A stretch of DNA of 64,000 nucleotides from Truepera sp. Lineage in GTDB: Bacteria; Deinococcota; Deinococci; Deinococcales; Trueperaceae. The DNA is taken from contig CBDCKW010000009.1 of assembly GCA_965218435.1 (NCBI GenBank), positions 1,472,001 to 1,536,000 of the forward strand, read 5' to 3'. The notes beneath the pieces are model-generated. The model ran no database searches, was not told the origin of the DNA, and saw nothing but the letters and a program-made list of their open reading frames with translations. Shown here in pieces: positions 1-64,000 of the stretch (within the stretch, counting starts at the first letter, position 1; each line of letters begins with the position of its first letter). The position numbers were made by a program, and so were the translations under genes.

Positions 1-477
1 ACGTTGTTGCTCGCCAACTGAAAGCTGCCAGATAAAGGCGTCGGGGTCAACTTTGAGCCCGTAGCGTTTGGAAAGCTCGCCGATACGCCTTCTGACCGCG
101 CCCAAATCGGTCAAAGGGCCACGGCCGCCGGGAAGACCTAACGCCACGTTTTCAGCGACCGTAAGCGCGTCGGCCAACATAAAGTGCTGATGCACCATGC
201 CGATGCCGAGGCGCAGGGCGTCAGCGGGCGAGGCAATCCCTTGGGGTACGCCGTCAATTAAAATCTCACCGGCGTCGGGGGTTGCGAGACCGTAAAGCTG
301 CTTCATCAGGGTAGATTTACCCGCTCCGTTTTCGCCTAACAGCGCGTGGATTTCGCCGCTACAGACCTCGAGGTTGAGGTGGTCATTGGCCAAAACACCC
401 GGAAACCGTTTGACGATACCGCGCAGCTCGAGCCGCTCGATGCGCCGGTGACCTGACGGCAAGAGGGTATTCTCCAT
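1..477 (-). CDS. ABC transporter ATP-binding protein (nucleoside/sugar CUT2-type), N-terminal part, runs off the window
   Basis: Manual translation from ATG at 477: MENTLLPSGHRRIERLELRGIVKRFPGVLANDHLNLEVCSGEIHALLGENGAGKSTLMK (Walker A); downstream of BMP and two permeases. Confidence 0.9.
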   Translation of the reverse strand, partial: MENTLLPSGHRRIERLELRGIVKRFPGVLANDHLNLEVCSGEIHALLGENGAGKSTLMKQLYGLATPDAGEILIDGVPQGIASPADALRLGIGMVHQHFMLADALTVAENVALGLPGGRGPLTDLGAVRRRIGELSKRYGLKVDPDAFIWQLSVGEQQR

Positions 478-497
478 GACCGCTTGGCTCACAAAAC

Positions 498-1457
498 CTA
501 TTGACCCAGCGGAACGATGCTGCCGTCGGTAAGCCCCTGCACGGCGACGTCGGCTGCGGCCCTAGCCTCATCCGGCAGAGCGTAACCGTCGTTATACGCC
601 ATCGTCAGGCCGCCATTTTTAAGGGTTGCCGTATACGTTTCGCCGCCCAGCGTGCCGCTCTGCACCTTCCCGATGATGTCGCGTAAGATGCCGGTCCAAT
701 CGTAAACCTGACTCGAGACGACGATCTCCGGGGCCAGCGCCGTCTGATCCGCCTGCGTGCCGAACCAGGGAACACCCGCAACTTGCGCCACGCCGATAGG
801 CCCGACGACCATCTGTGAGGTGCCGGTCAGCACGTCCGCACCCGCTTGCAGCTGCGTGTTCGCCGCTTCAGTCGCTAGCGCCACGTCACTAAACGAACCG
901 ATATAGCTGATGTTGACCCGCGCGTTCGGTTTGGTCGCTTTGACCCCCGCTGCGAAGCCGTCAATGTAGAGTTTCGCGTCGCCCGCTTCAACCGGCCCGA
1001 CCACCCCGAGGGTGTCGTCTTGGCTGAGGGTTGCGGCCAACACCCCGTTGACGTAACCGCCCTGGTCAGCCGCCGGTTCGTAGGCGTAGACGTTGTCTAA
1101 ACCGAAGGTGTCGTTGGCGGTGCCCCACGCGAAACTCACCTCAGGAAAATCCGGCGCGAGCTCCTCTAACGCCGTGCCGTACTGCGTCCCGTGGGCGATT
1201 ACAAGGTCATAGCCTTGCGAGGCCCAGTCGCGGAGCGCAGCCGCCGCGTCATCAACGACGAAGGTGCCGTCGGCGTAGTCGAAGGTGATGAGCCCTTCGT
1301 CTTGCAGCATGCTGAGCGCGGCGAACATACTCTGGCTAAAGGCGAAGTCGTTGACGGCGCTCGGCATCACGACCCCGACGCGGAGTGCGTCTTGGGCTGA
1401 GGCCAGTGCCAGGGACGCCAGGACAGATACTGCTAAAACTCTAAAGATGGTTTTCAT
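498..1457 (-). CDS. BMP-family ABC substrate-binding protein
   Basis: Signal peptide, HGTQYG and YIGSFSD motifs typical of BmpA/PnrA proteins; operon with permeases. Confidence 0.9.
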   Translation of the reverse strand: MKTIFRVLAVSVLASLALASAQDALRVGVVMPSAVNDFAFSQSMFAALSMLQDEGLITFDYADGTFVVDDAAAALRDWASQGYDLVIAHGTQYGTALEELAPDFPEVSFAWGTANDTFGLDNVYAYEPAADQGGYVNGVLAATLSQDDTLGVVGPVEAGDAKLYIDGFAAGVKATKPNARVNISYIGSFSDVALATEAANTQLQAGADVLTGTSQMVVGPIGVAQVAGVPWFGTQADQTALAPEIVVSSQVYDWTGILRDIIGKVQSGTLGGETYTATLKNGGLTMAYNDGYALPDEARAAADVAVQGLTDGSIVPLGQ

Positions 1458-1535
1458 GATGACCTCCGGGGCATTGAGATTTTTGCTGGGTGCTGCGACG
1501 TGATTCGGGTGTGCTCGAGCTAAAACGGTGAGGTA

Positions 1536-2465
1536 TCAGCTCCCCCGCTCAAAAGGGACGGTGAGGGCAGCCGGAGCCCTCGCCCGCTGCGCTGACAAGA
1601 TCAACACGAGAATCGTTAAAACGTAGGGCAGCATCACGGCGATGTCCGAGGGAATTGGCAACCCGAGCACCTGCGCCCACACCTGCAACGCGTTGACAAA
1701 ACTAAAAATCAGCGACCCGGCAAGGACGCCGAAGGGTCGCCACCCGCCGAAATATACGAGCGCGACCGCGATAAACCCGAGGCCGTTGGTCAGGTTCTGC
1801 TGAAAGACGTTGAGCAGCGCCACCGAAAGTGACGCGCCCGCCGCACCGGAGAGCACACCGCCGAGGATCAGCGTCTGGTAACGCGTCCGCGACACGCGCA
1901 CCCCGAGCGAGTCGGCCGCTGCCGGATTTTCACCTGCCGCGCGGAGGTTTAGGCCGAACGTCGTTTTGTTGAGCACAAACCAGGCCACCGGGACGAGCAG
2001 ATACGCGCCGTAAACGAGGACGCTGTGCTGAAAAAAAATCTTGCCGACGACCGGCAACTCGCTCAGAAAAGGGATCGGCAGCTCTTGAAAGCCGCGGACG
2101 CTCCGCGCCGTTCCGACGAATTTTTGAAAGAGCAGGTCGCTCAAGCCCAGGCCGAACAGATACACGCCGATGCCGCTGATTCCTTGCGTCGCCCGTAAGG
2201 TTACATTGACCACGCCGAGCAGAACACCCAGCAACCCGCCGACTAACAGTGCCGCCAACAGCCCGAGCCAGACGTTGCCGCTGACGAGCAGCGTGTAGTA
2301 CGCGGCAAACGCACCCAAGAGCATCACCCCGTCAACGCCCAAGTTCAAGACGCCGCTGCGCTGACCGAACATCTCCCCGATGGCGGCGTAGAGGTACGGC
2401 GTCGCCAGCCGAATCGTCGAGGCCAACATGCCGATCAAAACCGACGTGCTGAATTCGCTAAGCAC
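1536..2465 (-). CDS. ABC transporter permease (nucleoside-type)
   Basis: Hydrophobic; GEMFGQRSGVLNLGVDG, GENPAAADSLG, GFIAVA motifs. Confidence 0.9.
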   Translation of the reverse strand: MLSEFSTSVLIGMLASTIRLATPYLYAAIGEMFGQRSGVLNLGVDGVMLLGAFAAYYTLLVSGNVWLGLLAALLVGGLLGVLLGVVNVTLRATQGISGIGVYLFGLGLSDLLFQKFVGTARSVRGFQELPIPFLSELPVVGKIFFQHSVLVYGAYLLVPVAWFVLNKTTFGLNLRAAGENPAAADSLGVRVSRTRYQTLILGGVLSGAAGASLSVALLNVFQQNLTNGLGFIAVALVYFGGWRPFGVLAGSLIFSFVNALQVWAQVLGLPIPSDIAVMLPYVLTILVLILSAQRARAPAALTVPFERGS

Positions 2466-3582
2466 GTTGCGCGGTCGCCTCTACAGCTTTGACCTCAGGA
2501 GTTTTGAGCGCCCTGCGCTGAACCCGTTTTTGGCGCACATAGGTGCTACTCACCACAAAGATAACGATCAACCCGTTGAGCGTCGTGATGAGCGCGGCAG
2601 GCACCTGTACGGCCCTTTGCATACTGCTCGCACCGACCAACAGCGCACCGAAAAAGAACGACGCGGGTACGGTGCCGAGTGGGTGAAGCTGACCGAAAAG
2701 TGCCGCAACGATGCCGTTAAACCCCGCCGAACCGGTAAACCCCGCGGCAGTGCCGTCGGTGACCATCCGGTGACCCACGCCGTAGACCTGCACCGCCCCG
2801 GCGAGCCCGCAGAGTGCGCCGCTTAAGAGGAGCGACAAGACGATCATCCGGGCCGTTTGAATCCCGGCGTAACGCGCGGCAAAGATGTTGAGGCCGACCG
2901 ACCGGAGGCGGAACCCAAACGGTGTACGCCAGAGCAAAATATAGACCAGCACCGCCAGAACCAGCGCGATAAGCGCCCCGAGGTGAAGCTGCGTCGGGGC
3001 AAGCCGCGGCAAGTCAAACGTTCTGGACAGACGGGCGGTTTGCGGAATCGCGGCCGCGCCCATCTGGTCGGTGTCGAGCATGGGGCCACGTAGCAAGAAG
3101 TTCATCAGCTGCACCGCGATCACGTTCATCATCACGGTGCTTAAGATTTCGCTGACGCCGAAGCGGGCCTTGAACCAACCCGCCAGACCGCCCCACACCG
3201 CGCCGCCAACTGCGCCAACGCAGAGCGCGAGGGGAACCACAAACCAGGCAGGCGCACTCGGCAGCGCCAAACCGAACGCAGTCGCAGCCAGCGCGCCCAT
3301 AGTCATCTGCCCTTCGCCGCCGATATTGATCACGTTGGCGCGAAAGGCGATGCAGATACCCAACCCGACCAAGAGGAGTGGCGTGGCGCGAACCGCCGTA
3401 TCAGCTAACGCATTGACGCTTCCGAACGCGCCCCGGAAGAGCGCGGCGTAGCCCTCGAGCGGGTTCGCCCCCAGCAGTAAGAGCATCACCGCGCCTAGTC
3501 CCAGGGCCAACGCTGCCGCGACCAAAGGCACCGCGAAGTCAAAAAGGTGCCCAAGCCACCCGATCTTTAACCGTGAACGCAT
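2458..3582 (-). CDS. ABC transporter permease (nucleoside-type)
   Basis: Hydrophobic; NIGGEGQ, EILSTVMMN, GFNGIVAALFG motifs. Confidence 0.9.
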   Translation of the reverse strand: MRSRLKIGWLGHLFDFAVPLVAAALALGLGAVMLLLLGANPLEGYAALFRGAFGSVNALADTAVRATPLLLVGLGICIAFRANVINIGGEGQMTMGALAATAFGLALPSAPAWFVVPLALCVGAVGGAVWGGLAGWFKARFGVSEILSTVMMNVIAVQLMNFLLRGPMLDTDQMGAAAIPQTARLSRTFDLPRLAPTQLHLGALIALVLAVLVYILLWRTPFGFRLRSVGLNIFAARYAGIQTARMIVLSLLLSGALCGLAGAVQVYGVGHRMVTDGTAAGFTGSAGFNGIVAALFGQLHPLGTVPASFFFGALLVGASSMQRAVQVPAALITTLNGLIVIFVVSSTYVRQKRVQRRALKTPEVKAVEATAQRA

Positions 3583-3853
3583 ACGTGTGCGGGGTTTGTC
3601 ACTAAACCTCCTTAAGTGTCAAATGTAAACCGTTTTTTGCACGTCTGTAAACAATAAGCCGAGAACGGCTATACTTTAACGTACCGAGCTTCGATAAGCG
3701 TACAAATTTTTTCGGACGTTTTGCAGTTTTCCCATATTTTTAGAACAAGAGCGGGGTTTGAACTTCAGCACTTGGATCGCAGGTATTAGCCGGGGGTGGT
3801 GTGGGCGTCGTGCTCGAGACGCCCCTTGCTGGGCAAGAACGTTTTAATGCCTT

Positions 3854-5200
3854 GTGCCGCTTCCGCCCCAAGGTGATACCATCGCTGCCATTGCGACTGC
3901 CCCCGGCGTCGGCGCGGTCGGGATTGTGCGGCTTTCAGGGCCGGACGCTTACGGGATTGGCAGCAAGCTTTTTACGCCTAAACGTGGGCTCGAGGTCACC
4001 CACCTACCCGCAGGCCGCGTCGTTTACGGCCGCGTTACCGATGGGGCTGAGCTGGTAGACGAAAGTCTGCTCCTGACCTTCCGCACGCCGCACTCGTATA
4101 CCGGCGAAGACGTGCTGGAGTTGCAGACGCACGGCGGCCCCGCCGTATTGCGCCGAGTTTTAGACCTCTGCGTCCGGCACGGGGCGCGCCTCGCCGAACC
4201 GGGCGAGTTTACGCTCCGGGCGTATCTCTCGGGTCGGCTCGACTTGGTACAGGCTGAGGCGGTGTTAGAGCTGGTAAACGCGCAGAGTGACAGCGCCCGC
4301 CGCTCCGCTGCGTTGGGGCTTTCCAAAGTACTTAGCGAACAGCTAGACCTGATTCAGAACGACGTTACACGCGTCTACGGCAACCTTCAGGCGATGTTCG
4401 ACTACCCGGACGAAGGCGTACCTGACGCCGAGTTTGCTGAACCGCTAGGACGGGCGGTGGCTCGGATTGACAAGCTGTTAGGCACTGCCAAAGCTGGCCG
4501 CGTCGCGCAGCGGGGCGCAAAGCTGGCACTTATCGGCCGTCCCAACGCCGGGAAGTCAAGTTTGCTCAACGCGCTCTTGGGGTATGGACGCTCACTTGTG
4601 TCGGACACACCGGGAACGACGCGCGATTACCTCGAGGCTCCGCTAGACATCCTCGGGGTACCGGTCACCGCGGTAGACACCGCCGGGATTCGGGAGACCG
4701 GCGACGCGGTTGAAGCGAGCGGCGTCGAACTTGCACGGAGCATCGCCCAAAACGCTGATTTGACCCTACTGCTGCTCGATACGAGTCGAGGACTCGAGGC
4801 CGGTGACCTCACGCTTATTGGAGAGTTGGACCCGGCGCGGCTGCTTGTTTTAGGGAGCAAAACCGACCTGCCGTCCGCGTGGACACCTGCCGAATTACCA
4901 GCCAAAGTGCTAAGGATTTCAGCGGCGACCGGTGCAGGGTTAGACACGCTCCGCGACCAGGTGCGCCATACCCTTATCGGCGACGCCGGTCAGAGCGAGT
5001 TGTGGGTGGGCGGCGAACGGCAGATTCACGCTTTGGAAACCGTGCGGGAGCATCTGTTACGTGCTGGAGACGCACCTGACGACCTCGCGGCGCTCGATTT
5101 GGCCGACGCCCTGCGGACGCTCGCTGAACTCACGGGGCGCGGCGACGTAGCGGAGGAGACCTTAGAACATATTTTCAAGAACTTCTGCGTGGGGAAATAG
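3854..5200 (+). CDS. mnmE: tRNA modification GTPase MnmE
   Basis: DTIAAIATA, SYTGED, GRPNAGKSS, PGTTRD, DTAG and C-terminal FCVGK. Confidence 0.97.
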   Translation: MPLPPQGDTIAAIATAPGVGAVGIVRLSGPDAYGIGSKLFTPKRGLEVTHLPAGRVVYGRVTDGAELVDESLLLTFRTPHSYTGEDVLELQTHGGPAVLRRVLDLCVRHGARLAEPGEFTLRAYLSGRLDLVQAEAVLELVNAQSDSARRSAALGLSKVLSEQLDLIQNDVTRVYGNLQAMFDYPDEGVPDAEFAEPLGRAVARIDKLLGTAKAGRVAQRGAKLALIGRPNAGKSSLLNALLGYGRSLVSDTPGTTRDYLEAPLDILGVPVTAVDTAGIRETGDAVEASGVELARSIAQNADLTLLLLDTSRGLEAGDLTLIGELDPARLLVLGSKTDLPSAWTPAELPAKVLRISAATGAGLDTLRDQVRHTLIGDAGQSELWVGGERQIHALETVREHLLRAGDAPDDLAALDLADALRTLAELTGRGDVAEETLEHIFKNFCVGK

Positions 5201-5211
5201 TCGAACTCCTG

Positions 5212-5413
5212 AGTACACGACAATTCTTTAGAAGCCTTGTCCAGAACGTGATTGTTGTATAAGCCCGAAAAAAGGATTTTCGTCTGCATGATCATGACCA
5301 GGTAAATCACTTTTAACATCGTCCTAAACAGCAGTCTCGGGGGACATGAACGCTACTTTTCAGAGGGCTCAATAGCCCGTTCAGACTCGTAAAACTATTT
5401 TTTGTCGTGTACT
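5212..5413. mobile_element. MITE-like relic (~200 bp) with 12-bp terminal inverted repeats
   Basis: AGTACACGACAA (5212-5223) and TTGTCGTGTACT (5402-5413) are exact inverted repeats around AT-rich non-coding DNA. Confidence 0.55.
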
Positions 5414-6367
5414 AAGGTCGAGCCTATAACCGAGGTAACCCGCAAAGATATTCTATTGTTTGCAAATCACCCAAACTCAAGAAGGTAGAACTTGAACAGA
5501 GCAAATGAAGATGTCGCTGCTTAAACCGGCTTTCCGCCCAAGTATTCGCTAAAGCGGAGCAGATACCCGTCCGGGTCTTGCACTAAAAACTCACGGTTGC
5601 CGCTCAGCGTGTCAGCTACCCGGTACCAGTTCTCTTCGGGTAAAACGAAAAGCGGGTGGTTTGCCCCGGCTAAACGTGTCAAGATAGGTTCTAGTTTTTC
5701 GACCTCGATCTGCAAGTTGATACCCCGGCCCAAGGGGGGCTCGAGCCCTCCCGGTGTACCCCAGCCCTGGCCCTCCGCGTACTGGTCGAGCATCAGCTGC
5801 GCGTCGCCGAGTTGAAGGTACGCAAACCGCGTTTCAGGTCGGGAGAAAAGCACTTCAAATCCAAGCAGGTCGGTGTAAAACGCCAGATTCTTATCAATAG
5901 ACTTGTTCCCGAATAGACATCAAGTGAGCCAGAGGTTCCATAAACCTGCTGAGACGACGAGCACATCGTCTTCAAAGTTGTCTCTATGGTTGCGGTAAGG
6001 AGTCGTAAGAATACGAAACCGTTTCATTCCGCCGATAGCGTGCTCGATAAAAACTCTCAACTTGGCTAAGGCACGGTTGTCTTGCTTCTGTTCGGGGCTA
6101 AGGTGCGGGTCAGGCTTCTTTTTGCTTTTGCGCGGTTTCTTGTGGGGAATGCGAATACTGAGACCTTGATAGTCTGTCTGTATCCCTTGATAGCCCAAGT
6201 CGAGTAGTACTTCAGTGTCTGCAAACCAAGCCTTTTCCGAAGGAAACTCTGTTTTAAGCATGGTGTAGTCATGCGTTTTACCCGGGAAAGTCTGACCCAA
6301 GAACAAAATGACCTTGTTCGCTGAGGAGAAAACGGTGTTCTTCAAGGTATGGCGCTTTTTTTACCAC

Positions 6368-6403
6368 GTCTTGGACAAAACGGCACCTCCCGGGCCTGTC
6401 CGC
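6368..6403 (-). repeat. Hairpin micro-element copy A (36 bp)
   Basis: Minus strand GCGGACAGGCCC-GGGAGG-TGCCGTTTTGTCCAAGAC; removal restores transposase HYSG. Confidence 0.9.
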
Positions 6404-6587
6404 TATAGTGTTCACGTTGTTTTTCGTCATCACTTGGACGTTGATAGAGACGCTCAGTTACATCAACTAGCAGATGCTCTAGGTCTACGTTTGCCAGGGT
6501 GATTTTAAGTGCTTCGGCATTAGCAAACGTGCGTTCAGGCAAAACTCCCAAGCTTGCCAAAGTCTTAGACATGATAGGGGTCAGTCT

Positions 6588-6625
6588 GCGGACAGGCCCC
6601 TTTCGGGTGCCGTTTTGTCCAAGAC
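6588..6625 (+). repeat. Hairpin micro-element copy B (38 bp)
   Basis: GCGGACAGGCCC-CTTTCGGG-TGCCGTTTTGTCCAAGAC; removal restores transposase CENVH-RLTPI with no duplication. Confidence 0.9.
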
Positions 6626-7027
6626 ATGGACGTTTTCACAAGCTTTTGAACGCGCCATATCAAAGTGGGTTCCCAGCACATCAAACGTCGGATAATTCTT
6701 GAAGTAGTAAAGCATGAACAACAGCTTTGCCTCGGCACTGGCTAACTTGCCTTTTTGCCCTCCACCCGACCTACGCTGTTTTAGCCCTTGTACATACGCT
6801 TGCTCCTGCTCAGCCTGGTGGATTTTCGCAAACACTTTCGCCAGAACCTTGAACTTCTCGCTTGATAGACCTGTCAGTGCTTTTAATTGTCGCTCGTCTC
6901 GTATCTTCGCTAGCATTTCGCTACTTTAGCAGCTTCTCCTCACTATTAGGGAACTACTCTAATGTCTAGCACCGTGAGTTCAGGAACGAGCGCCGCCCAT
7001 TTCACAGTGACCCAACTAGCCCAGCCT

Positions 7028-7546
7028 TCACGCTTGATACGCCGCTTCGGTTTCAGCCGCGGCCCGCTGCACCGCCTCGGGAAAGTCGGCGGCGATATTT
7101 TCTAACACGCGCTGCGCCGTAAAGTGAATCATTTTAAGGAGCGCCCGTCCGCCCCATTTTTCGGGTTCGGGCAGGTTCAGATGGATAGTGATGTCAAACT
7201 CGTAAGAAACGCGGCTGCCGCTTGGGAGCGGTTGCACTTCGGCGCGTCCGGCAACCTCCGCCCAGCCTAGACGCGGTTCGGAGATGGGCAGTGGGCTCAG
7301 CTCCGCGCCTCTCGTGGTCGGCTGCAAAATGCTCTCAAACATCAGCTCTTGCTGACCGAAAAACGCAGCGTTCACCGGCAAGAGCGCCCGCACGTGTTTG
7401 AGCTGACCGACCTCGAAGACCGCCATATCGCGGATAAAGGCGGCGTAGGCGAGACTCCGCGGCACGTCGCGGACAAAGGTAACCGCCGCCGCCGGGTCGA
7501 GGCTGAGGTCAAAGGTAAAGTGAACCGTGTGAGCAATATCCATCAT
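7028..7546 (-). CDS. DUF3809-like protein (Deinococcus-Thermus conserved hypothetical)
   Basis: SRPBCC-like size; EKWGGRALLKM motif; adjacent to a DUF3248-like gene (recognised from memory). Confidence 0.65.
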   Translation of the reverse strand: MMDIAHTVHFTFDLSLDPAAAVTFVRDVPRSLAYAAFIRDMAVFEVGQLKHVRALLPVNAAFFGQQELMFESILQPTTRGAELSPLPISEPRLGWAEVAGRAEVQPLPSGSRVSYEFDITIHLNLPEPEKWGGRALLKMIHFTAQRVLENIAADFPEAVQRAAAETEAAYQA

Positions 7547-7561
7547 GGTTAATACCTACAG

Positions 7562-7831
7562 CTAGGGACGCGGGCGTGTGCCCACCCATTCCACGCGTAG
7601 TGTACCCGACCGGGCCGCCTCCTCGAGTTCAGCGTCAGAGGCACCCTTAAGGCGCGGCAGCTCAGCAAATAGCGCGGCGCTTTCGGCAAACCCGAGGCGT
7701 ACCGTCACCGGCCCGTTGTCTCCGTGACGACCCACACGCCACAGCAGCTGAGCGGCTAAGGCGTCGAGCTGCTCCGGCGAGAGTCCGTGCGCCGCCAGCA
7801 CTTCGCTCAGTTGTTCTCCTAACGTGCTCAT
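7562..7831 (-). CDS. DUF3248-like small protein
   Basis: LLWRVGR, VTVRLG, LRVEWV motifs; 89 aa. Confidence 0.65.
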   Translation of the reverse strand: MSTLGEQLSEVLAAHGLSPEQLDALAAQLLWRVGRHGDNGPVTVRLGFAESAALFAELPRLKGASDAELEEAARSGTLRVEWVGTRPRP

Positions 7832-7951
7832 CTCGGTCCAATCTCTTTAAGCAACGTGGTGACCTTTTGCCCTGTCTAATCTTTTACCTGCTTTACTTGC
7901 GCGTTACAACGCCGCACCCTACTTTTAGGGCAGTACTTTTTGCCTGCTTTC

Positions 7952-9154
7952 TTAGTAGCGGCCGCTAACCTCGAGCCCGACGAACGTCAGATACCGCGTT
8001 TCCGGCAAACCCAGAACTTCCGGGTGACACGGCGCTGCGCCCCGCTTGACAAGCACCCGCACCTGTCTTCCGGCGTCTTGCGCCGCGCCCGTCAACATCT
8101 CTAAAAACGCCACTTCGGAGATGAAGTGCGAACAGCTCGTGGTAAAGAGCCGCCCGCCGACCCCCAGCAGTTTCAGCGCGTGCAAGTTGAGGTCGCGGTA
8201 GCCGGTCAGCGCCGCCGCCACCTGAGCGCGGCCCTTGGCGAAAGCCGGAGGGTCTAGGACGACCGTCTCAAACAGTGTATCAAACCTGTCACCGGCGGCC
8301 ACGAGACCGCGCAACACGGTAAAAGCGTCGCCACGCACCGTTTTGAGCGTGAGGTTATTTTGAGCGGCGCTACGCTCTAGCTGAGCCAACGCAGGGGCGC
8401 TCGAGTCCACTGCCGTCGTTTCGTCAGCGTGACGGGCGAGCTGCAGCGCAAACCCGCCGTGATACGAAAACACGTCGAGTGCCCGGCCAAAAGCGAACGA
8501 TCCAGCGAGCACGTGATTTTCTCGCTGGTCTAAAAACGCGCCGGTCTTTTGCCCGCTGTAAGGCGCAGCAGTGAGGGTCACGTCGCCTTCGGTAAAGGGG
8601 ACCGTTTCGGGTACCGACCCGGCGAGCACCGTGAGCTGTTGCGGGAGGCCCTCGAGCTTTCTCACCGCGCTGTCGTTGCGGGCCAAGACGCCTTTAGGCG
8701 CGTAGATATCGGTCAAGGTCTGGACGATGACCTCGGTGAACGCCTCGAGTGCAGCCGCGTGTTGTTGCACCACCAAAACGTCGCCGTATTTATCCACCGT
8801 CAAACCCGGCAAACCGTCCGCTTCACTGTGAACGACCCGGAACGCCTCAAACCCCACCGCCGCCCGTACCCGGTACGCCGCCGTTTGCCGGATACGCGCC
8901 GCCATCAGCTCCGGCGTAACATGCGCGTCACCCCGCGCGACAAGCCGAAAGGCCAACTTTGAACGAGGGTTGAAAAAGCCTTCGCCGAGCCTTTCTCCCT
9001 GGGCACTGAAGATAGCAGCCAAACCGGGCGCAACGTCTCGCTGCGCTCCTGCTAAACGCAAGTCACCGGCAAAGACCCACGGATGCCCCGTTGCGAGCCG
9101 CCGTGCTCCTTTTTCTGTCACTGTCAGTGTAGTTATGACCGTTTCGGTAGACAC
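7952..9154 (-). CDS. RlmI-like class I SAM-dependent rRNA m5C methyltransferase
   Basis: GHPWVF (PUA), SEADGLPGL, GQKTGAFLDQREN, DVFSYHGGF, LDPPAF, TSCS. Confidence 0.9.
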   Translation of the reverse strand: MSTETVITTLTVTEKGARRLATGHPWVFAGDLRLAGAQRDVAPGLAAIFSAQGERLGEGFFNPRSKLAFRLVARGDAHVTPELMAARIRQTAAYRVRAAVGFEAFRVVHSEADGLPGLTVDKYGDVLVVQQHAAALEAFTEVIVQTLTDIYAPKGVLARNDSAVRKLEGLPQQLTVLAGSVPETVPFTEGDVTLTAAPYSGQKTGAFLDQRENHVLAGSFAFGRALDVFSYHGGFALQLARHADETTAVDSSAPALAQLERSAAQNNLTLKTVRGDAFTVLRGLVAAGDRFDTLFETVVLDPPAFAKGRAQVAAALTGYRDLNLHALKLLGVGGRLFTTSCSHFISEVAFLEMLTGAAQDAGRQVRVLVKRGAAPCHPEVLGLPETRYLTFVGLEVSGRY

Positions 9155-9377
9155 CGCCGCACCCTAGCACGAACTCGAGCCAAATTTGGACGGGCTACGC
9201 CGAGATTAGTTGCTGCTGAGAGCACCGTGAACGCGCCTTTACACCGTAAGCTTTACGCCCCAAGGTTGCCCTGCTTCACAGAGTTCACAAGCTAAAGAGG
9301 TCAGACTCATAAGGGGTGGGTACAGTTAAAAAGAGAGCTTGGTTTAGCAAACTCGTGCTCACAGATACGGAGTTGAG

Positions 9378-10658
9378 ATGAAGATAAAGCAGTTAGCTTT
9401 GGTCACAGGTCTGAGCGGCGTACTAGGCGTCGGCGCTCTGGGGCTGAGCGGCCTCACGAACGCACAAACCAGTACGCAAGACGCGTCCGGTCTGCTTTCA
9501 TACGAGCAAAATACGATAGACATCGTGAACGAGTACGGGCCGAGCGTCGTTTCGGTCAACGTCACGGCGCAGGTGCAGACGCAAAATACGCAGGTTCCGG
9601 GACAGCTTCAGGATTATTTAGACCAGCTGCCACCGCAGTTACGCGACTTTTTTAATCAGCAGATGCCGCAGCAACAGCCGCCACAACCGCCACAACAGGC
9701 CGAAGGCAGTGGCTTCGTGATTGACAACGACGGCCGACTTATTACCAATTTTCACGTTGTTAAAGACACGTTGCAAAACAACTCGGTTAAATATACGCAG
9801 GGCTCGAGCATTACCGTGACGTTTCCGGGCAGTGAAACCGAGTATCCAGTTAATGTCGTCGGGGTCAATACGCTCTACGACATTGCGCTGATCGAACTTA
9901 AAAATCCTAAAGACTTGCCCCAGAACGTTAAACCCATTCCGATTGCCGATTCGGACAACATCCAGGTCGGTGAAAAAGCTATTGCTATCGGCAACCCCTT
10001 CGGCCTCAACAGCACCGTTTCGTCGGGGATCGTCTCGGCGGTCAGCCGAGACGCGCCGAGCATCGGGCAGGTTGATGTGCCGTATGTGCAGACCGACGCG
10101 GCGATCAACCCCGGCAACTCGGGCGGCCCGCTACTCAACTCAGACGGTGAAGTCATCGGCATCAACACCCAGATTTTGGCCGGTGGGGGCGGTCTTGGTG
10201 GGCAAGCAGGCAATATCGGGATCGGTTTTGCGGTGCCGAGTAATCTGTTACAACAAAGTTTGGCCCAGCTCGAGCAAGGCGGCATAGTCAGCCTCGATAC
10301 CAAACCCCGTTTGGGTATCGTGATCGGCACTGTGTCGGATTATCCTGAAAGCGTCCGTAATAATCTCAATCTGCCGAACCAGGGTATCGTCGTGCAAGAG
10401 GTGCAACCAGGGAGCGCCGCAGCGCGTGCCGGGATTAAAGGCTCTGACTTCCAAGTTATGTACCAGGGTCAACCGATTCCTGCAGGTGGCGACGTCATCA
10501 CCGCCATTGACGGCAAACCGGTGACCACGACCGCCGAACTGCAAAACGACATCTTGAGCCGTAACAAAGGCGATACGGTCACCTTGACCATCGTCCGTGG
10601 CGGCAAGGAGCAGCAGGTCAAGGTCACACTCGCGCAGGTGCCGCAGCAACGGAACTAG
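9378..10658 (+). CDS. HtrA/DegP-like S1C serine protease with PDZ domain
   Basis: Signal peptide, GSGF, TNFHV, QTDAAINPGNSGGPL, C-terminal PDZ. Confidence 0.95.
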   Translation: MKIKQLALVTGLSGVLGVGALGLSGLTNAQTSTQDASGLLSYEQNTIDIVNEYGPSVVSVNVTAQVQTQNTQVPGQLQDYLDQLPPQLRDFFNQQMPQQQPPQPPQQAEGSGFVIDNDGRLITNFHVVKDTLQNNSVKYTQGSSITVTFPGSETEYPVNVVGVNTLYDIALIELKNPKDLPQNVKPIPIADSDNIQVGEKAIAIGNPFGLNSTVSSGIVSAVSRDAPSIGQVDVPYVQTDAAINPGNSGGPLLNSDGEVIGINTQILAGGGGLGGQAGNIGIGFAVPSNLLQQSLAQLEQGGIVSLDTKPRLGIVIGTVSDYPESVRNNLNLPNQGIVVQEVQPGSAAARAGIKGSDFQVMYQGQPIPAGGDVITAIDGKPVTTTAELQNDILSRNKGDTVTLTIVRGGKEQQVKVTLAQVPQQRN

Positions 10659-10689
10659 AGTCATTAGATCCGGCTACACGTTTCAGGAG

Positions 10690-10710
10690 GGGTGCATCAC
10701 GCACCCTTTC
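10690..10710 (+). terminator. Probable intrinsic terminator after htrA
   Basis: GGGTGC-ATCAC-GCACCC followed by TTT. Confidence 0.5.
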
Positions 10711-11295
10711 GATATTCGGGCTCAATCTCTTGTGCTTGAGCAGATGCTAGGCTCTGTTGAAATGTGCTCTTGTTATTCTACACAAAAGTGCTTTGTCTTA
10801 TCACAGATAGTACCTAAAGGCAAACCCTAGACCGGGTTGGACCAGGGCAACCGCAAAGTCGGCAACGTAGAGTTGGTGGATGACAGAACGAGACTTACCT
10901 GAACTGATCAAGCACTTTGCCAACTTACCCGACCCGCGTGATCGCCGTGGGATTCGGCATGAGCTAGTAGACATTGTGTGCATCAGCATTTTGGCGGTTA
11001 TCTGCGGGGCGAACACGTATAGCCAGATACATCAGTACGCCTTAGCACACGAGACGTGGTTGCGTAGCTTTCTAAAGTTACCTTCTGGGATACCGAGTCA
11101 AGCCACGTTTGAGCGGGTGTTTGCAGTGCTGAGTCCAGACGCTTGGCAGTCGCGTTTTTTGTCTTGAACCCAGACGCTGGTGCTACCGGCGTTGGCTGAA
11201 GGAGAGGATGAGGTGCTGGCGCTTGACGGCAAGAGTGCTAGAGGCTCTGCTGGCAAAGAAGGGGCACTGCACACGGTAAGTGTATGGTCGAGTCA

Positions 11296-11346
11296 GCGGA
11301 CAGGCCCGGTGGAGGCGCAAGCCGAACATGCCGTTTTGTCCAAGAC
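11296..11346 (+). repeat. Hairpin micro-element copy C (51 bp)
   Basis: GCGGACAGGCCC-GGTGGAGGCGCAAGCCGAACA-TGCCGTTTTGTCCAAGAC; removal restores WSSQ-LEVVLAQ. Confidence 0.9.
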
Positions 11347-11501
11347 GCTTGAGGTTGTCTTAGCCCAACAGCAGGTGCCGGAGAAGACAAACGAGATCAC
11401 CGTCATCCCCGAACTGTTGGAAGTTGTCAACCCCGCCGGGGCGGTTGTCACCACAGACGCTATGGGAACACAAGCAGGTGGCGTGGACGGTTCGAGAGCA
11501 T

Positions 11502-11539
11502 CTAGTACGGGCAAAGCCCGGCCCTCGTGGGCCTAGTAC
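11502..11539. repeat. Second micro-insert: 24-bp double hairpin flanked by CTAGTAC direct repeats
   Basis: CTAGTAC-GGGCAAAGCCCGGCCCTCGTGGGC-CTAGTAC; removing 31 bp restores EHLVHYLLALKDN. Confidence 0.8.
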
Positions 11540-12036
11540 ATTACTTGCTGGCGCTCAAGGACAACCACCCCACGCTGTTTGAAGATGTCAAGGGCTTCTT
11601 CGGCTACGCCGATAAAGTCAACTGGGAGCTTGAACATAGCCACACCCAAACGACTGAGCAGGGGCATGGACGCAGTGAAACACGCGAATGCCGGGTGTTG
11701 GCGGTTCCCGAGTGGCTGCATGAACGTGAGAGCTGGCGCGACTTGACCAGCATCGTGCGCGTCTACGCAAGCCGTACAGTCGGCAACCACACAACCGCGC
11801 ACAGCCGTTACTTCATCACCAGCTTGCCACTCGATGCCGAGCGTATTCTCCGAACGGTACGCTTTCACTGGGGTATCGAAAACGGCCTACATTGGGTGTT
11901 GGATGTGGCTTTTGACGAAGACCGCCCGCGCACACGTCTCAAAAACGCCCAAGCGACCTGGGTCGCGCTTAGACATCTCGCCATGAACCTGCTGAAACGA
12001 AACAAAACCATCAAGGCAGGTGTCGAAGCCAAACGC

Positions 12037-12882
12037 TTACGCGCAGGCTGGGACCGCGACTACCTCCTTAAACTCCTCGCTTCCTGACTTTGCGGTGGCC
12101 CTGGCTTTTCTGGCAACCAACGAATAGCTGAGGGGCGGTTTGTGTTCATAGTCCTGAAACGCTCTGTAGTTATTGGAGAGGTCGTGGCCGTATTCGGCAA
12201 AATGGGTCAGGGTAAAGTTTGACGCTAGGCACAGACCAACGATGCTCGAGAGCGTGTGTTGAAACCAGTACGACTGCGCACGCCCGGTTTGAGCCGGGTC
12301 CATGTAGTCAGGCAGAGCTTCCTCAACAAAAGGCTCCTGCCGAAAATACGAACTGTCAATCTCGAGGCTAGTAGGGTCAAACATGCCCAGGATGGGGTGT
12401 TGGTCGTACAGAAAGAGATAACCACCGGGACGAAGCAGCCGCTCGATAACGCCAAAAAAAGCGGGCAGGTCAGGTAACCAGCCGAGTACGCCGACCGTGA
12501 GGTAAACGATATCAAACGCAGCGGTGTAGGTCTCGTCTATATCGTAGACGCTGGTACAGACAAATTCAACATTTTGCCCGCTGGCTTTGGAGAGCTCTTT
12601 ACCCTGCTCGAGAAAGTTCTCGGACATATCAAACCCGACGCAGCGCCTCGCCCCTGCCTTTTTAACGCTAATCAGTTCACGCCCATTGTTGCAACCGAGT
12701 TGGGCGACGTCTTTGTCTGCTAAGCCGATCTCTGCAGACAGCTGACGCTCGACCTTATCAAAGGTTGTAAAGTCGGGTTGGCTGATTTTCGCTAAAAATT
12801 CAGCAAAACCTTCGTCACGGTAAATATCCGCCGTTCGGTTCCACATGTCGTGATTAGCCTTGATATATTTGTCGTTTTCCAC
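12037..12882 (-). CDS. Class I SAM-dependent methyltransferase (C-terminus runs into the ISAs1 end)
   Basis: QLGCNNGRE motif I, FDIVY..GVLGWLPDL, LRPGG. Confidence 0.85.
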   Translation of the reverse strand: MENDKYIKANHDMWNRTADIYRDEGFAEFLAKISQPDFTTFDKVERQLSAEIGLADKDVAQLGCNNGRELISVKKAGARRCVGFDMSENFLEQGKELSKASGQNVEFVCTSVYDIDETYTAAFDIVYLTVGVLGWLPDLPAFFGVIERLLRPGGYLFLYDQHPILGMFDPTSLEIDSSYFRQEPFVEEALPDYMDPAQTGRAQSYWFQHTLSSIVGLCLASNFTLTHFAEYGHDLSNNYRAFQDYEHKPPLSYSLVARKARATAKSGSEEFKEVVAVPACA

Positions 12883-12934
12883 AAAGCAGTCTACACCGCG
12901 GCTTGCACCCTATCCTAACAAACTCAAATCGGAC

Positions 12935-14710
12935 CTAATCCAACAACACGCCGACGCCGTCGTCTTGCTGCAGGTCGTAAAGCCTGCGGTAGAGCCCACG
13001 GTGTAGCAGCAGTTCGCGGTGCGTCCCCTGTTCGGCCAAATGCCCGCCGCTCAGGACGAAAATCTTGTCCGCACCCTGCACCGTCGAAAGCCGGTGCGCG
13101 ATGATGATAGTTGTGACGCCTGAACGCTCTTCAAACAACCCTGCCAAAGCGTCCTGAATCACGCGTTCGGATTCGGCGTCCAAGCTGCTGGTCGCTTCGT
13201 CCAAAATCAGGACCGACGTCTCTTTAAGGAGCGCCCGCGCAATCGCCAGCCGCTGCTTTTGCCCACCTGACAGCTTGACGCCGCGCTCGCCGATTTCGGT
13301 TTCAAAGCCGAACGGAAGTGCTTCGATAAAGCCTGTGGCGTTGGCGAGGCGGGCCGCGTATTCAACCTCGGCGTCGGCAGCGTCCGGTTTGGCGTAACGG
13401 ATATTGTCGCGGACCGAACCCGAAAAGAGGGTGGGTTCTTGCGGCACAACAGCAACTCGGCTTCTGAGCGCGGCGAGGTCAAAGTCAGGTAGCGTGTGAC
13501 CGCCCAACCTGATAGCACCCGAATCAGGGTCGTACAGACGGCTGACGAGCTTGGCGACAGTACTTTTACCTGCGCCTGAAGGTCCAACCAGCGCAACGGT
13601 TTGCCCCGGTAGAACGCTAAAACTCAGGGTGTTGAGGGCGTTGCCCTTGCCTTCGGGATACGAGAACGAGACATTGTGAAACTCGAGCCCCACCTCTCCG
13701 ACTCCTGGTGAGGTGCGTGTACCGCCCGTTTCAGGTTCGTCTTGAATGAGGGCGTCAACGCGCTCTAAGGCCGCCAACCCTGCCTGCAGCGCGTTGTTAA
13801 AAAACATAACCGAGCGTACCGGCCCGATCAAACTGCCTAGATACAGCACAAACGCCGAAAGTTGCCCGACCGTCAGGTTTTGCCGCGACACGAGGTAGCC
13901 GCCGAAGACGAGTACGGCGGCGAGTCCGAGGTCAGCCGAGAGACCGACAAACGCCTCCATGTAACCGACCTGTTTACGGCGTTCTAAGTTAAGGTCTACA
14001 TAGGTGTCGTTGTCGGCGGCAAAACGACGAAACTCTAACGGTTCATTGGCAAAACTCTTGACCACACTGATGTTGCTGATCGCTTCTGACGCGGTAGCGG
14101 TCAACTCCCCGACGCGCTGCCGAACGCTCCTCGCCGAACTGCGGAGCGGCCCCTGATAGTAGCCCGTAAAAAACGCCATCGCCAAGGTAATCGCCAGGGC
14201 AATCAGCGCGAGTTGCCAGTTAGTAAAAAATAAGACGACTAGGATAATCACGACGCTAAAAAGTTGCCCCAACAGCCGCGACGCCCCAGACTGAATCATG
14301 GTTTCCAAAGCGTTTACATCCGAGACGACCCTCGAGACCAGTGAACCCGAACGCTCCTGTGTAAAGCGCGTCAGCGGCAAGGTCAATAAACGGCTGTAAG
14401 CAGAAAGCCGCGTTTCAGAAATCACGGTCTGCGTAAACGCGTAAGAGTAGTACATGGCGACGTAACCGAGCCACGCTGAGAAGAGATAAAAGAACAATGC
14501 CCCGCCACCGGCTAACCAAAAAAGCCGCACGTCGGCGCGCGGAATCAGCACGTCAATGGTGAACTGCACGAACTTTGGCCAAAGGGCGCTGAGCGCGGCG
14601 GTCAGGGTCAGTAAGAGAGACAGCCCCGCTGCTTGGTGCCAGCGGGGGCGGACCATCTGCCAAAGGCGGTTGAGGGCAGTGCGGGGGGAGATTTGCTGCT
14701 GGGGCGTCAC
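12935..14710 (-). CDS. ABC exporter, fused permease/ATPase (MsbA-like)
   Basis: N-terminal TM domain, GPSGAGKS, LSGGQKQR, LDEATS, IAHRLST. Confidence 0.95.
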   Translation of the reverse strand: MTPQQQISPRTALNRLWQMVRPRWHQAAGLSLLLTLTAALSALWPKFVQFTIDVLIPRADVRLFWLAGGGALFFYLFSAWLGYVAMYYSYAFTQTVISETRLSAYSRLLTLPLTRFTQERSGSLVSRVVSDVNALETMIQSGASRLLGQLFSVVIILVVLFFTNWQLALIALAITLAMAFFTGYYQGPLRSSARSVRQRVGELTATASEAISNISVVKSFANEPLEFRRFAADNDTYVDLNLERRKQVGYMEAFVGLSADLGLAAVLVFGGYLVSRQNLTVGQLSAFVLYLGSLIGPVRSVMFFNNALQAGLAALERVDALIQDEPETGGTRTSPGVGEVGLEFHNVSFSYPEGKGNALNTLSFSVLPGQTVALVGPSGAGKSTVAKLVSRLYDPDSGAIRLGGHTLPDFDLAALRSRVAVVPQEPTLFSGSVRDNIRYAKPDAADAEVEYAARLANATGFIEALPFGFETEIGERGVKLSGGQKQRLAIARALLKETSVLILDEATSSLDAESERVIQDALAGLFEERSGVTTIIIAHRLSTVQGADKIFVLSGGHLAEQGTHRELLLHRGLYRRLYDLQQDDGVGVLLD

Positions 14711-14778
14711 TACTTTAGCCTACCGCCGCCTGCTGCGCTGCACCCAGCAATGCGCTACCGAACGGGCTAAAGTGGGTT

Positions 14779-15423
14779 ATGATGCCCCAAAAGATGACAC
14801 CCAAAAAGATAACGGACGCGCCTCTTCCCTATCTGCTCTATACCCCGAACACTACAAAAGACGCGCCTGTGCTCCTCTTTTTACACGGCTCCGGCGAACG
14901 CGGGAGCAACCTCGTTCACGTAGGTGACGAAGGCTTATCGGAGATTTTAGCGAGTCTACCTGAAGAGACTATCGTCATTGCACCGCAGTGCCCCGAAAAC
15001 TCGCGTTGGACTGAGCATTTAGAGGCGTTAGCAACGGTCCTGGACGAGGTCACTGCTCGTTACGCGGTAGACCCCCAACGTAGCTATTTGACCGGGCTCA
15101 GCATGGGCGGTCAAGGCGCGTGGTATCTGGCAGCCCGCACACCCGAACGCTTTGCTGCGCTCGTTCCGGTCTGTGGCCGGAGCAATCCGGCAGAGGCGCA
15201 GCGGCTCATCAGCCTGCCAACGTGGGTTTTTCATGGTGCAGATGACGAGGTTGTCCCACCAGAAGAGTCTGAAAAGATGGTGCGGGCATTGCAAAAGGCG
15301 GGCAGCAAAGCTAAATTGACCGTCTACCCTGACGTCGGGCACAACAGCTGGGCAAGGGCCTACGCTGAAGACGACCTCTACGCCTGGATCTTCGCGCAGC
15401 GTCAGGGTCAACCAGAACTCTGA
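14779..15423 (+). CDS. Alpha/beta hydrolase (predicted peptidase/esterase)
   Basis: LHGSGERG, GLSMGG nucleophile elbow, FHGADD, GHNSW. Confidence 0.85.
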   Translation: MMPQKMTPKKITDAPLPYLLYTPNTTKDAPVLLFLHGSGERGSNLVHVGDEGLSEILASLPEETIVIAPQCPENSRWTEHLEALATVLDEVTARYAVDPQRSYLTGLSMGGQGAWYLAARTPERFAALVPVCGRSNPAEAQRLISLPTWVFHGADDEVVPPEESEKMVRALQKAGSKAKLTVYPDVGHNSWARAYAEDDLYAWIFAQRQGQPEL

Positions 15424-15429
15424 ATCTGG

Positions 15430-16407
15430 TCAGGCTGGCACATAACAGCGGAGCAGCACGCCTTTGCCGGAAAGCGTGTAACCGCCTAGCACCGCAGGAA
15501 TGACACACGATCCGCCCTGCGTAAGCGTCACTTCGGTGTCGCCTGCGCGGACAGCAAGCTCACCGGACAAAACGCTGAGCAGGTCGGCGCTTGCCGGGTC
15601 GGTAGAGGTTTGTAAATCGCCGGAAACTTCCCACCGTTCAGCCGCGAAAAACTCTGTTTTAAGCAGTTCAGTTTTACCGTCTCCCAAAGGTTTAGGCGTG
15701 AGCAGCGCATGTTCACCGGGGGTCAGGTCAGCGACCTCGAGCGCCTTATCTAAATGCAACTCCCTGGGTTTGCCCGCGCTGTCTTTACGCCCGTAGTCGT
15801 ACAACCGGTAGGTCAAGTCCGACGCCTGCTGGATTTCAAACAAGAATATCCCCGCGCCGATGGCGTGAACCGTTCCGGCGGGGTTATACACCACGTCTCC
15901 GGCTTTGACCGGTACCTTATTGAGGTAGGACTCGAGCCGCTCCTCACGCGCTGCCGCTTTAACTTCTTCGGGTGTCAAGGTGTCCTTAAAGCCCCAGATG
16001 ATGTACGCGTCCGGGGCCGCTTCTAAAATCAGCCACGCTTCGCTCTTACCGTGATCCGAGCCAGCCTCATGCTCGTGCGCGTAAGCGTCGTCCGGGTGAA
16101 CCTGAATCGAGAGCTTGTCGGCGGCGTCAATAAATTTAGCCAGAAGCGGGAAGGTGTTACCGTACCGCTCAGCGGGCGCGGTACCGATCAGGTCAGCGCC
16201 CAGCTCAGCCGTGAGGTCTGCGAGCGTTTTGCCTTGCAGCGGGCCGTTTAAGACGCGGTTCTCGCTGTAGATGCTCCACGCTTCACCTAAGGGTTCTTCG
16301 CCAGCAGGTTCTGACAGGCTCAAAAATGAGATGAGCCGGTCGCCTCCCCAGAGGCGCGGGCTTAGGTAGCGGTCAAGCTCGAGCGGATACAGGTGGGTAT
16401 TGGTCAT
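15430..16407 (-). CDS. manA: Type I mannose-6-phosphate isomerase
   Basis: WGG, PLLAKFID, LSIQVHPDD, K.EAW, GTVHAIG, EIQQASD.TYRLYDY; start moved to ATG 16407. Confidence 0.9.
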   Translation of the reverse strand: MTNTHLYPLELDRYLSPRLWGGDRLISFLSLSEPAGEEPLGEAWSIYSENRVLNGPLQGKTLADLTAELGADLIGTAPAERYGNTFPLLAKFIDAADKLSIQVHPDDAYAHEHEAGSDHGKSEAWLILEAAPDAYIIWGFKDTLTPEEVKAAAREERLESYLNKVPVKAGDVVYNPAGTVHAIGAGIFLFEIQQASDLTYRLYDYGRKDSAGKPRELHLDKALEVADLTPGEHALLTPKPLGDGKTELLKTEFFAAERWEVSGDLQTSTDPASADLLSVLSGELAVRAGDTEVTLTQGGSCVIPAVLGGYTLSGKGVLLRCYVPA

Positions 16408-16415
16408 GCCCCAGC

Positions 16416-17948
16416 TTAGTACGTTTGCGACCTTTCTTTTTGGTCTTCGGCTAAATACCACGCTGGGCTGCGCGTCAGGGTTGGGGCGCGGGCGACCGTT
16501 CCGGTACGCAGCGAGACGGGGACGGCAACGCCGCCGGAGAGCCGCAGCAAGTACCCTTCAGCGGGTGTTTGTACCGAAGCCGAGGCAGGGAGGACGAATC
16601 CGTAAACGCCGTTCGCATCGGTTGGTGAGGTAGCGACGACCTTTCCGCTACGGAGCAGTTCAACGTTCTCTGGTTTATCCGCCTCGACTCGTCCCAGTAA
16701 TGCGGTGACCGGTGGTGGCCGACCGAACACTGTGGCGGTGCTGACGGTGGCGGTGCTGACGGTGACAGTGCTGAGGAGAGGCCCCAACGCAGCTCTAGCG
16801 GTCTCCGCCGTCTCGAGCCCCGCATCGGTTCCGGCACTCGGCGTGCGGTACGAGTACCCGACCCAACCCGACAGCCCCGGCGTTTTTAGAACGTCCTCCA
16901 CTTGCGCCTGCACCTCGGTGGGTTCGTTTTGGTAGAGCCCCAGCCCGACCGCCGTCACGCCGCCTGAGGTGAGCGTCGGAGCGTAGCGGTTCCAGGCTTG
17001 AAACCATTCTTCCTCCCGAGCATCTCCGAATCGTTTGTAGTTCATCGGGATGTTGAGGTCTAAAAAGCCGTTTTTTAGCCACCCCGCCCAATCTTGCAAC
17101 ACGAGGCGGTAGGCGACGCTGTTAGCAAAGCTCTCCGGCGGCGCACCGTAGGCGACGGTCGCCGACCCGACCCAGAGTGCGGGGTTGGCGCGTTTAAGTT
17201 CTAAGTAGAGGCGGCGCTCGAGCAGACTCAGCTGCCGCCGCCGCCACACCGTCCAAGTGGGGTCGCTCGGATGCGGTAAACCCACCGCGCCGGTTTCTTC
17301 TCTGGTTTCTGCCGCGTAACGCGCCAGACTCACCCCGTTATACCCCCAACTCGGCGCGTCATCCAAATTGAAGTCCGGGTAACGCAACCGGTCGAAGGTC
17401 ACACCGTCGAGGTCGTAGTTTTGTGCGAGGCTGACCACGGCGGCGCTGAGGTAGTCGGCGACCGCCGGGACGCCGGGGTCTAAGTAAACGTCTCTTTCAG
17501 GGCGCGTCACGCCGTCGTAGCGCAGGTTGAGCCAGCTCTCCCCTGCCGGAGCGTTCGGACCATGCAAATTGTAAACGTGTTCAGGACTCGGCGGCGGCGC
17601 GTCAGCGCCCCACAAGGCCAATGTTACAACCCACGCGTGAACCTGGATTCCGGCAGCGTGGGCGCGTTCTAACAGCAGGGCCAGAGGATCGAAACCGGGC
17701 GTCAGCGCAGGATCGTCACTAACCGGCAACTTTGATCGCAAACAGTAACAGTCACCACGCCGCACGACCTGGACGAATAAGGCGTTAAGACCCAGCGCCT
17801 TTGCGTCGGAAACGAGCGTGTCAATCTCTTGGGGTGACTTAAAACCGGGGCCGTAGGCGTCTACCCAGAGGCCGCGAAGCTGACCTGACGCGGTTGCAAA
17901 AACAGGCGAGGCGAACGAGAGGAGTAGGGAGGCCAAGAGGACGCGCAT
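16416..17948 (-). CDS. Secreted glycosyl-hydrolase-like (GHL10/DUF187, YngK-like) protein
   Basis: Signal peptide, RGLWV, FDPL...AHAAGIQVHAW, LDPG.P, YDLDG..FD..RYP, QDW; likely start ATG 17948. Confidence 0.8.
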   Translation of the reverse strand: MRVLLASLLLSFASPVFATASGQLRGLWVDAYGPGFKSPQEIDTLVSDAKALGLNALFVQVVRRGDCYCLRSKLPVSDDPALTPGFDPLALLLERAHAAGIQVHAWVVTLALWGADAPPPSPEHVYNLHGPNAPAGESWLNLRYDGVTRPERDVYLDPGVPAVADYLSAAVVSLAQNYDLDGVTFDRLRYPDFNLDDAPSWGYNGVSLARYAAETREETGAVGLPHPSDPTWTVWRRRQLSLLERRLYLELKRANPALWVGSATVAYGAPPESFANSVAYRLVLQDWAGWLKNGFLDLNIPMNYKRFGDAREEEWFQAWNRYAPTLTSGGVTAVGLGLYQNEPTEVQAQVEDVLKTPGLSGWVGYSYRTPSAGTDAGLETAETARAALGPLLSTVTVSTATVSTATVFGRPPPVTALLGRVEADKPENVELLRSGKVVATSPTDANGVYGFVLPASASVQTPAEGYLLRLSGGVAVPVSLRTGTVARAPTLTRSPAWYLAEDQKERSQTY

Positions 17949-18011
17949 AGGCAGATTTATGCTAGCACGCACCCTGCGCGGCGCTGCTGCTGTCGTCACG
18001 GTAGGGTGTGA

Positions 18012-18929
18012 GTGATGACGTTCACTGATGAACCGCTAGGGGAGGTTGTAGAGGTCTTGAGAGCAAATTTGGGGCCTCTGCAAATACGCGAACCGCTGAG
18101 TTTTTATGCCCCCAACCCCGACTCGAGCACGGAGCTTTTTGCGGGTGAGCTGTTTGAGCACGGCGGCGTCCGTTACCGCCACCGACCCCTGCGGGTGTGG
18201 CTCGAGCTCGCCGAACAGCTCGGGTGCCGCTTGCACACGCCTGAGCCTAAAGGAGCCTTCATCAAACTTACACTGTCAAAATTGGCAGATACGTCTTGGC
18301 ATCAGGACAAAATAGGCCCTGAAACCTACGGTGAAGCCTCAGACTTTAGCCGCGTACAAAAGCTCGAGGAACCCACCTTTTTATTCGACTACATAAGAGC
18401 TTTAGAACGCGTCGCCCTGACACCGGGAAGCCACGTGCTGAGTTTGGGCGTAGGTCGAGGCGACGAACTCACGCCGTTTGAAACGCTGTTTGGGGGTTAC
18501 GACCTGAGCTTTACCGGAGTTGACCGTTCAGCGAGTGCGCTGAACCTTGCGCGTGAGCGGTTTCCCGGAGAGAATTACACCTTTATTCAGGCCGACTTAA
18601 ACGAGTTGGGGGGACAGGGACTGGGCCGTTTCGATCTCATCATCAGCGTCGCCACCTTTCAAAGTCCCGGTGTAGGGGGGCATACGCTCATCCGCGAAGT
18701 GGTACAAAACTACCTGACAGAGCGCGGAAGCTTGATCTTAGCTCTGCCCAACTGCCGCTACCGAGACGGTGAAGTCAGGTACGGCGCGAAGATGAAGAAC
18801 TTTTCCGAACCCGACCTGTCGCTCGCCATTAAAGACCTCGCGTTTTACCGGAAGTATTTGCAGCAGCACCGTTTTAAGGTTTTTTTGACCGGGAAGTATT
18901 ACCTGTTTTTGACCGCCGTACGCTCCTAA
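18012..18929 (+). CDS. Class I SAM-dependent methyltransferase
   Basis: VLSLGVGRGDE motif I, GVDRS, FDLI. Confidence 0.75.
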   Translation: MMTFTDEPLGEVVEVLRANLGPLQIREPLSFYAPNPDSSTELFAGELFEHGGVRYRHRPLRVWLELAEQLGCRLHTPEPKGAFIKLTLSKLADTSWHQDKIGPETYGEASDFSRVQKLEEPTFLFDYIRALERVALTPGSHVLSLGVGRGDELTPFETLFGGYDLSFTGVDRSASALNLARERFPGENYTFIQADLNELGGQGLGRFDLIISVATFQSPGVGGHTLIREVVQNYLTERGSLILALPNCRYRDGEVRYGAKMKNFSEPDLSLAIKDLAFYRKYLQQHRFKVFLTGKYYLFLTAVRS

Positions 18930-19030
18930 CGGATGACTCCTGTGGTCAGCCCTTTGATGATCTGTTTGCTGGCGAAGAAAAGTGCTCAGCATCATTGGTT
19001 GCTAAAATTTGAGTTGCAGCTTAGCAACGC

Positions 19031-20146
19031 TCAGGGATAGAGCCTTACGTGGTTGACCTCGAGCCCCCTCCCCTCAGCCAACCACGCCGCAAACTCTGCC
19101 TCACTCAGCTCACCGTCAACCGTCCGGCGCAGCACATCCGACCCGGCCAAAAGATCGATAAAAGGGCGCTCTTTTCCCAACCAGTTAAATGGAGTTTGCC
19201 GCCGCACCTCACCGAGAAGAATCCTTGCGGCTCGGAGCGGGTCAAAGGGGCCGGTTCGGGAGAGGGTGACGCCGGAGACCTCCACACCTGCATATTTCGA
19301 CAACACAGGCGTAAACCGCGCCGGTTCCGCCCGTAAACCCGCAAGCTCACCTAAGCGTCCGGCTAAGGCTGCCCCGTCCAGCCAAGGCGCACCGAGTTGC
19401 TCGAACGGCGAGTCCGTCCCGCGCCCTTCGCTGAGGGGGGTGCCCTCGAGAAACACCGTCAGCGGGTAGAGCTGAGCACTTTTAAGGTGCGGCAGATTCG
19501 GCGACGGCGTACGCCACGGCAGCCCGGTTACGGGCCAGGGCGACCCGTCATAACCGGTCATGCTGACGACGTGCAGGCTGGCCTCAACACCCAAATCACG
19601 GGCGATAAGCACCGCCAGCTCAGCCAGCGTCAGACCGTGAGCAAACGGGACGTTGTGCGCTGAGACAAACGAGCCGAAACCGCCCGTCACCCCTGCGCCG
19701 TAAACCGCACGCCCGAGCGGGTTAGGCCGGTCGAGCAGTACCAGTAGGACGCCAGCCTCGGCACAGGCCAGCAAGCACGCCTTCAGCGTCGAGAGGTAGG
19801 TGTAGGCCCGGACGCCGACATCTTGCACGTCGAAGACGAGCGCGTCCAGGTCACGTAAATGCTCCGGCCCAGGCGCACGCCGCGACCCGTACAGGCTGAC
19901 GAGCGGAAGCCCACCGTAAACCGTGTCGGCAACGTTCTCCCCCGCCGCCGCTGCGCCGAAGAAGCCGTGCTCGGGACCGAACAACCGAATGATGTTGAGA
20001 CCCAAACGCTGCAACACCTCGAGCGTATGTTCGCCGGTCGGAAGCCTCGAGGCGGCGTGTGCGAGTAGTCCAATCCTAGCGCCCTGCAACGCAACCGGGA
20101 CTTCGGTTTGAAGAACCTCGAGGCCGATTTTCATGCGCTTAGCCAC
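19031..20146 (-). CDS. namZ: Exo-beta-N-acetylmuramidase NamZ (DUF1343)
   Basis: FGPEHG, SLYG, DVQDVGVRAYTY, LDRPNP, PSPN, SEGRGT. Confidence 0.9.
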   Translation of the reverse strand: MAKRMKIGLEVLQTEVPVALQGARIGLLAHAASRLPTGEHTLEVLQRLGLNIIRLFGPEHGFFGAAAAGENVADTVYGGLPLVSLYGSRRAPGPEHLRDLDALVFDVQDVGVRAYTYLSTLKACLLACAEAGVLLVLLDRPNPLGRAVYGAGVTGGFGSFVSAHNVPFAHGLTLAELAVLIARDLGVEASLHVVSMTGYDGSPWPVTGLPWRTPSPNLPHLKSAQLYPLTVFLEGTPLSEGRGTDSPFEQLGAPWLDGAALAGRLGELAGLRAEPARFTPVLSKYAGVEVSGVTLSRTGPFDPLRAARILLGEVRRQTPFNWLGKERPFIDLLAGSDVLRRTVDGELSEAEFAAWLAEGRGLEVNHVRLYP

Positions 20147-20155
20147 GCTGAGCCA

Positions 20156-21082
20156 TCACACTACCCGGACGGCTTGGGTCAACAGCTCGCGGAGCCTCTT
20201 ACCGTAGGCGTCCGCCGTAAAACCGTCTACACTCACCGCCATATGCTGCACGTTGGCGTGAACGAAACATTCTTGGTCCAAGGCAATAGCAACGTGACCG
20301 GGGAAAAAGAGCAGGTCGGCGGCCCGCACCTCGTCCGGTAAGATTTCCTGTCCGCACTCGGCTTGCTGGTCGGCGTCTCGCGGTAAGGTAAGACCAAACG
20401 CGCGGTAGACGCTCTGCACGAGCCCCGAGCAGTCGAGCCCCCAGGCGCTCACACCGCCCCACACGTAAGGCGTTTCTAAAAACCGCAGCGTAAACCGGAC
20501 GATAGCTTCCGGGTCGGGCCTTTGCAGCGGCGCACGGGGTTCCAGCTGAAGCGTGTGAACGTAGCCGTCTCCCTCAGCGAGCGCAACCCGTGACCAACCG
20601 TCCGCTTCGTCCAGTACGCAGAGCGGCGCGCCGTAAGCGAGGTCTAAGAGCCGCGACGCTTCGACCTCTGGCCTCGCGTAAACGTGACCCCGCAGCGCGG
20701 TCAACCGGTGCGCCCCTTCCGGCAACGCCCCGAGCGCCGCCGCCGGAACCCACCCCAGATACCTGTCACGCTGCGCCGCCACGCGGACAAAGCCGCCTTG
20801 AGCGTCGTAAACCTTAACGAGTTCACCAAACCCGACTTCGGAAACGGTTTCAGCGCCTGCTGAGGGACGGCTAAAAAGTGGCGTTCGGCCCCACACGACG
20901 TTGCTGACTCGAGCTTGGGGAAACTCAACTTGAAGGGTCAACCCCTGCGCCGCCGCGTACTCGCTTAGAGTGGGCTCGAGCGCCCCGTCCGCTACGCCGC
21001 TGAGCGTCCCCGCCGTCTGCGAGAGGTCGCACAGTGTTACCCGAAGGTCAGCTACAAATTTCGGCAACTTTTCATTGGTCAT
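20156..21082 (-). CDS. NlpC/P60 (C40) peptidase with SH3-like N-terminus
   Basis: PYVWGG, GLDCSGL, PRDADQQ, FFPGHV, FVHA; likely start ATG 21082 overlapping the anmK stop. Confidence 0.88.
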   Translation of the reverse strand: MTNEKLPKFVADLRVTLCDLSQTAGTLSGVADGALEPTLSEYAAAQGLTLQVEFPQARVSNVVWGRTPLFSRPSAGAETVSEVGFGELVKVYDAQGGFVRVAAQRDRYLGWVPAAALGALPEGAHRLTALRGHVYARPEVEASRLLDLAYGAPLCVLDEADGWSRVALAEGDGYVHTLQLEPRAPLQRPDPEAIVRFTLRFLETPYVWGGVSAWGLDCSGLVQSVYRAFGLTLPRDADQQAECGQEILPDEVRAADLLFFPGHVAIALDQECFVHANVQHMAVSVDGFTADAYGKRLRELLTQAVRVV

Positions 21083-22208
21083 TATTTGCCCTTTGCTCAA
21101 ACCCACCCGTCCGCGTTCCGGCGACGACTGCCCGTCGCGCCCCGGTGACGTTCGGCAAGGTGTTAGGGAGGCCGAGGTGCGCGTAATAGCCGAGCACCGC
21201 AAAACAGAGCGCCTCACGGTCTTTGGGCGTTGCACCCCGGACATGTAGCGGTTCGGCGGGGACGTTCAGCCGCGCCTGCAACTCACGTATCAGCGTGACA
21301 TTATACGCGCCGCCGCCCGCGACGAAAACTTTTTCAACGTCAAAAGGTCGGTAGGCTTGGGCGACGCTCTCCGCTGTAAGCGCGGTTAGGGTAGCGAGCA
21401 CGTCAAAACCGGACAAGCCCGCTAAGATGTCCTGAAACGTTGAGAGCGTAAAGACTTCACGGCCTGTCGTTTTAGGGTAAGGCAGAGAAAAGTAGGGATG
21501 CCCTAACAGCGCTACCAATACCTCTTCAACCACCTGCCCTTGCGCCGCCAACTCGCCCCCTGCATCGTAAGCGCGGCCAAAGTAATGCGCCGCCGCCTCA
21601 TCGAGTAAGCAGTTTCCCGGCCCGGTATCAAAGGCGATGACCTCATCAGGATTACCGCCCGCGGGTAAATAGGTCAGGTTTGAGATACCGCCCAAGTTGT
21701 GGACGCCCGTTGCGTGACCGGGTTCGCGGAAGAGCCCCAAGTCGGCGAAGGCCACCAACGGCGCACCCTGCCCACCCGCCGCCATATCCGACTGCCGAAA
21801 GCCGCTGTAGACGGGCCGCCGCACACGTTCAGTGACCCTCGCCGGTTCGCCGAGTTGCAAGGTACTGACCGTAGACCAGTCTCTCAAAGCGTCCTGACGC
21901 GGGATGTGATAGACCGTCTGGCCGGACACTGCGGCGAGGTCAAAGGGTAAAAGCGTTTCGGCGAGGTCGGCGTAAACCTCACCGAGGTCGGCGTGAAGCT
22001 GGGTTAGGGTCGCAATATCTGACGTTTCAGGCACGAGGGAGCGGAGGAGCCGTTCACGTAGCGGGATAGCGTAAGCGAGGCTGGCGCGGTCTAGCACGGT
22101 CCACTCGAGCCCTACCGCCCCAAGTTCTAAACGCACCTTGAGCGCGTCCACCCCGTCGCACGACGTCCCCGACATCAGGCCCAGCACCGTGCAGGCAGGT
22201 TGGTCCAT
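21072..22208 (-). CDS. anmK: Anhydro-N-acetylmuramic acid kinase
   Basis: GLMSGTSCDGVD, GQTV.H, GGQGAPL, NLGGISN, FDTGPGN, PKTTGRE. Confidence 0.95.
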   Translation of the reverse strand: MDQPACTVLGLMSGTSCDGVDALKVRLELGAVGLEWTVLDRASLAYAIPLRERLLRSLVPETSDIATLTQLHADLGEVYADLAETLLPFDLAAVSGQTVYHIPRQDALRDWSTVSTLQLGEPARVTERVRRPVYSGFRQSDMAAGGQGAPLVAFADLGLFREPGHATGVHNLGGISNLTYLPAGGNPDEVIAFDTGPGNCLLDEAAAHYFGRAYDAGGELAAQGQVVEEVLVALLGHPYFSLPYPKTTGREVFTLSTFQDILAGLSGFDVLATLTALTAESVAQAYRPFDVEKVFVAGGGAYNVTLIRELQARLNVPAEPLHVRGATPKDREALCFAVLGYYAHLGLPNTLPNVTGARRAVVAGTRTGGFEQRANNDQ

Positions 22209-23905
22209 CAGTCGCCCTTTAGTCCTGCACCGACCCGAAACGGGCTGACCGGCACCGGCAACCGTCCCTCGGGTAAAAACTCGCCTAACAGTAAGTCTCG
22301 AACCGCCCGCAAATTGGCGTCGCGGTAGCCGTACACAGCGGCGTAAGCATCAGGACGTTTTGTGAAAAAGCGCAGGTCGTCCGGCCTGCCGAGTGTGACG
22401 ACGACAAGCGGTGTGCCGGTCGCAGCGAGGTCGGACTCGAGCCCAGCCAACCCCGCCGGAAACGGGCCGAAGCCGTGATAGCTCGCTAACACTACGACGT
22501 CGGCAGATTGGGCTTTGGCGACGGCTTCACTGCGTTCACGCTCCGTCGGCCTTTCGCCGATCACCACACTCCGAACCCCTTGCCGCACCGCTTTGAAGAC
22601 ACTCCCGAGGTGCTGCGCGTCGCCGTAGCCAGCCGGTTGCGGCGCGACGACGAGCACGGTTTGCGAAGGCTTAAGCGGCAACACACCACCGTTCCAAAGG
22701 AGGGTGGCAGCCTGCCGCGCTACCCGGTCGGCGAGAGCTTGGTGCGCCGCGTAGTCCGGGCGCGGCCTACCTTTTACGGCGTAACGCTGCGCCAACCGCG
22801 TGGTGCGCCGGACGGCCTCACGGACTCGAGCCCTGCTTAAGCGCCCGTCCAGCAGTGCGAGTTGCAACTCGCGGTAGACGTCACGTTGGGTGGTTTCGTC
22901 ACCTACTAAAAGCAGCAAATCCGCCCCTGCCCGGACGCTCCGAACCGCCGCCTCGCCGGGGCTGTAGCCCTTCAGCGCCCGCATATTGAGCGCGTCGGTG
23001 ACGACGACGCCCCGAAAGCCCAAGTCGCGCCGTAAGAGTTTGGTCAGGACTGGTTTCGATAGTGTCGCCGGTTTCGTGTCTAACGCCGGATAAACAACGT
23101 GAGCACTCATCACGGCGGGAATCCCAGCTTTTACGGCGGTGCGAAAGGGCGGCAGCTCGAGCCTTTCCAACGCTTCCTTGCTCCGCGTGACGACCGGCAA
23201 AGTCAGGTGTGAATCGGTCTTCGTACCCCCGTGACCGGGGAAGTGTTTGGCGACCGCCGCGACGCCTGCCGCCCCTAACCCCGCAGCAAACGCGGCCCCA
23301 AGCGTTCCGACCGCCGCAGGACTCGAGCCGAACGACCGCACGCCGACGATAGGATTGTCCAGTTCACTGGCCACATCTAACACCGGCGCAAAATCCAAGT
23401 TCAAGCCAGCGTAGGCCAGCTCTTGAGCGAGCGCCCGACCCACCGCCCGCGCGAGGGCCGGGTCGCCCGCCGCGCCGAGCGCCAGGTTGCCGGGAAAAAG
23501 CGTCCCCCCGTCCGGGCGAAAGCTGCTGATGGTGCCGCCCTCTTGGTCAATCCCGAAAAGCAGCGGATAAACCGCTGCCGCCTGAAGCTGCCGGGTCAAC
23601 GTGCGGGTTTGTGTGGAGCTTTCAATGTTACTCGAAAAAAAGACAAAGCCCGCTGGTTTTAGAGTTTTGAGCTGCTCTAAGGGCGGACGCGTTCCGTCAA
23701 ACGACAGCAGGAGAAGCCGCCCGACATCCTGCGCTTGAGCAAAAGGCAGCAAGGCTATATACGCGAGCACATACAAAAACCGCTGCACAACCCGGTTAGG
23801 GTGACGGCTGCTCTTGTTATCGTGCCCCAAGCGCGTGAGAGACGCTAATTTCGTTTTTAGTACCTGCCTTTCTAATGCTTGCTGCTTCATCCTTATTTCT
23901 TTCAT
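22208..23905 (-). CDS. nagZ: GH3 beta-N-acetylhexosaminidase
   Basis: DQEGG, APVLD, KHFPGHG..DSH, VTDAL; true start probably downstream of 23905. Confidence 0.9.
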   Translation of the reverse strand: MKEIRMKQQALERQVLKTKLASLTRLGHDNKSSRHPNRVVQRFLYVLAYIALLPFAQAQDVGRLLLLSFDGTRPPLEQLKTLKPAGFVFFSSNIESSTQTRTLTRQLQAAAVYPLLFGIDQEGGTISSFRPDGGTLFPGNLALGAAGDPALARAVGRALAQELAYAGLNLDFAPVLDVASELDNPIVGVRSFGSSPAAVGTLGAAFAAGLGAAGVAAVAKHFPGHGGTKTDSHLTLPVVTRSKEALERLELPPFRTAVKAGIPAVMSAHVVYPALDTKPATLSKPVLTKLLRRDLGFRGVVVTDALNMRALKGYSPGEAAVRSVRAGADLLLLVGDETTQRDVYRELQLALLDGRLSRARVREAVRRTTRLAQRYAVKGRPRPDYAAHQALADRVARQAATLLWNGGVLPLKPSQTVLVVAPQPAGYGDAQHLGSVFKAVRQGVRSVVIGERPTERERSEAVAKAQSADVVVLASYHGFGPFPAGLAGLESDLAATGTPLVVVTLGRPDDLRFFTKRPDAYAAVYGYRDANLRAVRDLLLGEFLPEGRLPVPVSPFRVGAGLKGD

Positions 23906-23950
23906 ACTGTTTACTGCCGACGACCGCTAAGCTTAAAAAGCCAACAGCAC

Positions 23951-24994
23951 TTAGGAGAAAACCGCGTCGTGAAACGCTACGCGCAGCGCGTGAATGCTCT
24001 GACCGTCCGTCCGTGACGGGTGAACGCGGTTCGTGAGCAGCACCGCAAAACGGTTTTCTTGGGGGTCTACCCACAAACTTGTACCGGTAAACCCGGTGTG
24101 ACCATAGGCGCTGGGGCTGGCGTAGTGACCGGCGCTCGAGCCCTCCCCTACGAGTTGCCAACCCCAGCCGCGCCGCCCACTCGCCGTGTTGTTTGGGTCA
24201 AAAGTATGTTCACGCGTCGCCTCACGTAAAAGCTCGGGAGCGGCAAAAGGAGCCGTGAGCCGTAACCACGCCTGCGCGTAGCGGGCCAAGTCAAACGCGG
24301 TTCCGAACAGCCCCGCGTGCCCCGCTACCCCGTCAAAGGCAAAGGCGTTTTCGTCGTGGACTTCACCTTGGAGGAGCCGCCCACGCCAACCGCAATCCTC
24401 AGTAGCGGCGACCGAGGTCCCCGCCGGTACGCCGTACCCTAGCGTGCTTAGCTCGAGGGGCTCAAAAATATAGGTCCGGGTAAACGTATCGAGCCGCAGC
24501 TTGCTCACCCGTTCGGTGATGGCACCGAGCAGCATAAAGCCGAGGTCGCTGTAGACGACCCTGCCTGCCGGCTGCACCAGCGAAGATTGCAACAGGTTAC
24601 CCAGGGCGCTCAGGCGCGTACCGGCCTCGGCGTAAAGCGGTCGCCACGCCGGTAAACCCGACGTGTGCGTTAAGAGGTGCCGGACGGTCACGTCCCCTAA
24701 AGAGAGCGTTTGAAACCAGCCCGCGTTAGAAAAAAACCGCTTTACGGGGTCCTCCAATGACACTTCACCGGCTTGCACGAGCGCCAGCACTGCGGGTAAC
24801 GTCCCGACGACCTTGCTTAATGAGGCGAGGTCAAAGCGCGTCTCACTGGCTACCGGCGGCCCACCGAGACGAGTCACGCCGCAGGCCGTAACCAATGTAA
24901 TTTGGTTTTTATTTCCTGCTACAGCAACTGCGCCCGGCACCTCGCGGCGCGCCACTGCAGCCTCCAACTCTCGCTTCGCTTTTGCCACGTCCAC
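23951..24994 (-). CDS. Serine hydrolase, beta-lactamase fold (AmiE-like amidase)
   Basis: DLASLSK (SxxK), LLTHTSGL, YSD, VHDENA, GHAGLF, GHTGFTG. Confidence 0.88.
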   Translation of the reverse strand: MDVAKAKRELEAAVARREVPGAVAVAGNKNQITLVTACGVTRLGGPPVASETRFDLASLSKVVGTLPAVLALVQAGEVSLEDPVKRFFSNAGWFQTLSLGDVTVRHLLTHTSGLPAWRPLYAEAGTRLSALGNLLQSSLVQPAGRVVYSDLGFMLLGAITERVSKLRLDTFTRTYIFEPLELSTLGYGVPAGTSVAATEDCGWRGRLLQGEVHDENAFAFDGVAGHAGLFGTAFDLARYAQAWLRLTAPFAAPELLREATREHTFDPNNTASGRRGWGWQLVGEGSSAGHYASPSAYGHTGFTGTSLWVDPQENRFAVLLTNRVHPSRTDGQSIHALRVAFHDAVFS

Positions 24995-25034
24995 ACCCGA
25001 AACTCTAGCACGTGCAGCCCATCACACTGTACAA

Positions 25035-25072
25035 ACTGGTCTAGTATAGGTATACTCTTGACTATGGACCAA
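25035..25072. promoter_or_regulatory. Candidate DasR/NagR-type operator sites in the divergent promoter
   Basis: ACTGGTCTAGTATAGG (25035-25050) and TTGACTATGGACCAA (25058-25072) resemble the TGGTCTAGACCA-type box; adjacent GntR/UTRA gene. Confidence 0.5.
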
Positions 25073-25137
25073 CGTGTGTCGGGGAGCGGGTCTTCGCCCA
25101 AGCTGCGGTTCTTCCTACGAACTGCTAGAGGGAGCCG

Positions 25138-25908
25138 ATGCGAGTAGGCGCGGGCGTCACCTCAGGTATTACTTCAGGCATCACCGTTGACAAAGCGCAC
25201 CCGACGCCCGCTTATTTGCAGCTGCAAGACAAACTGCGTAGCGCCATCTTAGAGGGCGACATCGCCCCCGGTGAGGCGCTCCCGTCTGAACGCGACCTCG
25301 CCCACGCTTTAGGACTTTCGCGGATGACGGTGCGGCGCGCCCTCGAGCTGCTCGTCGGGCAAAAACTCGCTGAGCGCAGACAGGGTTCGGGCACGTATGT
25401 ACTCCCGCGGCGGCTCGAGCAGACCGTAGACCGGGTACTCGGGTTTGCAGAGGAGGCTAAAAGTCTGGGCTTCGAGGCCGGTAGCGCCCTGTTAGAAACG
25501 CTTTTACTGCCCGCTGATGCGGGCGTCGCGGCGGCGCTGCAGCTGGCTCCGGAGACACCGGTACGCCGTGTGACGCGGCTCCGCACCGCCGACGGTGCGC
25601 CGCTCGCGTTGCAACTTGCGCACCTGCCGCCCCCTTACGCGGCGCTGCCCGAAGAGACGTTGGCGAGCGGCAGCCTCTACCACGCCCTCGCCGAGCACTT
25701 CGGGCTGATTGCCCGCCGCGCCCGGCAGACCGTCAGCGCCCGCCAAGCGACGCCCCGCGAGCGCGAGCTGCTCGGGCTACCGCGCGGCGTTCCGGTGTTG
25801 GCGTTGGAACGCACCACCTTCGGCGCAGACAACAAACCGTTTGAGTTCGTCCGCAGCGCCTACCGTGGGGACAAATATCAGCTCGGGCTCGAGCTGCGGG
25901 CACCTTAA
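25138..25908 (+). CDS. GntR/HutC-family regulator with UTRA domain
   Basis: LPSERDL..LGLSRMTVRRAL, QGSGTYV, C-terminal PFEFVRSAYRGD. Confidence 0.93.
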   Translation: MRVGAGVTSGITSGITVDKAHPTPAYLQLQDKLRSAILEGDIAPGEALPSERDLAHALGLSRMTVRRALELLVGQKLAERRQGSGTYVLPRRLEQTVDRVLGFAEEAKSLGFEAGSALLETLLLPADAGVAAALQLAPETPVRRVTRLRTADGAPLALQLAHLPPPYAALPEETLASGSLYHALAEHFGLIARRARQTVSARQATPRERELLGLPRGVPVLALERTTFGADNKPFEFVRSAYRGDKYQLGLELRAP

Positions 25909-26076
25909 CGAATAGATGGTCATAAACGGGTGCTCTCATTGGACGCCGACCAACGACCCTGACCCGTAAGTTCAGACGATAAAGGACACTCAAAACCCAA
26001 ACAACTCGCCAACCATACGCCCGGACAAGATAAATCAGCACGCTGAGAACAACCGACCCAGACGCCCAAAACCTGA

Positions 26077-26964
26077 ATGAGAGAGTTAACGATGACCCTA
26101 AAGACTGAAACCTCGCTCGAGACCTACGCCGACTTAGATACCTGGCCGCTGAGCCGGACGCTCACCGCACTCGTTGACAGTAACGCCGCCGCAGTTGCGG
26201 CCGTCCGACAGGCGCTCCCTGAGCTGGAAAGGGCCGCCGCCGGGATCGAACGGGCACTCACAACGGGGGGCCGCCTCGTCTACTTAGGCGCGGGTACCTC
26301 CGGACGGCTCGCAGTGCAAGACGCCGCTGAACTGCCGCCGACCTTTGGATTTGAAAGGGTTCAGGCGATTCTAGCCGGGGGTGACGACGCAGACGGCAGG
26401 GCTGTCGAAGAGGCCGAGGATGATGAAGAAAGTGCTCGAGACCGCCTCCGCGCCCTCGAGCTTACCGCTAGCGACGCGGTGGTCGGCGTCGCCGCGAGCG
26501 GCAGCACCCCCTTTACCGTCGCCGGTATCGTCTACGCAAAGGCGCAGGGCGCGTTTACCGTCGGGCTCGCCAACAACGCCGGAACCCCCCTCTTAACAAC
26601 AGCCGAGGTCGGAGTGCTGCTGGGGACGCCGCCTGAAGTTTTAGCCGGGTCCACGCGGCTGGCGGCTGGCACCGCGCAAAAGGTCGCCTTAAACGCCCTG
26701 TCAACCGCTGTGCTGGTGCGTTTAGGCGGGGCCTACGGCAACCTGATGGTCGGGATGCGGCCACAAAACATCAAGCTTCGGGGGCGCGCCGCGAGCATCG
26801 TCAGACAGGCGACCGGGTGCCGCGCTACCGAAGCCGAAGCTGCCCTGGCAGCCGGGGGCGACATCCGCACCGCTATCGTGATGCTTTTAGGAGGACTCGA
26901 GCCGGACGAAGCTAGAGCGCGGTTAAAAGAGAGTCATAACCACATCCGGGAGGCGCTGACATGA
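26077..26964 (+). CDS. murQ: N-acetylmuramic acid 6-phosphate etherase
   Basis: GAGTSGRL..DAAE.PPTFG, AASG.TP, GSTRL.AGTAQK, GNLMV, N.KL..R. Confidence 0.93.
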   Translation: MRELTMTLKTETSLETYADLDTWPLSRTLTALVDSNAAAVAAVRQALPELERAAAGIERALTTGGRLVYLGAGTSGRLAVQDAAELPPTFGFERVQAILAGGDDADGRAVEEAEDDEESARDRLRALELTASDAVVGVAASGSTPFTVAGIVYAKAQGAFTVGLANNAGTPLLTTAEVGVLLGTPPEVLAGSTRLAAGTAQKVALNALSTAVLVRLGGAYGNLMVGMRPQNIKLRGRAASIVRQATGCRATEAEAALAAGGDIRTAIVMLLGGLEPDEARARLKESHNHIREALT

Positions 26965-27995
26965 CCCGAACCCAAACGCACTTTGAACGCGAAATCCGCG
27001 AACAACCAGGAGTCTTAGCGAAACTTTTAGATGACGTAAGCGTCCAAGAGGTGGCAGGCGCACTTCGGGAGCACGCACCAAAACTCATCGTCACCTTGGC
27101 GCGGGGCTCGTCGGACCACGCCGTAACGTTTTTTAGCTACCTGGCCGGACAAACCCTCGGGTTGCCGGTTGCCAGCTTGCCGCCCAGCTTACTGAGCGTC
27201 TACGCGGCGCGGCTGCACGCCGAAAATACCCTCGCTATCGGCGTGAGCCAGTCGGGTGAGAGCAGCGACGTAGTCGAGGGCCTGAGTGCGTTGCGGCGTG
27301 CGGGCGCACTTACGGTAGCCCTCAGCAACGATCCTGAGAGCAGCTTGGTCCGGACCGCTGATTACGCGCTCCTTCAAGGGGCCGGCCCTGAACAGGCCGT
27401 CGCCGCCAGCAAAACCTTTATGACGCAGCTGCTCCTCTTATCGCTCCTCGTTGCGTATTGGGGTGAAGATGAAGCTCTGTTAAAAGCGTTGCAGGCTGTT
27501 CCAGCCGCGCTGAGCACAACTTTAGACACCGCCCAGAGCAGCCTCCGAGAGACGGCGCTACGGCTGACCCACGCCCGCAGCATGTATGTATTAGGCCGTG
27601 GGCTTTCTTACGCGCCCGCCCTCGAGACCGCTCTCAAACTTAAAGAAACGTGTTACGTTCACGCCGAAGCTTACTCGTCGGCTGAGTTTCAGCACGGCCC
27701 GATTGCCGCCGTCAACCCGAGCGACCCGGTACTGATGCTCTCCGTAGATGACGCCACGAAAGCGTCTAACCTCGAGGCCGCCGCTAAGCTCCGCGCCGCG
27801 GGTGCCGCGCTGAGCATCGTCGGTGCAGCTGAGTCAACGGCTGAAACGGTCTCTCCTTTACCCGCCGAAGCACCGGTGACGGAGGCGTTCGTACTGATGT
27901 TGACCGGTCAACTGCTGGCTTTATATTTGGCCGAGGCTAAAGGACTCGACCCGGACGCGCCGCGGCATCTAAATAAGGTGACGAAAACGATGTAA
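26961..27995 (+). CDS. Two-SIS-domain protein (GlmS-like isomerase / NagB-II-type glucosamine-6-P deaminase)
   Basis: REIREQP, ARGSSDHA, SQSGES, ALKLKET, EFQHGP, GLDPDAPRHLNKVT; no glutaminase domain. Confidence 0.88.
   Translation: MTRTQTHFEREIREQPGVLAKLLDDVSVQEVAGALREHAPKLIVTLARGSSDHAVTFFSYLAGQTLGLPVASLPPSLLSVYAARLHAENTLAIGVSQSGESSDVVEGLSALRRAGALTVALSNDPESSLVRTADYALLQGAGPEQAVAASKTFMTQLLLLSLLVAYWGEDEALLKALQAVPAALSTTLDTAQSSLRETALRLTHARSMYVLGRGLSYAPALETALKLKETCYVHAEAYSSAEFQHGPIAAVNPSDPVLMLSVDDATKASNLEAAAKLRAAGAALSIVGAAESTAETVSPLPAEAPVTEAFVLMLTGQLLALYLAEAKGLDPDAPRHLNKVTKTM
27931..27995 (+). repeat. Left copy of the duplicated SIS-gene 3' end
   Basis: 49/65 nt identical to 45352-45416 by manual alignment. 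Confidence 0.85.
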
Positions 27996-28204
27996 CGCAG
28001 CGGTGAGCCGTAACGCTTTTACCGGCGGGAGCGGTAGGAGTACAGGGCCATAGCCACGCCTTGAGGGTGAGAGGTCTTGAGCGATCACAGACAACTTTAA
28101 CTTGTACTTGGCACGGCGGTTTTCGTAAGCACTGAGTCATTCACTCAGCTCTCGGGTTTATACCTTTATACCTTGACGTGTGCGCTGGTGCAGCGAGGTG
28201 CGCG

Positions 28205-28765
28205 TCACGCCTCAAACAGTTCGGTAGGTTGTTTACCGTTAAGAAAGTGAGCGATAATCTCAGCGCGGCTTTTCATCCCCATCTTGTTAAGCAGGTGCGA
28301 CATATGCATCTTGACGGTTCCTTCGGTTATCCCAAGCTGTTCGGCAATCGCACGGTTCGACAGACCTTTAGCGATAAGTCTCAAAACCTCCCTTTCACGC
28401 GTGGTGAGCTGAGGTGTACTAAAACGGGCGAGCGTTTGAGTAAGCACGTGACGCTCCGCCCAGATTTCACCCCGCCTCACCGCTTCTAGCGCCTTGATCA
28501 GGATGAAACTGTCGTCTACCGGCCGCAGATAACCGCTGTAACGCTGCTGCAACAGCGCCACGGCGTCAGCGCGTTCGCCCTCGATCAGGGCAACCGTCGG
28601 CAGGTCGGAAGGTGGGGGATAGGGTGACGACAAGAGGGTCAGGTCGCAAAGTAAGAGTTCGGATGCTGAGGTTCGCTCCAGACTCGCTTCGACACCCGAA
28701 TGTAACAGCAGCGCCACAAGGGATTCTGCAAACACTCGGTAGTTGGACTGGACCCACACATGCAC
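28205..28765 (-). CDS. LuxR/NarL-family regulator with degenerate receiver domain
   Basis: LTTREREVL.LIAKGLSNRAIA..L.ITEGTVK.H HTH; N-terminus lacks the acidic pocket. Confidence 0.9.
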   Translation of the reverse strand: MHVWVQSNYRVFAESLVALLLHSGVEASLERTSASELLLCDLTLLSSPYPPPSDLPTVALIEGERADAVALLQQRYSGYLRPVDDSFILIKALEAVRRGEIWAERHVLTQTLARFSTPQLTTREREVLRLIAKGLSNRAIAEQLGITEGTVKMHMSHLLNKMGMKSRAEIIAHFLNGKQPTELFEA

Positions 28766-28864
28766 GGCTTGCTCCTCTAGGTTGCGATGAAAAGGTGATT
28801 AGGAAATGCCAGATATAGCTTGCTGAAGATTAACGAAATATTAATTCTTGATGAAACTGTCGTC

Positions 28865-28885
28865 TTGGTATTATCTTTATACCAA
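28865..28885. promoter_or_regulatory. Inverted repeat in the luxR / GT2 intergenic region
   Basis: TTGGTAT-N7-ATACCAA; a second palindrome TATCT-AA-AGATA at 29246-29257. Confidence 0.35.
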
Positions 28886-29417
28886 ATAATCCACTTTGTC
28901 AAGGTTTTGTCAGCTATGTGTACGCAACTAAAGTCGAGGACGCCGTAAGTACCGACGCCAACGTAAATATCTTCAGGCTTAAAGACGAATAGAAAGCTCG
29001 AGCCGACCCCAGTGAGTGCGGTGCGCCGATTGGCCTAGCCCGCTCCGCCAGTTTAGAGCTACTGCAACAGTTGGAGGAGGGACGTGCCAGACGGCTTTTT
29101 ATGCAGGCAACGCTGCTCTGCAGACCTTGGCCGCGCTCCGCAGGTTTGCAGAACCAGCCGACCGGAGCTGCGTTAATGACCCAAACTCGAGGGTCGCAAC
29201 AAGAGCTTAGCAAGGTACTTACGACCTAGATAAAAGGCAGGAGTGTATCTAAAGATATATACCAAAGGTTTATTCCTTGTACCCCCCTTCGTCGCTTGTG
29301 TAATTTAGCGTACAAACTCTAGGATGACGTTCAGCTGACAAAGAGGTGGCAATTCACTGAGTAATTGGTGAGTAGTCGATCAGCTAAATCTAAACTTCGG
29401 GGGGCAGGGGCGGAATC

Positions 29418-30650
29418 ATGACAGCATACAGCGCAGCCAAAGATCGGAGACAGCCAATGACGACGCTAGGCGAAGGGCTCGAGCCGACCGTTCAGCAGCC
29501 TAGTCTGGCGATCGTCGTCCCGACAAGGAACGAAGCGGGTAACGTGAAGCCGCTGCTCCAGCTTATCCACAAAGCCGTGGTTGACCTGCCGGTCGAGGTC
29601 ATCTTCGTCGACGACAGCACCGACGATACGCCGGACGTAATCGCGCAAATAGGCCGAGAGTTCCCCTTTAACGTCTCGGTCATCGTGCGCCCTTTTGAGC
29701 GGCGCAACGGTCTCGGGCTGGCCGTCGTCGAGGGCATCACGGCGGCCACCGCCGAATGGGTGTGTGTGATGGACGGCGATTTGCAGCACCCGCCCGAGGT
29801 CATCCCACAGCTGCTCGAGCACGCGCAGAAAACGGGCTCGACGCTCGTCGCCGCCAGCCGCCTGACCGACGGGGGCAGCACCGCCGGACTCTCGTGGCGG
29901 CGCAAAATCATCTCTTATACGCTCGCGCTCGCCTCACGAGTTCTTTTTCCCAGCCGTCTGCGGCAGCTGACCGACCCACTGACCGGATTTTTCCTGGTCA
30001 AACGAGAAGCGCTCGTCCCTGAAAGCTTGCAGCCCGAGGGCTTTAAGATTTTGCTCGAGATTCTCGTCCGCACCCCGCATCTGCGCTTGGCCGAACTCCC
30101 GTTCGAGTTTGGCGAAAGGTTAACCGGCGAAAGCAAGGCCAATACGCAAGAGGCGCTGAAGCTCTTTCGGCAGCTGGCGCGGCTGAGCCTCGAGCCGCAC
30201 CGGCACCTGCTGCGCTTTTTTATGGTCGGGGCGTCGGGTCTAGTGGTCAATACGCTGGCCCTGATGTTGGCGACCTTTGTCGGGTTGCATTACCTCGTCG
30301 CAGCAACCGTAGCGACGCAGACCTCGACCTTGTGGAACTTCGGGTTGCTCGAGACCTGGGCCTACAAGGGCCGCGAAGTCCGGCAAAAAGCGCGCTGGCA
30401 ACGCCTGGGCAGCTTCTTGGTGATGAATAACGCCGCGCTCCTTTTACGCGGGCCGCTGATGGTTCTGCTCATCTCACTCAACATGAACTACCTCGTCGCC
30501 AACGCCGTCACCCTGATCGCCATCGCCTTTTTACGTTACGCCGTATCGGACAGCCTGATCTGGCGTAACAGCAGCGCCACCTCGCCCACCGTCACCTCGC
30601 CCGCCGTCGCCGTCACCGCAGCCGTCAACACCGCCACTCAGGGAGAGTAA
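29418..30650 (+). CDS. GT2 polyprenol-phosphate glycosyltransferase (DPM1/Ppm1-like) fused to a GtrA flippase domain
   Basis: VVPTRNE, FVDDSTD, MDGDLQHPPE, DPLTGFF, GFKILLE, GESK; C-terminal RFFMVGASGLVVN...WNF 4-TM GtrA pattern. Confidence 0.9.
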   Translation: MTAYSAAKDRRQPMTTLGEGLEPTVQQPSLAIVVPTRNEAGNVKPLLQLIHKAVVDLPVEVIFVDDSTDDTPDVIAQIGREFPFNVSVIVRPFERRNGLGLAVVEGITAATAEWVCVMDGDLQHPPEVIPQLLEHAQKTGSTLVAASRLTDGGSTAGLSWRRKIISYTLALASRVLFPSRLRQLTDPLTGFFLVKREALVPESLQPEGFKILLEILVRTPHLRLAELPFEFGERLTGESKANTQEALKLFRQLARLSLEPHRHLLRFFMVGASGLVVNTLALMLATFVGLHYLVAATVATQTSTLWNFGLLETWAYKGREVRQKARWQRLGSFLVMNNAALLLRGPLMVLLISLNMNYLVANAVTLIAIAFLRYAVSDSLIWRNSSATSPTVTSPAVAVTAAVNTATQGE

Positions 30651-31747
30651 TGTTTTTTTATAACGTCCATAACTTGCTGCTGATCCGCTCCGTTCAAAGG
30701 CTGCCCGAACTCGCGTACTTCCGCACGCCACGCCTCGCCGCAGCACCTGATATCGACGTCCGTATCGAAGCCGACCCGAGCGCCTACAAAACGGACGCCT
30801 CGATCAGCTACGACGAGATTTTAGGTAGGTTTGGGTTCAGTATCGTCATCAACCGCCGTGAAGCCGCAACTGAGGTCATCGCCTCACCCCTGATCAACCG
30901 CTCGCCACACGTCCTTTATACCAACGTCGTCGAACCGCTGCTGCGTTGGGCGCTGGTCCGTAAAGGCTACGCGCTGATGCACGGGGCGTGTTTGGCCTTC
31001 GGCGCTAAAGCACTTTTTATTACCGCTCAGACCGACACCGGCAAAACCACGACGATTTTGCATACCCTGCGAAACAACCTCCGCAGCTGCCGCTTTTTAA
31101 GCGACGATATGACCATTTTTGCCGAGGACGGAACCGTTTACAGCTTTCCCAAACCGCTGACGGTCAGTCAGCACACGCTCCAGGCCGTTGGCGGCGCTGA
31201 CCTGTCGCTTGTTGAACGCAGCTTTTTACGCGTGCAGAGCCGGTTACACTCGCGTGAGGGTCGCCGCGCCGGGATGTGGCTCAGTAACATTCGGATGCCC
31301 GCTGCGACCATGAGCGCAGTTGTGCAGTGGCTGATTCCGCCACCCAAGTTTATGGTCGGTAAACTCGTTCCCGGCGCACAGCTAACCGAGCAGTCCCGAC
31401 TCGAGCAGATCGTGTTGATCGAGCGCGGCCCCGAGTCCGAACGTGAGCTTGCCGAAACCGAAAAGCTCGAGATTCTGATCGCCAACGCCGAGGACGCCTA
31501 CGGGTTTCCGCCGTATCCGTTGATCGCCGAGCAGTTAAGCCACTGGCAGGGTCAAGACCTGCACGAAGAGGAGAAACGGCTGGTACGCGGGGCGATTCGG
31601 GCGGTTCCCGGCGTCCTCTTACGGCGCGACGACTACGGCTGGTTTGAAAGGTTACCCCGGCTTATTCAAGCGGGCTTTCATGCCGACGTCCCGCCCGAAG
31701 CAACCTTGGCACAGGCTTTTCAGACTGCGCCTACTGCCGTCAACTAG
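30650..31747 (+). CDS. HprK-related P-loop protein
   Basis: LMHGAC, AQTDTGKTT Walker A variant, FLSDD; start overlaps the GT2 stop (TAATG). Confidence 0.65.
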   Translation: MFFYNVHNLLLIRSVQRLPELAYFRTPRLAAAPDIDVRIEADPSAYKTDASISYDEILGRFGFSIVINRREAATEVIASPLINRSPHVLYTNVVEPLLRWALVRKGYALMHGACLAFGAKALFITAQTDTGKTTTILHTLRNNLRSCRFLSDDMTIFAEDGTVYSFPKPLTVSQHTLQAVGGADLSLVERSFLRVQSRLHSREGRRAGMWLSNIRMPAATMSAVVQWLIPPPKFMVGKLVPGAQLTEQSRLEQIVLIERGPESERELAETEKLEILIANAEDAYGFPPYPLIAEQLSHWQGQDLHEEEKRLVRGAIRAVPGVLLRRDDYGWFERLPRLIQAGFHADVPPEATLAQAFQTAPTAVN

Positions 31748-31849
31748 GGTGGGCAGTTTGCTTACAGCCCTACCGACGTTGGTGTTGACTTGGGTGCAGC
31801 AGCCCAACAAAGGTAAGCGGACGCGACCAACAGCGGGCTCGAGCCAGCC

Positions 31850-33424
31850 ATGAGCGTCTCTAGATCAAGCTTTTCCTCGGCCGTAACGAGCCGGGATGGC
31901 AGTCGTTCGCGGATCGGTCAAACGACGCTGCAGCTGGTCGCCCTTGCCGCCGTTTTGCTGCTCGCCATCGGCGTCCGCGTCGCTTACCTCAACACCTTGG
32001 GGTATAACAGCGACGAAGCCGTCTATGCGGGCCAAGCCGCCGCTATCGCCCAAGACCCGGTACTCAGCGAAATCTTCCCGGTGTTTCGGGCGCACCCCCT
32101 GCTGTTTCAGTTTGTCTTGTCGCTTTTTTACAGTGTTTTCGGAACGAGCGACTGGCTGGGGCGGGCCGTCTCCGCAGCGGTAGGCGTCACTACGGTGTAT
32201 CTGGTCTACTGTTTGGGCGTCAGCCTTTACGGTCGCCGCGCCGGACTCTACGCCGGACTCTTTTTGGCGCTGATGCCCTACCACGTGATCGTCACGCGGC
32301 AGGTGCTGCTAGACGGGCCGATGGTCTTTTGCTCGACGCTCAGCCTATTTTTTATGGTTCGTTTTACGCAGACGCGGCGCGCGGAATGGTTGTACGCCGC
32401 AGCTGCCGGGATGGGCCTGACTTTTTTAGCCAAAGAGACGAGCATCCTGATGGTCGGGGCGATCTACGCATTTTTGGCGCTTTCCCCTAAGCTTCCAGTA
32501 CGGATTATCGACATCTTTATCTCACTCTTTACACTGGTCACGGTGATGGCCGCGTTTCCCCTGTCCGTCTCGCTGGCGGGAGGGGGCGGCGGCAAAACCC
32601 AGCAGTATTTGGTGTGGCAGCTTTTTCGCCGCCCCAACCACCCCTGGGACTTTTATCCGAGCGTCGTGCCGCCGGCAGTCGGTATCTTGGTTATCGCCTC
32701 CGCGCTGCTGGGCTTGTGGTTTTTACGCCGTGAGAACGGTTGGCGGGAAAAGCTGCTGGGGTTATGGATTTTGGTTCCGGTCGTGTTTTTCGAGCTGTGG
32801 CCGACCAAAGGGTTTCAGTATCTGCTACCCGCTGCGCCGCCGCTGGCACTCTTGGCGGCGCGCACGCTGGCCTATCTGCCGAAGCGCCGCCTGCGTGTTC
32901 GCCGCTGGCGTATACCGCAGTATCTGCCGGGGCTGTTAGGGGCCGGGGTGGTCGCCTCGAGCCTGTTTATCACCAGCTGGTCACGTATCGACCCCGCGCC
33001 GTCAACCACTTTTTTTGCCGGTTCAGGGGGCATCCCCGGCGGACGTGAAACCGGACTCTGGATTGACGCCCACGTGCCCCAGGGCGCGACCTTCGTCGCG
33101 ATCGGCCCCTCGATGGCCAATATTCTCAAGTTTTACGGGCACCGGCGGATGTTCGGCCTCTCGGTCAGCCCCAACCCACTGCACCGGAACCCGGCTTACG
33201 AACCCGTTTACAACCTCGACTATCAGATTCGCAGCGGCGAAGTTCAGTATCTGGTCTGGGATTCGTTTTCGGCCGGACGCACCAGCTTCTTTTCGGAAAC
33301 GCTCCTGCACTACGTGCAGAAATATCATGGCCGGGTTGTTCATCTCGAGGCAGTTCCTGTCCCTACACCCGACGGTTTAAGCAGCGACAAACCCATCATC
33401 ATTATCTACGAGGTGCGTCCGTGA
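31850..33424 (+). CDS. GT-C fold glycosyltransferase (ArnT/PMT_2-like)
   Basis: Multi-TM; SDEAVY, HPLLF, GR..S, LLDGP, LAKE, QYLLP. Confidence 0.85.
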   Translation: MSVSRSSFSSAVTSRDGSRSRIGQTTLQLVALAAVLLLAIGVRVAYLNTLGYNSDEAVYAGQAAAIAQDPVLSEIFPVFRAHPLLFQFVLSLFYSVFGTSDWLGRAVSAAVGVTTVYLVYCLGVSLYGRRAGLYAGLFLALMPYHVIVTRQVLLDGPMVFCSTLSLFFMVRFTQTRRAEWLYAAAAGMGLTFLAKETSILMVGAIYAFLALSPKLPVRIIDIFISLFTLVTVMAAFPLSVSLAGGGGGKTQQYLVWQLFRRPNHPWDFYPSVVPPAVGILVIASALLGLWFLRRENGWREKLLGLWILVPVVFFELWPTKGFQYLLPAAPPLALLAARTLAYLPKRRLRVRRWRIPQYLPGLLGAGVVASSLFITSWSRIDPAPSTTFFAGSGGIPGGRETGLWIDAHVPQGATFVAIGPSMANILKFYGHRRMFGLSVSPNPLHRNPAYEPVYNLDYQIRSGEVQYLVWDSFSAGRTSFFSETLLHYVQKYHGRVVHLEAVPVPTPDGLSSDKPIIIIYEVRP

Positions 33425-34785
33425 ACAAAGCTTCTCTGGTGCTACGCCTAGTGCTGTGCAGCTTAATGTGCGGTGTAGCAGGTGCAAAGGCGGCTCCCCT
33501 GGTGGCCCCGAACCCCAACACCCCCATCAAACACCTGGTCGTGCTGATGCAGCAAAACCGCACCTTCGACCACTACTTCGGAACTTACCCCGGGGCCGAC
33601 GGGATACCGGGCGATGTTTGTCTGCCGTTTAGTATCACCAAACCCGAAGCGGACGCGTGCGTCAAACCGTATTACCTCGGCGACGGTCAATCGGCTGATT
33701 TAAGTCACACCTCGACGATCTTTTGGCGGCAGTTGAACGGCGGCGCAATGAACGGCTTTGTTCACGCGCTACGCTTGCGCAAACAAGACGGTGCGCTGGC
33801 CATGGGCCACTACGACGACCGCGAGCTCCCTTACTACTGGAACTTGGCCGACGAATTCGTGTTGTTCGACCGTTTTTTTAGCTCGGCTCACGCGGGCAGC
33901 CTCTGGAACCGCACCTTCTGGGTTGCCGGTCAAGCCTTGGGCGAGGAAAACCGGATTCCCAAAGCAGGCTTCGGCGACGTACCGACCATCTTCGACCGCT
34001 TGGAAGCCAAGGGCATCTCATGGAAGTTTTATATCAACAACTACAACCCGCAGCTCAACTACCGGATGCTAAAAAACAGTCCCTTTCTGCACCCGCAGGT
34101 TCAGTGGGTACCCCTGCTAAGCATGGACCGCTTTATCGACGATCCCAAGCTGTCGAGCCATATCGTCGATATGAGCGAATACTTCAAGGACTTAAATAAC
34201 GGCACTCTCCCCGCCGTATCGTACATGCTCGCGCTGGGCGCGACCGAACAACCCCCGGCACAGCCCGAACCCGGTCAGCGGTTTGTCCGTAAAACACTTC
34301 AGGCGCTGATCCAGAGTAAAGCGTGGCGCAGCTCCGCTTTTGTGCTCACCTACGACGACTGGGGCGGCTGGTACGACCATGTTTTACCACCCCAAGTCGA
34401 CGCCTATGGGTACGGTTTTAGAGTCCCGGCGCTCCTAGTCAGCCCTTACGCCAAACGGGGGTATATCGACAGCACCACCTTGGATTTCACCTCGATCTTA
34501 AAATTTATCGAGCAAAATTACGGCCTCGAGCCGCTCGCCACCCGGGACGCCCAAGCTAACAGTTTGGACAGCGCCTTTGACTTTACCCAAGCGCCCCGCG
34601 CCGCCGAGTTTTTCTCCTTTTTTAGAGCCGAAAGCAAAACGAGGCCGAAGCCGCGCATAGGGATGATCTACGCCACCTACGGTACAGGGATCGGCTTGGC
34701 GTTGGCCGTTTTTCTCTTTGCCGCCGTGCGCGCGCGTCCCGGCTCACGCCGTAACCTGCGCAACCGGTCGGTAGGCTTAAGATGA
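33421..34785 (+). CDS. Phospholipase C / AcpA-type phosphoesterase family protein with C-terminal TM anchor
   Basis: PIKHLVVLMQQNRTFDHYFG, LADEFVLFDRFF, TYDDWGGWYDHV.PP, GFRVP...SPY. Confidence 0.85.
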   Translation: MNKASLVLRLVLCSLMCGVAGAKAAPLVAPNPNTPIKHLVVLMQQNRTFDHYFGTYPGADGIPGDVCLPFSITKPEADACVKPYYLGDGQSADLSHTSTIFWRQLNGGAMNGFVHALRLRKQDGALAMGHYDDRELPYYWNLADEFVLFDRFFSSAHAGSLWNRTFWVAGQALGEENRIPKAGFGDVPTIFDRLEAKGISWKFYINNYNPQLNYRMLKNSPFLHPQVQWVPLLSMDRFIDDPKLSSHIVDMSEYFKDLNNGTLPAVSYMLALGATEQPPAQPEPGQRFVRKTLQALIQSKAWRSSAFVLTYDDWGGWYDHVLPPQVDAYGYGFRVPALLVSPYAKRGYIDSTTLDFTSILKFIEQNYGLEPLATRDAQANSLDSAFDFTQAPRAAEFFSFFRAESKTRPKPRIGMIYATYGTGIGLALAVFLFAAVRARPGSRRNLRNRSVGLR

Positions 34786-36149
34786 GCGGCCGCACACGCT
34801 CCCGGCTGCTACGAGCGGCGTGCCTTTTAGCGTTCAGCTTACTGGCGCTGCCCAAACCAGCTGCAGCGCAAAGTTGGCTGCAGCAAGACACGGTGATTAC
34901 CTTTGCGCCGCTGGCAGCACAGCCGCTGGGTCGTTCGGTCGGCGTAACCTTAACCCTTACCGACACACAGGGAACCGCGCTCCCGTACCGGCAACTCGAG
35001 GTTTTCCTCGGCGCTGACCAAGCGAAGCGCACGCGCACGAACCGTGAGGGCGTCGCCAAAGTCCGGCTCGAGGCCGGTTTGTCCGCAGGCCGGTATACGC
35101 TTAGCGCCACCTTCGCCGGTTATGAAAACTACCTCAGCAGCGCGGCAACCACTACTCTCGTGGTCGCACCGGCAGTCCTGACGGTGCGCACGGTGCCGCC
35201 GCTGGCAGGGGTCAACTTTTTGCTGGGTGGGCGCGCGTTTAGCACTGCGGCGGACGGCAGCGGCCAGATCAGCGTAAGCGAGAGCGGGCGTTACCACTTA
35301 GAGGTACTACCCTGGCGTACCAAAGCTGCGCGGGCGACCTTTATCCGCTGGGACAACGGGATTTTTGAGGCCGGTCGCAGCGTAACACTCCCCCGAGACA
35401 GCCTGATAGGGGCGGGCTTTAACGTTGAACAGCTGGTTACACCGACCTTCGTCGACCTCGAGCAACACCCCGTTTCGGCGCGGCGGGTTTCAGCCGTGAC
35501 GTTTAAGAGCAGCTACGGTACAACCGAATCGTTTGGGGAACCGTCGGGCAGTGTCAAGCCCGTCTGGGTCCAAGCCAGCCAGGTCGTGCGCCGCCCGACC
35601 GGGCTCGAGGCCAAAAAGATCAGCTACGTCCTCGAGAGCGTGATGATCGACGGGTCTAACGTCGTCAACCGGGGCCAGCAACGTTTCTTGGTCAACCGCA
35701 AGGGGGCTTGGAAACTTAAGCTGCTCCTCTACGACGCCCGTTTCCGGGCGGTAGACGCACTCTTCGGGTTTCCGCTGGGGGCCGGCGTGACTTTAGAATA
35801 TCCCGACGGACACACCAAACTGTTGCGCTTCGGCGCAGCCGACACCGTTGCGACAGGCCCACTGGCCCGTGGCCTTTATAAAGTCCAGGTGGTCGGCGCA
35901 CACGGGATGGCCCCACTCACGCCCGTCGCCCTCTCGCGCGATCAGGCGGTAGAGCTGAAGGTTCTAAGCCGCCTCGATATGGGGGTAGGGCTGGGGCTCG
36001 GCCTTACCTTGGCACTGAGTTTGCTGCTCCTCGGTAGACCGCAGCTGATCGGGTTGAAACGCAAAACTGGACGTTCCGAATTTCCCGACCGGAGACGTGC
36101 GCCGCTTAGACCCGAGCACTCCCCCTCCAAATCCTCTGAATGGCGCTGA
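34782..36149 (+). CDS. Secreted beta-rich (Ig-like) hypothetical protein with C-terminal TM helix
   Basis: Signal peptide ending AAAQ, G.YTLSATFAG Ig-like pattern, hydrophobic helix plus basic tail; ATGA overlap. Confidence 0.7.
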   Translation: MSGRTRSRLLRAACLLAFSLLALPKPAAAQSWLQQDTVITFAPLAAQPLGRSVGVTLTLTDTQGTALPYRQLEVFLGADQAKRTRTNREGVAKVRLEAGLSAGRYTLSATFAGYENYLSSAATTTLVVAPAVLTVRTVPPLAGVNFLLGGRAFSTAADGSGQISVSESGRYHLEVLPWRTKAARATFIRWDNGIFEAGRSVTLPRDSLIGAGFNVEQLVTPTFVDLEQHPVSARRVSAVTFKSSYGTTESFGEPSGSVKPVWVQASQVVRRPTGLEAKKISYVLESVMIDGSNVVNRGQQRFLVNRKGAWKLKLLLYDARFRAVDALFGFPLGAGVTLEYPDGHTKLLRFGAADTVATGPLARGLYKVQVVGAHGMAPLTPVALSRDQAVELKVLSRLDMGVGLGLGLTLALSLLLLGRPQLIGLKRKTGRSEFPDRRRAPLRPEHSPSKSSEWR

Positions 36150-36150
36150 T

Positions 36151-37311
36151 GTGACGACGCCCCGCTACCTCACGCCTCAGCTCGGCATACGGCTCGGTTT
36201 TACCCCGGTCAGAGGGGCCGAAAGGAAGGTGCTTTGGTGTCTAATAACGATGCTATTTGTGGTGCAACCGGTGAGAGCCAGTACCTTGCCCACTGAAGAC
36301 GTTCGCAATCCCGTTCCCCTGATGGCGTACTACTATATCTGGTACAGCGAAACCTCGTGGGACCGCGCCAAAACCGACTATCCGGTGCTGGGGCGCTATA
36401 GTAGCGACGACCGGAGCGTGATGGAGCAGCACGTGCGTTGGGCTAAAGCGGCGGGTATCGGCGGCTTTATCGTAAGCTGGAAAAGCACCCCTATACTTAA
36501 CCGCCGTCTGGAGAGGCTGCTCGAGGTCGCCGCCGCGGACGACTTTGCGATCTGGATTATCTATCAAGGTCTCGACTTTTACCGCAGACCGCTCCCGCTC
36601 AACCGTGTGGCGCACGATTTAAGCTACTTCGCCAACCACTACGCCGCTCAGCCTGCACTACAGCTCTACGACCGGCCCGTCGTGATCTGGTCGGGTACTT
36701 GGAAGTTTAGTCCAGAAGACGTGGCCACAGTTACGAAACCTTACCGCGACCGGCTCTATCTGCTGGCCTCTGAACGCAATCTGCGGGGGTATCTGCGGCT
36801 CGCTAAATTGGTTGACGGCAACGCCTACTACTGGTCTTCGGTCAACCCCGATACCTATCCGGGCTACCAAGCCAAACTTGATGAACTGGGCAAAGCCGTC
36901 CATAACCACGGCGGGTTTTGGGTCGCTCCGGCAGCCCCCGGCTTTGACGCGCGCCTGATCGGGGGCACGACTGTGGTTAAACGCAAGGGGGGCGAGACCT
37001 TGCGGCGACAACTCAGCGCAGCGGTGCATTCTGCGCCCGACGCTATCGGGCTGATCAGCTGGAACGAATTCAGTGAAAACAGTCAGATCGAACCCAGCGA
37101 AACCTACGGCAGCCAAGCACTCGAGCTGCTCAGCAACCGAGAAAACGGCGGGATCGAGGCCGCTGAAGTTGACTCGAGCGATCCCGGAACGACCGACCCG
37201 CGCAACTTTTACGGGCTTTCCGTGGTGGGCGGGTTGGCTGTTTTTATCGTCGGCAGCGTCGTGCTGGCCGTAACGCGGCAGCTCGGCAAAGCAGCAGGGA
37301 GTAAGGTATGA
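36151..37311 (+). CDS. GH99/GH71-like glycoside hydrolase with C-terminal TM
   Basis: AYYYIWY, P.LGRYSSDD, AGIGGFIVSW, PGFD, ISWNEFSENSQIEP (GH99-type NExxE); GTG 36151 taken as likely start (ORF open from 36097). Confidence 0.78.
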   Translation: MTTPRYLTPQLGIRLGFTPVRGAERKVLWCLITMLFVVQPVRASTLPTEDVRNPVPLMAYYYIWYSETSWDRAKTDYPVLGRYSSDDRSVMEQHVRWAKAAGIGGFIVSWKSTPILNRRLERLLEVAAADDFAIWIIYQGLDFYRRPLPLNRVAHDLSYFANHYAAQPALQLYDRPVVIWSGTWKFSPEDVATVTKPYRDRLYLLASERNLRGYLRLAKLVDGNAYYWSSVNPDTYPGYQAKLDELGKAVHNHGGFWVAPAAPGFDARLIGGTTVVKRKGGETLRRQLSAAVHSAPDAIGLISWNEFSENSQIEPSETYGSQALELLSNRENGGIEAAEVDSSDPGTTDPRNFYGLSVVGGLAVFIVGSVVLAVTRQLGKAAGSKV

Positions 37312-39128
37312 GTCCTCACGCCAAGTTCTTTTGCAACAAAGTCTTTCGTATTGGTCACGTCTACTTGCTAAACGCAGTGGCGCTGGGATTACTTGTCTTA
37401 CTTTCAAGCTGTAATTCCAGCGGCGGCACGCCGAGCGGGATCATCTACAGCACTACCGCCGACAGCCGCGTCAGCGCAAGTACCGATGACGTTGAGGAAA
37501 CGGCGGATGGGAGCATCCTGCGCTCGAGCCCTGAGCTCAACTTGATCGAAGCTGATGTTAAGCTGGTCGGCCTCCGCTTTACGGGCGTCAATATACCCAG
37601 GGGCGCGGCCATCACCGACGCTTACGTCAGCTTTACCACAGCTGAAGCGTCGAGTGAAAACGCGTCTTTTAGCCTCCGGGGGGTCGCTAGAGACGACCCG
37701 CCGACCTTTATCAGCGCGCGCACCAACGTCTCGTCGCAACCGACAACGACCGCTGCGGTCACCTGGTCGCCCGCGCCGTGGTCGCTGCCCGAGGTATCGG
37801 GAGCTGAGCAGCAAACAGCAAATCTAGCCCCTATCATTCAGGAACTGGTCGACCGACCCGGCTGGTCGCGCGGCAACGCGCTGGCACTTGTTATCTCGGG
37901 CAGCGGAGCGCGGGTGGCCCGGTCGTTTGACGGCAGCCGCGCCAAAGCGCCGCTGCTGCACGTCAATTTTACGGCAGACGAGCGCGTCAGTATCGACACC
38001 TTTAGCGCCCAACCCGCTAAGGTTCAGCAAGGCCGTGAGGTGACCTTCTCGTGGTCTCTCAGCGCCGCAGGCGGCGCGGTACGCTGCACGCTGGACGCCG
38101 ACGGGGACGGTGTTTCTGACTACACCATTGCAGACTGTCTGAGCACCAAGACGCAGACCCACAGCTACCAGCTGGCCGGCTACTACCCGGCAACGCTCAC
38201 CGCAACAGCCGCCAGCGGCGCAACGGCGACCGCCACCGCCGAGACGAACGTGAGCACTCCGGCTTCGGTGACAATTGCTGCTGCGGGGGACATCGCGTGT
38301 GACCCGGCTTCCGAATACTTCAATCACGGGGAAGGCGTGGCCGACAGGTGCCACATGAAAGCGACCTCGGAGCTGCTGCTCGCCCTCCAACCAGACGCGG
38401 TCTTGACCTTAGGCGACAATCAGTACAACAGCGCCACGCTGAATAACCTGAGGCAATCCTACGACCCAACCTGGGGACGGCTCAAGGCGATCACGCACCC
38501 CGCTGCGGGGACGCACGAATACACCGCGAGCGAAGCGGACGAGGAGGACGGGACCGGGAACGGCGCAGGCTATTTCGCCTATTTCGGCGCGGCGGCGGGC
38601 GATCCGGCCAAGGGCTACTACAGTTTCGATTTGGGTGCGTGGCATATCGTCGTACTGAACGCCAACTGCTCGAGGGCGGGGGGTTGCGAGAAAGGTTCAC
38701 CCCAGGAGCAGTGGTTAAGAGCCGACCTCGCCGCCAGCCCCAAGCTGTGTACGCTGACGGTGATGCACTACCCGCGTTTCAGCTCGGGCAAGCACGGCAA
38801 CATCGTCAGAAATACCGACTTTTGGCAAGCCCTAGCCGATGCCGGCGCAGAGCTGGTGCTTTCCGGCAACGATCATGATTACGAGCGTTTTGCGCCGCAA
38901 ACCCCGAACGGCACACTCGACGCCGAACATGGAATCCGCCAGTTCGTCGTCGGCACCGGCGGCAAAGAGTTATACAGCTTCGGCACCTTGCAACCACACA
39001 GCGAGGCGAGAATCAGCAACGTTTACGGCGTTCTCAAACTAAATTTGCACCCGGAAAGTTACGACTGGGCGTTCGTACCGGAAGCGGGTCAAACCTCGAG
39101 TGATAAGGGGACGGGTCTATGCCACTAA
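37308..39128 (+). CDS. Lipoprotein: beta-sandwich module + PKD-like + metallophosphoesterase (variant motifs)
   Basis: Lipobox LLSSC; AAAGDIAC, LGDNQY, GTHE, MHYP, SGNDH, QFVVGTGG. Confidence 0.85.
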   Translation: MSPHAKFFCNKVFRIGHVYLLNAVALGLLVLLSSCNSSGGTPSGIIYSTTADSRVSASTDDVEETADGSILRSSPELNLIEADVKLVGLRFTGVNIPRGAAITDAYVSFTTAEASSENASFSLRGVARDDPPTFISARTNVSSQPTTTAAVTWSPAPWSLPEVSGAEQQTANLAPIIQELVDRPGWSRGNALALVISGSGARVARSFDGSRAKAPLLHVNFTADERVSIDTFSAQPAKVQQGREVTFSWSLSAAGGAVRCTLDADGDGVSDYTIADCLSTKTQTHSYQLAGYYPATLTATAASGATATATAETNVSTPASVTIAAAGDIACDPASEYFNHGEGVADRCHMKATSELLLALQPDAVLTLGDNQYNSATLNNLRQSYDPTWGRLKAITHPAAGTHEYTASEADEEDGTGNGAGYFAYFGAAAGDPAKGYYSFDLGAWHIVVLNANCSRAGGCEKGSPQEQWLRADLAASPKLCTLTVMHYPRFSSGKHGNIVRNTDFWQALADAGAELVLSGNDHDYERFAPQTPNGTLDAEHGIRQFVVGTGGKELYSFGTLQPHSEARISNVYGVLKLNLHPESYDWAFVPEAGQTSSDKGTGLCH

Positions 39129-39152
39129 TCAGCCATTAAATATTGACGAGCC

Positions 39153-41513
39153 GTGCAAAAAAACTTTTGTATAAACCGGGGAGAAAGACAGCTACTTATG
39201 TACAAATATCTGAGAGCAACCTTAGCACTGGGCAGCTCGCTGCTGCTTTTCGGTTGTAGCAGCCAGCTCCAATCTGGGCCACCTTTACCTTTGCTGGAAA
39301 CAGGAGTCAGCAACTACGTTCTAGACGTTCGGGTCGCCGCGAGCAGTGACGACGCCGAGGAGAGCGTTAACAGCGGTGGTGTGACCCGCTCGAGCACCAC
39401 GCTCGACCTGGTTCGCAGCAGCACAAATCAGACCGTCGGCTTGCGTTTCACTGGCCTCACCATCCCCGCCGGTGCAACGATCACGAACGCCTACGTCCAG
39501 TTTAAAGCCAATGCATCGACCTCGGAGGCGACCAGCTTGACGGTCCAAGGCCAGACAGCGGACAACTCACCGACCTTTAGCGGGTCTCTTTATAACGTCT
39601 CCGCGAGAGCTAAAACTACGGCTTCCGTGGCGTGGTCACCCGCCGCCTGGACCTCGGGAGCTGAGGAGGCGGCACAAAGAACGCCCAACCTCGCTCCCAT
39701 CCTCCAAGAAGTTGTAGGAAGGTCGGGTTGGTCGAGCGGCAACGCGCTGACGCTTATCGTGACCGGGTCGGGGCGACGAGCTGCTTTTTCCTATGATGGG
39801 AGCCAGGCCGCCGCACCGCTGCTCCACATAGAATATAGTGTCACCGACGGTGGCGGCACTACGACACCCACCGTAGAGGATAGAGTTTCAGCGAGCAGCG
39901 ACGACGCCGAGGAAAATGTTACGAACGGTGGTGTCACCCGCTCGAGCACCACGCTCGAGCTCGTCCGCAGCACTACAGATCAGACCGTCGGGCTGCGCTT
40001 CGCCGACTTAGCCCTGCCTCGAGGGGTCGCCATCACCAACGCTTACGTTCAGTTTACGGCGAGTAAAACAACCTCAGAGGCGACCTCTCTAACCATTCAG
40101 GGTCAGGCTGCGGACAATCCAACAAACTTTAGCGGGACTTCATACAACGTCTCTGCAAGAGCCAGAACCACGGCTTCGGTGGCGTGGTCACCCGCCGCCT
40201 GGACTTCAGGAGCTGCCGGTACGGTGCAGAGAACCCCAAACCTCACTCCCATCATCCAGGAGATCGTCAGCCGACCCGGTTGGCGGAGCGGCAACGCCCT
40301 TGCACTGATTATCACCGGCTCGGGGCAGCGGGTCGCCCGGTCTTACGACGGCGAGCAGGCCGCAGCACCGCTCCTTCACCTCGAGTACAGCGCGACGGAA
40401 ACCCCGCCCAGTGTAACCCGCTTTAGTGCAAGTCCGGGCACGGTCGTCAAGGGCGGACAGGCGCACTTTTCCTGGTTGGTCTCCGACCCTGATGGTGGTC
40501 CGCTGCGCTGCACGTTAGACGCCAACGGCGACGGTGTGGCCGACTACGCAATCAGCGACTGCCGCACCACCACCTCGCAGACGCATACCTATGCGGCAGC
40601 GGGGCGCTACTGGCCCACGCTGACAGTCAAGGATTCAACGAACGCCGTGGACACAGCTACTCTGAGCTTCCACGTGACTAACAGCACCTCCGTAACGGTC
40701 GCGGCTGCCGGTGACATCGCCTGCGATCCGCTTGAATTAGGTTACAAAGGTGGTGTAGGTACAGCTACTAGATGCCATATGAACGCTACCTCGAGTCTTG
40801 TCCGCAATATAAACCCTGAAGCCGTCTTTACCTTGGGCGACCAGCAGTACTCCGATGGGACGCTGGAAAAATTTATGCAGGTCTACGACCAAACCTGGGG
40901 ACAGTTTAAGGGCATCACCTACCCCGCAGTCGGTACGCACGACACCTCTGGGGGCTACTTCGCCTACTTCGGTGCGGCTGCCGGAAACCCTTCAAAGGGC
41001 TATTACAGCTACGACCTCGGTGCTTGGCATGTCGTCGTCCTTAACACCAGCTGTTCGCGCGCCGGGGGCTGCGGCAGCGGCTCACCACAGGAGCGGTGGC
41101 TAAAAGCCGACCTCGCGGCCAACCCCAAAACGTGTACGCTGGCAGTGATGCACTACCCACGGTTTAGCTCGGGGAAAAACGGCAGCATCACCTCGGGTAT
41201 CCCGTTCTGGCGCGATCTTTACGACGCGGGCATCGAGTTCGTGCTGTCCGGCAACGACCATCACTACGAACGCTTTGCGCCGCAAACGCCGGACGGCGCG
41301 CTCGACACCGAACATGGAATCCGCCAGTTCGTCGTCGGCACGGGAGGCAAGGAGTCTTACGCCCTCAATACGCCTCTACCCAACAGCGAAATAAGGATTG
41401 CCAACACATTCGGTGCCCTGAAACTCAATCTTCAACCGACCAGCTACACCTGGCAGTTTGTCCCCGAAGCGGGCAAAACGGCCTCCGACAGCGGGAGCAG
41501 CACGTGTCACTAG
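39153..41513 (+). CDS. Lipoprotein: two tandem beta-sandwich modules + PKD-like + metallophosphoesterase (variant motifs)
   Basis: Lipobox LFGC; two SSDDAEE...APLLH repeats; GDIAC, GDQQY, GTHD, GNDH. Confidence 0.85.
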   Translation: MQKNFCINRGERQLLMYKYLRATLALGSSLLLFGCSSQLQSGPPLPLLETGVSNYVLDVRVAASSDDAEESVNSGGVTRSSTTLDLVRSSTNQTVGLRFTGLTIPAGATITNAYVQFKANASTSEATSLTVQGQTADNSPTFSGSLYNVSARAKTTASVAWSPAAWTSGAEEAAQRTPNLAPILQEVVGRSGWSSGNALTLIVTGSGRRAAFSYDGSQAAAPLLHIEYSVTDGGGTTTPTVEDRVSASSDDAEENVTNGGVTRSSTTLELVRSTTDQTVGLRFADLALPRGVAITNAYVQFTASKTTSEATSLTIQGQAADNPTNFSGTSYNVSARARTTASVAWSPAAWTSGAAGTVQRTPNLTPIIQEIVSRPGWRSGNALALIITGSGQRVARSYDGEQAAAPLLHLEYSATETPPSVTRFSASPGTVVKGGQAHFSWLVSDPDGGPLRCTLDANGDGVADYAISDCRTTTSQTHTYAAAGRYWPTLTVKDSTNAVDTATLSFHVTNSTSVTVAAAGDIACDPLELGYKGGVGTATRCHMNATSSLVRNINPEAVFTLGDQQYSDGTLEKFMQVYDQTWGQFKGITYPAVGTHDTSGGYFAYFGAAAGNPSKGYYSYDLGAWHVVVLNTSCSRAGGCGSGSPQERWLKADLAANPKTCTLAVMHYPRFSSGKNGSITSGIPFWRDLYDAGIEFVLSGNDHHYERFAPQTPDGALDTEHGIRQFVVGTGGKESYALNTPLPNSEIRIANTFGALKLNLQPTSYTWQFVPEAGKTASDSGSSTCH
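39339..40390 (+). repeat. Internal tandem domain duplication, period 552 bp (184 aa)
   Basis: GCGAGCAG.GACGACGCCGAGGA at 39339 and 39891; a third homologous module lies in the 37308 gene (~37470-37970). Confidence 0.85.
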
Positions 41514-41562
41514 CTACCCCTGACCGGCTTAATTTCATCCGCTAACTCAGGAGACCTTAACC

Positions 41563-42570
41563 ATGCGCGTCAAATTGCAGCCAACGTCGTTTATCGCAGT
41601 CCTTCTCTTTCTCTCTGGCTGTATAACCAGTGCTACCAGCTATAGCATAGCGACGGCTGCTTACAACCCTACTGCCGACCGCACTGCGCCCTCGGTAGCC
41701 GTCGGTGACGACACTGTGGCCATCGCCGCAGCAGGCGACATCGCCTGTGACCCCGACGCCCGCCTTTTCAACGGCGGCGTCGGCACAACCCACAGTTGTC
41801 ATATGAAAGCCACCTCGGACTTGCTGCTGGACATGGCACCCGCGGCCGTCCTCACGCTCGGTGACAATCAGTACGAGAGTGCCTCTTACGAAAACTTTAT
41901 GGCGTCTTTTGACCGTTCGTGGGGACGGCTCAAAAACAAACTCTATCCTGCTATCGGCAACCACGAGGGCGAATCGGCGGACGCTGGGGAGGGCTACTGT
42001 GAGTATTTTGGCGCAATAGCCAACTGCAACGCCGACGGTTCGCAGGCAGGGTCGGCTTACTACTCGTTCGAGGTAGGCCGGTGGCACCTCGTCGTGCTCA
42101 ACTCGAACTGCAGTGCCGCGGGTGGCTGTGATGTCGGCAGCCCGCAGTATCAGTGGCTGGTAGCCGACCTCGCCGCGCACCCGAGCAAATGCACCCTCGC
42201 TTATTGGCATCACCCGCGCGTCAGCTCCGGTGATCACGGCAACCACACCCGTATGGCTGACATTTTCAGCGCACTCTACAACGCCGGGGTCGAGCTTGTC
42301 CTCAGCGGGCACGACCACGATTACGAGCGCTTCGCGCCGCAAAACCCGGACTTGGGGGCCGACCCCAAAAAGGGCGTCAGGCAGTTCGTAGTGGGAACCG
42401 GGGGCAAGAACCTCTATACCTTTAACAGCGAGGAACCGAACAGCGAGGTGATGAATTCACAAACCTTCGGCGTTCTTAAACTGACGCTGCATCCGGAAAG
42501 TTACGACTGGGAGTTTGTCCCGGAAGCTGGTAAAACCTTTACCGATAAGGGGAAAGGCTTGTGTCACTGA
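41563..42570 (+). CDS. Metallophosphoesterase lipoprotein (canonical motifs)
   Basis: Lipobox LSGC; GDIAC, GDNQY, GNHE, WHHP, GHDH. Confidence 0.9.
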   Translation: MRVKLQPTSFIAVLLFLSGCITSATSYSIATAAYNPTADRTAPSVAVGDDTVAIAAAGDIACDPDARLFNGGVGTTHSCHMKATSDLLLDMAPAAVLTLGDNQYESASYENFMASFDRSWGRLKNKLYPAIGNHEGESADAGEGYCEYFGAIANCNADGSQAGSAYYSFEVGRWHLVVLNSNCSAAGGCDVGSPQYQWLVADLAAHPSKCTLAYWHHPRVSSGDHGNHTRMADIFSALYNAGVELVLSGHDHDYERFAPQNPDLGADPKKGVRQFVVGTGGKNLYTFNSEEPNSEVMNSQTFGVLKLTLHPESYDWEFVPEAGKTFTDKGKGLCH

Positions 42571-42657
42571 CAGATCACGCAACGACACACCGGGCCGTCA
42601 CCACCGCTAAAGCCTGGTCAGGCACTCACTTAGCGACAAAAGAAAGGTGTATACATC

Positions 42658-43719
42658 ATGTCATTTGTAGCCGTCATAATGGCCGGTGGCTCAGGGCAGC
42701 GGTTCTGGCCCCTCTCGACCGCCGCCAGACCCAAGCAGTTTCTCGACCTCGAGCGCTGCGGCCACACCCTGCTCCAAGCTACCTTCGGGCGCTTGCAAGC
42801 ACTGACCGGGGGACCTGAACAAACCTTTGTCATTACCGGGGAACGCTACGCTGAGCTGGTTTTTGAGCAGCTGCCCGAACTGCCCCCGGAAAACTTGCTG
42901 CTCGAGCCCACCGGCCGCGACACCGCGCCCGCAGCGGCGCTCGCCGCGCTCGAGCTGCGCGCCAGAGTCGGCGACGCTATCATGGGGCTCTTCCCCTCGG
43001 ATCACCGTGTCGCCGACGTGAGCAGCTTTCAACACACGTTGCGGCAGGCTGCCTCGCTGACCGAGGCCACCCGCGGCATCGTCACGCTCGGTATCAAACC
43101 CGACCGCCCCGCAACGGGCTACGGCTATATCGAACAGGGTGAGCCGGTAGAGGGCGGTTACAAGGTTGCCCGGTTTGTCGAAAAACCGGATTTGGCGAGC
43201 GCCCAAGCGTACTTAGAGACGGGGCGTTACAGCTGGAATGGCGGCATCTTTGTGTGGCACGTGCAGACCATTTTAGACGAGCTGCGCCGCTACGCGCCCG
43301 GCCTCTTAACCCCGCTTACCGAAGCGCACGGCGCGGGGCGGGTTCACGAGGTTTTTCCCGACTTGCCAAAAATCAGTATCGATTACGCGGTGATGGAGCG
43401 AACCCAAAAAGCCTTCGTGGTTCCGGCTGACTTCGGCTGGGATGATGTGGGCGACTGGCAGGCACTCGAGCGCTTGTTACATAAAGAACACGGCGACCCC
43501 GACACCGTAACCAATACCGTCGTAGGCCAGCACATCGGGCTCGAGACGTCCGGCAACATCATCTATACGGAGAGCGAAGAGGATATCGTCGCCACCTTAG
43601 GCGTTGAAAACCTGGTCATCGTCAAGCGGCACAACGCTGTACTGTTGCTGCGTAAAGACCGCGTACAGGACCTCAAGCAGCTTTTGGCCGACGAAAGACT
43701 GCTCAATTTCCCGGTTTGA
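42658..43719 (+). CDS. manC: Mannose-1-phosphate guanylyltransferase
   Basis: IMAGGSGQRFWPLS...PKQFL, EP.GRDTAPA, PSDH, TGYGYI, FVEKP, SIDYAVME, WDDVGDW. Confidence 0.95.
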   Translation: MSFVAVIMAGGSGQRFWPLSTAARPKQFLDLERCGHTLLQATFGRLQALTGGPEQTFVITGERYAELVFEQLPELPPENLLLEPTGRDTAPAAALAALELRARVGDAIMGLFPSDHRVADVSSFQHTLRQAASLTEATRGIVTLGIKPDRPATGYGYIEQGEPVEGGYKVARFVEKPDLASAQAYLETGRYSWNGGIFVWHVQTILDELRRYAPGLLTPLTEAHGAGRVHEVFPDLPKISIDYAVMERTQKAFVVPADFGWDDVGDWQALERLLHKEHGDPDTVTNTVVGQHIGLETSGNIIYTESEEDIVATLGVENLVIVKRHNAVLLLRKDRVQDLKQLLADERLLNFPV

Positions 43720-43883
43720 CCCGGTACACCCGAAACCGTTTCACCGGCAAAGACGAACGGGATTGTCCGGCGTTCTGAGCGTTTTCGCGTTAGAAAATAC
43801 ATTGAGCCCATTTGCGCTGCACCTAGCCCCTGCCAAGGCGGGGGCAAACGCGGCGCTAAGACACGACCGGGAAAACAACCAAC

Positions 43884-44867
43884 ATGCGCATAAACACTAG
43901 GCCAGCCCGACAACACCTCTCAGTCTCAGCTACGTTCATGACTGTGATTTTCGTAACTATGAGTTTTGTGCTGCTACTCGCTGCGTGTCAGGCGAACCGG
44001 GTGTCGGTCCCAGTCACGTTCCCTCATCCGCCTCACACCAACGTCACCTTGCCCACTCGAGCCGCTTTTTACTATCCGTGGTATCCGGAAACCTGGCGGG
44101 TCAACGGTAAGCACGTCGTTTATCATCCGGCGCTGGGTTATTACGACAGCGACGCCTCAGATGTTATCAGTGCGCACATCAAGGCGCTCGACTACGCTAA
44201 AGTCAAAGTGGCTATCGTCTCATGGTGGGGCCGGGGGACACACCACGAGCAGCTGCGTATTCCTCAACTGCTCACCCAAACGCAGCGCCTAGATTCGCCG
44301 CTCAAGTGGGCGCTGTACTACGAGAAAGAAGGGGTCGGCGACCCGAGCGTCAGCGAGCTTCAGGCCGACCTAAAATATCTCAAAGCGTATGTCGGCCCGA
44401 GCTACGCGGTCGTAGACGGCAAGCCGGTCGTCTTCGTCTACAACACCGACGATACCGACTGCGAGGTAGCCAGGCGGTGGCGCGCGGCGGCTGCGGACTG
44501 GTACGTCGTGCTCAAGGTTTTCTCGGGCTACCGGGACTGTTTTGCACAACCCTCGAGCTGGCATCAGTACGCGCCTGCACGGGCTACCGACCGGCAAACC
44601 GGCTTTGCCTACAGCATCTCACCCGGCTTCTGGCGTGCCGACGAAGCCGCGCCGCGCCTGCCCCGGAACCTTACTCGCTGGCGGCAAAATATCCGGGAGA
44701 TGGTGGTGGCCGGTGATCCCTGGCAGCTGGTCACGACCTTTAACGAATGGGGTGAAGGCACCGCCGTAGAGGAGGCGAAAACGTGGGAGAGAGAGCCTTA
44801 CGGCCGCTATATCGGCGCACTGGCAACTGACGGTGCCGAGGCTGTCACCCTGCCGGAGACGCCGTAA
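43884..44867 (+). CDS. GH99-like glycoside hydrolase lipoprotein
   Basis: Lipobox LAAC; AFYYPWY, P.LGYYDS, VSWWG, SPGF, TFNEWGEGTAVE. Confidence 0.78.
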   Translation: MRINTRPARQHLSVSATFMTVIFVTMSFVLLLAACQANRVSVPVTFPHPPHTNVTLPTRAAFYYPWYPETWRVNGKHVVYHPALGYYDSDASDVISAHIKALDYAKVKVAIVSWWGRGTHHEQLRIPQLLTQTQRLDSPLKWALYYEKEGVGDPSVSELQADLKYLKAYVGPSYAVVDGKPVVFVYNTDDTDCEVARRWRAAAADWYVVLKVFSGYRDCFAQPSSWHQYAPARATDRQTGFAYSISPGFWRADEAAPRLPRNLTRWRQNIREMVVAGDPWQLVTTFNEWGEGTAVEEAKTWEREPYGRYIGALATDGAEAVTLPETP

Positions 44868-44918
44868 CGGTCATTGACGGCGGCCAAGCCTACCCACTTT
44901 CAAGATGGCTGCTCGAGC

Positions 44919-45131
44919 TTAACTGAGGCGCTCGAGACCTGCGGGTGTCAGCCGGTAAACCAAACGAGATTCTTTCTCCACAGCTACCCAGTGGTGCTCG
45001 ACCAAACCTTGGCGACTCAGGTCTGCCAGCAGTGGATAGACCACGTTTTCCAGCTGCGACAGGCGCGCCAACTCACCCGCGCTTTTGTAAACAGCAGGTT
45101 CTTCGGCAAGTAAAGCCAGCAGACGCGCCAT
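44919..45131 (-). CDS. Small PadR-like winged-helix regulator
   Basis: VYPLLADL..QGLVEHHW....RLVYRLTPAG pattern; start uncertain. Confidence 0.6.
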   Translation of the reverse strand: MARLLALLAEEPAVYKSAGELARLSQLENVVYPLLADLSRQGLVEHHWVAVEKESRLVYRLTPAGLERLS

Positions 45132-45351
45132 ACGTTTTTCTTTCTTACGTCTAAACGTCTTGAACACTCTAAGCACGATCCGTCTCTCGCAGGGAGCGGC
45201 CACAGGTCAGGTAGTGCTTCCACTCGGCCGTACCAAACTATAACCCAAGACGACCGAAACACTATGGCGGTTTTCTCATCGGCGCTGCGTCTTAGTCTCG
45301 TCATCGCCATTTGGCTTTTACCCGCTCCCACAACTCCCACAAGTACCACCA

Positions 45352-45416
45352 CCGAGGCGAGGGGCTTAGACCCGGACGCACCACGGCATCTGAACAAGGT
45401 CACCAAGGCGAGGTAG
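45352..45416 (+). repeat. Right copy of the duplicated SIS-gene 3' end
   Basis: Translates EARGLDPDAPRHLNKVTKAR* versus EAKGLDPDAPRHLNKVTKTM* of the SIS gene. Confidence 0.85.
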
Positions 45417-45588
45417 CAGGCCGAGGTAGCAAGTCGGGTTCAGACAAGAGCCCCAAAGGGCTAATTTGTAGAGCCGCAAACGAAGCTCGCCCGACTAAGC
45501 AACCGGTGAAGTCTGAAAGCTTTGTGAACGCACGCTGCAGCTACGGCGGACAGCTAGACGGGTTGTCTTTTATAGGTAAAGTGGACGG

Positions 45589-46278
45589 GTGGAACCGCTG
45601 ACCCAAAGAGCCCTCGAGCGCCGCCTTAAACGCTACGTCTCGAAAGAAACCCACGACTTTTTGGCGGTCGGTGCGCCGGGGTTTGAAGCGGTCTTGCTCG
45701 GCGAAGTTCAGGCTCTACCTGATGTGAACAACGCCAAAATCGTCTGGGGTGGGGTCGAGTTTCGCGGGCCGTTTGCGGCGATCTATCACGCCAATTTGCA
45801 GCTCGCCAGCGCCCACCGCGTGTTGTGGCGCGTCGCCGAATTTTTAGCGCAATCGTACCCGATGCTCTACAACAAGGCGGCAAAAGTGCCGTGGGAACGG
45901 TTTACCGGGTTTGAACAGCAGGTTCGGTTTAGTGTCAGCAGCCGCAGCTCGAGGCTTCGCTATCCGCCAAAAAATGCCGAGACGGTTTTTAGTGCGGTGT
46001 AAACGGCCGTTTTACCGTTGGGACTTCACCCGGACTTGTCAGATGAGGCAACGTTAAGTGTTCATGTGCGCCTGTTTCAAGACCGCTGTACCCTGAGTTT
46101 AGACACCAGCGGCGAGCATTTGCATAGGCGCGGCTACCGCATCCATATCGGGGACGCGCCGATTCGCGAAACGCTCGCCGCCATTTTAGAAACCGTCAAT
46201 TTCAGGCAGTTTGAGCTGATCGTTGACCCCATGTGTGGCAGCGGGACGTTTTTGCTCGAGACCCAAAAACGTCTTTAG
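45589..46278 (+). pseudogene. THUMP-domain RNA methyltransferase (RlmL-like) pseudogene
   Basis: PGFE, ANL...A.RVL, LSLDTSGE.LHRRGYR, APIRETLAA, DPMCGSGT; in-frame TAA at 46000-46002 and truncated right after motif I. Confidence 0.85.
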
Positions 46279-46512
46279 GCGTAACAACCAGCTGGATCAA
46301 GTTGCTGTTCGCTTCTTCTCTACTTCAGATTGGGCATAGTGAGTGGCTAACAGGTGGTCGGTGAGACTTCGGCGTAGGGCAACGACCGCTTGGACTTCGC
46401 CCAAAACCTATCGCGGCTCTTTCCATAAGCTAGCAGCCATGAACTATATGAAGCGGCAGCCGGGTTGGGCCTGTGGCGGGCAGCCGTCTGATGAAGGGGT
46501 GGTACCACCCTC

Positions 46513-47595
46513 CTAACGGGGCTCGGACGCGACCTCAATACGCGTACCGGTTTCATACGAGGCAGTGGCCGCCACCGCGAGCTCGAGGGCACGCTGCCCC
46601 GCTTGGGCAGGGACCGGCGGCGGCTCTCCGGCCCTAAACGCTGCGAGAACTGCGTCCATATGAAGGTCGAAGGTTCGGTGAAAGTCGCGGTCAAAGTCGT
46701 TAAAGTAGCCAGCTTGCCAAACCTCGGCCGTCTCACTCCCGGCACGTTGAAAGCTGAAGCGGCGCACTGTGTCGTCTACCACCACACGTCCCTCGGTGCC
46801 GTTTAGCTCGAGGCGGTGAGCACCCGGATACGCATACGAAGAATCGTAAGAACCGACCAGGCTCCCGAGTGCGCCGCTCTCAAACTTCAGGGAAAGAACG
46901 AGCGTTGAAAAGCCTTTGCCGGTTTTGTCGGTCATTTCAGCCATCACCGACGCAATCGGCCCACATAACGACTCGAGCTGGTCAAAAGCGTGACACTGGG
47001 TTTCGATCAAGTTCGCGTGCGGATGGTCGCTCTCTCCTTCTCCCCCAAAACGCCAGGTGGCGAAGATAAGCTCGCCCAACTTGCCCTCGTCAACCGCTTG
47101 TTTGGCGAGGAGCAGGGGCTTGGCGTAGCGATGATTAAAGTTGATGGCGAAAAACAGGTCGCGCTGGCGGGCCGCTTCGGTAAGGGTTTTGGCCTCTGCC
47201 AGCTCGAATACGAGCGGCTTTTCAACGAAAAGCGGATAGCCGGCGCTGATAACCTGGTAGGTCACGCCGAAATGATGCTGATTAGGTAAGCAGACACAAA
47301 CAAGGTCGGGACGCTGCTCGTTTAACATCGTCTCAACCGACGTATAGGGGCTCGTCCCGTAGTCGGCTGCGCGCAGAGCCGTTCGCTTCTGATCGCGGCC
47401 TACCACCGCACAAAAATTGACGTCCTGCCGGAGCGCGAGGATACGGGCGTGCTGCTGTGCCCAGTTACCGGTACCGATCAGAGCGAGCTTGAGCTTGGGA
47501 GAGGTCACTATCGACGCTATTCCGGTTGCCGTGCTGACAAGCTTAGCGGCGTCACGGCTTTCGTTATTTAGCTGCGGCGCTAACGCCGCAACCAA
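46513..47595 (-). CDS. Gfo/Idh/MocA oxidoreductase
   Basis: IGTGNWA Rossmann motif, FVEKP, FNHRY; real start possibly GTG 47508. Confidence 0.9.
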   Translation of the reverse strand: MVAALAPQLNNESRDAAKLVSTATGIASIVTSPKLKLALIGTGNWAQQHARILALRQDVNFCAVVGRDQKRTALRAADYGTSPYTSVETMLNEQRPDLVCVCLPNQHHFGVTYQVISAGYPLFVEKPLVFELAEAKTLTEAARQRDLFFAINFNHRYAKPLLLAKQAVDEGKLGELIFATWRFGGEGESDHPHANLIETQCHAFDQLESLCGPIASVMAEMTDKTGKGFSTLVLSLKFESGALGSLVGSYDSSYAYPGAHRLELNGTEGRVVVDDTVRRFSFQRAGSETAEVWQAGYFNDFDRDFHRTFDLHMDAVLAAFRAGEPPPVPAQAGQRALELAVAATASYETGTRIEVASEPR

Positions 47596-49481
47596 ACTTG
47601 CATGGGAGCCGGGTCACGGTTGGCCCAGCTGTAATACGGAACAGCGATGAGCTTGGTGGCAACAGCTTGTGCAGGGGAAGCCTCAACCGCCCGGTAGAGA
47701 TAGGCCGTAGCAGCTGTCTGGGCCGACGCGTCGGCCCCAAGCAAGACGACCCCGCCGAGTTCGGCAGACGGCACCGGGGTCACCTGTTCCGGTTTCGCGG
47801 GTACCACCAAGTCTCTGGGATCAACGTCCAGGTCGAGCCCTTCAGCGCAGTAAAGGATCGGCCCGCGCGCCAAAGCCACCCGTCCGGCAGCTTCAACCAC
47901 ATAAGGGTGCGCTTCTAAGTAACGCACCGGCATCGGCAAAGATAGCCGAACCGTATCGCCCGCTTGCCAATCACGGCTGAGGCTCGCGTAGCTGCCCGCT
48001 ACCACGTCGTTTACCACCTCACCATTGACGGTAACGCTCGCGCCTTCAGCCCAGGCCGGGACGCGGAGCTTTAGGGTAAACGCCCCCGTGGTCTGAACCG
48101 TTAGCGCCACGTCGCCGTCCCACGGGTAACGAGTTGTCTGCTCAAGCGTAACCTTTTGCCCATCTAGGGTCGTCTCAAGGCTACCCGCAGCGTAAAGATG
48201 AACCCACAACGCGCCTTCTTGGGTGCTGTAAAAGTAACCCGGCAAAGACGCCAACAGACGCGCTACGTTAGGTGGACAACACGCACAACCGAACCACGCC
48301 TGACGGCGGTGTGTCCCACCATCGGCTAATGGGTTTTGATAGAAGTATTCTTGACCGTCAAGTGACAGTCCCGGCAGCACCGCGTTGTAGAGGGTCCACT
48401 CGAGCAGGTCGGCGTAACGGGCGTCACCCTTCAGGGCCAAAAGTCGCCAGTTCCACATCACGCTGGCAATGGCGGCGCAGGTCTCGGTATAGGCGCGTCC
48501 ATTCGGCAGTTCGTAATCTTCGCCGAACGCTTCGCCTTCGTAGCGCGAGCCGAGGCCGCCGCTGACATACATCCGCTTCATCGTCATATTATCCCACAAA
48601 CGTTCCAACACCGTCAGATAACCCGCGTCGCCGGTCTCGGCGTACACGTCGGTAATCCCGGCGGTGTAGTAGAGCGCCCGCACCGCGTGCCCGACGACTG
48701 CGTCCAGTTCCCGGACGGGAAGATGGTCTTGGGCGTACTCAGGCGACCAGTGGCCGTAGGGTTTCCCTAAAAGGCCGCGCCCACGAGCTTCGACAAAGTA
48801 CTGAGCTTGCGCCAGATACCGCTTTTTACCCGTTACCCGGTACAGTTCGACCAGGCCCAACTCGACCTCTTCGTGACCGTCTACCGCCTCACGTTTGCCC
48901 TCAGACTCCGGGCCGAAGGTCTCACAGATATGGTCGGCAAAACGTGTCGCTACGTCCAGCAGAGACCTCTCCCCGGTGGCCCGGTAATGCGCGACCGCTG
49001 CCTGAAACAGGTGTCCGGCGCAGTACATCTCATGCAGGTCAAAATTTGTCCAACGTTCGTCGGCTCTTTCCAGCGCAAAGTAGGTATTGAGATACCCGTC
49101 GTCGCGTTGGGCGGCAGCGACTTCAGAGATGGCCACATCTACCATCGCTTTCAGCTCCGGATTCGGCCCCTCGGCGAGCGTCCAGGCGGCGGCCTCGAGC
49201 CACTTGTATACGTCCGAATCGTTGAAGTAAATGCCGACAAAAGGGGCGTCTAGTTTGCCCGAAACGCGCCGGAAGTTGTTGAGCCGGTCGGTCTCTTCGA
49301 GATGCCGAAACTGTGTGGGCAAGGTGACGTCGCGGTTGATCTGCCGCCGGGGTGCCCAAAAGCTGTCGGTCAAGGTGACGCTGCCCAGCGGGACAGGGCG
49401 CAGCTCTGCGTAGGGGCTCGAGCCGGTATCAACGACAGGCGCAGCGGTTTTGGGTGTCGTAGGCGTTTGAATCTGAGTCAT
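47580..49481 (-). CDS. GH127 family protein (beta-L-arabinofuranosidase-like)
   Basis: FNDSDVYKWLEA, HEMYCAGH, GHAVR, YTETCA, CACCPPN. Confidence 0.92.
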   Translation of the reverse strand: MTQIQTPTTPKTAAPVVDTGSSPYAELRPVPLGSVTLTDSFWAPRRQINRDVTLPTQFRHLEETDRLNNFRRVSGKLDAPFVGIYFNDSDVYKWLEAAAWTLAEGPNPELKAMVDVAISEVAAAQRDDGYLNTYFALERADERWTNFDLHEMYCAGHLFQAAVAHYRATGERSLLDVATRFADHICETFGPESEGKREAVDGHEEVELGLVELYRVTGKKRYLAQAQYFVEARGRGLLGKPYGHWSPEYAQDHLPVRELDAVVGHAVRALYYTAGITDVYAETGDAGYLTVLERLWDNMTMKRMYVSGGLGSRYEGEAFGEDYELPNGRAYTETCAAIASVMWNWRLLALKGDARYADLLEWTLYNAVLPGLSLDGQEYFYQNPLADGGTHRRQAWFGCACCPPNVARLLASLPGYFYSTQEGALWVHLYAAGSLETTLDGQKVTLEQTTRYPWDGDVALTVQTTGAFTLKLRVPAWAEGASVTVNGEVVNDVVAGSYASLSRDWQAGDTVRLSLPMPVRYLEAHPYVVEAAGRVALARGPILYCAEGLDLDVDPRDLVVPAKPEQVTPVPSAELGGVVLLGADASAQTAATAYLYRAVEASPAQAVATKLIAVPYYSWANRDPAPMQVWLRR

Positions 49482-49543
49482 AAGGGTCCTTTATGAATGA
49501 AGGGAACGAGAGTTTAAGTCACGTGGAAGTTCCTACAAATTTA

Positions 49544-50419
49544 TCAGCCCTTGCTGCCAGTGAGGGCAATGCCTTCGATAAAGTACCGCTGGGCAAAGAA
49601 GAAAAGCACAATCACCGGCGCAATCACCACCGTCGAGGCGGCCATTAGCAGGTGCCACTGCGAGCTGTAGAGTCCGGTAAACTCAGCTAAGCCTAGCGCG
49701 AGGGTAAAGTGCCGCGAATCGTTGAGATAGATCAGTGGCCCTAAAAAGTCGTTCCATGAGTTGAGCGCAGCAAAGATGGCTACGGCAATGAGTGCCGGAC
49801 GGCTGAGCGGCACGATGATATACCAGAGAATCTGTAAGGGGTTGGCCCCGTCAATGAGCGCCGCCTCGTCAAGTTCTTTAGGAATCGTGCGAAAAAACTG
49901 GCGGAGTAAAAAGATCGAGAAGATACCGCCGCCGAACCAGTGCGGGATAATCAGCGGCCAAAAGGTATTGATTAAGTCTAGGCGTGCCCACAGCAAAAAG
50001 GTTGGGATCAGCGTCACGGCGTAAGGCAACATCAGCGTGGTCAAGAGGACGTTAAACACAAAGTCTCGCCCCGGCCAGCGGAGCCGCGAAAAGCCGTAAG
50101 CGGCAAGTGCCGAGGTCAGTACCGTCCCGACCACTGCCGGAACTAAAATGGTCAGGGTATTAAGAAAGTAGTGAAAAAACGGAATGGTGGTGAGCGCCTC
50201 AGGGTAGTTTTGCCACTGCCAGGGGTCAGGAAGCCATTCGGGCGGAAAGGTAAAAATCTGCCCTAAGCCCATGACTGAACTCCGCACCAACCAGGCGAGT
50301 GGAAACAGCATCAGCACACTACCTAACAGACAGAGCAGGTAGACGATCAGCTTTCCTAGTGTGCGCCCGGAGCTGCTACGCTGGGACGTGCGGTGAGTAG
50401 AAGCGCGGCCGAGCGCCAT
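49544..50419 (-). CDS. Carbohydrate ABC permease (CUT1)
   Basis: IPKELDEAALIDGA EAA loop, WNDFLGPL. Confidence 0.93.
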   Translation of the reverse strand: MALGRASTHRTSQRSSSGRTLGKLIVYLLCLLGSVLMLFPLAWLVRSSVMGLGQIFTFPPEWLPDPWQWQNYPEALTTIPFFHYFLNTLTILVPAVVGTVLTSALAAYGFSRLRWPGRDFVFNVLLTTLMLPYAVTLIPTFLLWARLDLINTFWPLIIPHWFGGGIFSIFLLRQFFRTIPKELDEAALIDGANPLQILWYIIVPLSRPALIAVAIFAALNSWNDFLGPLIYLNDSRHFTLALGLAEFTGLYSSQWHLLMAASTVVIAPVIVLFFFAQRYFIEGIALTGSKG

Positions 50420-51378
50420 CAGCTGTTCCCTTCGTAGTAGACCCAGCGGTTTGAAGTTTTAAGCACCACAAAGCTCAGTACGGCGATGATGATGAACAAA
50501 ACCCAGGCGAGCGCCGAAGCGTAGCCCATGTCAGACTCTTGAAACGCTTTGCGGTAGAGATACAACACAAAAAACAACGAAGCGTTGTTCGGTCCGCCCT
50601 GCGTCATGATGTACGCCTGCGTAAAGGTCTGCATCGTGCCGATAATCGCCAGCACCAGGTTAAATAAAATCGTCGGCGTGACCATCGGTACCGTGATGTG
50701 CCACAGTTTATGGAGGTTGTTGCCCCCATCAATGGCCACGGCTTCATAAAGTTGCCGCGGGACGCCCTGAAGCCCGGCTAAAAAGATAATCATCATCGGG
50801 CCGACCGCCCAGAGGCTCATCAGGATGAGTGAGGGAATTACTGAGCCTTCACCGTAAATCCACTGTGAGCGGGGCAGGTGCAAAAAGTCGGCGGCGGCGT
50901 TTAACAAGCCGAAGTCGGGATTAAACAGCCAAAGCCAGAGGACGCTACTGGCAATAACCGGAACAATCGCCGGCAAGTAGAAGATGGTGCGGAAGACAGG
51001 CAAGCCCCTGATCTTTTGGTTGAGCAAGATCGCCAGAAAAAAAGCGAACACGATACTTAGAGGCACACTGCCCAGCGTATACACCGCCGTAACCCGTAAA
51101 GACTTCCAGAAGAGGGCGTCTTGCGAGAACATCCGCTGGAAATTTTGCACTCCGATCCAGTTGGGGCTGCCGGCGATGTTCCAGTCGGTAAAAGCGATCA
51201 GCAAACTCGCCACAATCGGGCCGAGTTGCCAGATTAAAAAACCCAGAATGGCCGGGGCGACGCAGAGGATGCCCCACAGCGCCTCGCTCCGCCGTTGCCG
51301 CGACATGCCCAAGCGTTTGGGTTTGCCGACGTCCCTTACAAATGGTTTGGTTGTGGCCACGAGCTCTCCATTCCCCAA
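50419..51378 (-). CDS. Carbohydrate ABC permease (CUT1)
   Basis: AGLQGVPRQLYEAVAIDG, GGPNNAS, MGYASA. Confidence 0.93.
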   Translation of the reverse strand: MGNGELVATTKPFVRDVGKPKRLGMSRQRRSEALWGILCVAPAILGFLIWQLGPIVASLLIAFTDWNIAGSPNWIGVQNFQRMFSQDALFWKSLRVTAVYTLGSVPLSIVFAFFLAILLNQKIRGLPVFRTIFYLPAIVPVIASSVLWLWLFNPDFGLLNAAADFLHLPRSQWIYGEGSVIPSLILMSLWAVGPMMIIFLAGLQGVPRQLYEAVAIDGGNNLHKLWHITVPMVTPTILFNLVLAIIGTMQTFTQAYIMTQGGPNNASLFFVLYLYRKAFQESDMGYASALAWVLFIIIAVLSFVVLKTSNRWVYYEGNS

Positions 51379-51379
51379 A

Positions 51380-51410
51380 CAGGGTTACACCTCATTTCGG
51401 TGTAACCCTG
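51380..51410 (-). terminator. 12-bp stem-loop between SBP and permease genes (stabiliser / partial terminator)
   Basis: CAGGGTTACACC-N7-GGTGTAACCCTG. Confidence 0.6.
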
Positions 51411-51421
51411 CCTGTACCCCG

Positions 51422-52792
51422 TTACCAAACGCCCTTAAGTAGCGGCTTCGCTTTTGCAGCAATCTCATCGGTCACGGCCTGAGCGGTAGCGTCTGGATTG
51501 TTCCAAAAAGTATCGAAGGTCGGGTCGACAACATCGCTAAAAAGCTGCGTTGAATTTTTGAGGTAGGTGTCAGGCGGGCGAACGGTGGCGTTGTTGAGCA
51601 CGTAATCGCCCAAAACGGTTTTAGCTTCAGGTGGATAAACGCCCTCTTGACCCTCCAACCATTCGGCTTGTTTTTCAGGGTTCGTGTAGTACTCGAGCTG
51701 TAAAGGCATCCATAACCCTTTTTTGAAGAGGTCTACATTCTCCGGGTCGTTGTGAAACTTGTAAAACTCCCAAACCGCGTCGTGACAAGGGGCGTCGTTA
51801 AACGCGACTGTACCCGCCGAGACGAGCAGCGTTGTTGGCGTTTTGAAGTACGGCAATACACCCATCCCCCAGTTGAGGCCGGGGAGCTGACTGAAGTCGA
51901 GCACTTTCCAGTGGCCCTCAAAGGTCATAGCGACTTTGCCGGTCTGCATCAATACCTCGGCGGCGGCCGGGAGTGCTTCACCTTGTGTTGGTGTCGGAGA
52001 CACGTGGTGGACATAGATGAGGTCGTGCATCTTTTGCAACGCCTCGACAGCTTCGGGTTGGTTGAGCATAAGTTCCGTGCCCGCTTCGTTGGCGAAGCTG
52101 CCGCCGTTAGAGGCGATAAACGGTAGGTACACAGCCCACCACTTGGAGAACGAAACCCCATAAGTCTCGATGTTCTGGGGGTCAAAGTCAGGGCTGGTGG
52201 CGTCAACGCCGTTACGGTCTTTGGTCAGTTTTTTGGCGGCTTCGACAAACTCGTCCCAAGTCCAGGCGTCCTGCGCGGTAGCAGGAGGATAGCCGACGCC
52301 CGCCGCGTCGAACAGGTCTTTGTTGTAATAGGTAATCATCGTTTCGGCGACCGTCCAGCTGCCGTAAGTTTTGCCGCCAAGCTCGTAGAAAGTACCTGGA
52401 AAACGGTTGCTCGCCGCCGGGTCTTGGGCAAAGTAGGGCGTGAGGTCGAGCAGCAACCCCTCTTGTGCCCACGGCAGGGCCATATCTGCACCCAAGTAAC
52501 CAGCGGCGGGGGGCGTGCCACCGGCAATCATAGTGGTAAGTTTGATGCCGTAGTCAGTCGGAATATGCTGACCACGTACCGTAATACCCGGATGCGAGTC
52601 GTTAAACGACCCGATCATGTCGTCAACGGCGCGCTTTTCTTGTGGCGATCCCCAAAAGGTAAAGGTCAGGTCTTGGTCACAAGTGGCTTGAGCACCAGCA
52701 GTACCTAAACTACTTGCCAACAGCAGCGCAGCGCCAAAAATGTGAAGGGGCCTCCAGGCCGACTTCACAGCCCCGTAACGGTTGTGTGTCAT
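51422..52792 (-). CDS. Sugar ABC substrate-binding protein
   Basis: Signal peptide, YYNKDLFD.AGV..P...WTWDEF; ATG 52792 preceded by GGAGAAAGGA. Confidence 0.92.
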   Translation of the reverse strand: MTHNRYGAVKSAWRPLHIFGAALLLASSLGTAGAQATCDQDLTFTFWGSPQEKRAVDDMIGSFNDSHPGITVRGQHIPTDYGIKLTTMIAGGTPPAAGYLGADMALPWAQEGLLLDLTPYFAQDPAASNRFPGTFYELGGKTYGSWTVAETMITYYNKDLFDAAGVGYPPATAQDAWTWDEFVEAAKKLTKDRNGVDATSPDFDPQNIETYGVSFSKWWAVYLPFIASNGGSFANEAGTELMLNQPEAVEALQKMHDLIYVHHVSPTPTQGEALPAAAEVLMQTGKVAMTFEGHWKVLDFSQLPGLNWGMGVLPYFKTPTTLLVSAGTVAFNDAPCHDAVWEFYKFHNDPENVDLFKKGLWMPLQLEYYTNPEKQAEWLEGQEGVYPPEAKTVLGDYVLNNATVRPPDTYLKNSTQLFSDVVDPTFDTFWNNPDATAQAVTDEIAAKAKPLLKGVW

Positions 52793-53034
52793 AGATATCC
52801 TTTCTCCAAACGGTAGAACGCAGACTTTGGGAAAACAATTCCGCCCTTTTAGCCGCCTCCGCATCTTCGTGACCAACAGCGCCGACAACAGTCACAGAGC
52901 AAGCTGCAACTTGTAACTTCCGGCCGGAGGTGACGAAATTCAACGATATTTGTTTAGCTATTTTTTATTATGCTGCCTCTAAGCCTACGCCGCAAGATGC
53001 GAACTATGTAGAAAAGTGGTACGATTCCGACCAC

Positions 53035-53892
53035 ATGACAACTCAGGCCACCGCCCCAAAAGAAGTGCTGCCGTTCTTTTGGGCTTTACCTCTTAAGGCC
53101 AGTAATGGCGGGCTGTTCGTGTCGCGTGGGGAGGGCAAACATCCAGACCGGATAATCAGTTCTTTTGAGCTGATATTTGTCAATAACGGGATACTCGAGC
53201 TTCAAGAAGCAAGTCGCCGTTTCAAAGTACATGCGGGTGAAACACTTTTGCTCTGGCCGGGCCGTCCCCACAAAGGAGTCGCCACTTATCCGGCAAACTT
53301 GTCATTTTACTGGGTACATTTTTACCTAAATCCGCAGCGAGGGCCGCGCGTTACGGACGCACTCCAAGAGGTGCAGATACCGCAACACACTCGGGTGAGC
53401 CGTCCTGATCACCTCACCAATCTTTTTAGGCGCTTTTTGGATGACCAAGAGACGGCTACAGCGCGTTCACCCGCAGCCGATTTGCTCCTCCTGCTGATGC
53501 TCTGCGAGGTTACGGGTCCCGATACGCCGCAAGTCGCGTCAGAGAGCGCGTCAGCTGCTCTGGCCAACCGCGCCGACACCCTTATCCGTACACAGTTTCA
53601 TAAACCTTTAAGTACCTCGAGACTAGCCCGGCAGCTTCACTGCAATCCCGACTATTTAGGGCGCGTTTTTCGTCAGTTTTACGGCCTCACGCTTACCGAA
53701 GCCGTTCACCAGCGCCGCCTTAAACACGCCCGCAAACTCCTTTTAGAAGACACTTTGACAACCGACGCGGTAGCCTCAGCGTGCGGGTTTAGCGACGCAG
53801 GGTATTTTAGACGGGTATTTAGACGAGCTGAGGGAATGACACCTTACGCATTTCGCAAGCTTTACAGCAAGGTGCATGTCAACACCGGCTAG
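53035..53892 (+). CDS. AraC-family transcriptional regulator
   Basis: Cupin N-terminus, YLGRVF, CGFSDAGYFRRVF..GMTP; likely ATG 53035. Confidence 0.92.
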   Translation: MTTQATAPKEVLPFFWALPLKASNGGLFVSRGEGKHPDRIISSFELIFVNNGILELQEASRRFKVHAGETLLLWPGRPHKGVATYPANLSFYWVHFYLNPQRGPRVTDALQEVQIPQHTRVSRPDHLTNLFRRFLDDQETATARSPAADLLLLLMLCEVTGPDTPQVASESASAALANRADTLIRTQFHKPLSTSRLARQLHCNPDYLGRVFRQFYGLTLTEAVHQRRLKHARKLLLEDTLTTDAVASACGFSDAGYFRRVFRRAEGMTPYAFRKLYSKVHVNTG

Positions 53893-53950
53893 GCGCGGCA
53901 CCAAACCGCAGCGGGAATACACGTGTCTTTACCCTGCTTAAGTACCTCCT

Positions 53951-54074
53951 AGACTCTATCCGAAAACCAGAAAAGTTGTGCCAGACTTACTTTTCTCTTA
54001 CTAACACGCTTTTCTTAGCCTTCGTTTACTGAACCTGTTTTGGTAGGAATAACAAAGGTTTTCGGATAGGTTTT
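53951..54074. mobile_element. MITE-like relic (~124 bp) with IS5-like ends
   Basis: 13-bp exact inverted core CTATCCGAAAACC (53956-53968) / GGTTTTCGGATAG (54057-54069); a related end TTTTGAGATAGGTTCT at ~54156-54171. Confidence 0.5.
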
Positions 54075-54703
54075 TAAGTATCTCCAAGCTGAAACTAGAG
54101 ACCATCTGACCGAGCTGGGCAAGTAAGATAAAACGCTCTCAGTCTGAAAAATCATTTTTGAGATAGGTTCTGCAAACGAACGGCTAAGAGAGGACAGAAA
54201 AGACCACATGGAGGTCTTTGAGCGAGGCGTATAAGCGCCTGGAAAGGAGAAACAAGGACACACCGGAAAGCTTTAATGGACTGAGTTGCGGGGTGTGAAG
54301 GAGTAGATTATGAAGGAATAAACCTTTGGCCTGCCGCACAGGTTCTTTAGCTCTGATGTTCTTGGTTTTGTGAAAGCGAGCGTTATTACGTTGTGTTCTC
54401 GCTGCGCTCGGACCAAGTACGACGACCGTTAAGCTGTAGGGGTCGGCTCGTTGTGCCATCGTGCCGAGAAACGCCTTACATTTGTCAGCGTCGCAACTGC
54501 TTTGTAAGTCACGTAGCAAAGCTTGTCTGCGGCAAGGTCTAAAGCCCCGATGAGATTAAGGCGACCTGCTCAGAGCTGGTCGCATCAGCGAACCAAGCCT
54601 CGGCGTGGAGGAATCTCAAACCGGCTACCCGAGTCTGTAGGTGTCCAGGTCTTGATGGGTTCGAGCGCCGGACTATATTCATATTCACTGGAGGTTGCAC
54701 TTT

Positions 54704-56809
54704 ATGCCCATCCCTCACGATTACCCCGAACGCGTCTACGCCGGTGTTTTAGGCAAACTTATCGGCGTCTACTTGGGCCGTCCCTTTGAAGGCTGGAGTT
54801 ATGAACGTATCGAGGCTGAATTAGGCGAGGTAACCTCTTACGTTCATGAACGCTTCGGCGTGCCGCTGGTCGTCACCGATGATGACATCTCAGGCACCTT
54901 TACCTTTTTACGCGCGCTGCCGGACCACGGCTATGATCGCAACCTGAGCGCCGCACAAATCGGTCACACCTGGCTCAACTACATCATTGAAGGGAAAACA
55001 ATTTTGTGGTGGGGTGGGATGGGCAACTCAACCGAACAAACTGCGTTTGTGCGCCTTACCCAGGGCGTCGAAGCCCCACAGAGTGGGAGTATGCGCCTCA
55101 ACAGCCAGCTGGTCGCCGAGCAGATCGGAGCACAGATTTTTATCGACGGCTGGGCGATGGTCGCGCCGGGTGAACCCGAACTGGCAGCCTCGCTTGCCCA
55201 AAAAGCTGCGAGTGTAAGCCATGACGGTGCGGCTGTCCACGCTGCGATGCTGCTGGCTGCTATGGAGGCTCAGGCTTTTATCGAGCCTGACTTGGGGACA
55301 CTGCTTGAGGTCGGCTTGTCCGTTATTCCAAGAGACTCTATTATCAGCCGACTTGTCAGCGACGTGCGTGAATGGCGAGCGGTGGATCAGAACTGGCGCG
55401 TCACCAGGGAACGTATCGCAGCGCATTACGGCTACGACAAGTACGGCGGCAACTGTCATATCGTCCCGAACCACGCCGTCGTTATCCTTAGTCTCCTTTA
55501 CAGCGACGACAACTTCGACCGCGCTCTGATGATCGCCAACACCTGCGGTTGGGATACGGACTGCAATTCGGGTAATGTGGGCTGCTTGCTGGGGATTAAA
55601 AACGGGTTGAGTGGACTTGACACCGGGCAGGACTGGCGCACCCCGGTCGCCGACCGGCTCTTTCTTCCGAGTGCCGACGGGGGACGCGCCATCACCGACG
55701 CGGTAACGGAAACGTACCACGTGATCAATACGGGGCGTGCGCTCTCCGGCGAGTCGCCCCTGGCTCCAAAAAACGGTGCCCGCTTTCACTTCGAGCTGCC
55801 TGGTTCGGTGCAGGGGTTCCGGGTTGACGAAACTTCGGGCAACACGGCGGTCAGGCTCGAGAACATCTCTGGCCATAGCCAACAGGGAAATCGCAGTTTG
55901 GCGATCCATTTCAGCAACGTTAGTCCAGAGAACCCCGCCCGTATTGCAACCGCCACCTTTATTCCGCCCGACGCCATCTCAATGCCCGGTTATGGATTCG
56001 TCGCTTCGCCCACGCTGTATCCGGGTCAGACGCTGAAGGGTCGGCTCGAGGCGAGCGAAGAGAACACAGGGGCTGTCCGCTGTCGGCCTTACATCGGCAT
56101 CTATAACGGGGACGACCTTATCGAAAGGCGTTACGGTGACCTTCTTACGTTCTTACCTGGAGAGGCTCACACTTTCTCTTGGCAATTGGGCGACACGGAG
56201 GGTGCGCCGATAGCTGAGGTCGGGCTTGAAATCAGCGAAGCGGCAGAGGGTCAGGGCGTCCTCTATCTCGATTACCTCAGTTGGGACGGAACGCCTGAAA
56301 CCGTATGGCGTCGCCCGCCGGGAAAAGGGCACATGTGGTCGCGTGCCTGGGTCAGCACGATGGATCATGTGGGTGCGCATTGGCCTGCTGCGTTCCACCT
56401 TTCAAAATCAAGAGGAACGGGCATGTTTATTCAGGGTACCCGCGAATGGACCGATTATGAGGTCAGTGCAACCCTAACGCCTCAAGTAGCAGAATCGTTC
56501 GGGCTCGCAGTCAGGGTTCAGGGTCTTGGGCGTTATTACGCGCTCCTAGTAGGCCAAGACCGTACCGTGCGGCTCGTTAAAGTTCAAGACGGAACGACCG
56601 TTTTGCAGAGATCGCCTTTCGAATGGCAGTTTGGTTCATCCTACAAGTTTGCTCTCAGAGTTGAAGGTGCAACGTTAAAGGCCAGGCTCGACGATACGTT
56701 CTTGTTTGAAGTTTCGGATGAAGGGACGTTCTTGACTGGCGGAGGAATCGCTCTGCTATGTGGAGCAGGACTTGTGAGTTGTCCGGAAATTGCAATAGGG
56801 CCAGCCTAA
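54704..56809 (+). CDS. ADP-ribosylglycohydrolase family protein with C-terminal beta-sandwich domains
   Basis: GKLIGVYLG.PFEG, TDDD, GWDTDCN.GN; GGAGG upstream of ATG 54704. Confidence 0.88.
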   Translation: MPIPHDYPERVYAGVLGKLIGVYLGRPFEGWSYERIEAELGEVTSYVHERFGVPLVVTDDDISGTFTFLRALPDHGYDRNLSAAQIGHTWLNYIIEGKTILWWGGMGNSTEQTAFVRLTQGVEAPQSGSMRLNSQLVAEQIGAQIFIDGWAMVAPGEPELAASLAQKAASVSHDGAAVHAAMLLAAMEAQAFIEPDLGTLLEVGLSVIPRDSIISRLVSDVREWRAVDQNWRVTRERIAAHYGYDKYGGNCHIVPNHAVVILSLLYSDDNFDRALMIANTCGWDTDCNSGNVGCLLGIKNGLSGLDTGQDWRTPVADRLFLPSADGGRAITDAVTETYHVINTGRALSGESPLAPKNGARFHFELPGSVQGFRVDETSGNTAVRLENISGHSQQGNRSLAIHFSNVSPENPARIATATFIPPDAISMPGYGFVASPTLYPGQTLKGRLEASEENTGAVRCRPYIGIYNGDDLIERRYGDLLTFLPGEAHTFSWQLGDTEGAPIAEVGLEISEAAEGQGVLYLDYLSWDGTPETVWRRPPGKGHMWSRAWVSTMDHVGAHWPAAFHLSKSRGTGMFIQGTREWTDYEVSATLTPQVAESFGLAVRVQGLGRYYALLVGQDRTVRLVKVQDGTTVLQRSPFEWQFGSSYKFALRVEGATLKARLDDTFLFEVSDEGTFLTGGGIALLCGAGLVSCPEIAIGPA

Positions 56810-56895
56810 ATATCAACTAGCCGACCGAGAAATAGCTGACCAAGCCACATGTTCAGCTGTTAGATGTTCAGCCAGCAGGTGTATGACGTGGGACC

Positions 56896-57085
56896 TAGAG
56901 CTTACGCATATAGACTATTTGCACAAGTTCGACCACCTCATCACTGTTCTTAAGATTGGTTGCTTTTCGTTTTCTCTCCGAGCGCGTTTCCTGCCTTGAG
57001 AACAGCTTTGTTTTAAGATGGGTGAGCGAATCGGAAGCTAAAAAACACCGTTGTGCATGAAGTTACGCCATATGCGTAAGCCCTG
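56896..57085. mobile_element. ISAs1-type MITE (190 bp) with 10-bp target-site duplication
   Basis: TIRs TAGAGCTTACGCATAT / ATATGCGTAAGCCCTG (14/16); flanked on both sides by ACGTGGGACC (56886-56895, 57086-57095). Confidence 0.85.
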
Positions 57086-57214
57086 ACGTGGGACCGGCTA
57101 AACGGCAACAGTCCTCGAGCATCTTGATACGGTAACATCGTTTGTCGCGCGGAGCCAAGGTCAGTCTCAAACTGCCAGGGTCGAAAGGGTTGAGATGCGT
57201 AGGTATACGCCTAA

Positions 57215-58198
57215 GTGGACAGCGTGAGTCCGGCTTATTTTTTGGGGCTCGACGCCGGAAATTCAAAAACCGTCGCCTTGGTGTCCGACGCCGGGGGCTG
57301 TATTCGCGGCTGGGGGCGTGGGGGCAGCGGGGATATTTATGTGTCGGAAGAGGGTGCGCTTAGGTCGGTCAAACACGCCGCCGAAACCGCCCTCGAGCTG
57401 GCCGGGTTAGCACCGAGTGACCTCGAGGCGAGCTGTTTTAGTCTGGTCGGCGCGGATTGGCCCGAAGACTTCGTATTCTGGCAGCAAAAAGTTGCCGACT
57501 TTGGTTTCGGCGTAAAGGTGAAGGTCGTCAATGATGCGCTCGGAGCACTGCGTGCAGGCACGCCTGAAGACGGGGTGGCAGTCGTTTGTGGTACCGGCGC
57601 TGCCATCGGCGCACGGCGGGGCGCACACGTCTGGCACAGTTCATTTTGGCAGGAACCGGTGGGCGGCGCTGAGCTGAGTGAACAGACGTTGCGGGCTGTG
57701 TTCCGCGCCGACCTGGGCCTCGGCCCTGCCACCACGTTGACAGAGAGTATCCTCACCTACTTCAGCTGTTCGAGCGCCGAAGCGGTCCTGCACCAGCTGA
57801 CCGCGCGGCAGGCTGAACCCGTACGCCGACGGGCAAGTTTGTCTCGGCTCCTGTTAGACGCGGCAGCCGCGGGCGACGGGGTGGCACTCGAGCTAGTTCG
57901 GCGGGCCGCTGTGACGCTCGGCGAGTACGCGTGTGTCGCAGCCCGAAAGGTGGGTTTAGGCGACGCGCCGTTTCCGCTGGTCTTGGCGGGCGGCGTGCTG
58001 CGCCATCCCGGTGCGACCTTAAAGGACGCGGTAAGCGCCTATGTCCGGCAGGCGTTGCCACCAGCCGACCCTAAGCTCTCCCCTTTTGAGCCGGTGGTCG
58101 GGGCACTCTTATTGGCGCTCGAGACGACCGTCCCTACTATCTCGGACTACACACCGCTCACCGAGACGTTGCCCCCACTCGACTTGTTTACCACCTAG
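57215..58198 (+). CDS. BadF/BadG-family sugar (GlcNAc-like) kinase
   Basis: LGLDAGNSKT, VVNDA, CGTG, LAGGV. Confidence 0.88.
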   Translation: MDSVSPAYFLGLDAGNSKTVALVSDAGGCIRGWGRGGSGDIYVSEEGALRSVKHAAETALELAGLAPSDLEASCFSLVGADWPEDFVFWQQKVADFGFGVKVKVVNDALGALRAGTPEDGVAVVCGTGAAIGARRGAHVWHSSFWQEPVGGAELSEQTLRAVFRADLGLGPATTLTESILTYFSCSSAEAVLHQLTARQAEPVRRRASLSRLLLDAAAAGDGVALELVRRAAVTLGEYACVAARKVGLGDAPFPLVLAGGVLRHPGATLKDAVSAYVRQALPPADPKLSPFEPVVGALLLALETTVPTISDYTPLTETLPPLDLFTT

Positions 58199-58282
58199 CT
58201 TGCACCTTATAGTCACCTGCTGCGCGCTTATCTAAAAGCCCAGTGACCCCGGCAGCAGTAGAGTATCAGACGAGGAGAACAG

Positions 58283-59581
58283 ATGGCACGGATTAAAATC
58301 GCCTATATCGGCGGGGGCAGCACGCGGGCTCCTGGCACACTGGCGTCATTTATCGAGCAGGGGGAGAACTTCGCGGGCTCGGAAATCGTGCTGATTGACC
58401 TGAACCGAGAAAGGCTCGAGCTGGTCCAAAAGTTGGCCGACAAGATGGCCCGCGCCAAAGGTGCCCAGCTCAAAGTCAGCGTCGCGCCGAACCAGCGCGA
58501 CGGCTTGAGGGACGCCCAGGCAGTGTTGTCGAGCTACCGTCCGGGCGGTTTTGAAGCGCGTTATCTGGACGAAAGTATTCCCCTCAAACACGGGGTGATC
58601 GGTCAAGAGACGCAGGGACCCGGCGGCTTTTTTATGGCGCTGCGTTCGGTCGAAGCTGTTAAAAGCATCGTTAAAGACATGGAAGACGTTTGCCCGAGAG
58701 CGCGGCTTTTTAACTACACCAATCCCGTCAATATCATCGCCGAGGCCGTTACCCACCACTCAGCTATCCCCACCGTGTCGCTCTGCGAAGGCCCGATTAT
58801 CTTTCCGCGTGAAATTGCAGCGTTGGCTGACCTCGAGCCGGACAAAGTTGACGCCGTGATGATCGGCCTCAATCACGCCTCGTGGTCGGTCAGGCATACC
58901 TACGGCGACGGCGAGGACTTCGTGGCGCTGGTCACCGAGGCGTACGAGCGTAAAAAAGACACCGACATGGACGTAAGGGGGAAACGGCTACTCGAGCTGA
59001 CCGCCAAAATGGGCAGCGTACCCGCTCAGTACTATCTCTACTACTACTACCGTGACGCCATCTTAAAAGAGCTGACTCAAAAATCTACCACCCGTGCGCA
59101 GGACATCATGGCGTCGGTCCCCGACTACTGGCGGCACTACCGCGAGCAAGCCGAGCTTGACAACCCGCAGCTCGACCCCGAACGTTCGCGCGGCGGCATT
59201 AATGAGCTCGAGCTTGCCATTGACGTGATGGACGCGGTTTACAACCACCGCCAAGAGGTGTGGCCGGTCAACGTCCCTAACCGTGGGGCGTTGGCAGATT
59301 TTCCCGACGATATGGTTGTCGAAGTACCGGGGCTGGTGGACGGTAACGGCGTTACTCCAATCGCCTTCGGCCAGCTGCCGAAACAAGTGGTGGGCCTGAC
59401 CAAGATGCTGGGAGAATACCAGGCGCTCACCGCCGAAGCAGCGTGGTGCGGGACGAGGCGCGACGCTGTACGCGCCCTCACCGCCAACCCGCTGGTTCTC
59501 TCGCTACCCAAAGCTGAAGCCCTCTACGATGAGATGTCGGCCGCACTGAAAGACTACTTACCTGAACGGTTACTGAGGTAG
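58283..59581 (+). CDS. GH4 glycoside hydrolase (6-phospho-beta-glucosidase-like)
   Basis: IGGGS, R.LDE.IP, GQETQGPGG, NYTNP, LCEGP, GLNH. Confidence 0.92.
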   Translation: MARIKIAYIGGGSTRAPGTLASFIEQGENFAGSEIVLIDLNRERLELVQKLADKMARAKGAQLKVSVAPNQRDGLRDAQAVLSSYRPGGFEARYLDESIPLKHGVIGQETQGPGGFFMALRSVEAVKSIVKDMEDVCPRARLFNYTNPVNIIAEAVTHHSAIPTVSLCEGPIIFPREIAALADLEPDKVDAVMIGLNHASWSVRHTYGDGEDFVALVTEAYERKKDTDMDVRGKRLLELTAKMGSVPAQYYLYYYYRDAILKELTQKSTTRAQDIMASVPDYWRHYREQAELDNPQLDPERSRGGINELELAIDVMDAVYNHRQEVWPVNVPNRGALADFPDDMVVEVPGLVDGNGVTPIAFGQLPKQVVGLTKMLGEYQALTAEAAWCGTRRDAVRALTANPLVLSLPKAEALYDEMSAALKDYLPERLLR

Positions 59582-59763
59582 GGGTCTCTTTCATGCTTTC
59601 AAAAAGCCTTTATACCGGATTGGGCAGAACCGAGTTGGGCAGACGTGCTTTTATCACACACAGCTACTACCCGTAAAAATCTTCGCAGCTTACTAAAGAC
59701 GAGCAAACACTCCGTGAGCCTGTTTGTCTGTCACTAGACGAAAGCTAACGAGCAAAATCTACG

Positions 59764-60591
59764 ATGGGAGAAGCGCCTATGGTAAAAGAAATTGGATCAA
59801 AAGAAACCGGGTCGAAAGAAGCCGACCCCCGTCATACCAACGTTCAGCTGTTGGTCGAAAAAGATTACGACGCGCTCAGTAAAGTGGGAGCCGATTTTGT
59901 CGCTGGGGTGTTCAAAGAAAAGCCCGACGCCGCCGTGGTCGTAGCGACGGGTAATACCCCGGTGGGCCTCTACCGCGAGCTGGCTGCAGCGTACGCGTCC
60001 GGCGCATTTGATTCGCAAAAGCTTAAAGTATTTCAACTCGACGCCTACTTAGGGCTCACCCCCGACGATCCACGTTCACTCAACGGCTGGACTAGGCGTG
60101 CCTTCCTTACCCCTTTAGAGATAAACACTCACCAACTGGTTGGGCTGCCGGGTGACAGTCCCGACCCCGAGGCCACCTGCCGCGCCTACGACGAAGCCGT
60201 CGAGCAAGCGGGAGGGTTTGACCTGGCTATTTTAGGACTCGGACCCAACGGTCATCTCGGCTTTAACGAGCCCCCCTCGAGTGCCACCGAGGTTACCCGC
60301 GTCGTTGCGCTAACCGAGGAGAGTATCGTCAGCAACGCGCACTATTGGGGCGGACGGGATCAGGTGCCGCGGCAGGCGCTTACGGCAGGGATGCGCGTGT
60401 TACTCGAGGCTAAAAAGATACTTTTACTCGTGTCAGGCGCACACAAGCGTGACATCTTACAAAAAACCTTGGCGGGTCCCATCACGCCTGAGGTTCCGGC
60501 GTCTTACTTGCGAACCTCGAGCGACGTAACCGTGTTGGTTGACAAGGCCGCGCAAGGACCTTCTTCATACTTTAGCGACGATCAGGGGTGA
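59764..60591 (+). CDS. nagB: Glucosamine-6-phosphate deaminase
   Basis: ATGNTP.G.Y, LGLGPNGHLGFNEP, VPRQALT.G, ITPEVPAS.L. Confidence 0.88.
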   Translation: MGEAPMVKEIGSKETGSKEADPRHTNVQLLVEKDYDALSKVGADFVAGVFKEKPDAAVVVATGNTPVGLYRELAAAYASGAFDSQKLKVFQLDAYLGLTPDDPRSLNGWTRRAFLTPLEINTHQLVGLPGDSPDPEATCRAYDEAVEQAGGFDLAILGLGPNGHLGFNEPPSSATEVTRVVALTEESIVSNAHYWGGRDQVPRQALTAGMRVLLEAKKILLLVSGAHKRDILQKTLAGPITPEVPASYLRTSSDVTVLVDKAAQGPSSYFSDDQG

Positions 60592-60778
60592 CACTGTAAC
60601 TTTACAAAAAGACAAGTTGAGCGACCGGTGGTAATCTTTTCGCAATCTGCAGAGGTGCAAACACAGTTGGGTTTGGGGGTGATCGCGCGAAGTCGCCACA
60701 TTGAGCGTCAGAAGCCGTCTCAGAAAGTCATGTTTGAGATTCCAATCATGTTACTTCTATCTGCAAAAGGAGATTATT

Positions 60779-62437
60779 ATGTCAGCGCATGTCAGGCTTA
60801 GCAAGTGGCTCATCGTTATCACCGCTCTGTTTTTTTGTTCAACTCTAGCTCTCGCACAAGACGTGAAGACTGGCGGTACCGTCCGGGCTGCCGTTGCAAA
60901 TGGGTCCTATACCAATAACTCAAATCCTTTTGGTGCCGCCGGTCAAAATTTACCGAGTACCGGACTTGTCTACGAACCGCTGTTTTTCAGCAACATGGTC
61001 ACGGGTGAGCTGACGCCGCTGCTAGGAACATCATACAAATGGAGCAAAGACAACCTCACGCTGAGCGTTAAGACCCGTAAAGGCGTACAGTGGAGTGACG
61101 GGGAGCCGTTTTCCGCCCAAGATGTCGCGTTTACCTTTAACTATCTGAAAGAGCATCCCGAACTCGACACGAGCGGCGTCTGGGCGCTCGGGGTCAAGAG
61201 CGTAACGGCTCCTGATGACACGACGGTCGTGTTTACCTTCGGTAAACCCAATACCCCACTTCTTAGCGACCTCGTAGGACGCACCATCGTTCCAGAACAT
61301 ATCTGGGCAAATATTGCCGACCCGGTACAAGAGACGAACCAAAACCCCGTCGGCACCGGGCCGTTTATGCTCAGCTCGTTTGCGCCGCAGCTGATTAAAA
61401 CAGTTAAAAACCCGAACTACTGGCTGAAAGGGCAACCTTACGTGGACGGCGTGACGTTTCAGGTGACCACCAGCAATCAGGCTTCCCTGCTGCTACTGCT
61501 ACGAAACCAAGCTGATTATTCTTACGACCAAATCCCTAATGTCAAACAGACTTATGATGCCCGCGACCCGAAAACGTATGTGTCGTGGTGGCCGGTCAAC
61601 AACGAAAACATCTTGTACCTGAATACCCTAAAAGCGCCCTTTGAAGATATGGCGTTTCGGAACGCGGTAGCGAGGGCCATCAACAAAGACGACGCTGCCG
61701 CGAAAGCCTACGCCGGGACGACGGTCACTGCTGCAAACCCGACTGCTATCATTCCCGCACAGCAGGGTGAATGGCTCGACCCAGCGTTGCAAGAACCGGC
61801 CTACAGCTTCGACCCTGAGGCGGCGCGTAAGCTGTTGACTGATGCGGGCTACAGCTACGACGGTGACACCCTGCTCGGTAAAGATGGTCAGCCGCTGCCG
61901 ACCTTCGATATCCTCGTCGGCGCAGGCTGGACGGACTTTATCACCATGGCGCAGGTGATCTCGCAAGACCTGGGGGCTATCGGCATCAGCTCGTCTATTC
62001 AGCAAGAAAACTGGGGGTCGTACTCGCTTGGATTACAAAGTGGTACCTACGACATGGCGATCTCGTGGGGCTGGCGTAACGGCCCGACGCCCTATTACCT
62101 CTATAACGGTTCTTTGTCACCTGAGTTTTCAGCGCCTAAGATCGGTGAGACTGCCGACTCGAACTTCTCCCGGCTGACGGACCCGGCAGTGACGAAGGCG
62201 CTCCAAACATATCAGCAGAGCAGTGACCTGAACGTGCAAAAAGAAGCGATCAATGAGATTGCTAAGTTCGTTGCCGACGATGTACCTTATGTCCCGCTCA
62301 CCAACCGTGTCAACTTTGCGAACTTTAACCTGTCAACCTTTACCGGCTGGCCCTCAGCGCAAAACCCCTACACCGACGGGGGTGCCGGAGACTCAACATC
62401 TGGTCTCATAATGTTCCGTGAGGTTCACCTAAAGTAA
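60779..62437 (+). CDS. Family-5 (peptide/oligosaccharide) ABC substrate-binding protein
   Basis: Signal peptide, VYEPL, WSDGEPFSAQDV.FT, PVGTGPF, GWTD; AAGGAG before ATG 60779. Confidence 0.9.
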   Translation: MSAHVRLSKWLIVITALFFCSTLALAQDVKTGGTVRAAVANGSYTNNSNPFGAAGQNLPSTGLVYEPLFFSNMVTGELTPLLGTSYKWSKDNLTLSVKTRKGVQWSDGEPFSAQDVAFTFNYLKEHPELDTSGVWALGVKSVTAPDDTTVVFTFGKPNTPLLSDLVGRTIVPEHIWANIADPVQETNQNPVGTGPFMLSSFAPQLIKTVKNPNYWLKGQPYVDGVTFQVTTSNQASLLLLLRNQADYSYDQIPNVKQTYDARDPKTYVSWWPVNNENILYLNTLKAPFEDMAFRNAVARAINKDDAAAKAYAGTTVTAANPTAIIPAQQGEWLDPALQEPAYSFDPEAARKLLTDAGYSYDGDTLLGKDGQPLPTFDILVGAGWTDFITMAQVISQDLGAIGISSSIQQENWGSYSLGLQSGTYDMAISWGWRNGPTPYYLYNGSLSPEFSAPKIGETADSNFSRLTDPAVTKALQTYQQSSDLNVQKEAINEIAKFVADDVPYVPLTNRVNFANFNLSTFTGWPSAQNPYTDGGAGDSTSGLIMFREVHLK

Positions 62438-62456
62438 CAAGGGTAAGCGTCGGTAC

Positions 62457-62502
62457 AACGCTCGGTGAGTTGGCCAAGACCCTTGCCGAGCGTTCAACTT
62501 TA
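62457..62502 (+). terminator. Probable terminator after the SBP gene
   Basis: AACGCTCGGT...GCCGAGCGTT stem followed by a short T run. Confidence 0.5.
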
Positions 62503-62738
62503 CTACTGTCAGCAAGCTGATCTACCACCAAGTACCAGGGCAAACGCACTACCCACATTTTCTTAAGTCCGACCTCCAAAAATGCTTCAGAATCTGTCCC
62601 TTTTACGGTTTTTATTAGAATGCGATTCTTGAAATACCAGCGTAGTGAGTTTGTAGCTTACGAACGTAGCCCTGATGTGTTTGCTCTACACCAAATAACC
62701 GGGCCGCAACTGGGCCGCCTCGCAGCTCATCATAGGCG

Positions 62739-63563
62739 CTACTTAAGTTTTTCTCGCAAAAAAGCGAGGTTGTGCACCAACACCTCGAGCACCGGGCGCT
62801 CAGCACTAAAGTTTTCAACCACCAGCCAACCTTCGTAACCGACCGCGCTGAGCGCGTCCAAAAAAGCCTGGATATCAACCACGCCGTCGGCCAGCGGCGA
62901 CCAGCGAGCCTGCCACACACCGCCCCCGTCAGGTCGCCTGTAGGCCGCGTTTTTAAGATGAACGTGGGCGAGATAAGGACCTAACAGCTCGAGCCCCAGC
63001 TCATAAGCTTCAAATCCCTCATGTACCATGTTGCCGGGGTCATAGATAACCCCGATCAAATCGGGATCAAAGCGTGATACCAGCCGGTAGGTCAACCCGG
63101 CGCTGGGACAAATCGTAGCGTGATAGGTCTCGACGAGAGCTTTGACACCGTAACCTTGAGCCAACGTTGTCACTTCGTTCAAAAACGCTTCGGCGAGGCC
63201 GAAGCTCTCGGCGTAGCTGTCCCGCAGCTTACCGACGCCGACCGAGGGGATACCCGCCAGCTTAGCAAAGTTCATGGCGGTCTCGGCAGCGGCAAGGTCG
63301 CCGACAGGCACGTAGCTGCCGAGATTAGGAGTGGCCAGATGATGGCGAGCTGCTAACGCTTTTGCCCGCCGAGCATCTTCTGCCGTGGGCGTCAAGGTGC
63401 AGCGGTTGTTGCCCCAAAAAGACGGAGGGTCGTTTCGCTTTTCGCTGGGAGTGGTCATACGCCACTCGACGCCAGCATAGCCGCTCTCTTGAAGGGCTTT
63501 CGCGGCCTCTTCCGGGGTCAGCTCAGGCAGCATAACGGTAAAAACGCCTAGCTTAAGCGTCAT
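62739..63563 (-). CDS. Sugar phosphate isomerase/epimerase (xylose-isomerase-like TIM barrel)
   Basis: GYAGVEWR, LVETY, YDPGN, HVHLKN, GYEGWLVVE; ATG 63563. Confidence 0.88.
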   Translation of the reverse strand: MTLKLGVFTVMLPELTPEEAAKALQESGYAGVEWRMTTPSEKRNDPPSFWGNNRCTLTPTAEDARRAKALAARHHLATPNLGSYVPVGDLAAAETAMNFAKLAGIPSVGVGKLRDSYAESFGLAEAFLNEVTTLAQGYGVKALVETYHATICPSAGLTYRLVSRFDPDLIGVIYDPGNMVHEGFEAYELGLELLGPYLAHVHLKNAAYRRPDGGGVWQARWSPLADGVVDIQAFLDALSAVGYEGWLVVENFSAERPVLEVLVHNLAFLREKLK

Positions 63564-63700
63564 ACTTTGCGTCTCACTGTGCCGTCTCACTGTGCTGCGC
63601 AGTCCTGCTAAGGCTAATGGTCGAAGGCAACCGGGCCACACCTTGGTCAATGAGTCAACCCCAGTTAAGTGGTCTAAACACCGCACAGTCAACCGCACAA

Positions 63701-64000
63701 TCACAAATGATAGGCTCTTTTCACTAACCCGTAAACAAGTTCATGGGCCATTTCAGCAGCCTCCTCCTCACTGATAAGCCCTTTGACGGTCTCTCCGGCC
63801 AACCAGTTACAACAGACCCGCCGCCACACGTCGTGACGCACCGGGATAGACGCGAACGCCCGAGTATCGTCGTTGAAACCCGCCAAATTGTAGATACCGG
63901 CTGTTTCGACTACGGCGTCGAAGTAGCGTTCCATCCCCTTGACCGAATCAAAAAACCACCAGGGTGGCCCTAAACGCAGCGCTGGATAGTGTCCGGCAAG
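63701..64000 (-). CDS. uxaC: Glucuronate isomerase, C-terminal part (gene starts outside the window)
   Basis: LAGHYPALRLGPPWWFFDS..GM, GFNDDTRAF.SIP.RHD..RR. Confidence 0.92.
   Translation of the reverse strand, partial: LAGHYPALRLGPPWWFFDSVKGMERYFDAVVETAGIYNLAGFNDDTRAFASIPVRHDVWRRVCCNWLAGETVKGLISEEEAAEMAHELVYGLVKRAYHL

Follow-up and report, generated by a model that had tools for sequence, protein, structure and literature searches.

The short hairpins that interrupt transposase genes in the window (the whole 64,000-nucleotide stretch of Truepera sp. DNA that we analyzed) are genuine miniature mobile elements found in bacteria of the Deinococcus group. They land repeatedly at a few exact spots in transposons, in other repeats and in each other, and then spread with their hosts. 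The element is mobile, structure-constrained and strand-polar. Its insertion point lies 5' of a purine and mostly follows an A or G; the target is not duplicated, 0 or 1 purine is added, and exact hot spots are re-used in ISs, in small repeats and in the element itself. Host ISs keep moving with the element aboard.

Three hairpins in two ISs of the window

Two of the hairpins, copies A and B, lie within one IS5-group element (5898..6961, minus strand; Pfam domains DDE_Tnp_4 and HTH_Tnp_4) with imperfect 19-bp terminal inverted repeats. Copy A (6368..6403, minus strand; 36 nt, apical loop GGGA) is sense to the transposase and in frame, at the site TATA|GTGG, and copy B (6588..6625, plus strand; 38 nt) is antisense and frameshifting, at GTCT|ATGG. 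Copy C (11296..11346, plus strand) is a 51-nt variant with an extended apical domain, inserted sense and in frame at GTCA|GCTT in the transposase gene of an ISAs1-family element (10843..12102, plus strand; DDE_Tnp_1_assoc by Pfam). This host gene is broken, with a stop at 11165-11167 and further shifts. The positions, strands, arms, 6/8/21-nt centres and two kinds of transposase host given in the initial annotation were all confirmed, and searches of 100 shuffled sequences gave 0 matches. The predicted folds of the three copies have the arm and centre pairings described there, and excision of each copy restores the host reading frame on direct reading of the sequence. Single-copy fold stability is unremarkable (z = -1.45, -1.99 and +0.41); the structure is supported instead by covariation (see below). 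The 51-nt variant also occurs at other sites in two further genomes (G360 and G361).

Empty alleles define the inserts. Copy B is polymorphic: in contigs from two of four other metagenome runs compared (X5 and X6) the same IS lacks exactly the 38 bases 6588-6625. The boundaries and lack of duplication claimed for copy B therefore stand, with the refinement that one extra 3' purine is common among insertions. A related IS (run X5, record 18) has copy A but not copy B, and copy B is the later insertion. At the site of copy C, a diverged ISAs1 element (81% identity) aligns across without a gap. The same comparisons yielded no empty allele for copy A.

Both hosts are present a second time in the genome, letter for letter and with different flanks: the IS5-group element with A and B at G000:C9:1107342, and the 1260-base ISAs1 element with C on the minus strand, ending at G000:C9:934345. 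Both ISs therefore moved after the hairpins had inserted and were still mobile with them. These second copies, and the occurrence of the family in many genomes (below), counter the possibility of an assembly artefact at the level of contigs.

Fold, ends and insertion sites of the family

We found the family in 54 of 364 genomes of the phylum Deinococcota, and all 26 of the 26 named exact matches are from Deinococcota. There was no family match in Rfam, phage records or viral contigs, and no description of it was found in the openly accessible article texts searched. The ends are fixed as GCG...CAAGAC. The 194 distinct core copies are 35-39 nt long and variants reach 54 nt, a range that, together with the precise ends, supports the earlier suggestion of a tiny non-autonomous unit recognized by its structure and tolerant of changes in the apical loop. 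From its 5' end the fold comprises GC, a 5-bp stem, a 3-bp stem and a stem of 2 or more bp with a free loop, with a bulged T, a 4-6-nt bulge beginning with G and a 3' AAGAC tail; the bulged 5+3+2-bp stem is closed by an invariant G-C pair and leaves a two-base tail. Of 1030 cells in the alignment, 98.4% are paired, with 103 two-sided changes (figures that include kin, so that rows are not independent); 0 of 500 shuffles scored as high, and slid controls were 28-50% paired. On the top strand G-T pairs outnumber A-C pairs by 32 to 14 (p = 0.011). The 5' end is exact; at the 3' end, copies read AAGAC, AAGAA, AAGAG or AAGAT.

The position after the insertion point (+1) is a purine in 67 of 69 site clusters, and the position before it (-1) in 55 of 69; an exception to the rule is one insert ending AAGAG before C. 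GCG occurs at +1 or +2 in 18 of the 69 clusters, compared to 7.5% at control R|R steps (p = 2.5e-6). Targets are not duplicated, and many insertions have one extra purine at the 3' end. At a nested G|GTGC site the extra base is absent 28 times, A 27 times and G three times, so it is not a duplicated target base. The added purines also fit untemplated polymerase addition. None of 111 nested or tandem events is inverted. Within host genes the element does occur in both orientations, as first reported, and its presence in mRNAs both ways round argues against splicing. The minus strand reads Y-GTCTT, and empty alleles place the Y in target DNA. As a class, targets are no more hairpin-like than control sites (p = 0.57), and on this ground we rejected hairpin-loop targeting as a general rule.

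Exact insertion spots recur in diverged ISs, in small repeats and in the element itself. At one IS3 site, for example, six filled copies are scattered among 30 related IS3 rows, which indicates at least three independent gains, with at least three changes forced by well-supported branches; three further rows are filled at the identical base by a 40-nt sister variant. Flanks at hot spots are 55-91% alike, and the elements in them differ at few positions only. It is these scattered filled rows, together with the empty alleles, that establish the element as mobile.

Candidate movers and the bias towards ISs

The reading that we prefer, which we think could equally prove right or wrong, is that the element is a non-autonomous single bulged hairpin moved through single-stranded DNA by a trans-acting strand-transfer nuclease. 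This nuclease would bind the folded top strand and cleave it on both sides of the hairpin foot, 2 nt ahead of it and 5-6 nt beyond it, each time on the 5' side of a purine; it would then join the strand into a second single strand, between two purines (R|R). The intermediate would probably be a small circle whose joint corresponds to the tandem joint AAGAC|GCG, and an extra A would be a base of the donor flank that comes too if the right-hand cut is shifted by one position, to an A|R step. A guide tetranucleotide directs Y1 enzymes to exact cuts, whereas the target consensus of the element is loose and its 3' end variable. In their general action these enzymes offer a precedent: as far as the available text of PMC6006769 goes, they recognize imperfect single-strand hairpins and cut beside them. 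Against the nuclease stands that we found no enzyme gene linked to the element and saw no circle or excision product.

The initial annotation had pointed to a full-length parent flanking an HUH nuclease, reverse transcriptase or recombinase gene; we searched for such a motif-flanked parent and found none. In the Truepera genome, neither orphan 5' arms nor a scan by structure alone gave anything convincing. A covariance-model search returned only 13 copies, all already known, and the ORF families seen repeatedly beside copies turned out to be those of transposases or of housekeeping genes. Y1_Tnp matches occur in 23 of 48 element-positive and 25 of 77 negative genomes (p = 0.09); G124, a 95% complete genome with 81 arm matches, gave none, nor did G106, G030 or G025. 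None of the 10 Y1 loci scanned, out of 26 matches, has a motif-flanked gene; the one strong model match at these loci sits inside an IS200 gene. In smaller comparisons of carrier with negative genomes, IS110 was present in 9 of 13 versus 5 of 12 and Cas1 in 5 of 13 versus 5 of 12; PDDEXK_3 was present in 1 of 25 genomes, DUF559 in none of G000, G124, G360 and G361, and a search for the Y2 transposase of IS91-type rolling-circle elements gave 0 of 25 but no match in any control genome either. All these comparisons are blunted by a definition of negative genomes that rests on a pattern missing diverged copies (some are present in G032, G115, G119 and G125). A standalone GIY-YIG protein was rejected as the mover, the only match in eight carriers being UvrC-sized, and a similar-ended hairpin upstream of a small GIY-YIG gene was absent at three orthologous loci and scored 12.6 bits only. 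Y1 transposase, reverse transcriptase, IS110, Cas1 and DUF559 are each absent from some element-rich genomes, and in some carriers at least the mover is something other than a Y1 transposase resident in the genome. More tentatively, we suggest that the elements may be single-hairpin parasites of transposons whose mover lies outside Y1 HUH, reverse transcriptase, IS110 and Cas1 enzymes, and whose sites are chosen by mimicry of the element.

A rather unlikely alternative is copy-and-paste through RNA and a polymerase, in which a processed hairpin transcript would be copied onto a nicked or broken target and untemplated purines would account for the +1 purine rule as well as for the added A or G. 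This route is reportedly the one proposed for cyanobacterial SDRs. It would suit the extra bases at the nested site (30 of 30 purines, with A far above G), the exact 5' and variable 3' ends, the G-T wobble bias, and the seven reverse transcriptase matches in the Truepera genome. However, RVT_1 is present in only 10 of 48 positive genomes and in 9 of the 77 negative ones (p = 0.20), searches of G053, G116, G106 and G124 returned none, Rfam gave no match, and 5'-truncated copies, typical of retro-copies, are not evident.

In the Truepera genome, 8 of 10 independent sites are inside transposase genes (enrichment p from about 1e-6 to 0.01, by the neutral share assumed). None of the 10 is in an intact gene and at most two are outside ISs, although by a crude count ISs make up 2.3% and non-IS non-coding DNA 17%. 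The preference for ISs originally noted thus holds in this genome, but its exclusivity does not extend across genomes, where 28 of 69 site clusters are in transposase genes and 'only transposases' is too strong. Hosts span IS1, IS3, IS4, IS5, IS200, IS630, IS982, ISAs1 and Tn3, and in element-rich genomes most copies are in small repeats or one another. The outward-facing pairs of G124, followed up as a possible parent element, mark two hot spots in a single IS5-group element. A terminal-repeat test was positive for 2 of 41 clusters of non-IS hosts, so their MITE nature is by eye only; an IS110 origin of site C9:2724594, also guessed by eye, was not supported.

Less probable again is the absence of any real targeting, with near-random R|R insertion and an IS bias produced purely by purifying selection and by arrival inside transferred ISs. 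In favour of this, at the IS3 orfA end the frame is kept in all 11 distinct ISs with an insertion, a sign of filtering; identical IS copies carry the element, one insertion in ispD is in frame, and among 13 loci of G124, not chosen for IS content, only four are clearly within transposase genes. But the same base is hit repeatedly, by different variants, in ISs only 55-60% alike, frameshifting insertions recur at fixed sites, and at most two Truepera sites lie outside ISs although non-IS non-coding DNA is several times larger. With a strand-transfer nuclease as the mover, the bias would come from hot spots mimicking parts of the element, from selection removing insertions in host genes, and from copying and transfer of ISs already carrying it. 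The two options raised at the outset, targeting and persistence where selection is absent, are each partly right, with hitchhiking on ISs that still move as the third factor.

Known small repeats and implications

The element works like cyanobacterial SDRs and CGTC-type REPs, but belongs to neither. Elhai et al., in 2008, are said to have described the SDRs of Nostocaceae as very small, non-coding and precisely inserted, with compensatory changes, and as nested in their own copies, minitransposons and short tandem repeats, their mover unknown. Our element resembles the SDRs in its tiny size, covarying structure, precise insertion, and nesting in its own copies and other small repeats. It differs in length (36-39 nt, up to 54, as against the 21-27 nt reported for SDRs), in belonging to another phylum, and in the hot spots in IS coding sequence, purine rule and 0/+1 purine shown for our element. 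SDRs are confined to Nostocaceae according to the accessible text of PMC5861425.

A reading more doubtful still makes the element a common type of REP, with a RAYT-type transposase that is now lost or is brought in at times by mobile DNA. Going by the available part of Di Nocera et al. (2013; PMC3733652), which does not contain the word Deinococcus, CGTC-tagged REPs are 20-40-nt hairpins in which one strand has an unpaired YGTC end; they include intragenic copies, lack a dedicated transposase and have an 8-9-bp stem starting with A-T pairs and a CCA tail, and head-to-head dimers predominate. Our minus strand plus target base reads CGTC or TGTC, the first base of which belongs to the target. 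The hairpin type, intragenic copies and lack of a linked transposase gene agree. However, the stem is bulged, three-part and begins with G-C, there is no CCA tail, and copies are tandem or nested in one orientation without head-to-head dimers; nor was there a motif-flanked gene at the Y1 loci. The GTAG REPs/REPINs with RAYTs and IS200/IS605, as portrayed in accessible parts of PMC6006769 and PMC3116915, share recognition of an imperfect single-strand hairpin and the lack of target duplication, but the element has no GTAG/GTRG tag at the hairpin foot, no doublet and no linked Y1 gene, and its target is loose, with one-base slack at the 3' end. The SNRs of Deinococcus radiodurans, mosaic small non-coding repeats of 60-215 bp in the available text of PMC11276467 and PMC1978522, come from the same bacterial group, and by eye many hosts are such modular repeats, but the element is shorter than any SNR. 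Nesting of the element would build mosaics, as in SNRs. We rejected a MITE because the ends are asymmetric, without terminal inverted repeats, and the extra base is not a target copy. A derivative of a retroelement or group II intron was likewise rejected, as reverse transcriptase genes do not co-occur with the element across genomes and Rfam gave no intron-like RNA domain.

Many insertions shift the frame (copy B and IS3 sites, for example), and general inactivation of transposons, raised at first, is not supported: besides the two window ISs that moved, an IS3 that carries the element in frame is present five times in near-identical form, with its frames open. A brake maintained by the host to disable incoming ISs is very improbable, since despite the frameshifts and a host range from IS1 to Tn3, hit ISs still move, some of them keep their frames open and multiply, the distribution is patchy, and rich genomes hold most copies elsewhere.

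The element lives on other mobile elements: some are broken by it, others carry it intact, and it may be a starting point for recombination from one IS copy to another. For the question of how the tiniest mobile elements of bacteria, such as SDRs and CGTC REPs, are moved, this family is well suited: its copies number in the hundreds, its empty alleles are exact, its fold and hot spots are defined, and named cultured Deinococcus species carry it, so that its mover can be hunted by genetics and pull-down. An enzyme for precise, duplication-free single-strand insertion that tolerates cargo in the loop would be a useful tool. If the elements do prove to be parasites of transposons with a mover outside the known enzymes, similar orphan hairpins of other phyla, SDRs and CGTC REPs among them, may share the route, and cultured Deinococcus would allow it to be tested directly.

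Structure and distribution of the hairpin element

A two-arm pattern search of the window recovered the three copies of the element described in the initial annotation: A at 6368-6403 (minus strand, 36 nt), B at 6588-6625 (plus strand, 38 nt) and C at 11296-11346 (plus strand, 51 nt). There were no matches in 100 shuffled windows. The pairings proposed for these copies appear in their predicted folds; taken singly, the copies have folds of ordinary stability. Rfam gave three chance-level matches in the window, none at an element copy. A collection of 103 distinct 35-39-nt copies, whose filter favoured paired copies, has 98.4% of cells paired and two-sided changes at 7 of the 10 pairs; an unfiltered count over 194 copies gave 898 Watson-Crick, 32 G-T, 14 A-C and 26 other cells. 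The ends GCG and CAAGAC, a central GC/TG and a bulged T are invariant among the aligned copies, partly by construction because the search demanded those positions. A sister variant has the 3' end AAGAA or AAGAG, and repeats at four loci (L141, L151, L152 and L156) also hold modules of similar build with other ends, starting GAGGAGTGGC.

The family is found in Deinococcota: an exact scan of 185,579 species genomes gave 26 loci, all titled Deinococcota. A relaxed pattern was positive in 54 of 364 Deinococcota genomes, comprising the Truepera genome (G000) and members of groups f1 (3/127), f2 (48/125) and f3 (2/19), with none in f4-f6; the reversed pattern had no match in the 364 genomes. A covariance model, with scoring limited to 150 candidates per genome, was run on 40 genomes and detected diverged copies in eight (f3, 4/6; f4 and f5 together, 0/13). 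Matches also occur in four Deinococcus plasmid records and at least 143 metagenome loci, and none were found in phage records or viral contigs.

Insertion into transposase genes and other hosts

By Pfam, A and B lie inside an IS5-group transposase gene and C inside an ISAs1 transposase gene. Contigs from two other metagenomes (two of four runs, contigs only) lack precisely the 38 bases of B; one of these metagenomes holds A, so A was inserted before B. G000 has 14 outer copies; three of them hold a second element in the loop, one is a chimera and one is truncated to 25 bases. Independent sites number 10: the IS5-group element and ISAs1 are each present twice (as identical pairs with different flanks), and a single insertion is common to two IS630 copies. 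Transposase genes hold eight of the 10 (IS5 group, three; IS630, two; IS3, ISAs1 and IS1, one each). The Pfam evidence for IS1 is weak, and these same ISs supplied several of the blastx seeds. One further site adjoins a weak IS4-type match (E = 0.003, small library), and one has no assigned host. By a crude gene count, IS-like DNA makes up at least 2.3% of G000 and other non-coding DNA about 17%; at that ratio the enrichment has P = 1 x 10−6, and P would be 0.01 if ISs were 40% of neutral DNA.

In the window, the initial annotation saw insertions in transposase genes only; this describes most G000 sites and does not extend across genomes, where blastx places 21 of 69 site clusters in transposase genes and Pfam adds seven. 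One cluster is in frame within ispD, and the remainder are unassigned or, by eye, small repeats. Among 13 loci of another genome, G124, unselected for IS content, four are clearly within transposase genes, two are near one and, by eye, two adjoin tRNA genes. Element arrays at two G124 loci (L187 and L193) adjoin tRNA genes by eye, one abutting the tRNA end. Among the metagenome matches listed, the element occurs within short tandem repeats and also nests several deep.

Several other features accompany these insertions. The IS630 chimera at G000:C5:235199-235273 (L173) joins a left flank matching one IS630 type to the right flank of the C9:1440671 copy, changing over at the nested element or immediately beyond it; this suggests that inserts common to IS types may seed recombination between those types. 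The identical ISAs1 copies at window 10843-12102 and G000:C9:933086-934345 are in opposite orientation with swapped 10-base flanks, an arrangement suggesting that the roughly 550 kb separating them have been inverted. The ISAs1 gene also holds a second, different small repeat (window 11502-11538), bordered by CTAG, that a relative lacks; five of its six related genome copies are inside or adjoin IS remnants. Upstream of a small GIY-YIG gene, a 32-base perfect hairpin (G000:C9:2184669-2184700) has both element ends; it is absent at three orthologous loci.

Target choice, hot spots and reading frame

The 69 clusters come from 116 sites, with nested, tandem and short-flank insertions excluded. 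A purine follows the insert in 67 and precedes it in 55, and G occupies position +4 in 62% (background 27%). Empty sites show no stronger folding than control sites between two purines. In nested insertions another element copy is the host, which gives the sequence of the empty site. The nested site used most often has 28 exact inserts, 27 with an added A and three with an added G; the preceding base is G or C, so the added A is not a duplicate. None of 111 nested or tandem events is inverted.

Insertion recurs at particular bases. At one base of IS3 orfA, nine ISs with flank identities of 55-91% carry a near-identical 38-mer. The IS3 coding sequence at the orfA hot spot (L199-L226) folds into a conserved hairpin of 9-11 bp whose 4-base loop varies, and part of this sequence is similar to the element's 3' arm. 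At another IS3 site, six filled copies are scattered in a tree of 30 related ISs built with the element removed (two duplicate loci omitted; the branch of one filled row is long); the best tree has four changes, at least three forced by strong branches, and three further rows have the sister variant at the identical base. The IS630, IS1 and IS3-integrase sites of G000 are hit again in other genomes and families by other variants.

Many inserts shift the reading frame. In all 11 distinct ISs examined with an insert at the IS3 orfA end, the element plus one purine makes 39 bases and is in frame, about nine bases after a slippery A-AAA-AAG motif, present in most rows. If the extra base has a 52% chance, P is 0.0008 with all 11 independent and 0.04 with five origins. 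Genome G030 has five IS3 copies 99.9-100% alike, with orfA open and an orfB frame of 307 codons. Hits are thus filtered by selection, and the element can ride within active ISs. A 39-base variant also lies in frame in an IS200-type Y1 transposase gene (L177:1462-1500) that is truncated by an IS3.

Mobilization and relationship to known repeats

That the element moves, has a constrained structure and polarity, follows the purine rule, re-uses hot spots and hitchhikes is shown by the data; the mechanism of movement is a proposal. The full-length parent suggested initially was looked for and did not turn up, nor did any co-occurring enzyme; G124, 95% complete with 81 element-arm matches, has no Y1, RT, IS110 or DUF559 match. 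A past or visiting enzyme may have been responsible despite this present-day absence. The reading we favour, at about even odds, is that a hairpin-binding nuclease would cut 5' of purines, with single-strand excision followed by joining. Copying by a polymerase or RT is distinctly less probable. Neutral accumulation alone is unlikely; a lost RAYT as mover is a little more doubtful still; and a host brake on ISs is improbable.

Cyanobacterial SDRs behave like this element. CGTC REPs resemble it in having no transposase and may do so in their tag, which the element's minus strand reproduces once the adjoining target base is counted. The element nevertheless departs from both groups in defining features. 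The family is undescribed in the literature searched, which did not extend to the 1999 Deinococcus repeat paper, the SDR paper or supplements. It is a real and well-supported family, within the known class of orphan micro-elements.

Follow-up and report, generated by a model that had tools for sequence, protein, structure and literature searches.

The gene block at positions 28205..44867 (~17 kb) of the window, by which is meant the whole 64,000-nt stretch of Truepera sp. DNA that was analysed, contains a six-gene core that is a variant of multi-component transmembrane glycosylation with a kinase added. The core comprises a GT2-GtrA protein, a PEPCK/HprK-fold kinase, a GT-C transferase, an AcpA/PLC-like protein, an Ig-like protein with a transmembrane anchor (Ig-TM) and a GH99-like protein, and its hosts are Trueperaceae, Chloroflexota and Actinomycetota. 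A GDP-mannose donor, a lipid-linked route and an α-mannosidic product outside the membrane are, taken jointly, very probable. A line of kinase-coupled transmembrane mannosylation, taken as a whole, is put forward tentatively as the best explanation.

Gene block, island boundaries and conserved core

27931..27994, plus strand: left boundary, direct repeat in the 3' end of a SIS/GlmS-like gene (26961-27995)
28205..28765, minus strand: LuxR/NarL-type regulator, divergent, accessory (GerE E 1.7e-21)
29418..30650, plus strand: GT2-GtrA, type-III-DPMS-like putative polyprenyl-phosphate-mannose synthase with predicted flippase, core (PfDPMS E 8.7e-55, residues 26-383)
30650..31747, plus strand: P-loop kinase of PEPCK/HprK fold, cytoplasmic, as a rule fused to GT2-GtrA; core, and the defining gene (model pLDDT 89; PEPCK Z 15.3, HprK Z 14.5)
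31850..33424, plus strand: GT-C glycosyltransferase, ArnT-like fold, DE motif D55-E56, core (PMT_2 E 7.6e-25; ArnT TM 0.67)
33421..34785, plus strand: AcpA/PLC-family phosphoesterase, signal peptide and C-terminal anchor, core (PF04185 E 1.5e-73, 248 bits; AcpA E 7.9e-39)
34782..36149, plus strand: Ig-like beta-sandwich protein of no known family, signal peptide and C-terminal anchor, core (weak Big_3_5)
36097..37311, plus strand: GH99-like hydrolase GH99a, C-terminal anchor, core (PF16317 55.6 bits, cut-off 33)
37308..39128, plus strand: lipoprotein-like metallophosphoesterase 1 (MPE1), one N-terminal beta-domain and PKD; substitutions at three predicted metal ligands
39153..41513, plus strand: lipoprotein-like metallophosphoesterase 2 (MPE2), two copies of the MPE1 beta-domain; same ligand substitutions as MPE1
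41563..42570, plus strand: lipoprotein-like metallophosphoesterase 3 (MPE3), purple-acid-phosphatase-like (Metallophos E 5.5e-8; motifs intact)
42658..43719, plus strand: ManC, mannose-1-phosphate guanylyltransferase, accessory elsewhere (5 of 80 loci)
43884..44867, plus strand: second GH99-like protein GH99b, lipoprotein-like, accessory (38.4 bits; 9 of 80 loci)
45352..45415, plus strand: right boundary, direct repeat, second copy of the SIS gene 3' end

A sequence-only reading had laid out 12 open reading frames, and all 12 were present at the coordinates listed, with the minus-strand LuxR gene facing 11 plus-strand genes; its family calls also hold. Families were assigned as GT2 with GtrA, PMT_2, Phosphoesterase, Ig-like (below cut-off), two Glyco_hydro_99, ManC and, weakly, HprK-related kinase. 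The translational couplings that had been described were found as TAATG between GT2-GtrA and kinase, GTGA between GT-C and PLC, and ATGA at both the PLC/Ig and GH99a/MPE1 junctions; the remaining intergenic gaps span 24-164 nt, and Ig and GH99a overlap by 53 nt if the longest start is used. Promoter and terminator scans gave signal at chance level. As the same reading had it, none of the 12 block proteins matched Wzx, Wzy or ABC-exporter families in a Pfam profile search. Its description of the locus as self-contained is borne out in part: the ManC gene is the sole copy found in the genome, but none of the island genes matched a phosphomannomutase family.

The block is an inserted island, bounded by an att-like duplicated gene end that had gone unremarked. 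The boundary repeat is direct, 64 nt long and 77% identical, and no third copy was found in the genome at a threshold of at least 38 of 64 positions. None of the 23 tyrosine-integrase matches in the genome lies inside the island, and no kinase matches were found in 72,556 plasmid and 50,697 phage records.

Gene neighbourhoods were compared across phyla at 80 kinase loci, 54 of which were of adequate length. All five partners of the kinase were present in 46 of these 54, in identical order in 44, and this conservation of gene order is far beyond chance; the combination recurs across phyla, which is the point that a neighbourhood search proposed with the sequence-only reading was to check. AcpA/PLC and the Ig protein were each found in 48 of the 54 loci and a metallophosphoesterase in 44, with PAP2 as the phosphoesterase partner in 2 loci. 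By count, LuxR (close homologue in 1 of 80 loci), ManC (5 of 80) and GH99b (9 of 80) are accessory and not standing members of the locus. Regulation by LuxR, which had been supposed, is unsupported by conservation, and the genome holds a paralogue of the regulator (48%) elsewhere; a 58% paralogue of GH99b likewise adjoins another phosphoesterase elsewhere in the genome. Variable secreted multidomain proteins stand after the core. The kinase module also occurs in other contexts, for example with a processive GT2 and a GT-C-GH8 fusion.

The predicted synthase-flippase and its linked kinase

Across both of its domains, the best PDB match of the GT2-GtrA protein is PfDPMS, the type-III DPMS of Pyrococcus furiosus (E 8.7e-55 vs 1e-9 for ArnC), and the GtrA domain scores 57 bits against PF04138 (cut-off 26). 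All 72 orthologues keep the mannose, metal and lipid-phosphate residues of PfDPMS, as defined in PMC5526996, whereas the Asp that binds guanine is found in 64 of them. Because the residues that bind GDP-mannose are kept, GDP-mannose is likely to be the donor, in keeping with the mannose donor originally suggested; the presence on the island of the only ManC found in the genome points the same way.

Criteria for type-III DPMS were taken from section 19 of PMC12992685. Every one of the 72 orthologues has R148, R162, S166 and K210 (PfDPMS R117, R131, S135 and K178, the last with KIL); in the window protein SRL stands in place of the SRY motif. The membrane-pocket asparagines are also kept, N278 (PfDPMS N248) in 72 of 72 and N307 (PfDPMS N277) in 68 of 72. 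The DADxQHPP motif has Gly for Ala at position 2 in the window and is exact in 41 of 72 orthologues, and at the Phe338 gate the window has Ala370, with Thr in 52 of 72 and Phe in 4 of 72. From these residues the protein is predicted to work like a type-III DPMS, yet it is not classed as a member. Among 112 aligned bacterial proteins, 6 carry the full motif list, so type-III-like DPMS is not confined to archaea, the only group for which PMC12992685 reports type III.

The intramembrane residues R344 and R373 are present in 77 of 77 close kinase-linked proteins and each in 0 of 25 Chloroflexota GT2-GtrA proteins without a kinase in the fetched locus. This two-arginine contrast between kinase-linked and kinase-less flippase domains is new here, and shared ancestry is a confounder, since the kinase-linked proteins are closely related to one another; among divergent kinase fusions, R344 is missing in 4 of 9 and R373 in 1 of 9. 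R373 corresponds to PfDPMS R341; according to section 7 of PMC12992685, that arginine contacts the phosphate group of Dol-P-Man once the lipid has been flipped. The two arginines suggest a phosphorylated lipid-mannose as the flippase cargo.

The P-loop protein had been read as HprK-like. Its fold was confirmed, but it is the defining part of the locus and not one gene among many. Membership of the PEPCK/HprK superfamily is indicated by the fold, the catalytic His, the P-loop Lys-Thr and the Asp-Asp pair; H111, K132, T133, D152 and D153 are invariant over 56 aligned rows. The match to TIGR04352 (HprK-related kinase A) stays far below the cut-off (E 1.7e-4, 20.8 bits vs 200), and the protein is not placed in that family. 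A sequence profile of the kinase gave no match in the PDB, and its Atlas matches are unnamed clusters only. At E up to 1e-30 the family falls into 236 clusters (50% identity); the kinase tree is a quick version with SH-aLRT support only. Many of the kinase homologues carry a precomputed PF27840 assignment. In 59 of the 80 loci the kinase shares a polypeptide with GT2-GtrA or GtrA, and among 43 chosen representatives it is further joined to GT2 by itself, to GtrA placed before or after it, and to GT-C.

Several features bear on the substrate. The P-loop reads AxTDTGKT, not GxSGxGKT, so use of a nucleotide is only putative. In an ungapped extension of the alignment register, an invariant Thr91-Asn92 stands where PEPCK has two lysines, a replacement that fits a neutral polyol acceptor. 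Helices 187-213 of the kinase form an insert that is basic and amphipathic (net charge ~+4.6). Action on the lipid-linked mannose head group, in which case a phospho-mannose would be carried across the membrane, is a real possibility that we favour with reserve.

The kinase-synthase fusion and the basic insert also suit private carrier recycling, in which the kinase would be a polyprenol kinase that re-phosphorylates, for its fused synthase, carrier that the phosphoesterases set free outside the cell, and the product a plain α-mannan or a mannosylated acceptor. A secreted phosphoesterase is near-constant, though its family can vary (of the 54 loci, 48 have AcpA and 44 a metallophosphoesterase; PAP2 occurs in 2 loci), which again favours recycling. 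Metallophosphoesterase-like UpsH releases UndP (PMC11898649) and offers a precedent, and free undecaprenol is present in Gram-positives (PMC9876793). We nevertheless consider recycling unlikely: the extra flippase arginine is left unexplained, the conserved kinase residues (His, Asn, Gln, Ser and Tyr) are polar and not of the hydrophobic-groove type, and the kinase module persists in three genomes where no PLC orthologue was found (G466, G467 and G469).

The GT-C transferase and the surface proteins

In the GT-C protein, D55 and E56 are present in 66 of 66 rows. Its closest structure is ArnT, which comes ahead of Pmt in fold and also in profile comparison (4.5e-10 vs 2e-6), and Pmt and OST structures are among the other fold matches. 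Assignment as ArnT (GT83) was rejected at 23 bits against a curated cut-off of 567, and assignment as Pmt (GT39) was rejected because no PMT_4TMC or MIR domain was matched.

The PMT_2 and PMT matches, the DE motif and the Pmt and OST folds would agree with regulated protein mannosylation, whereby modular secreted proteins, among them the Ig, CBM96 and phosphoesterase proteins encoded nearby, would receive mannose from GT-C, and the kinase would control the synthase as an HprK-like regulatory protein kinase or an ATPase. HprK is a protein kinase, and the variable secreted multidomain proteins after the core could be acceptors of this sort. This account too is improbable, since ArnT stands above Pmt by profile and by fold, the Pmt domains are missing from the matches, the kinase has retained an N-terminal domain like that of PEPCK, which the HprK catalytic core lacks (283 vs 134 aligned residues), and the obligate AcpA and GH99 partners go unexplained. 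An ArnT-like lipid modification, with the kinase making a phosphorylated lipid acceptor that GT-C caps with mannose and PLC and GH99 reversing the step, draws on the ArnT fold (TM 0.67), on the lipid phosphate that is the ArnT acceptor and on the many invariant Arg, Lys and His residues of GT-C, but is very unlikely given 15-16% identity, the score of 23 bits, and a tall, Ig-spaced GH99 that suggests a substrate away from the membrane surface.

In the PLC-like protein, the Ser/Thr nucleophile and Asp-Asp pair of the AcpA/PLC family are present as S160, D312 and D313, which we take to have the catalytic roles that they have in AcpA. The metal-binding Glu (AcpA E43) is replaced by Q45 in the window, compared with Glu in 49 of 59 orthologues, and Q277 stands against His in 51 of 59; in four copies from Chloroflexota most of the site is gone. 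These losses, here and in Chloroflexota, indicate that the phosphoesterase step may be dispensable. For the Ig protein, PDB matches are weak only and Atlas matches are unnamed or Ig-like.

Two GH99-like hydrolases had been called, and both GH99a and GH99b pass the Glyco_hydro_99 cut-off (55.6 and 38.4 bits vs 33) and have the ExxE pair, presumably the catalytic glutamates. In GH99a the pair (E324 and E327) is found in 57 of 58 rows, the remaining row being a gap. Its matches to GH99 structures are distant (E ~1e-9), the alignment shows differences at some of the subsite positions that bear on α-1,2-mannan specificity, and GH71 likewise reaches its cut-off. PLC, Ig and GH99a form a single open reading frame, a polyprotein, in 6 loci, and Ig and GH99a are fused in 15; signal-peptide-like sequences lie at the polyprotein junctions.

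The claim of three metallophosphoesterases stands for MPE3, whose motifs are intact and which matches purple acid phosphatase at E 2e-9, but MPE1 and MPE2, like PLC, lack some of the conserved predicted metal ligands. Pfam Metallophos was called for MPE3 only; MPE1 and MPE2 match its catalytic domain at 54-60% identity, and the Asn-to-Thr change of MPE1 is common to the G002 orthologue. The idea that the glycan tethers to the surface the proteins bearing the N-terminal beta-domain of MPE1 and MPE2 was not borne out, the domain being found in 15 of 61 relatives, 11 of which have no kinase. CBM96 was found in only 1 of the 61, within that genome's cluster.

Proposed pathway and relation to known systems

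In the kinase-coupled pathway proposed here, GT2 probably makes polyprenyl-phosphate-mannose from GDP-mannose, the linked kinase would phosphorylate the lipid-linked mannose, and the GtrA domain would flip the phospho-mannose lipid. GT-C would then build the flipped unit into a surface glycan, whose acceptor may be a lipid, a wall polymer or a protein. The AcpA-like domain may remove or transfer the mannose phosphate, the chain may be cut or set free by the GH99-like domain, and a spacer or scaffold role may fall to the Ig protein. Against this pathway count the divergent kinase fusions in which R344 or R373 is missing, the kinase modules in other contexts or with no PLC orthologue, the lost PLC ligands, the atypical P-loop and the distance of the GH99 matches. 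Of the interpretation first offered, extracytoplasmic lipid-linked mannosylation with phospho-remodelling parts is retained, and LuxR control and a core place for ManC and GH99b are not. A bolder version is doubtful: that one polypeptide makes, phosphorylates and flips polyprenyl-phosphate-mannose-phosphate, a donor not described before, and that in Chloroflexota, Thermoleophilia and Trueperaceae a surface polyprotein, processed by signal peptidase, both writes a mannose-phosphate code on the envelope and erases it.

Multi-component transmembrane glycosylation (GT-A, GtrA and GT-C; PMC8035078) has the same three functions in one operon, and the first loop of its GT-C outside the membrane likewise bears an acidic motif. 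The window has a predicted GT-A making a polyprenyl-phosphate sugar, a GtrA-type flippase and a GT-C fold with the acidic loop motif; it differs in the added PEPCK/HprK-fold kinase, usually on the same polypeptide, and in three conserved anchored ectoproteins. The word 'kinase' does not occur in that review. P. furiosus DPMS (PMC5526996 and PMC12992685) has the same GT2 and four-helix GtrA, with its catalytic and mannose-binding residues and the N248, N277 and R341 positions kept in the window, but the protein here is bacterial, with Ala at the Phe338 gate, a second membrane Arg and an appended kinase. The kinase shares its fold with PEPCK (Z 15.3) and HPr kinase/phosphorylase (Z 14.5), along with the His, P-loop Lys-Thr and Asp-Asp motifs. 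It is set apart by Asp at P-loop position 4, by the absence of the PEPCK lysine pair, by its basic insert of amphipathic helices and by being fused to a glycosyltransferase of the membrane. A lipid-linked monosaccharide and an ArnT-like GT-C fold are common to ArnC/ArnE-F/ArnT, whereas the donor residues here are of DPMS type and not ArnC type, Arn pathway genes are absent, and the hosts are mostly Chloroflexota and Actinomycetota. Pentofuranose systems with GT136 (PMC11127046) also have three components and a lipid donor from a phospho-sugar route; there the donor is PRPP-derived and the flippase MATE, whereas GDP-mannose is likely here and a kinase-added phosphate is proposed. The Actinoplanes missouriensis gsf cluster, a GtrA-dependent 11-gene glycosylation cluster of an actinomycete, was rejected as a match, its gene set (Stealth, acyltransferase, methyltransferase) being different and the available part of PMC13390465 listing no such kinase, phosphoesterase or GT-C-fold enzyme. 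The combination had not been recognised as a described system from sequence, and a literature search, with most subscription journals and supplements outside its scope, found no published description of the six-gene set.

If true, the kinase-coupled pathway would extend transmembrane glycosylation by a kinase step, perhaps also by a new activated donor, and a large orphan kinase family would gain its first substrate. GtrA flipping of polyprenyl-phosphate-mannose is treated as open in PMC12992685; the natural synthase-flippase-kinase fusions and the two-arginine contrast are test material for it. The locus points to an undescribed surface glycan in environmental lineages, and cultured carriers exist (loci L048 and L056).

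Gene content, conservation and distribution

All 12 ORFs that the sequence-only reading had placed in the locus were found at their coordinates, its family assignments were upheld by family searches, and translational coupling (TAATG, GTGA or ATGA) was seen at four junctions. Trueperaceae are the closest named relatives, so the host probably belongs to that family. The kinase-like protein was used as the marker; in GTDB genomes, a profile built from 56 homologues gave at least 558 matching stretches. We analysed the best 80 loci, 54 of which have at least 8 kb downstream and at least 1.5 kb upstream. Among these 54 (from the best 80 of at least 558), the GT2-GtrA, GT-C, AcpA/PLC-like phosphoesterase (PLC), Ig-like protein (Ig) and first GH99-like protein (GH99a) were all present in 46, the window's gene order was kept in 44, and a metallophosphoesterase was also present in 44. 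The locus is a real, conserved system. As a gene list the earlier proposal stood for this core, and not for LuxR, ManC and the second GH99-like protein (GH99b), which are accessory among the best 80 loci (a close LuxR homologue in 1, ManC in 5, GH99b in 9).

The loci come from Trueperaceae, Chloroflexota and Actinomycetota (for the most part Thermoleophilia), with one from a Pseudomonadales bin. The system is patchy: it occurs in 4 of 61 relatives (window's genome included), full-length matches were obtained in 8 of the 401 genomes from G061's phylum, and the count for G062's phylum is 3 of 251, the centre genome counted each time. A quick kinase tree has a 13-row group (96% SH-aLRT) in which the Trueperaceae kinases are interspersed among those of Anaerolineae and Caldilineae; this fits horizontal exchange, its direction not being given by the tree.

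Predicted synthase, kinase and flippase domain

Against the PDB, the GT2-GtrA protein matched Pyrococcus furiosus DPMS (PfDPMS) best, across both domains (E 8.7e-55). The mannose-, metal- and lipid-phosphate-binding residues of PfDPMS, as assigned in PMC5526996, are conserved in 72/72 orthologues, and its guanine-binding Asp in 64/72. ManC was not found in three of five congeners. Since these residues are kept and the one ManC found in the window's genome lies in the island, GDP-mannose is the likely donor, as had been proposed. A phosphomannose isomerase (15430-16461), outside the island and 13 kb upstream, could feed ManC. Type-III DPMS is restricted to archaea according to PMC12992685; the window protein departs from the strict definition given there at the Phe gate and at two letters of the motifs, and 6 of 112 aligned bacterial proteins pass it in full. 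Bacterial GT2-GtrA proteins with every motif occur at L199, L205, L209, L212, L213 and L047.

In fold comparison the kinase model (pLDDT 89) aligned over 283 residues with ATP-dependent PEPCK (Z 15.3, rmsd 4.5) and over 134 with the catalytic domain of HprK (Z 14.5, rmsd 2.6). H111, K132, T133, D152 and D153 are invariant in the alignment of 56 homologues. A profile alignment of weak score (E 4e-4) places them opposite the His, P-loop and Asp-Asp of PEPCK. By ungapped extension of this weak alignment, an invariant Thr91-Asn92 falls at the PEPCK two-lysine position, amid conserved polar residues, a placement that may bear on the kinase substrate. In 59 of the best 80 loci (of at least 558), a single ORF encodes the kinase together with GT2-GtrA or GtrA. 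Among 43 representatives, chosen mainly by length out of 150 listed, it is also joined to GT2 alone, GtrA (at either end) or GT-C. Other GT-C contexts comprise a processive GT2 with a GT-C-GH8 fusion (three loci) and a DUF2142 protein, and a PLC orthologue was not found in kinase-bearing G466, G467 and G469. These observations place the kinase in the donor module.

Intramembrane R344 and R373 of the GtrA domain are both present in 77/77 close kinase-linked proteins; divergent kinase fusions keep R344 in 5/9 and R373 in 8/9. Neither occurs in 25/25 Chloroflexota GT2-GtrA homologues with no kinase in the fetched locus, these controls being the remainder of 30 loci listed out of 81 matching genomes and spanning only about 1.5 kb per side. 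The R373 equivalent in PfDPMS binds the phosphate of flipped Dol-P-Man, according to PMC12992685. A second intramembrane arginine suggests a second phosphate on the flipped cargo, in a contrast confounded by kinship.

Several variant arrangements were seen. At L067, L075 and L077 the operon encodes a GT2-GtrA-kinase fusion, a processive GT2, a GT-C-GH8 fusion, an Ig protein and a CBM96-phosphoesterase, and a GH5 is divergently oriented to it; G065 has both this and the standard operon. L127 (G074:C17:6608-19010) carries a pair of distantly related HprK-like kinases (27-28% over about 90-170 residues). Each adjoins a GT2, and one sits behind a CBM96 protein, which suggests that glycan loci pairing a kinase with a GT2 form a broader class. 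L133 and L135 carry a divergent GT2-GtrA-kinase fusion immediately downstream of topoisomerase I. In L133 the genes that follow encode a GT2, a methyltransferase and a DUF2142 protein, and a phosphoesterase was not recognised there.

Extracytoplasmic proteins and the proposed pathway

The GT-C model (pLDDT 90) is nearest to ArnT (TM 0.67), then STT3/AglB, ALG12/ALG9 and Pmt4, and its D55-E56 is conserved in 66/66. An inverting GT-C acting on beta-linked lipid mannose yields alpha-mannosides, the GH99 substrate class; the GH99a glutamate pair is conserved in 57 of 58 alignment rows. PLC, Ig and GH99a each have a C-terminal hydrophobic anchor and, judged by eye, a signal-like stretch at the start. 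Among the best 80 loci (of at least 558), Ig-GH99a forms one ORF in 15, and all three proteins form one in six Actinomycetota loci.

Loci with a single PLC-Ig-GH99 ORF
L052, L062, L068, L073, L074, L083: internal anchor and signal-like segments kept

Because the junctions retain anchor and signal-like segments with Ala-x-Ala-type ends, these ORFs may encode cleaved polyproteins, the PLC-Ig-GH99 ones being candidates for signal-peptidase processing.

The best reading, held tentatively, is that lipid-linked mannose would be synthesised by GT2, phosphorylated by the linked kinase, flipped by the GtrA domain and transferred outside by GT-C, the surface product then being edited by PLC and the GH99-like domains. 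Carrier recycling is an unlikely alternative, regulated protein mannosylation is doubtful to a like degree, and ArnT-like lipid capping, ArnT being the nearest match of the GT-C model, is improbable. Lipid-linked mannosylation is the frame common to all four, and is held with high confidence. Multi-component transmembrane glycosylation is known (PMC8035078, in the part consulted), and the window locus adds a linked kinase. No description of a kinase-linked form was found in the literature searched, and we regard the locus as such a form.

The PLC and the first two of the three metallophosphoesterases (MPE1-3) gave results against a simple reading of synthesis, phosphorylation, flipping, transfer and editing. 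The window PLC has Gln at two sites where orthologues have Glu (49/59) and His (51/59), and four Chloroflexota copies are more degenerate there. In MPE1 and MPE2 the GNH-motif Asn, kept in 32/32 homologues, is replaced, as are two further His residues; we take the substituted positions to be metal ligands. MPE3 motifs are intact. The orthologue in G002, a genome with locus orthologues, has the same Asn change, and third codon positions diverge from it more than first and second (0.52 vs 0.22), so the MPE1 and MPE2 genes are maintained, perhaps as binding proteins. A beta-rich domain of ~175 residues with no Pfam match is repeated in both (39322-40400, 37460-37970), with nine matches in the window's genome and matches in 15 of 61 relatives, all of the same family. 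Paralogues elsewhere in the window's genome include a GH99b-MPE pair and a LuxR, the latter also adjoining a copy of this domain.

Island boundaries and flanking genes

At 45352-45415 lies a 64-nt repeat (77% identity) of the 3' terminus of the SIS/GlmS-like gene situated upstream; a whole-genome scan gave no third copy at 38 or more of 64 matches. In five genomes of the same genus, the fetched regions contain a single copy, and neither GT2 nor LuxR was matched in them. The two window copies are similarly close to the ends of the orthologous genes (46-53 of 64). We interpret the duplication as the scar of an integration, bounding an island of 17.4 kb, within which no tyrosine integrase was found. 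G002 has the same gene order across separate contigs, ManC included (87-88% identity).

Just right of the island lies a frameshifted, truncated RlmL-like methyltransferase fragment (45589-46280); another copy on the same contig shares 84% identity with it across 671 nt. A peptidoglycan-recycling cluster (19031-27995: NamZ, NlpC/P60, AnmK, GH3, beta-lactamase-family, GntR, MurQ-like, SIS) is syntenic in four of five congeners. At 54695-56809, in a sugar-utilisation region, a 704-residue protein combines an N-terminal ADP-ribosylglycohydrolase domain with an unannotated C-terminal half.
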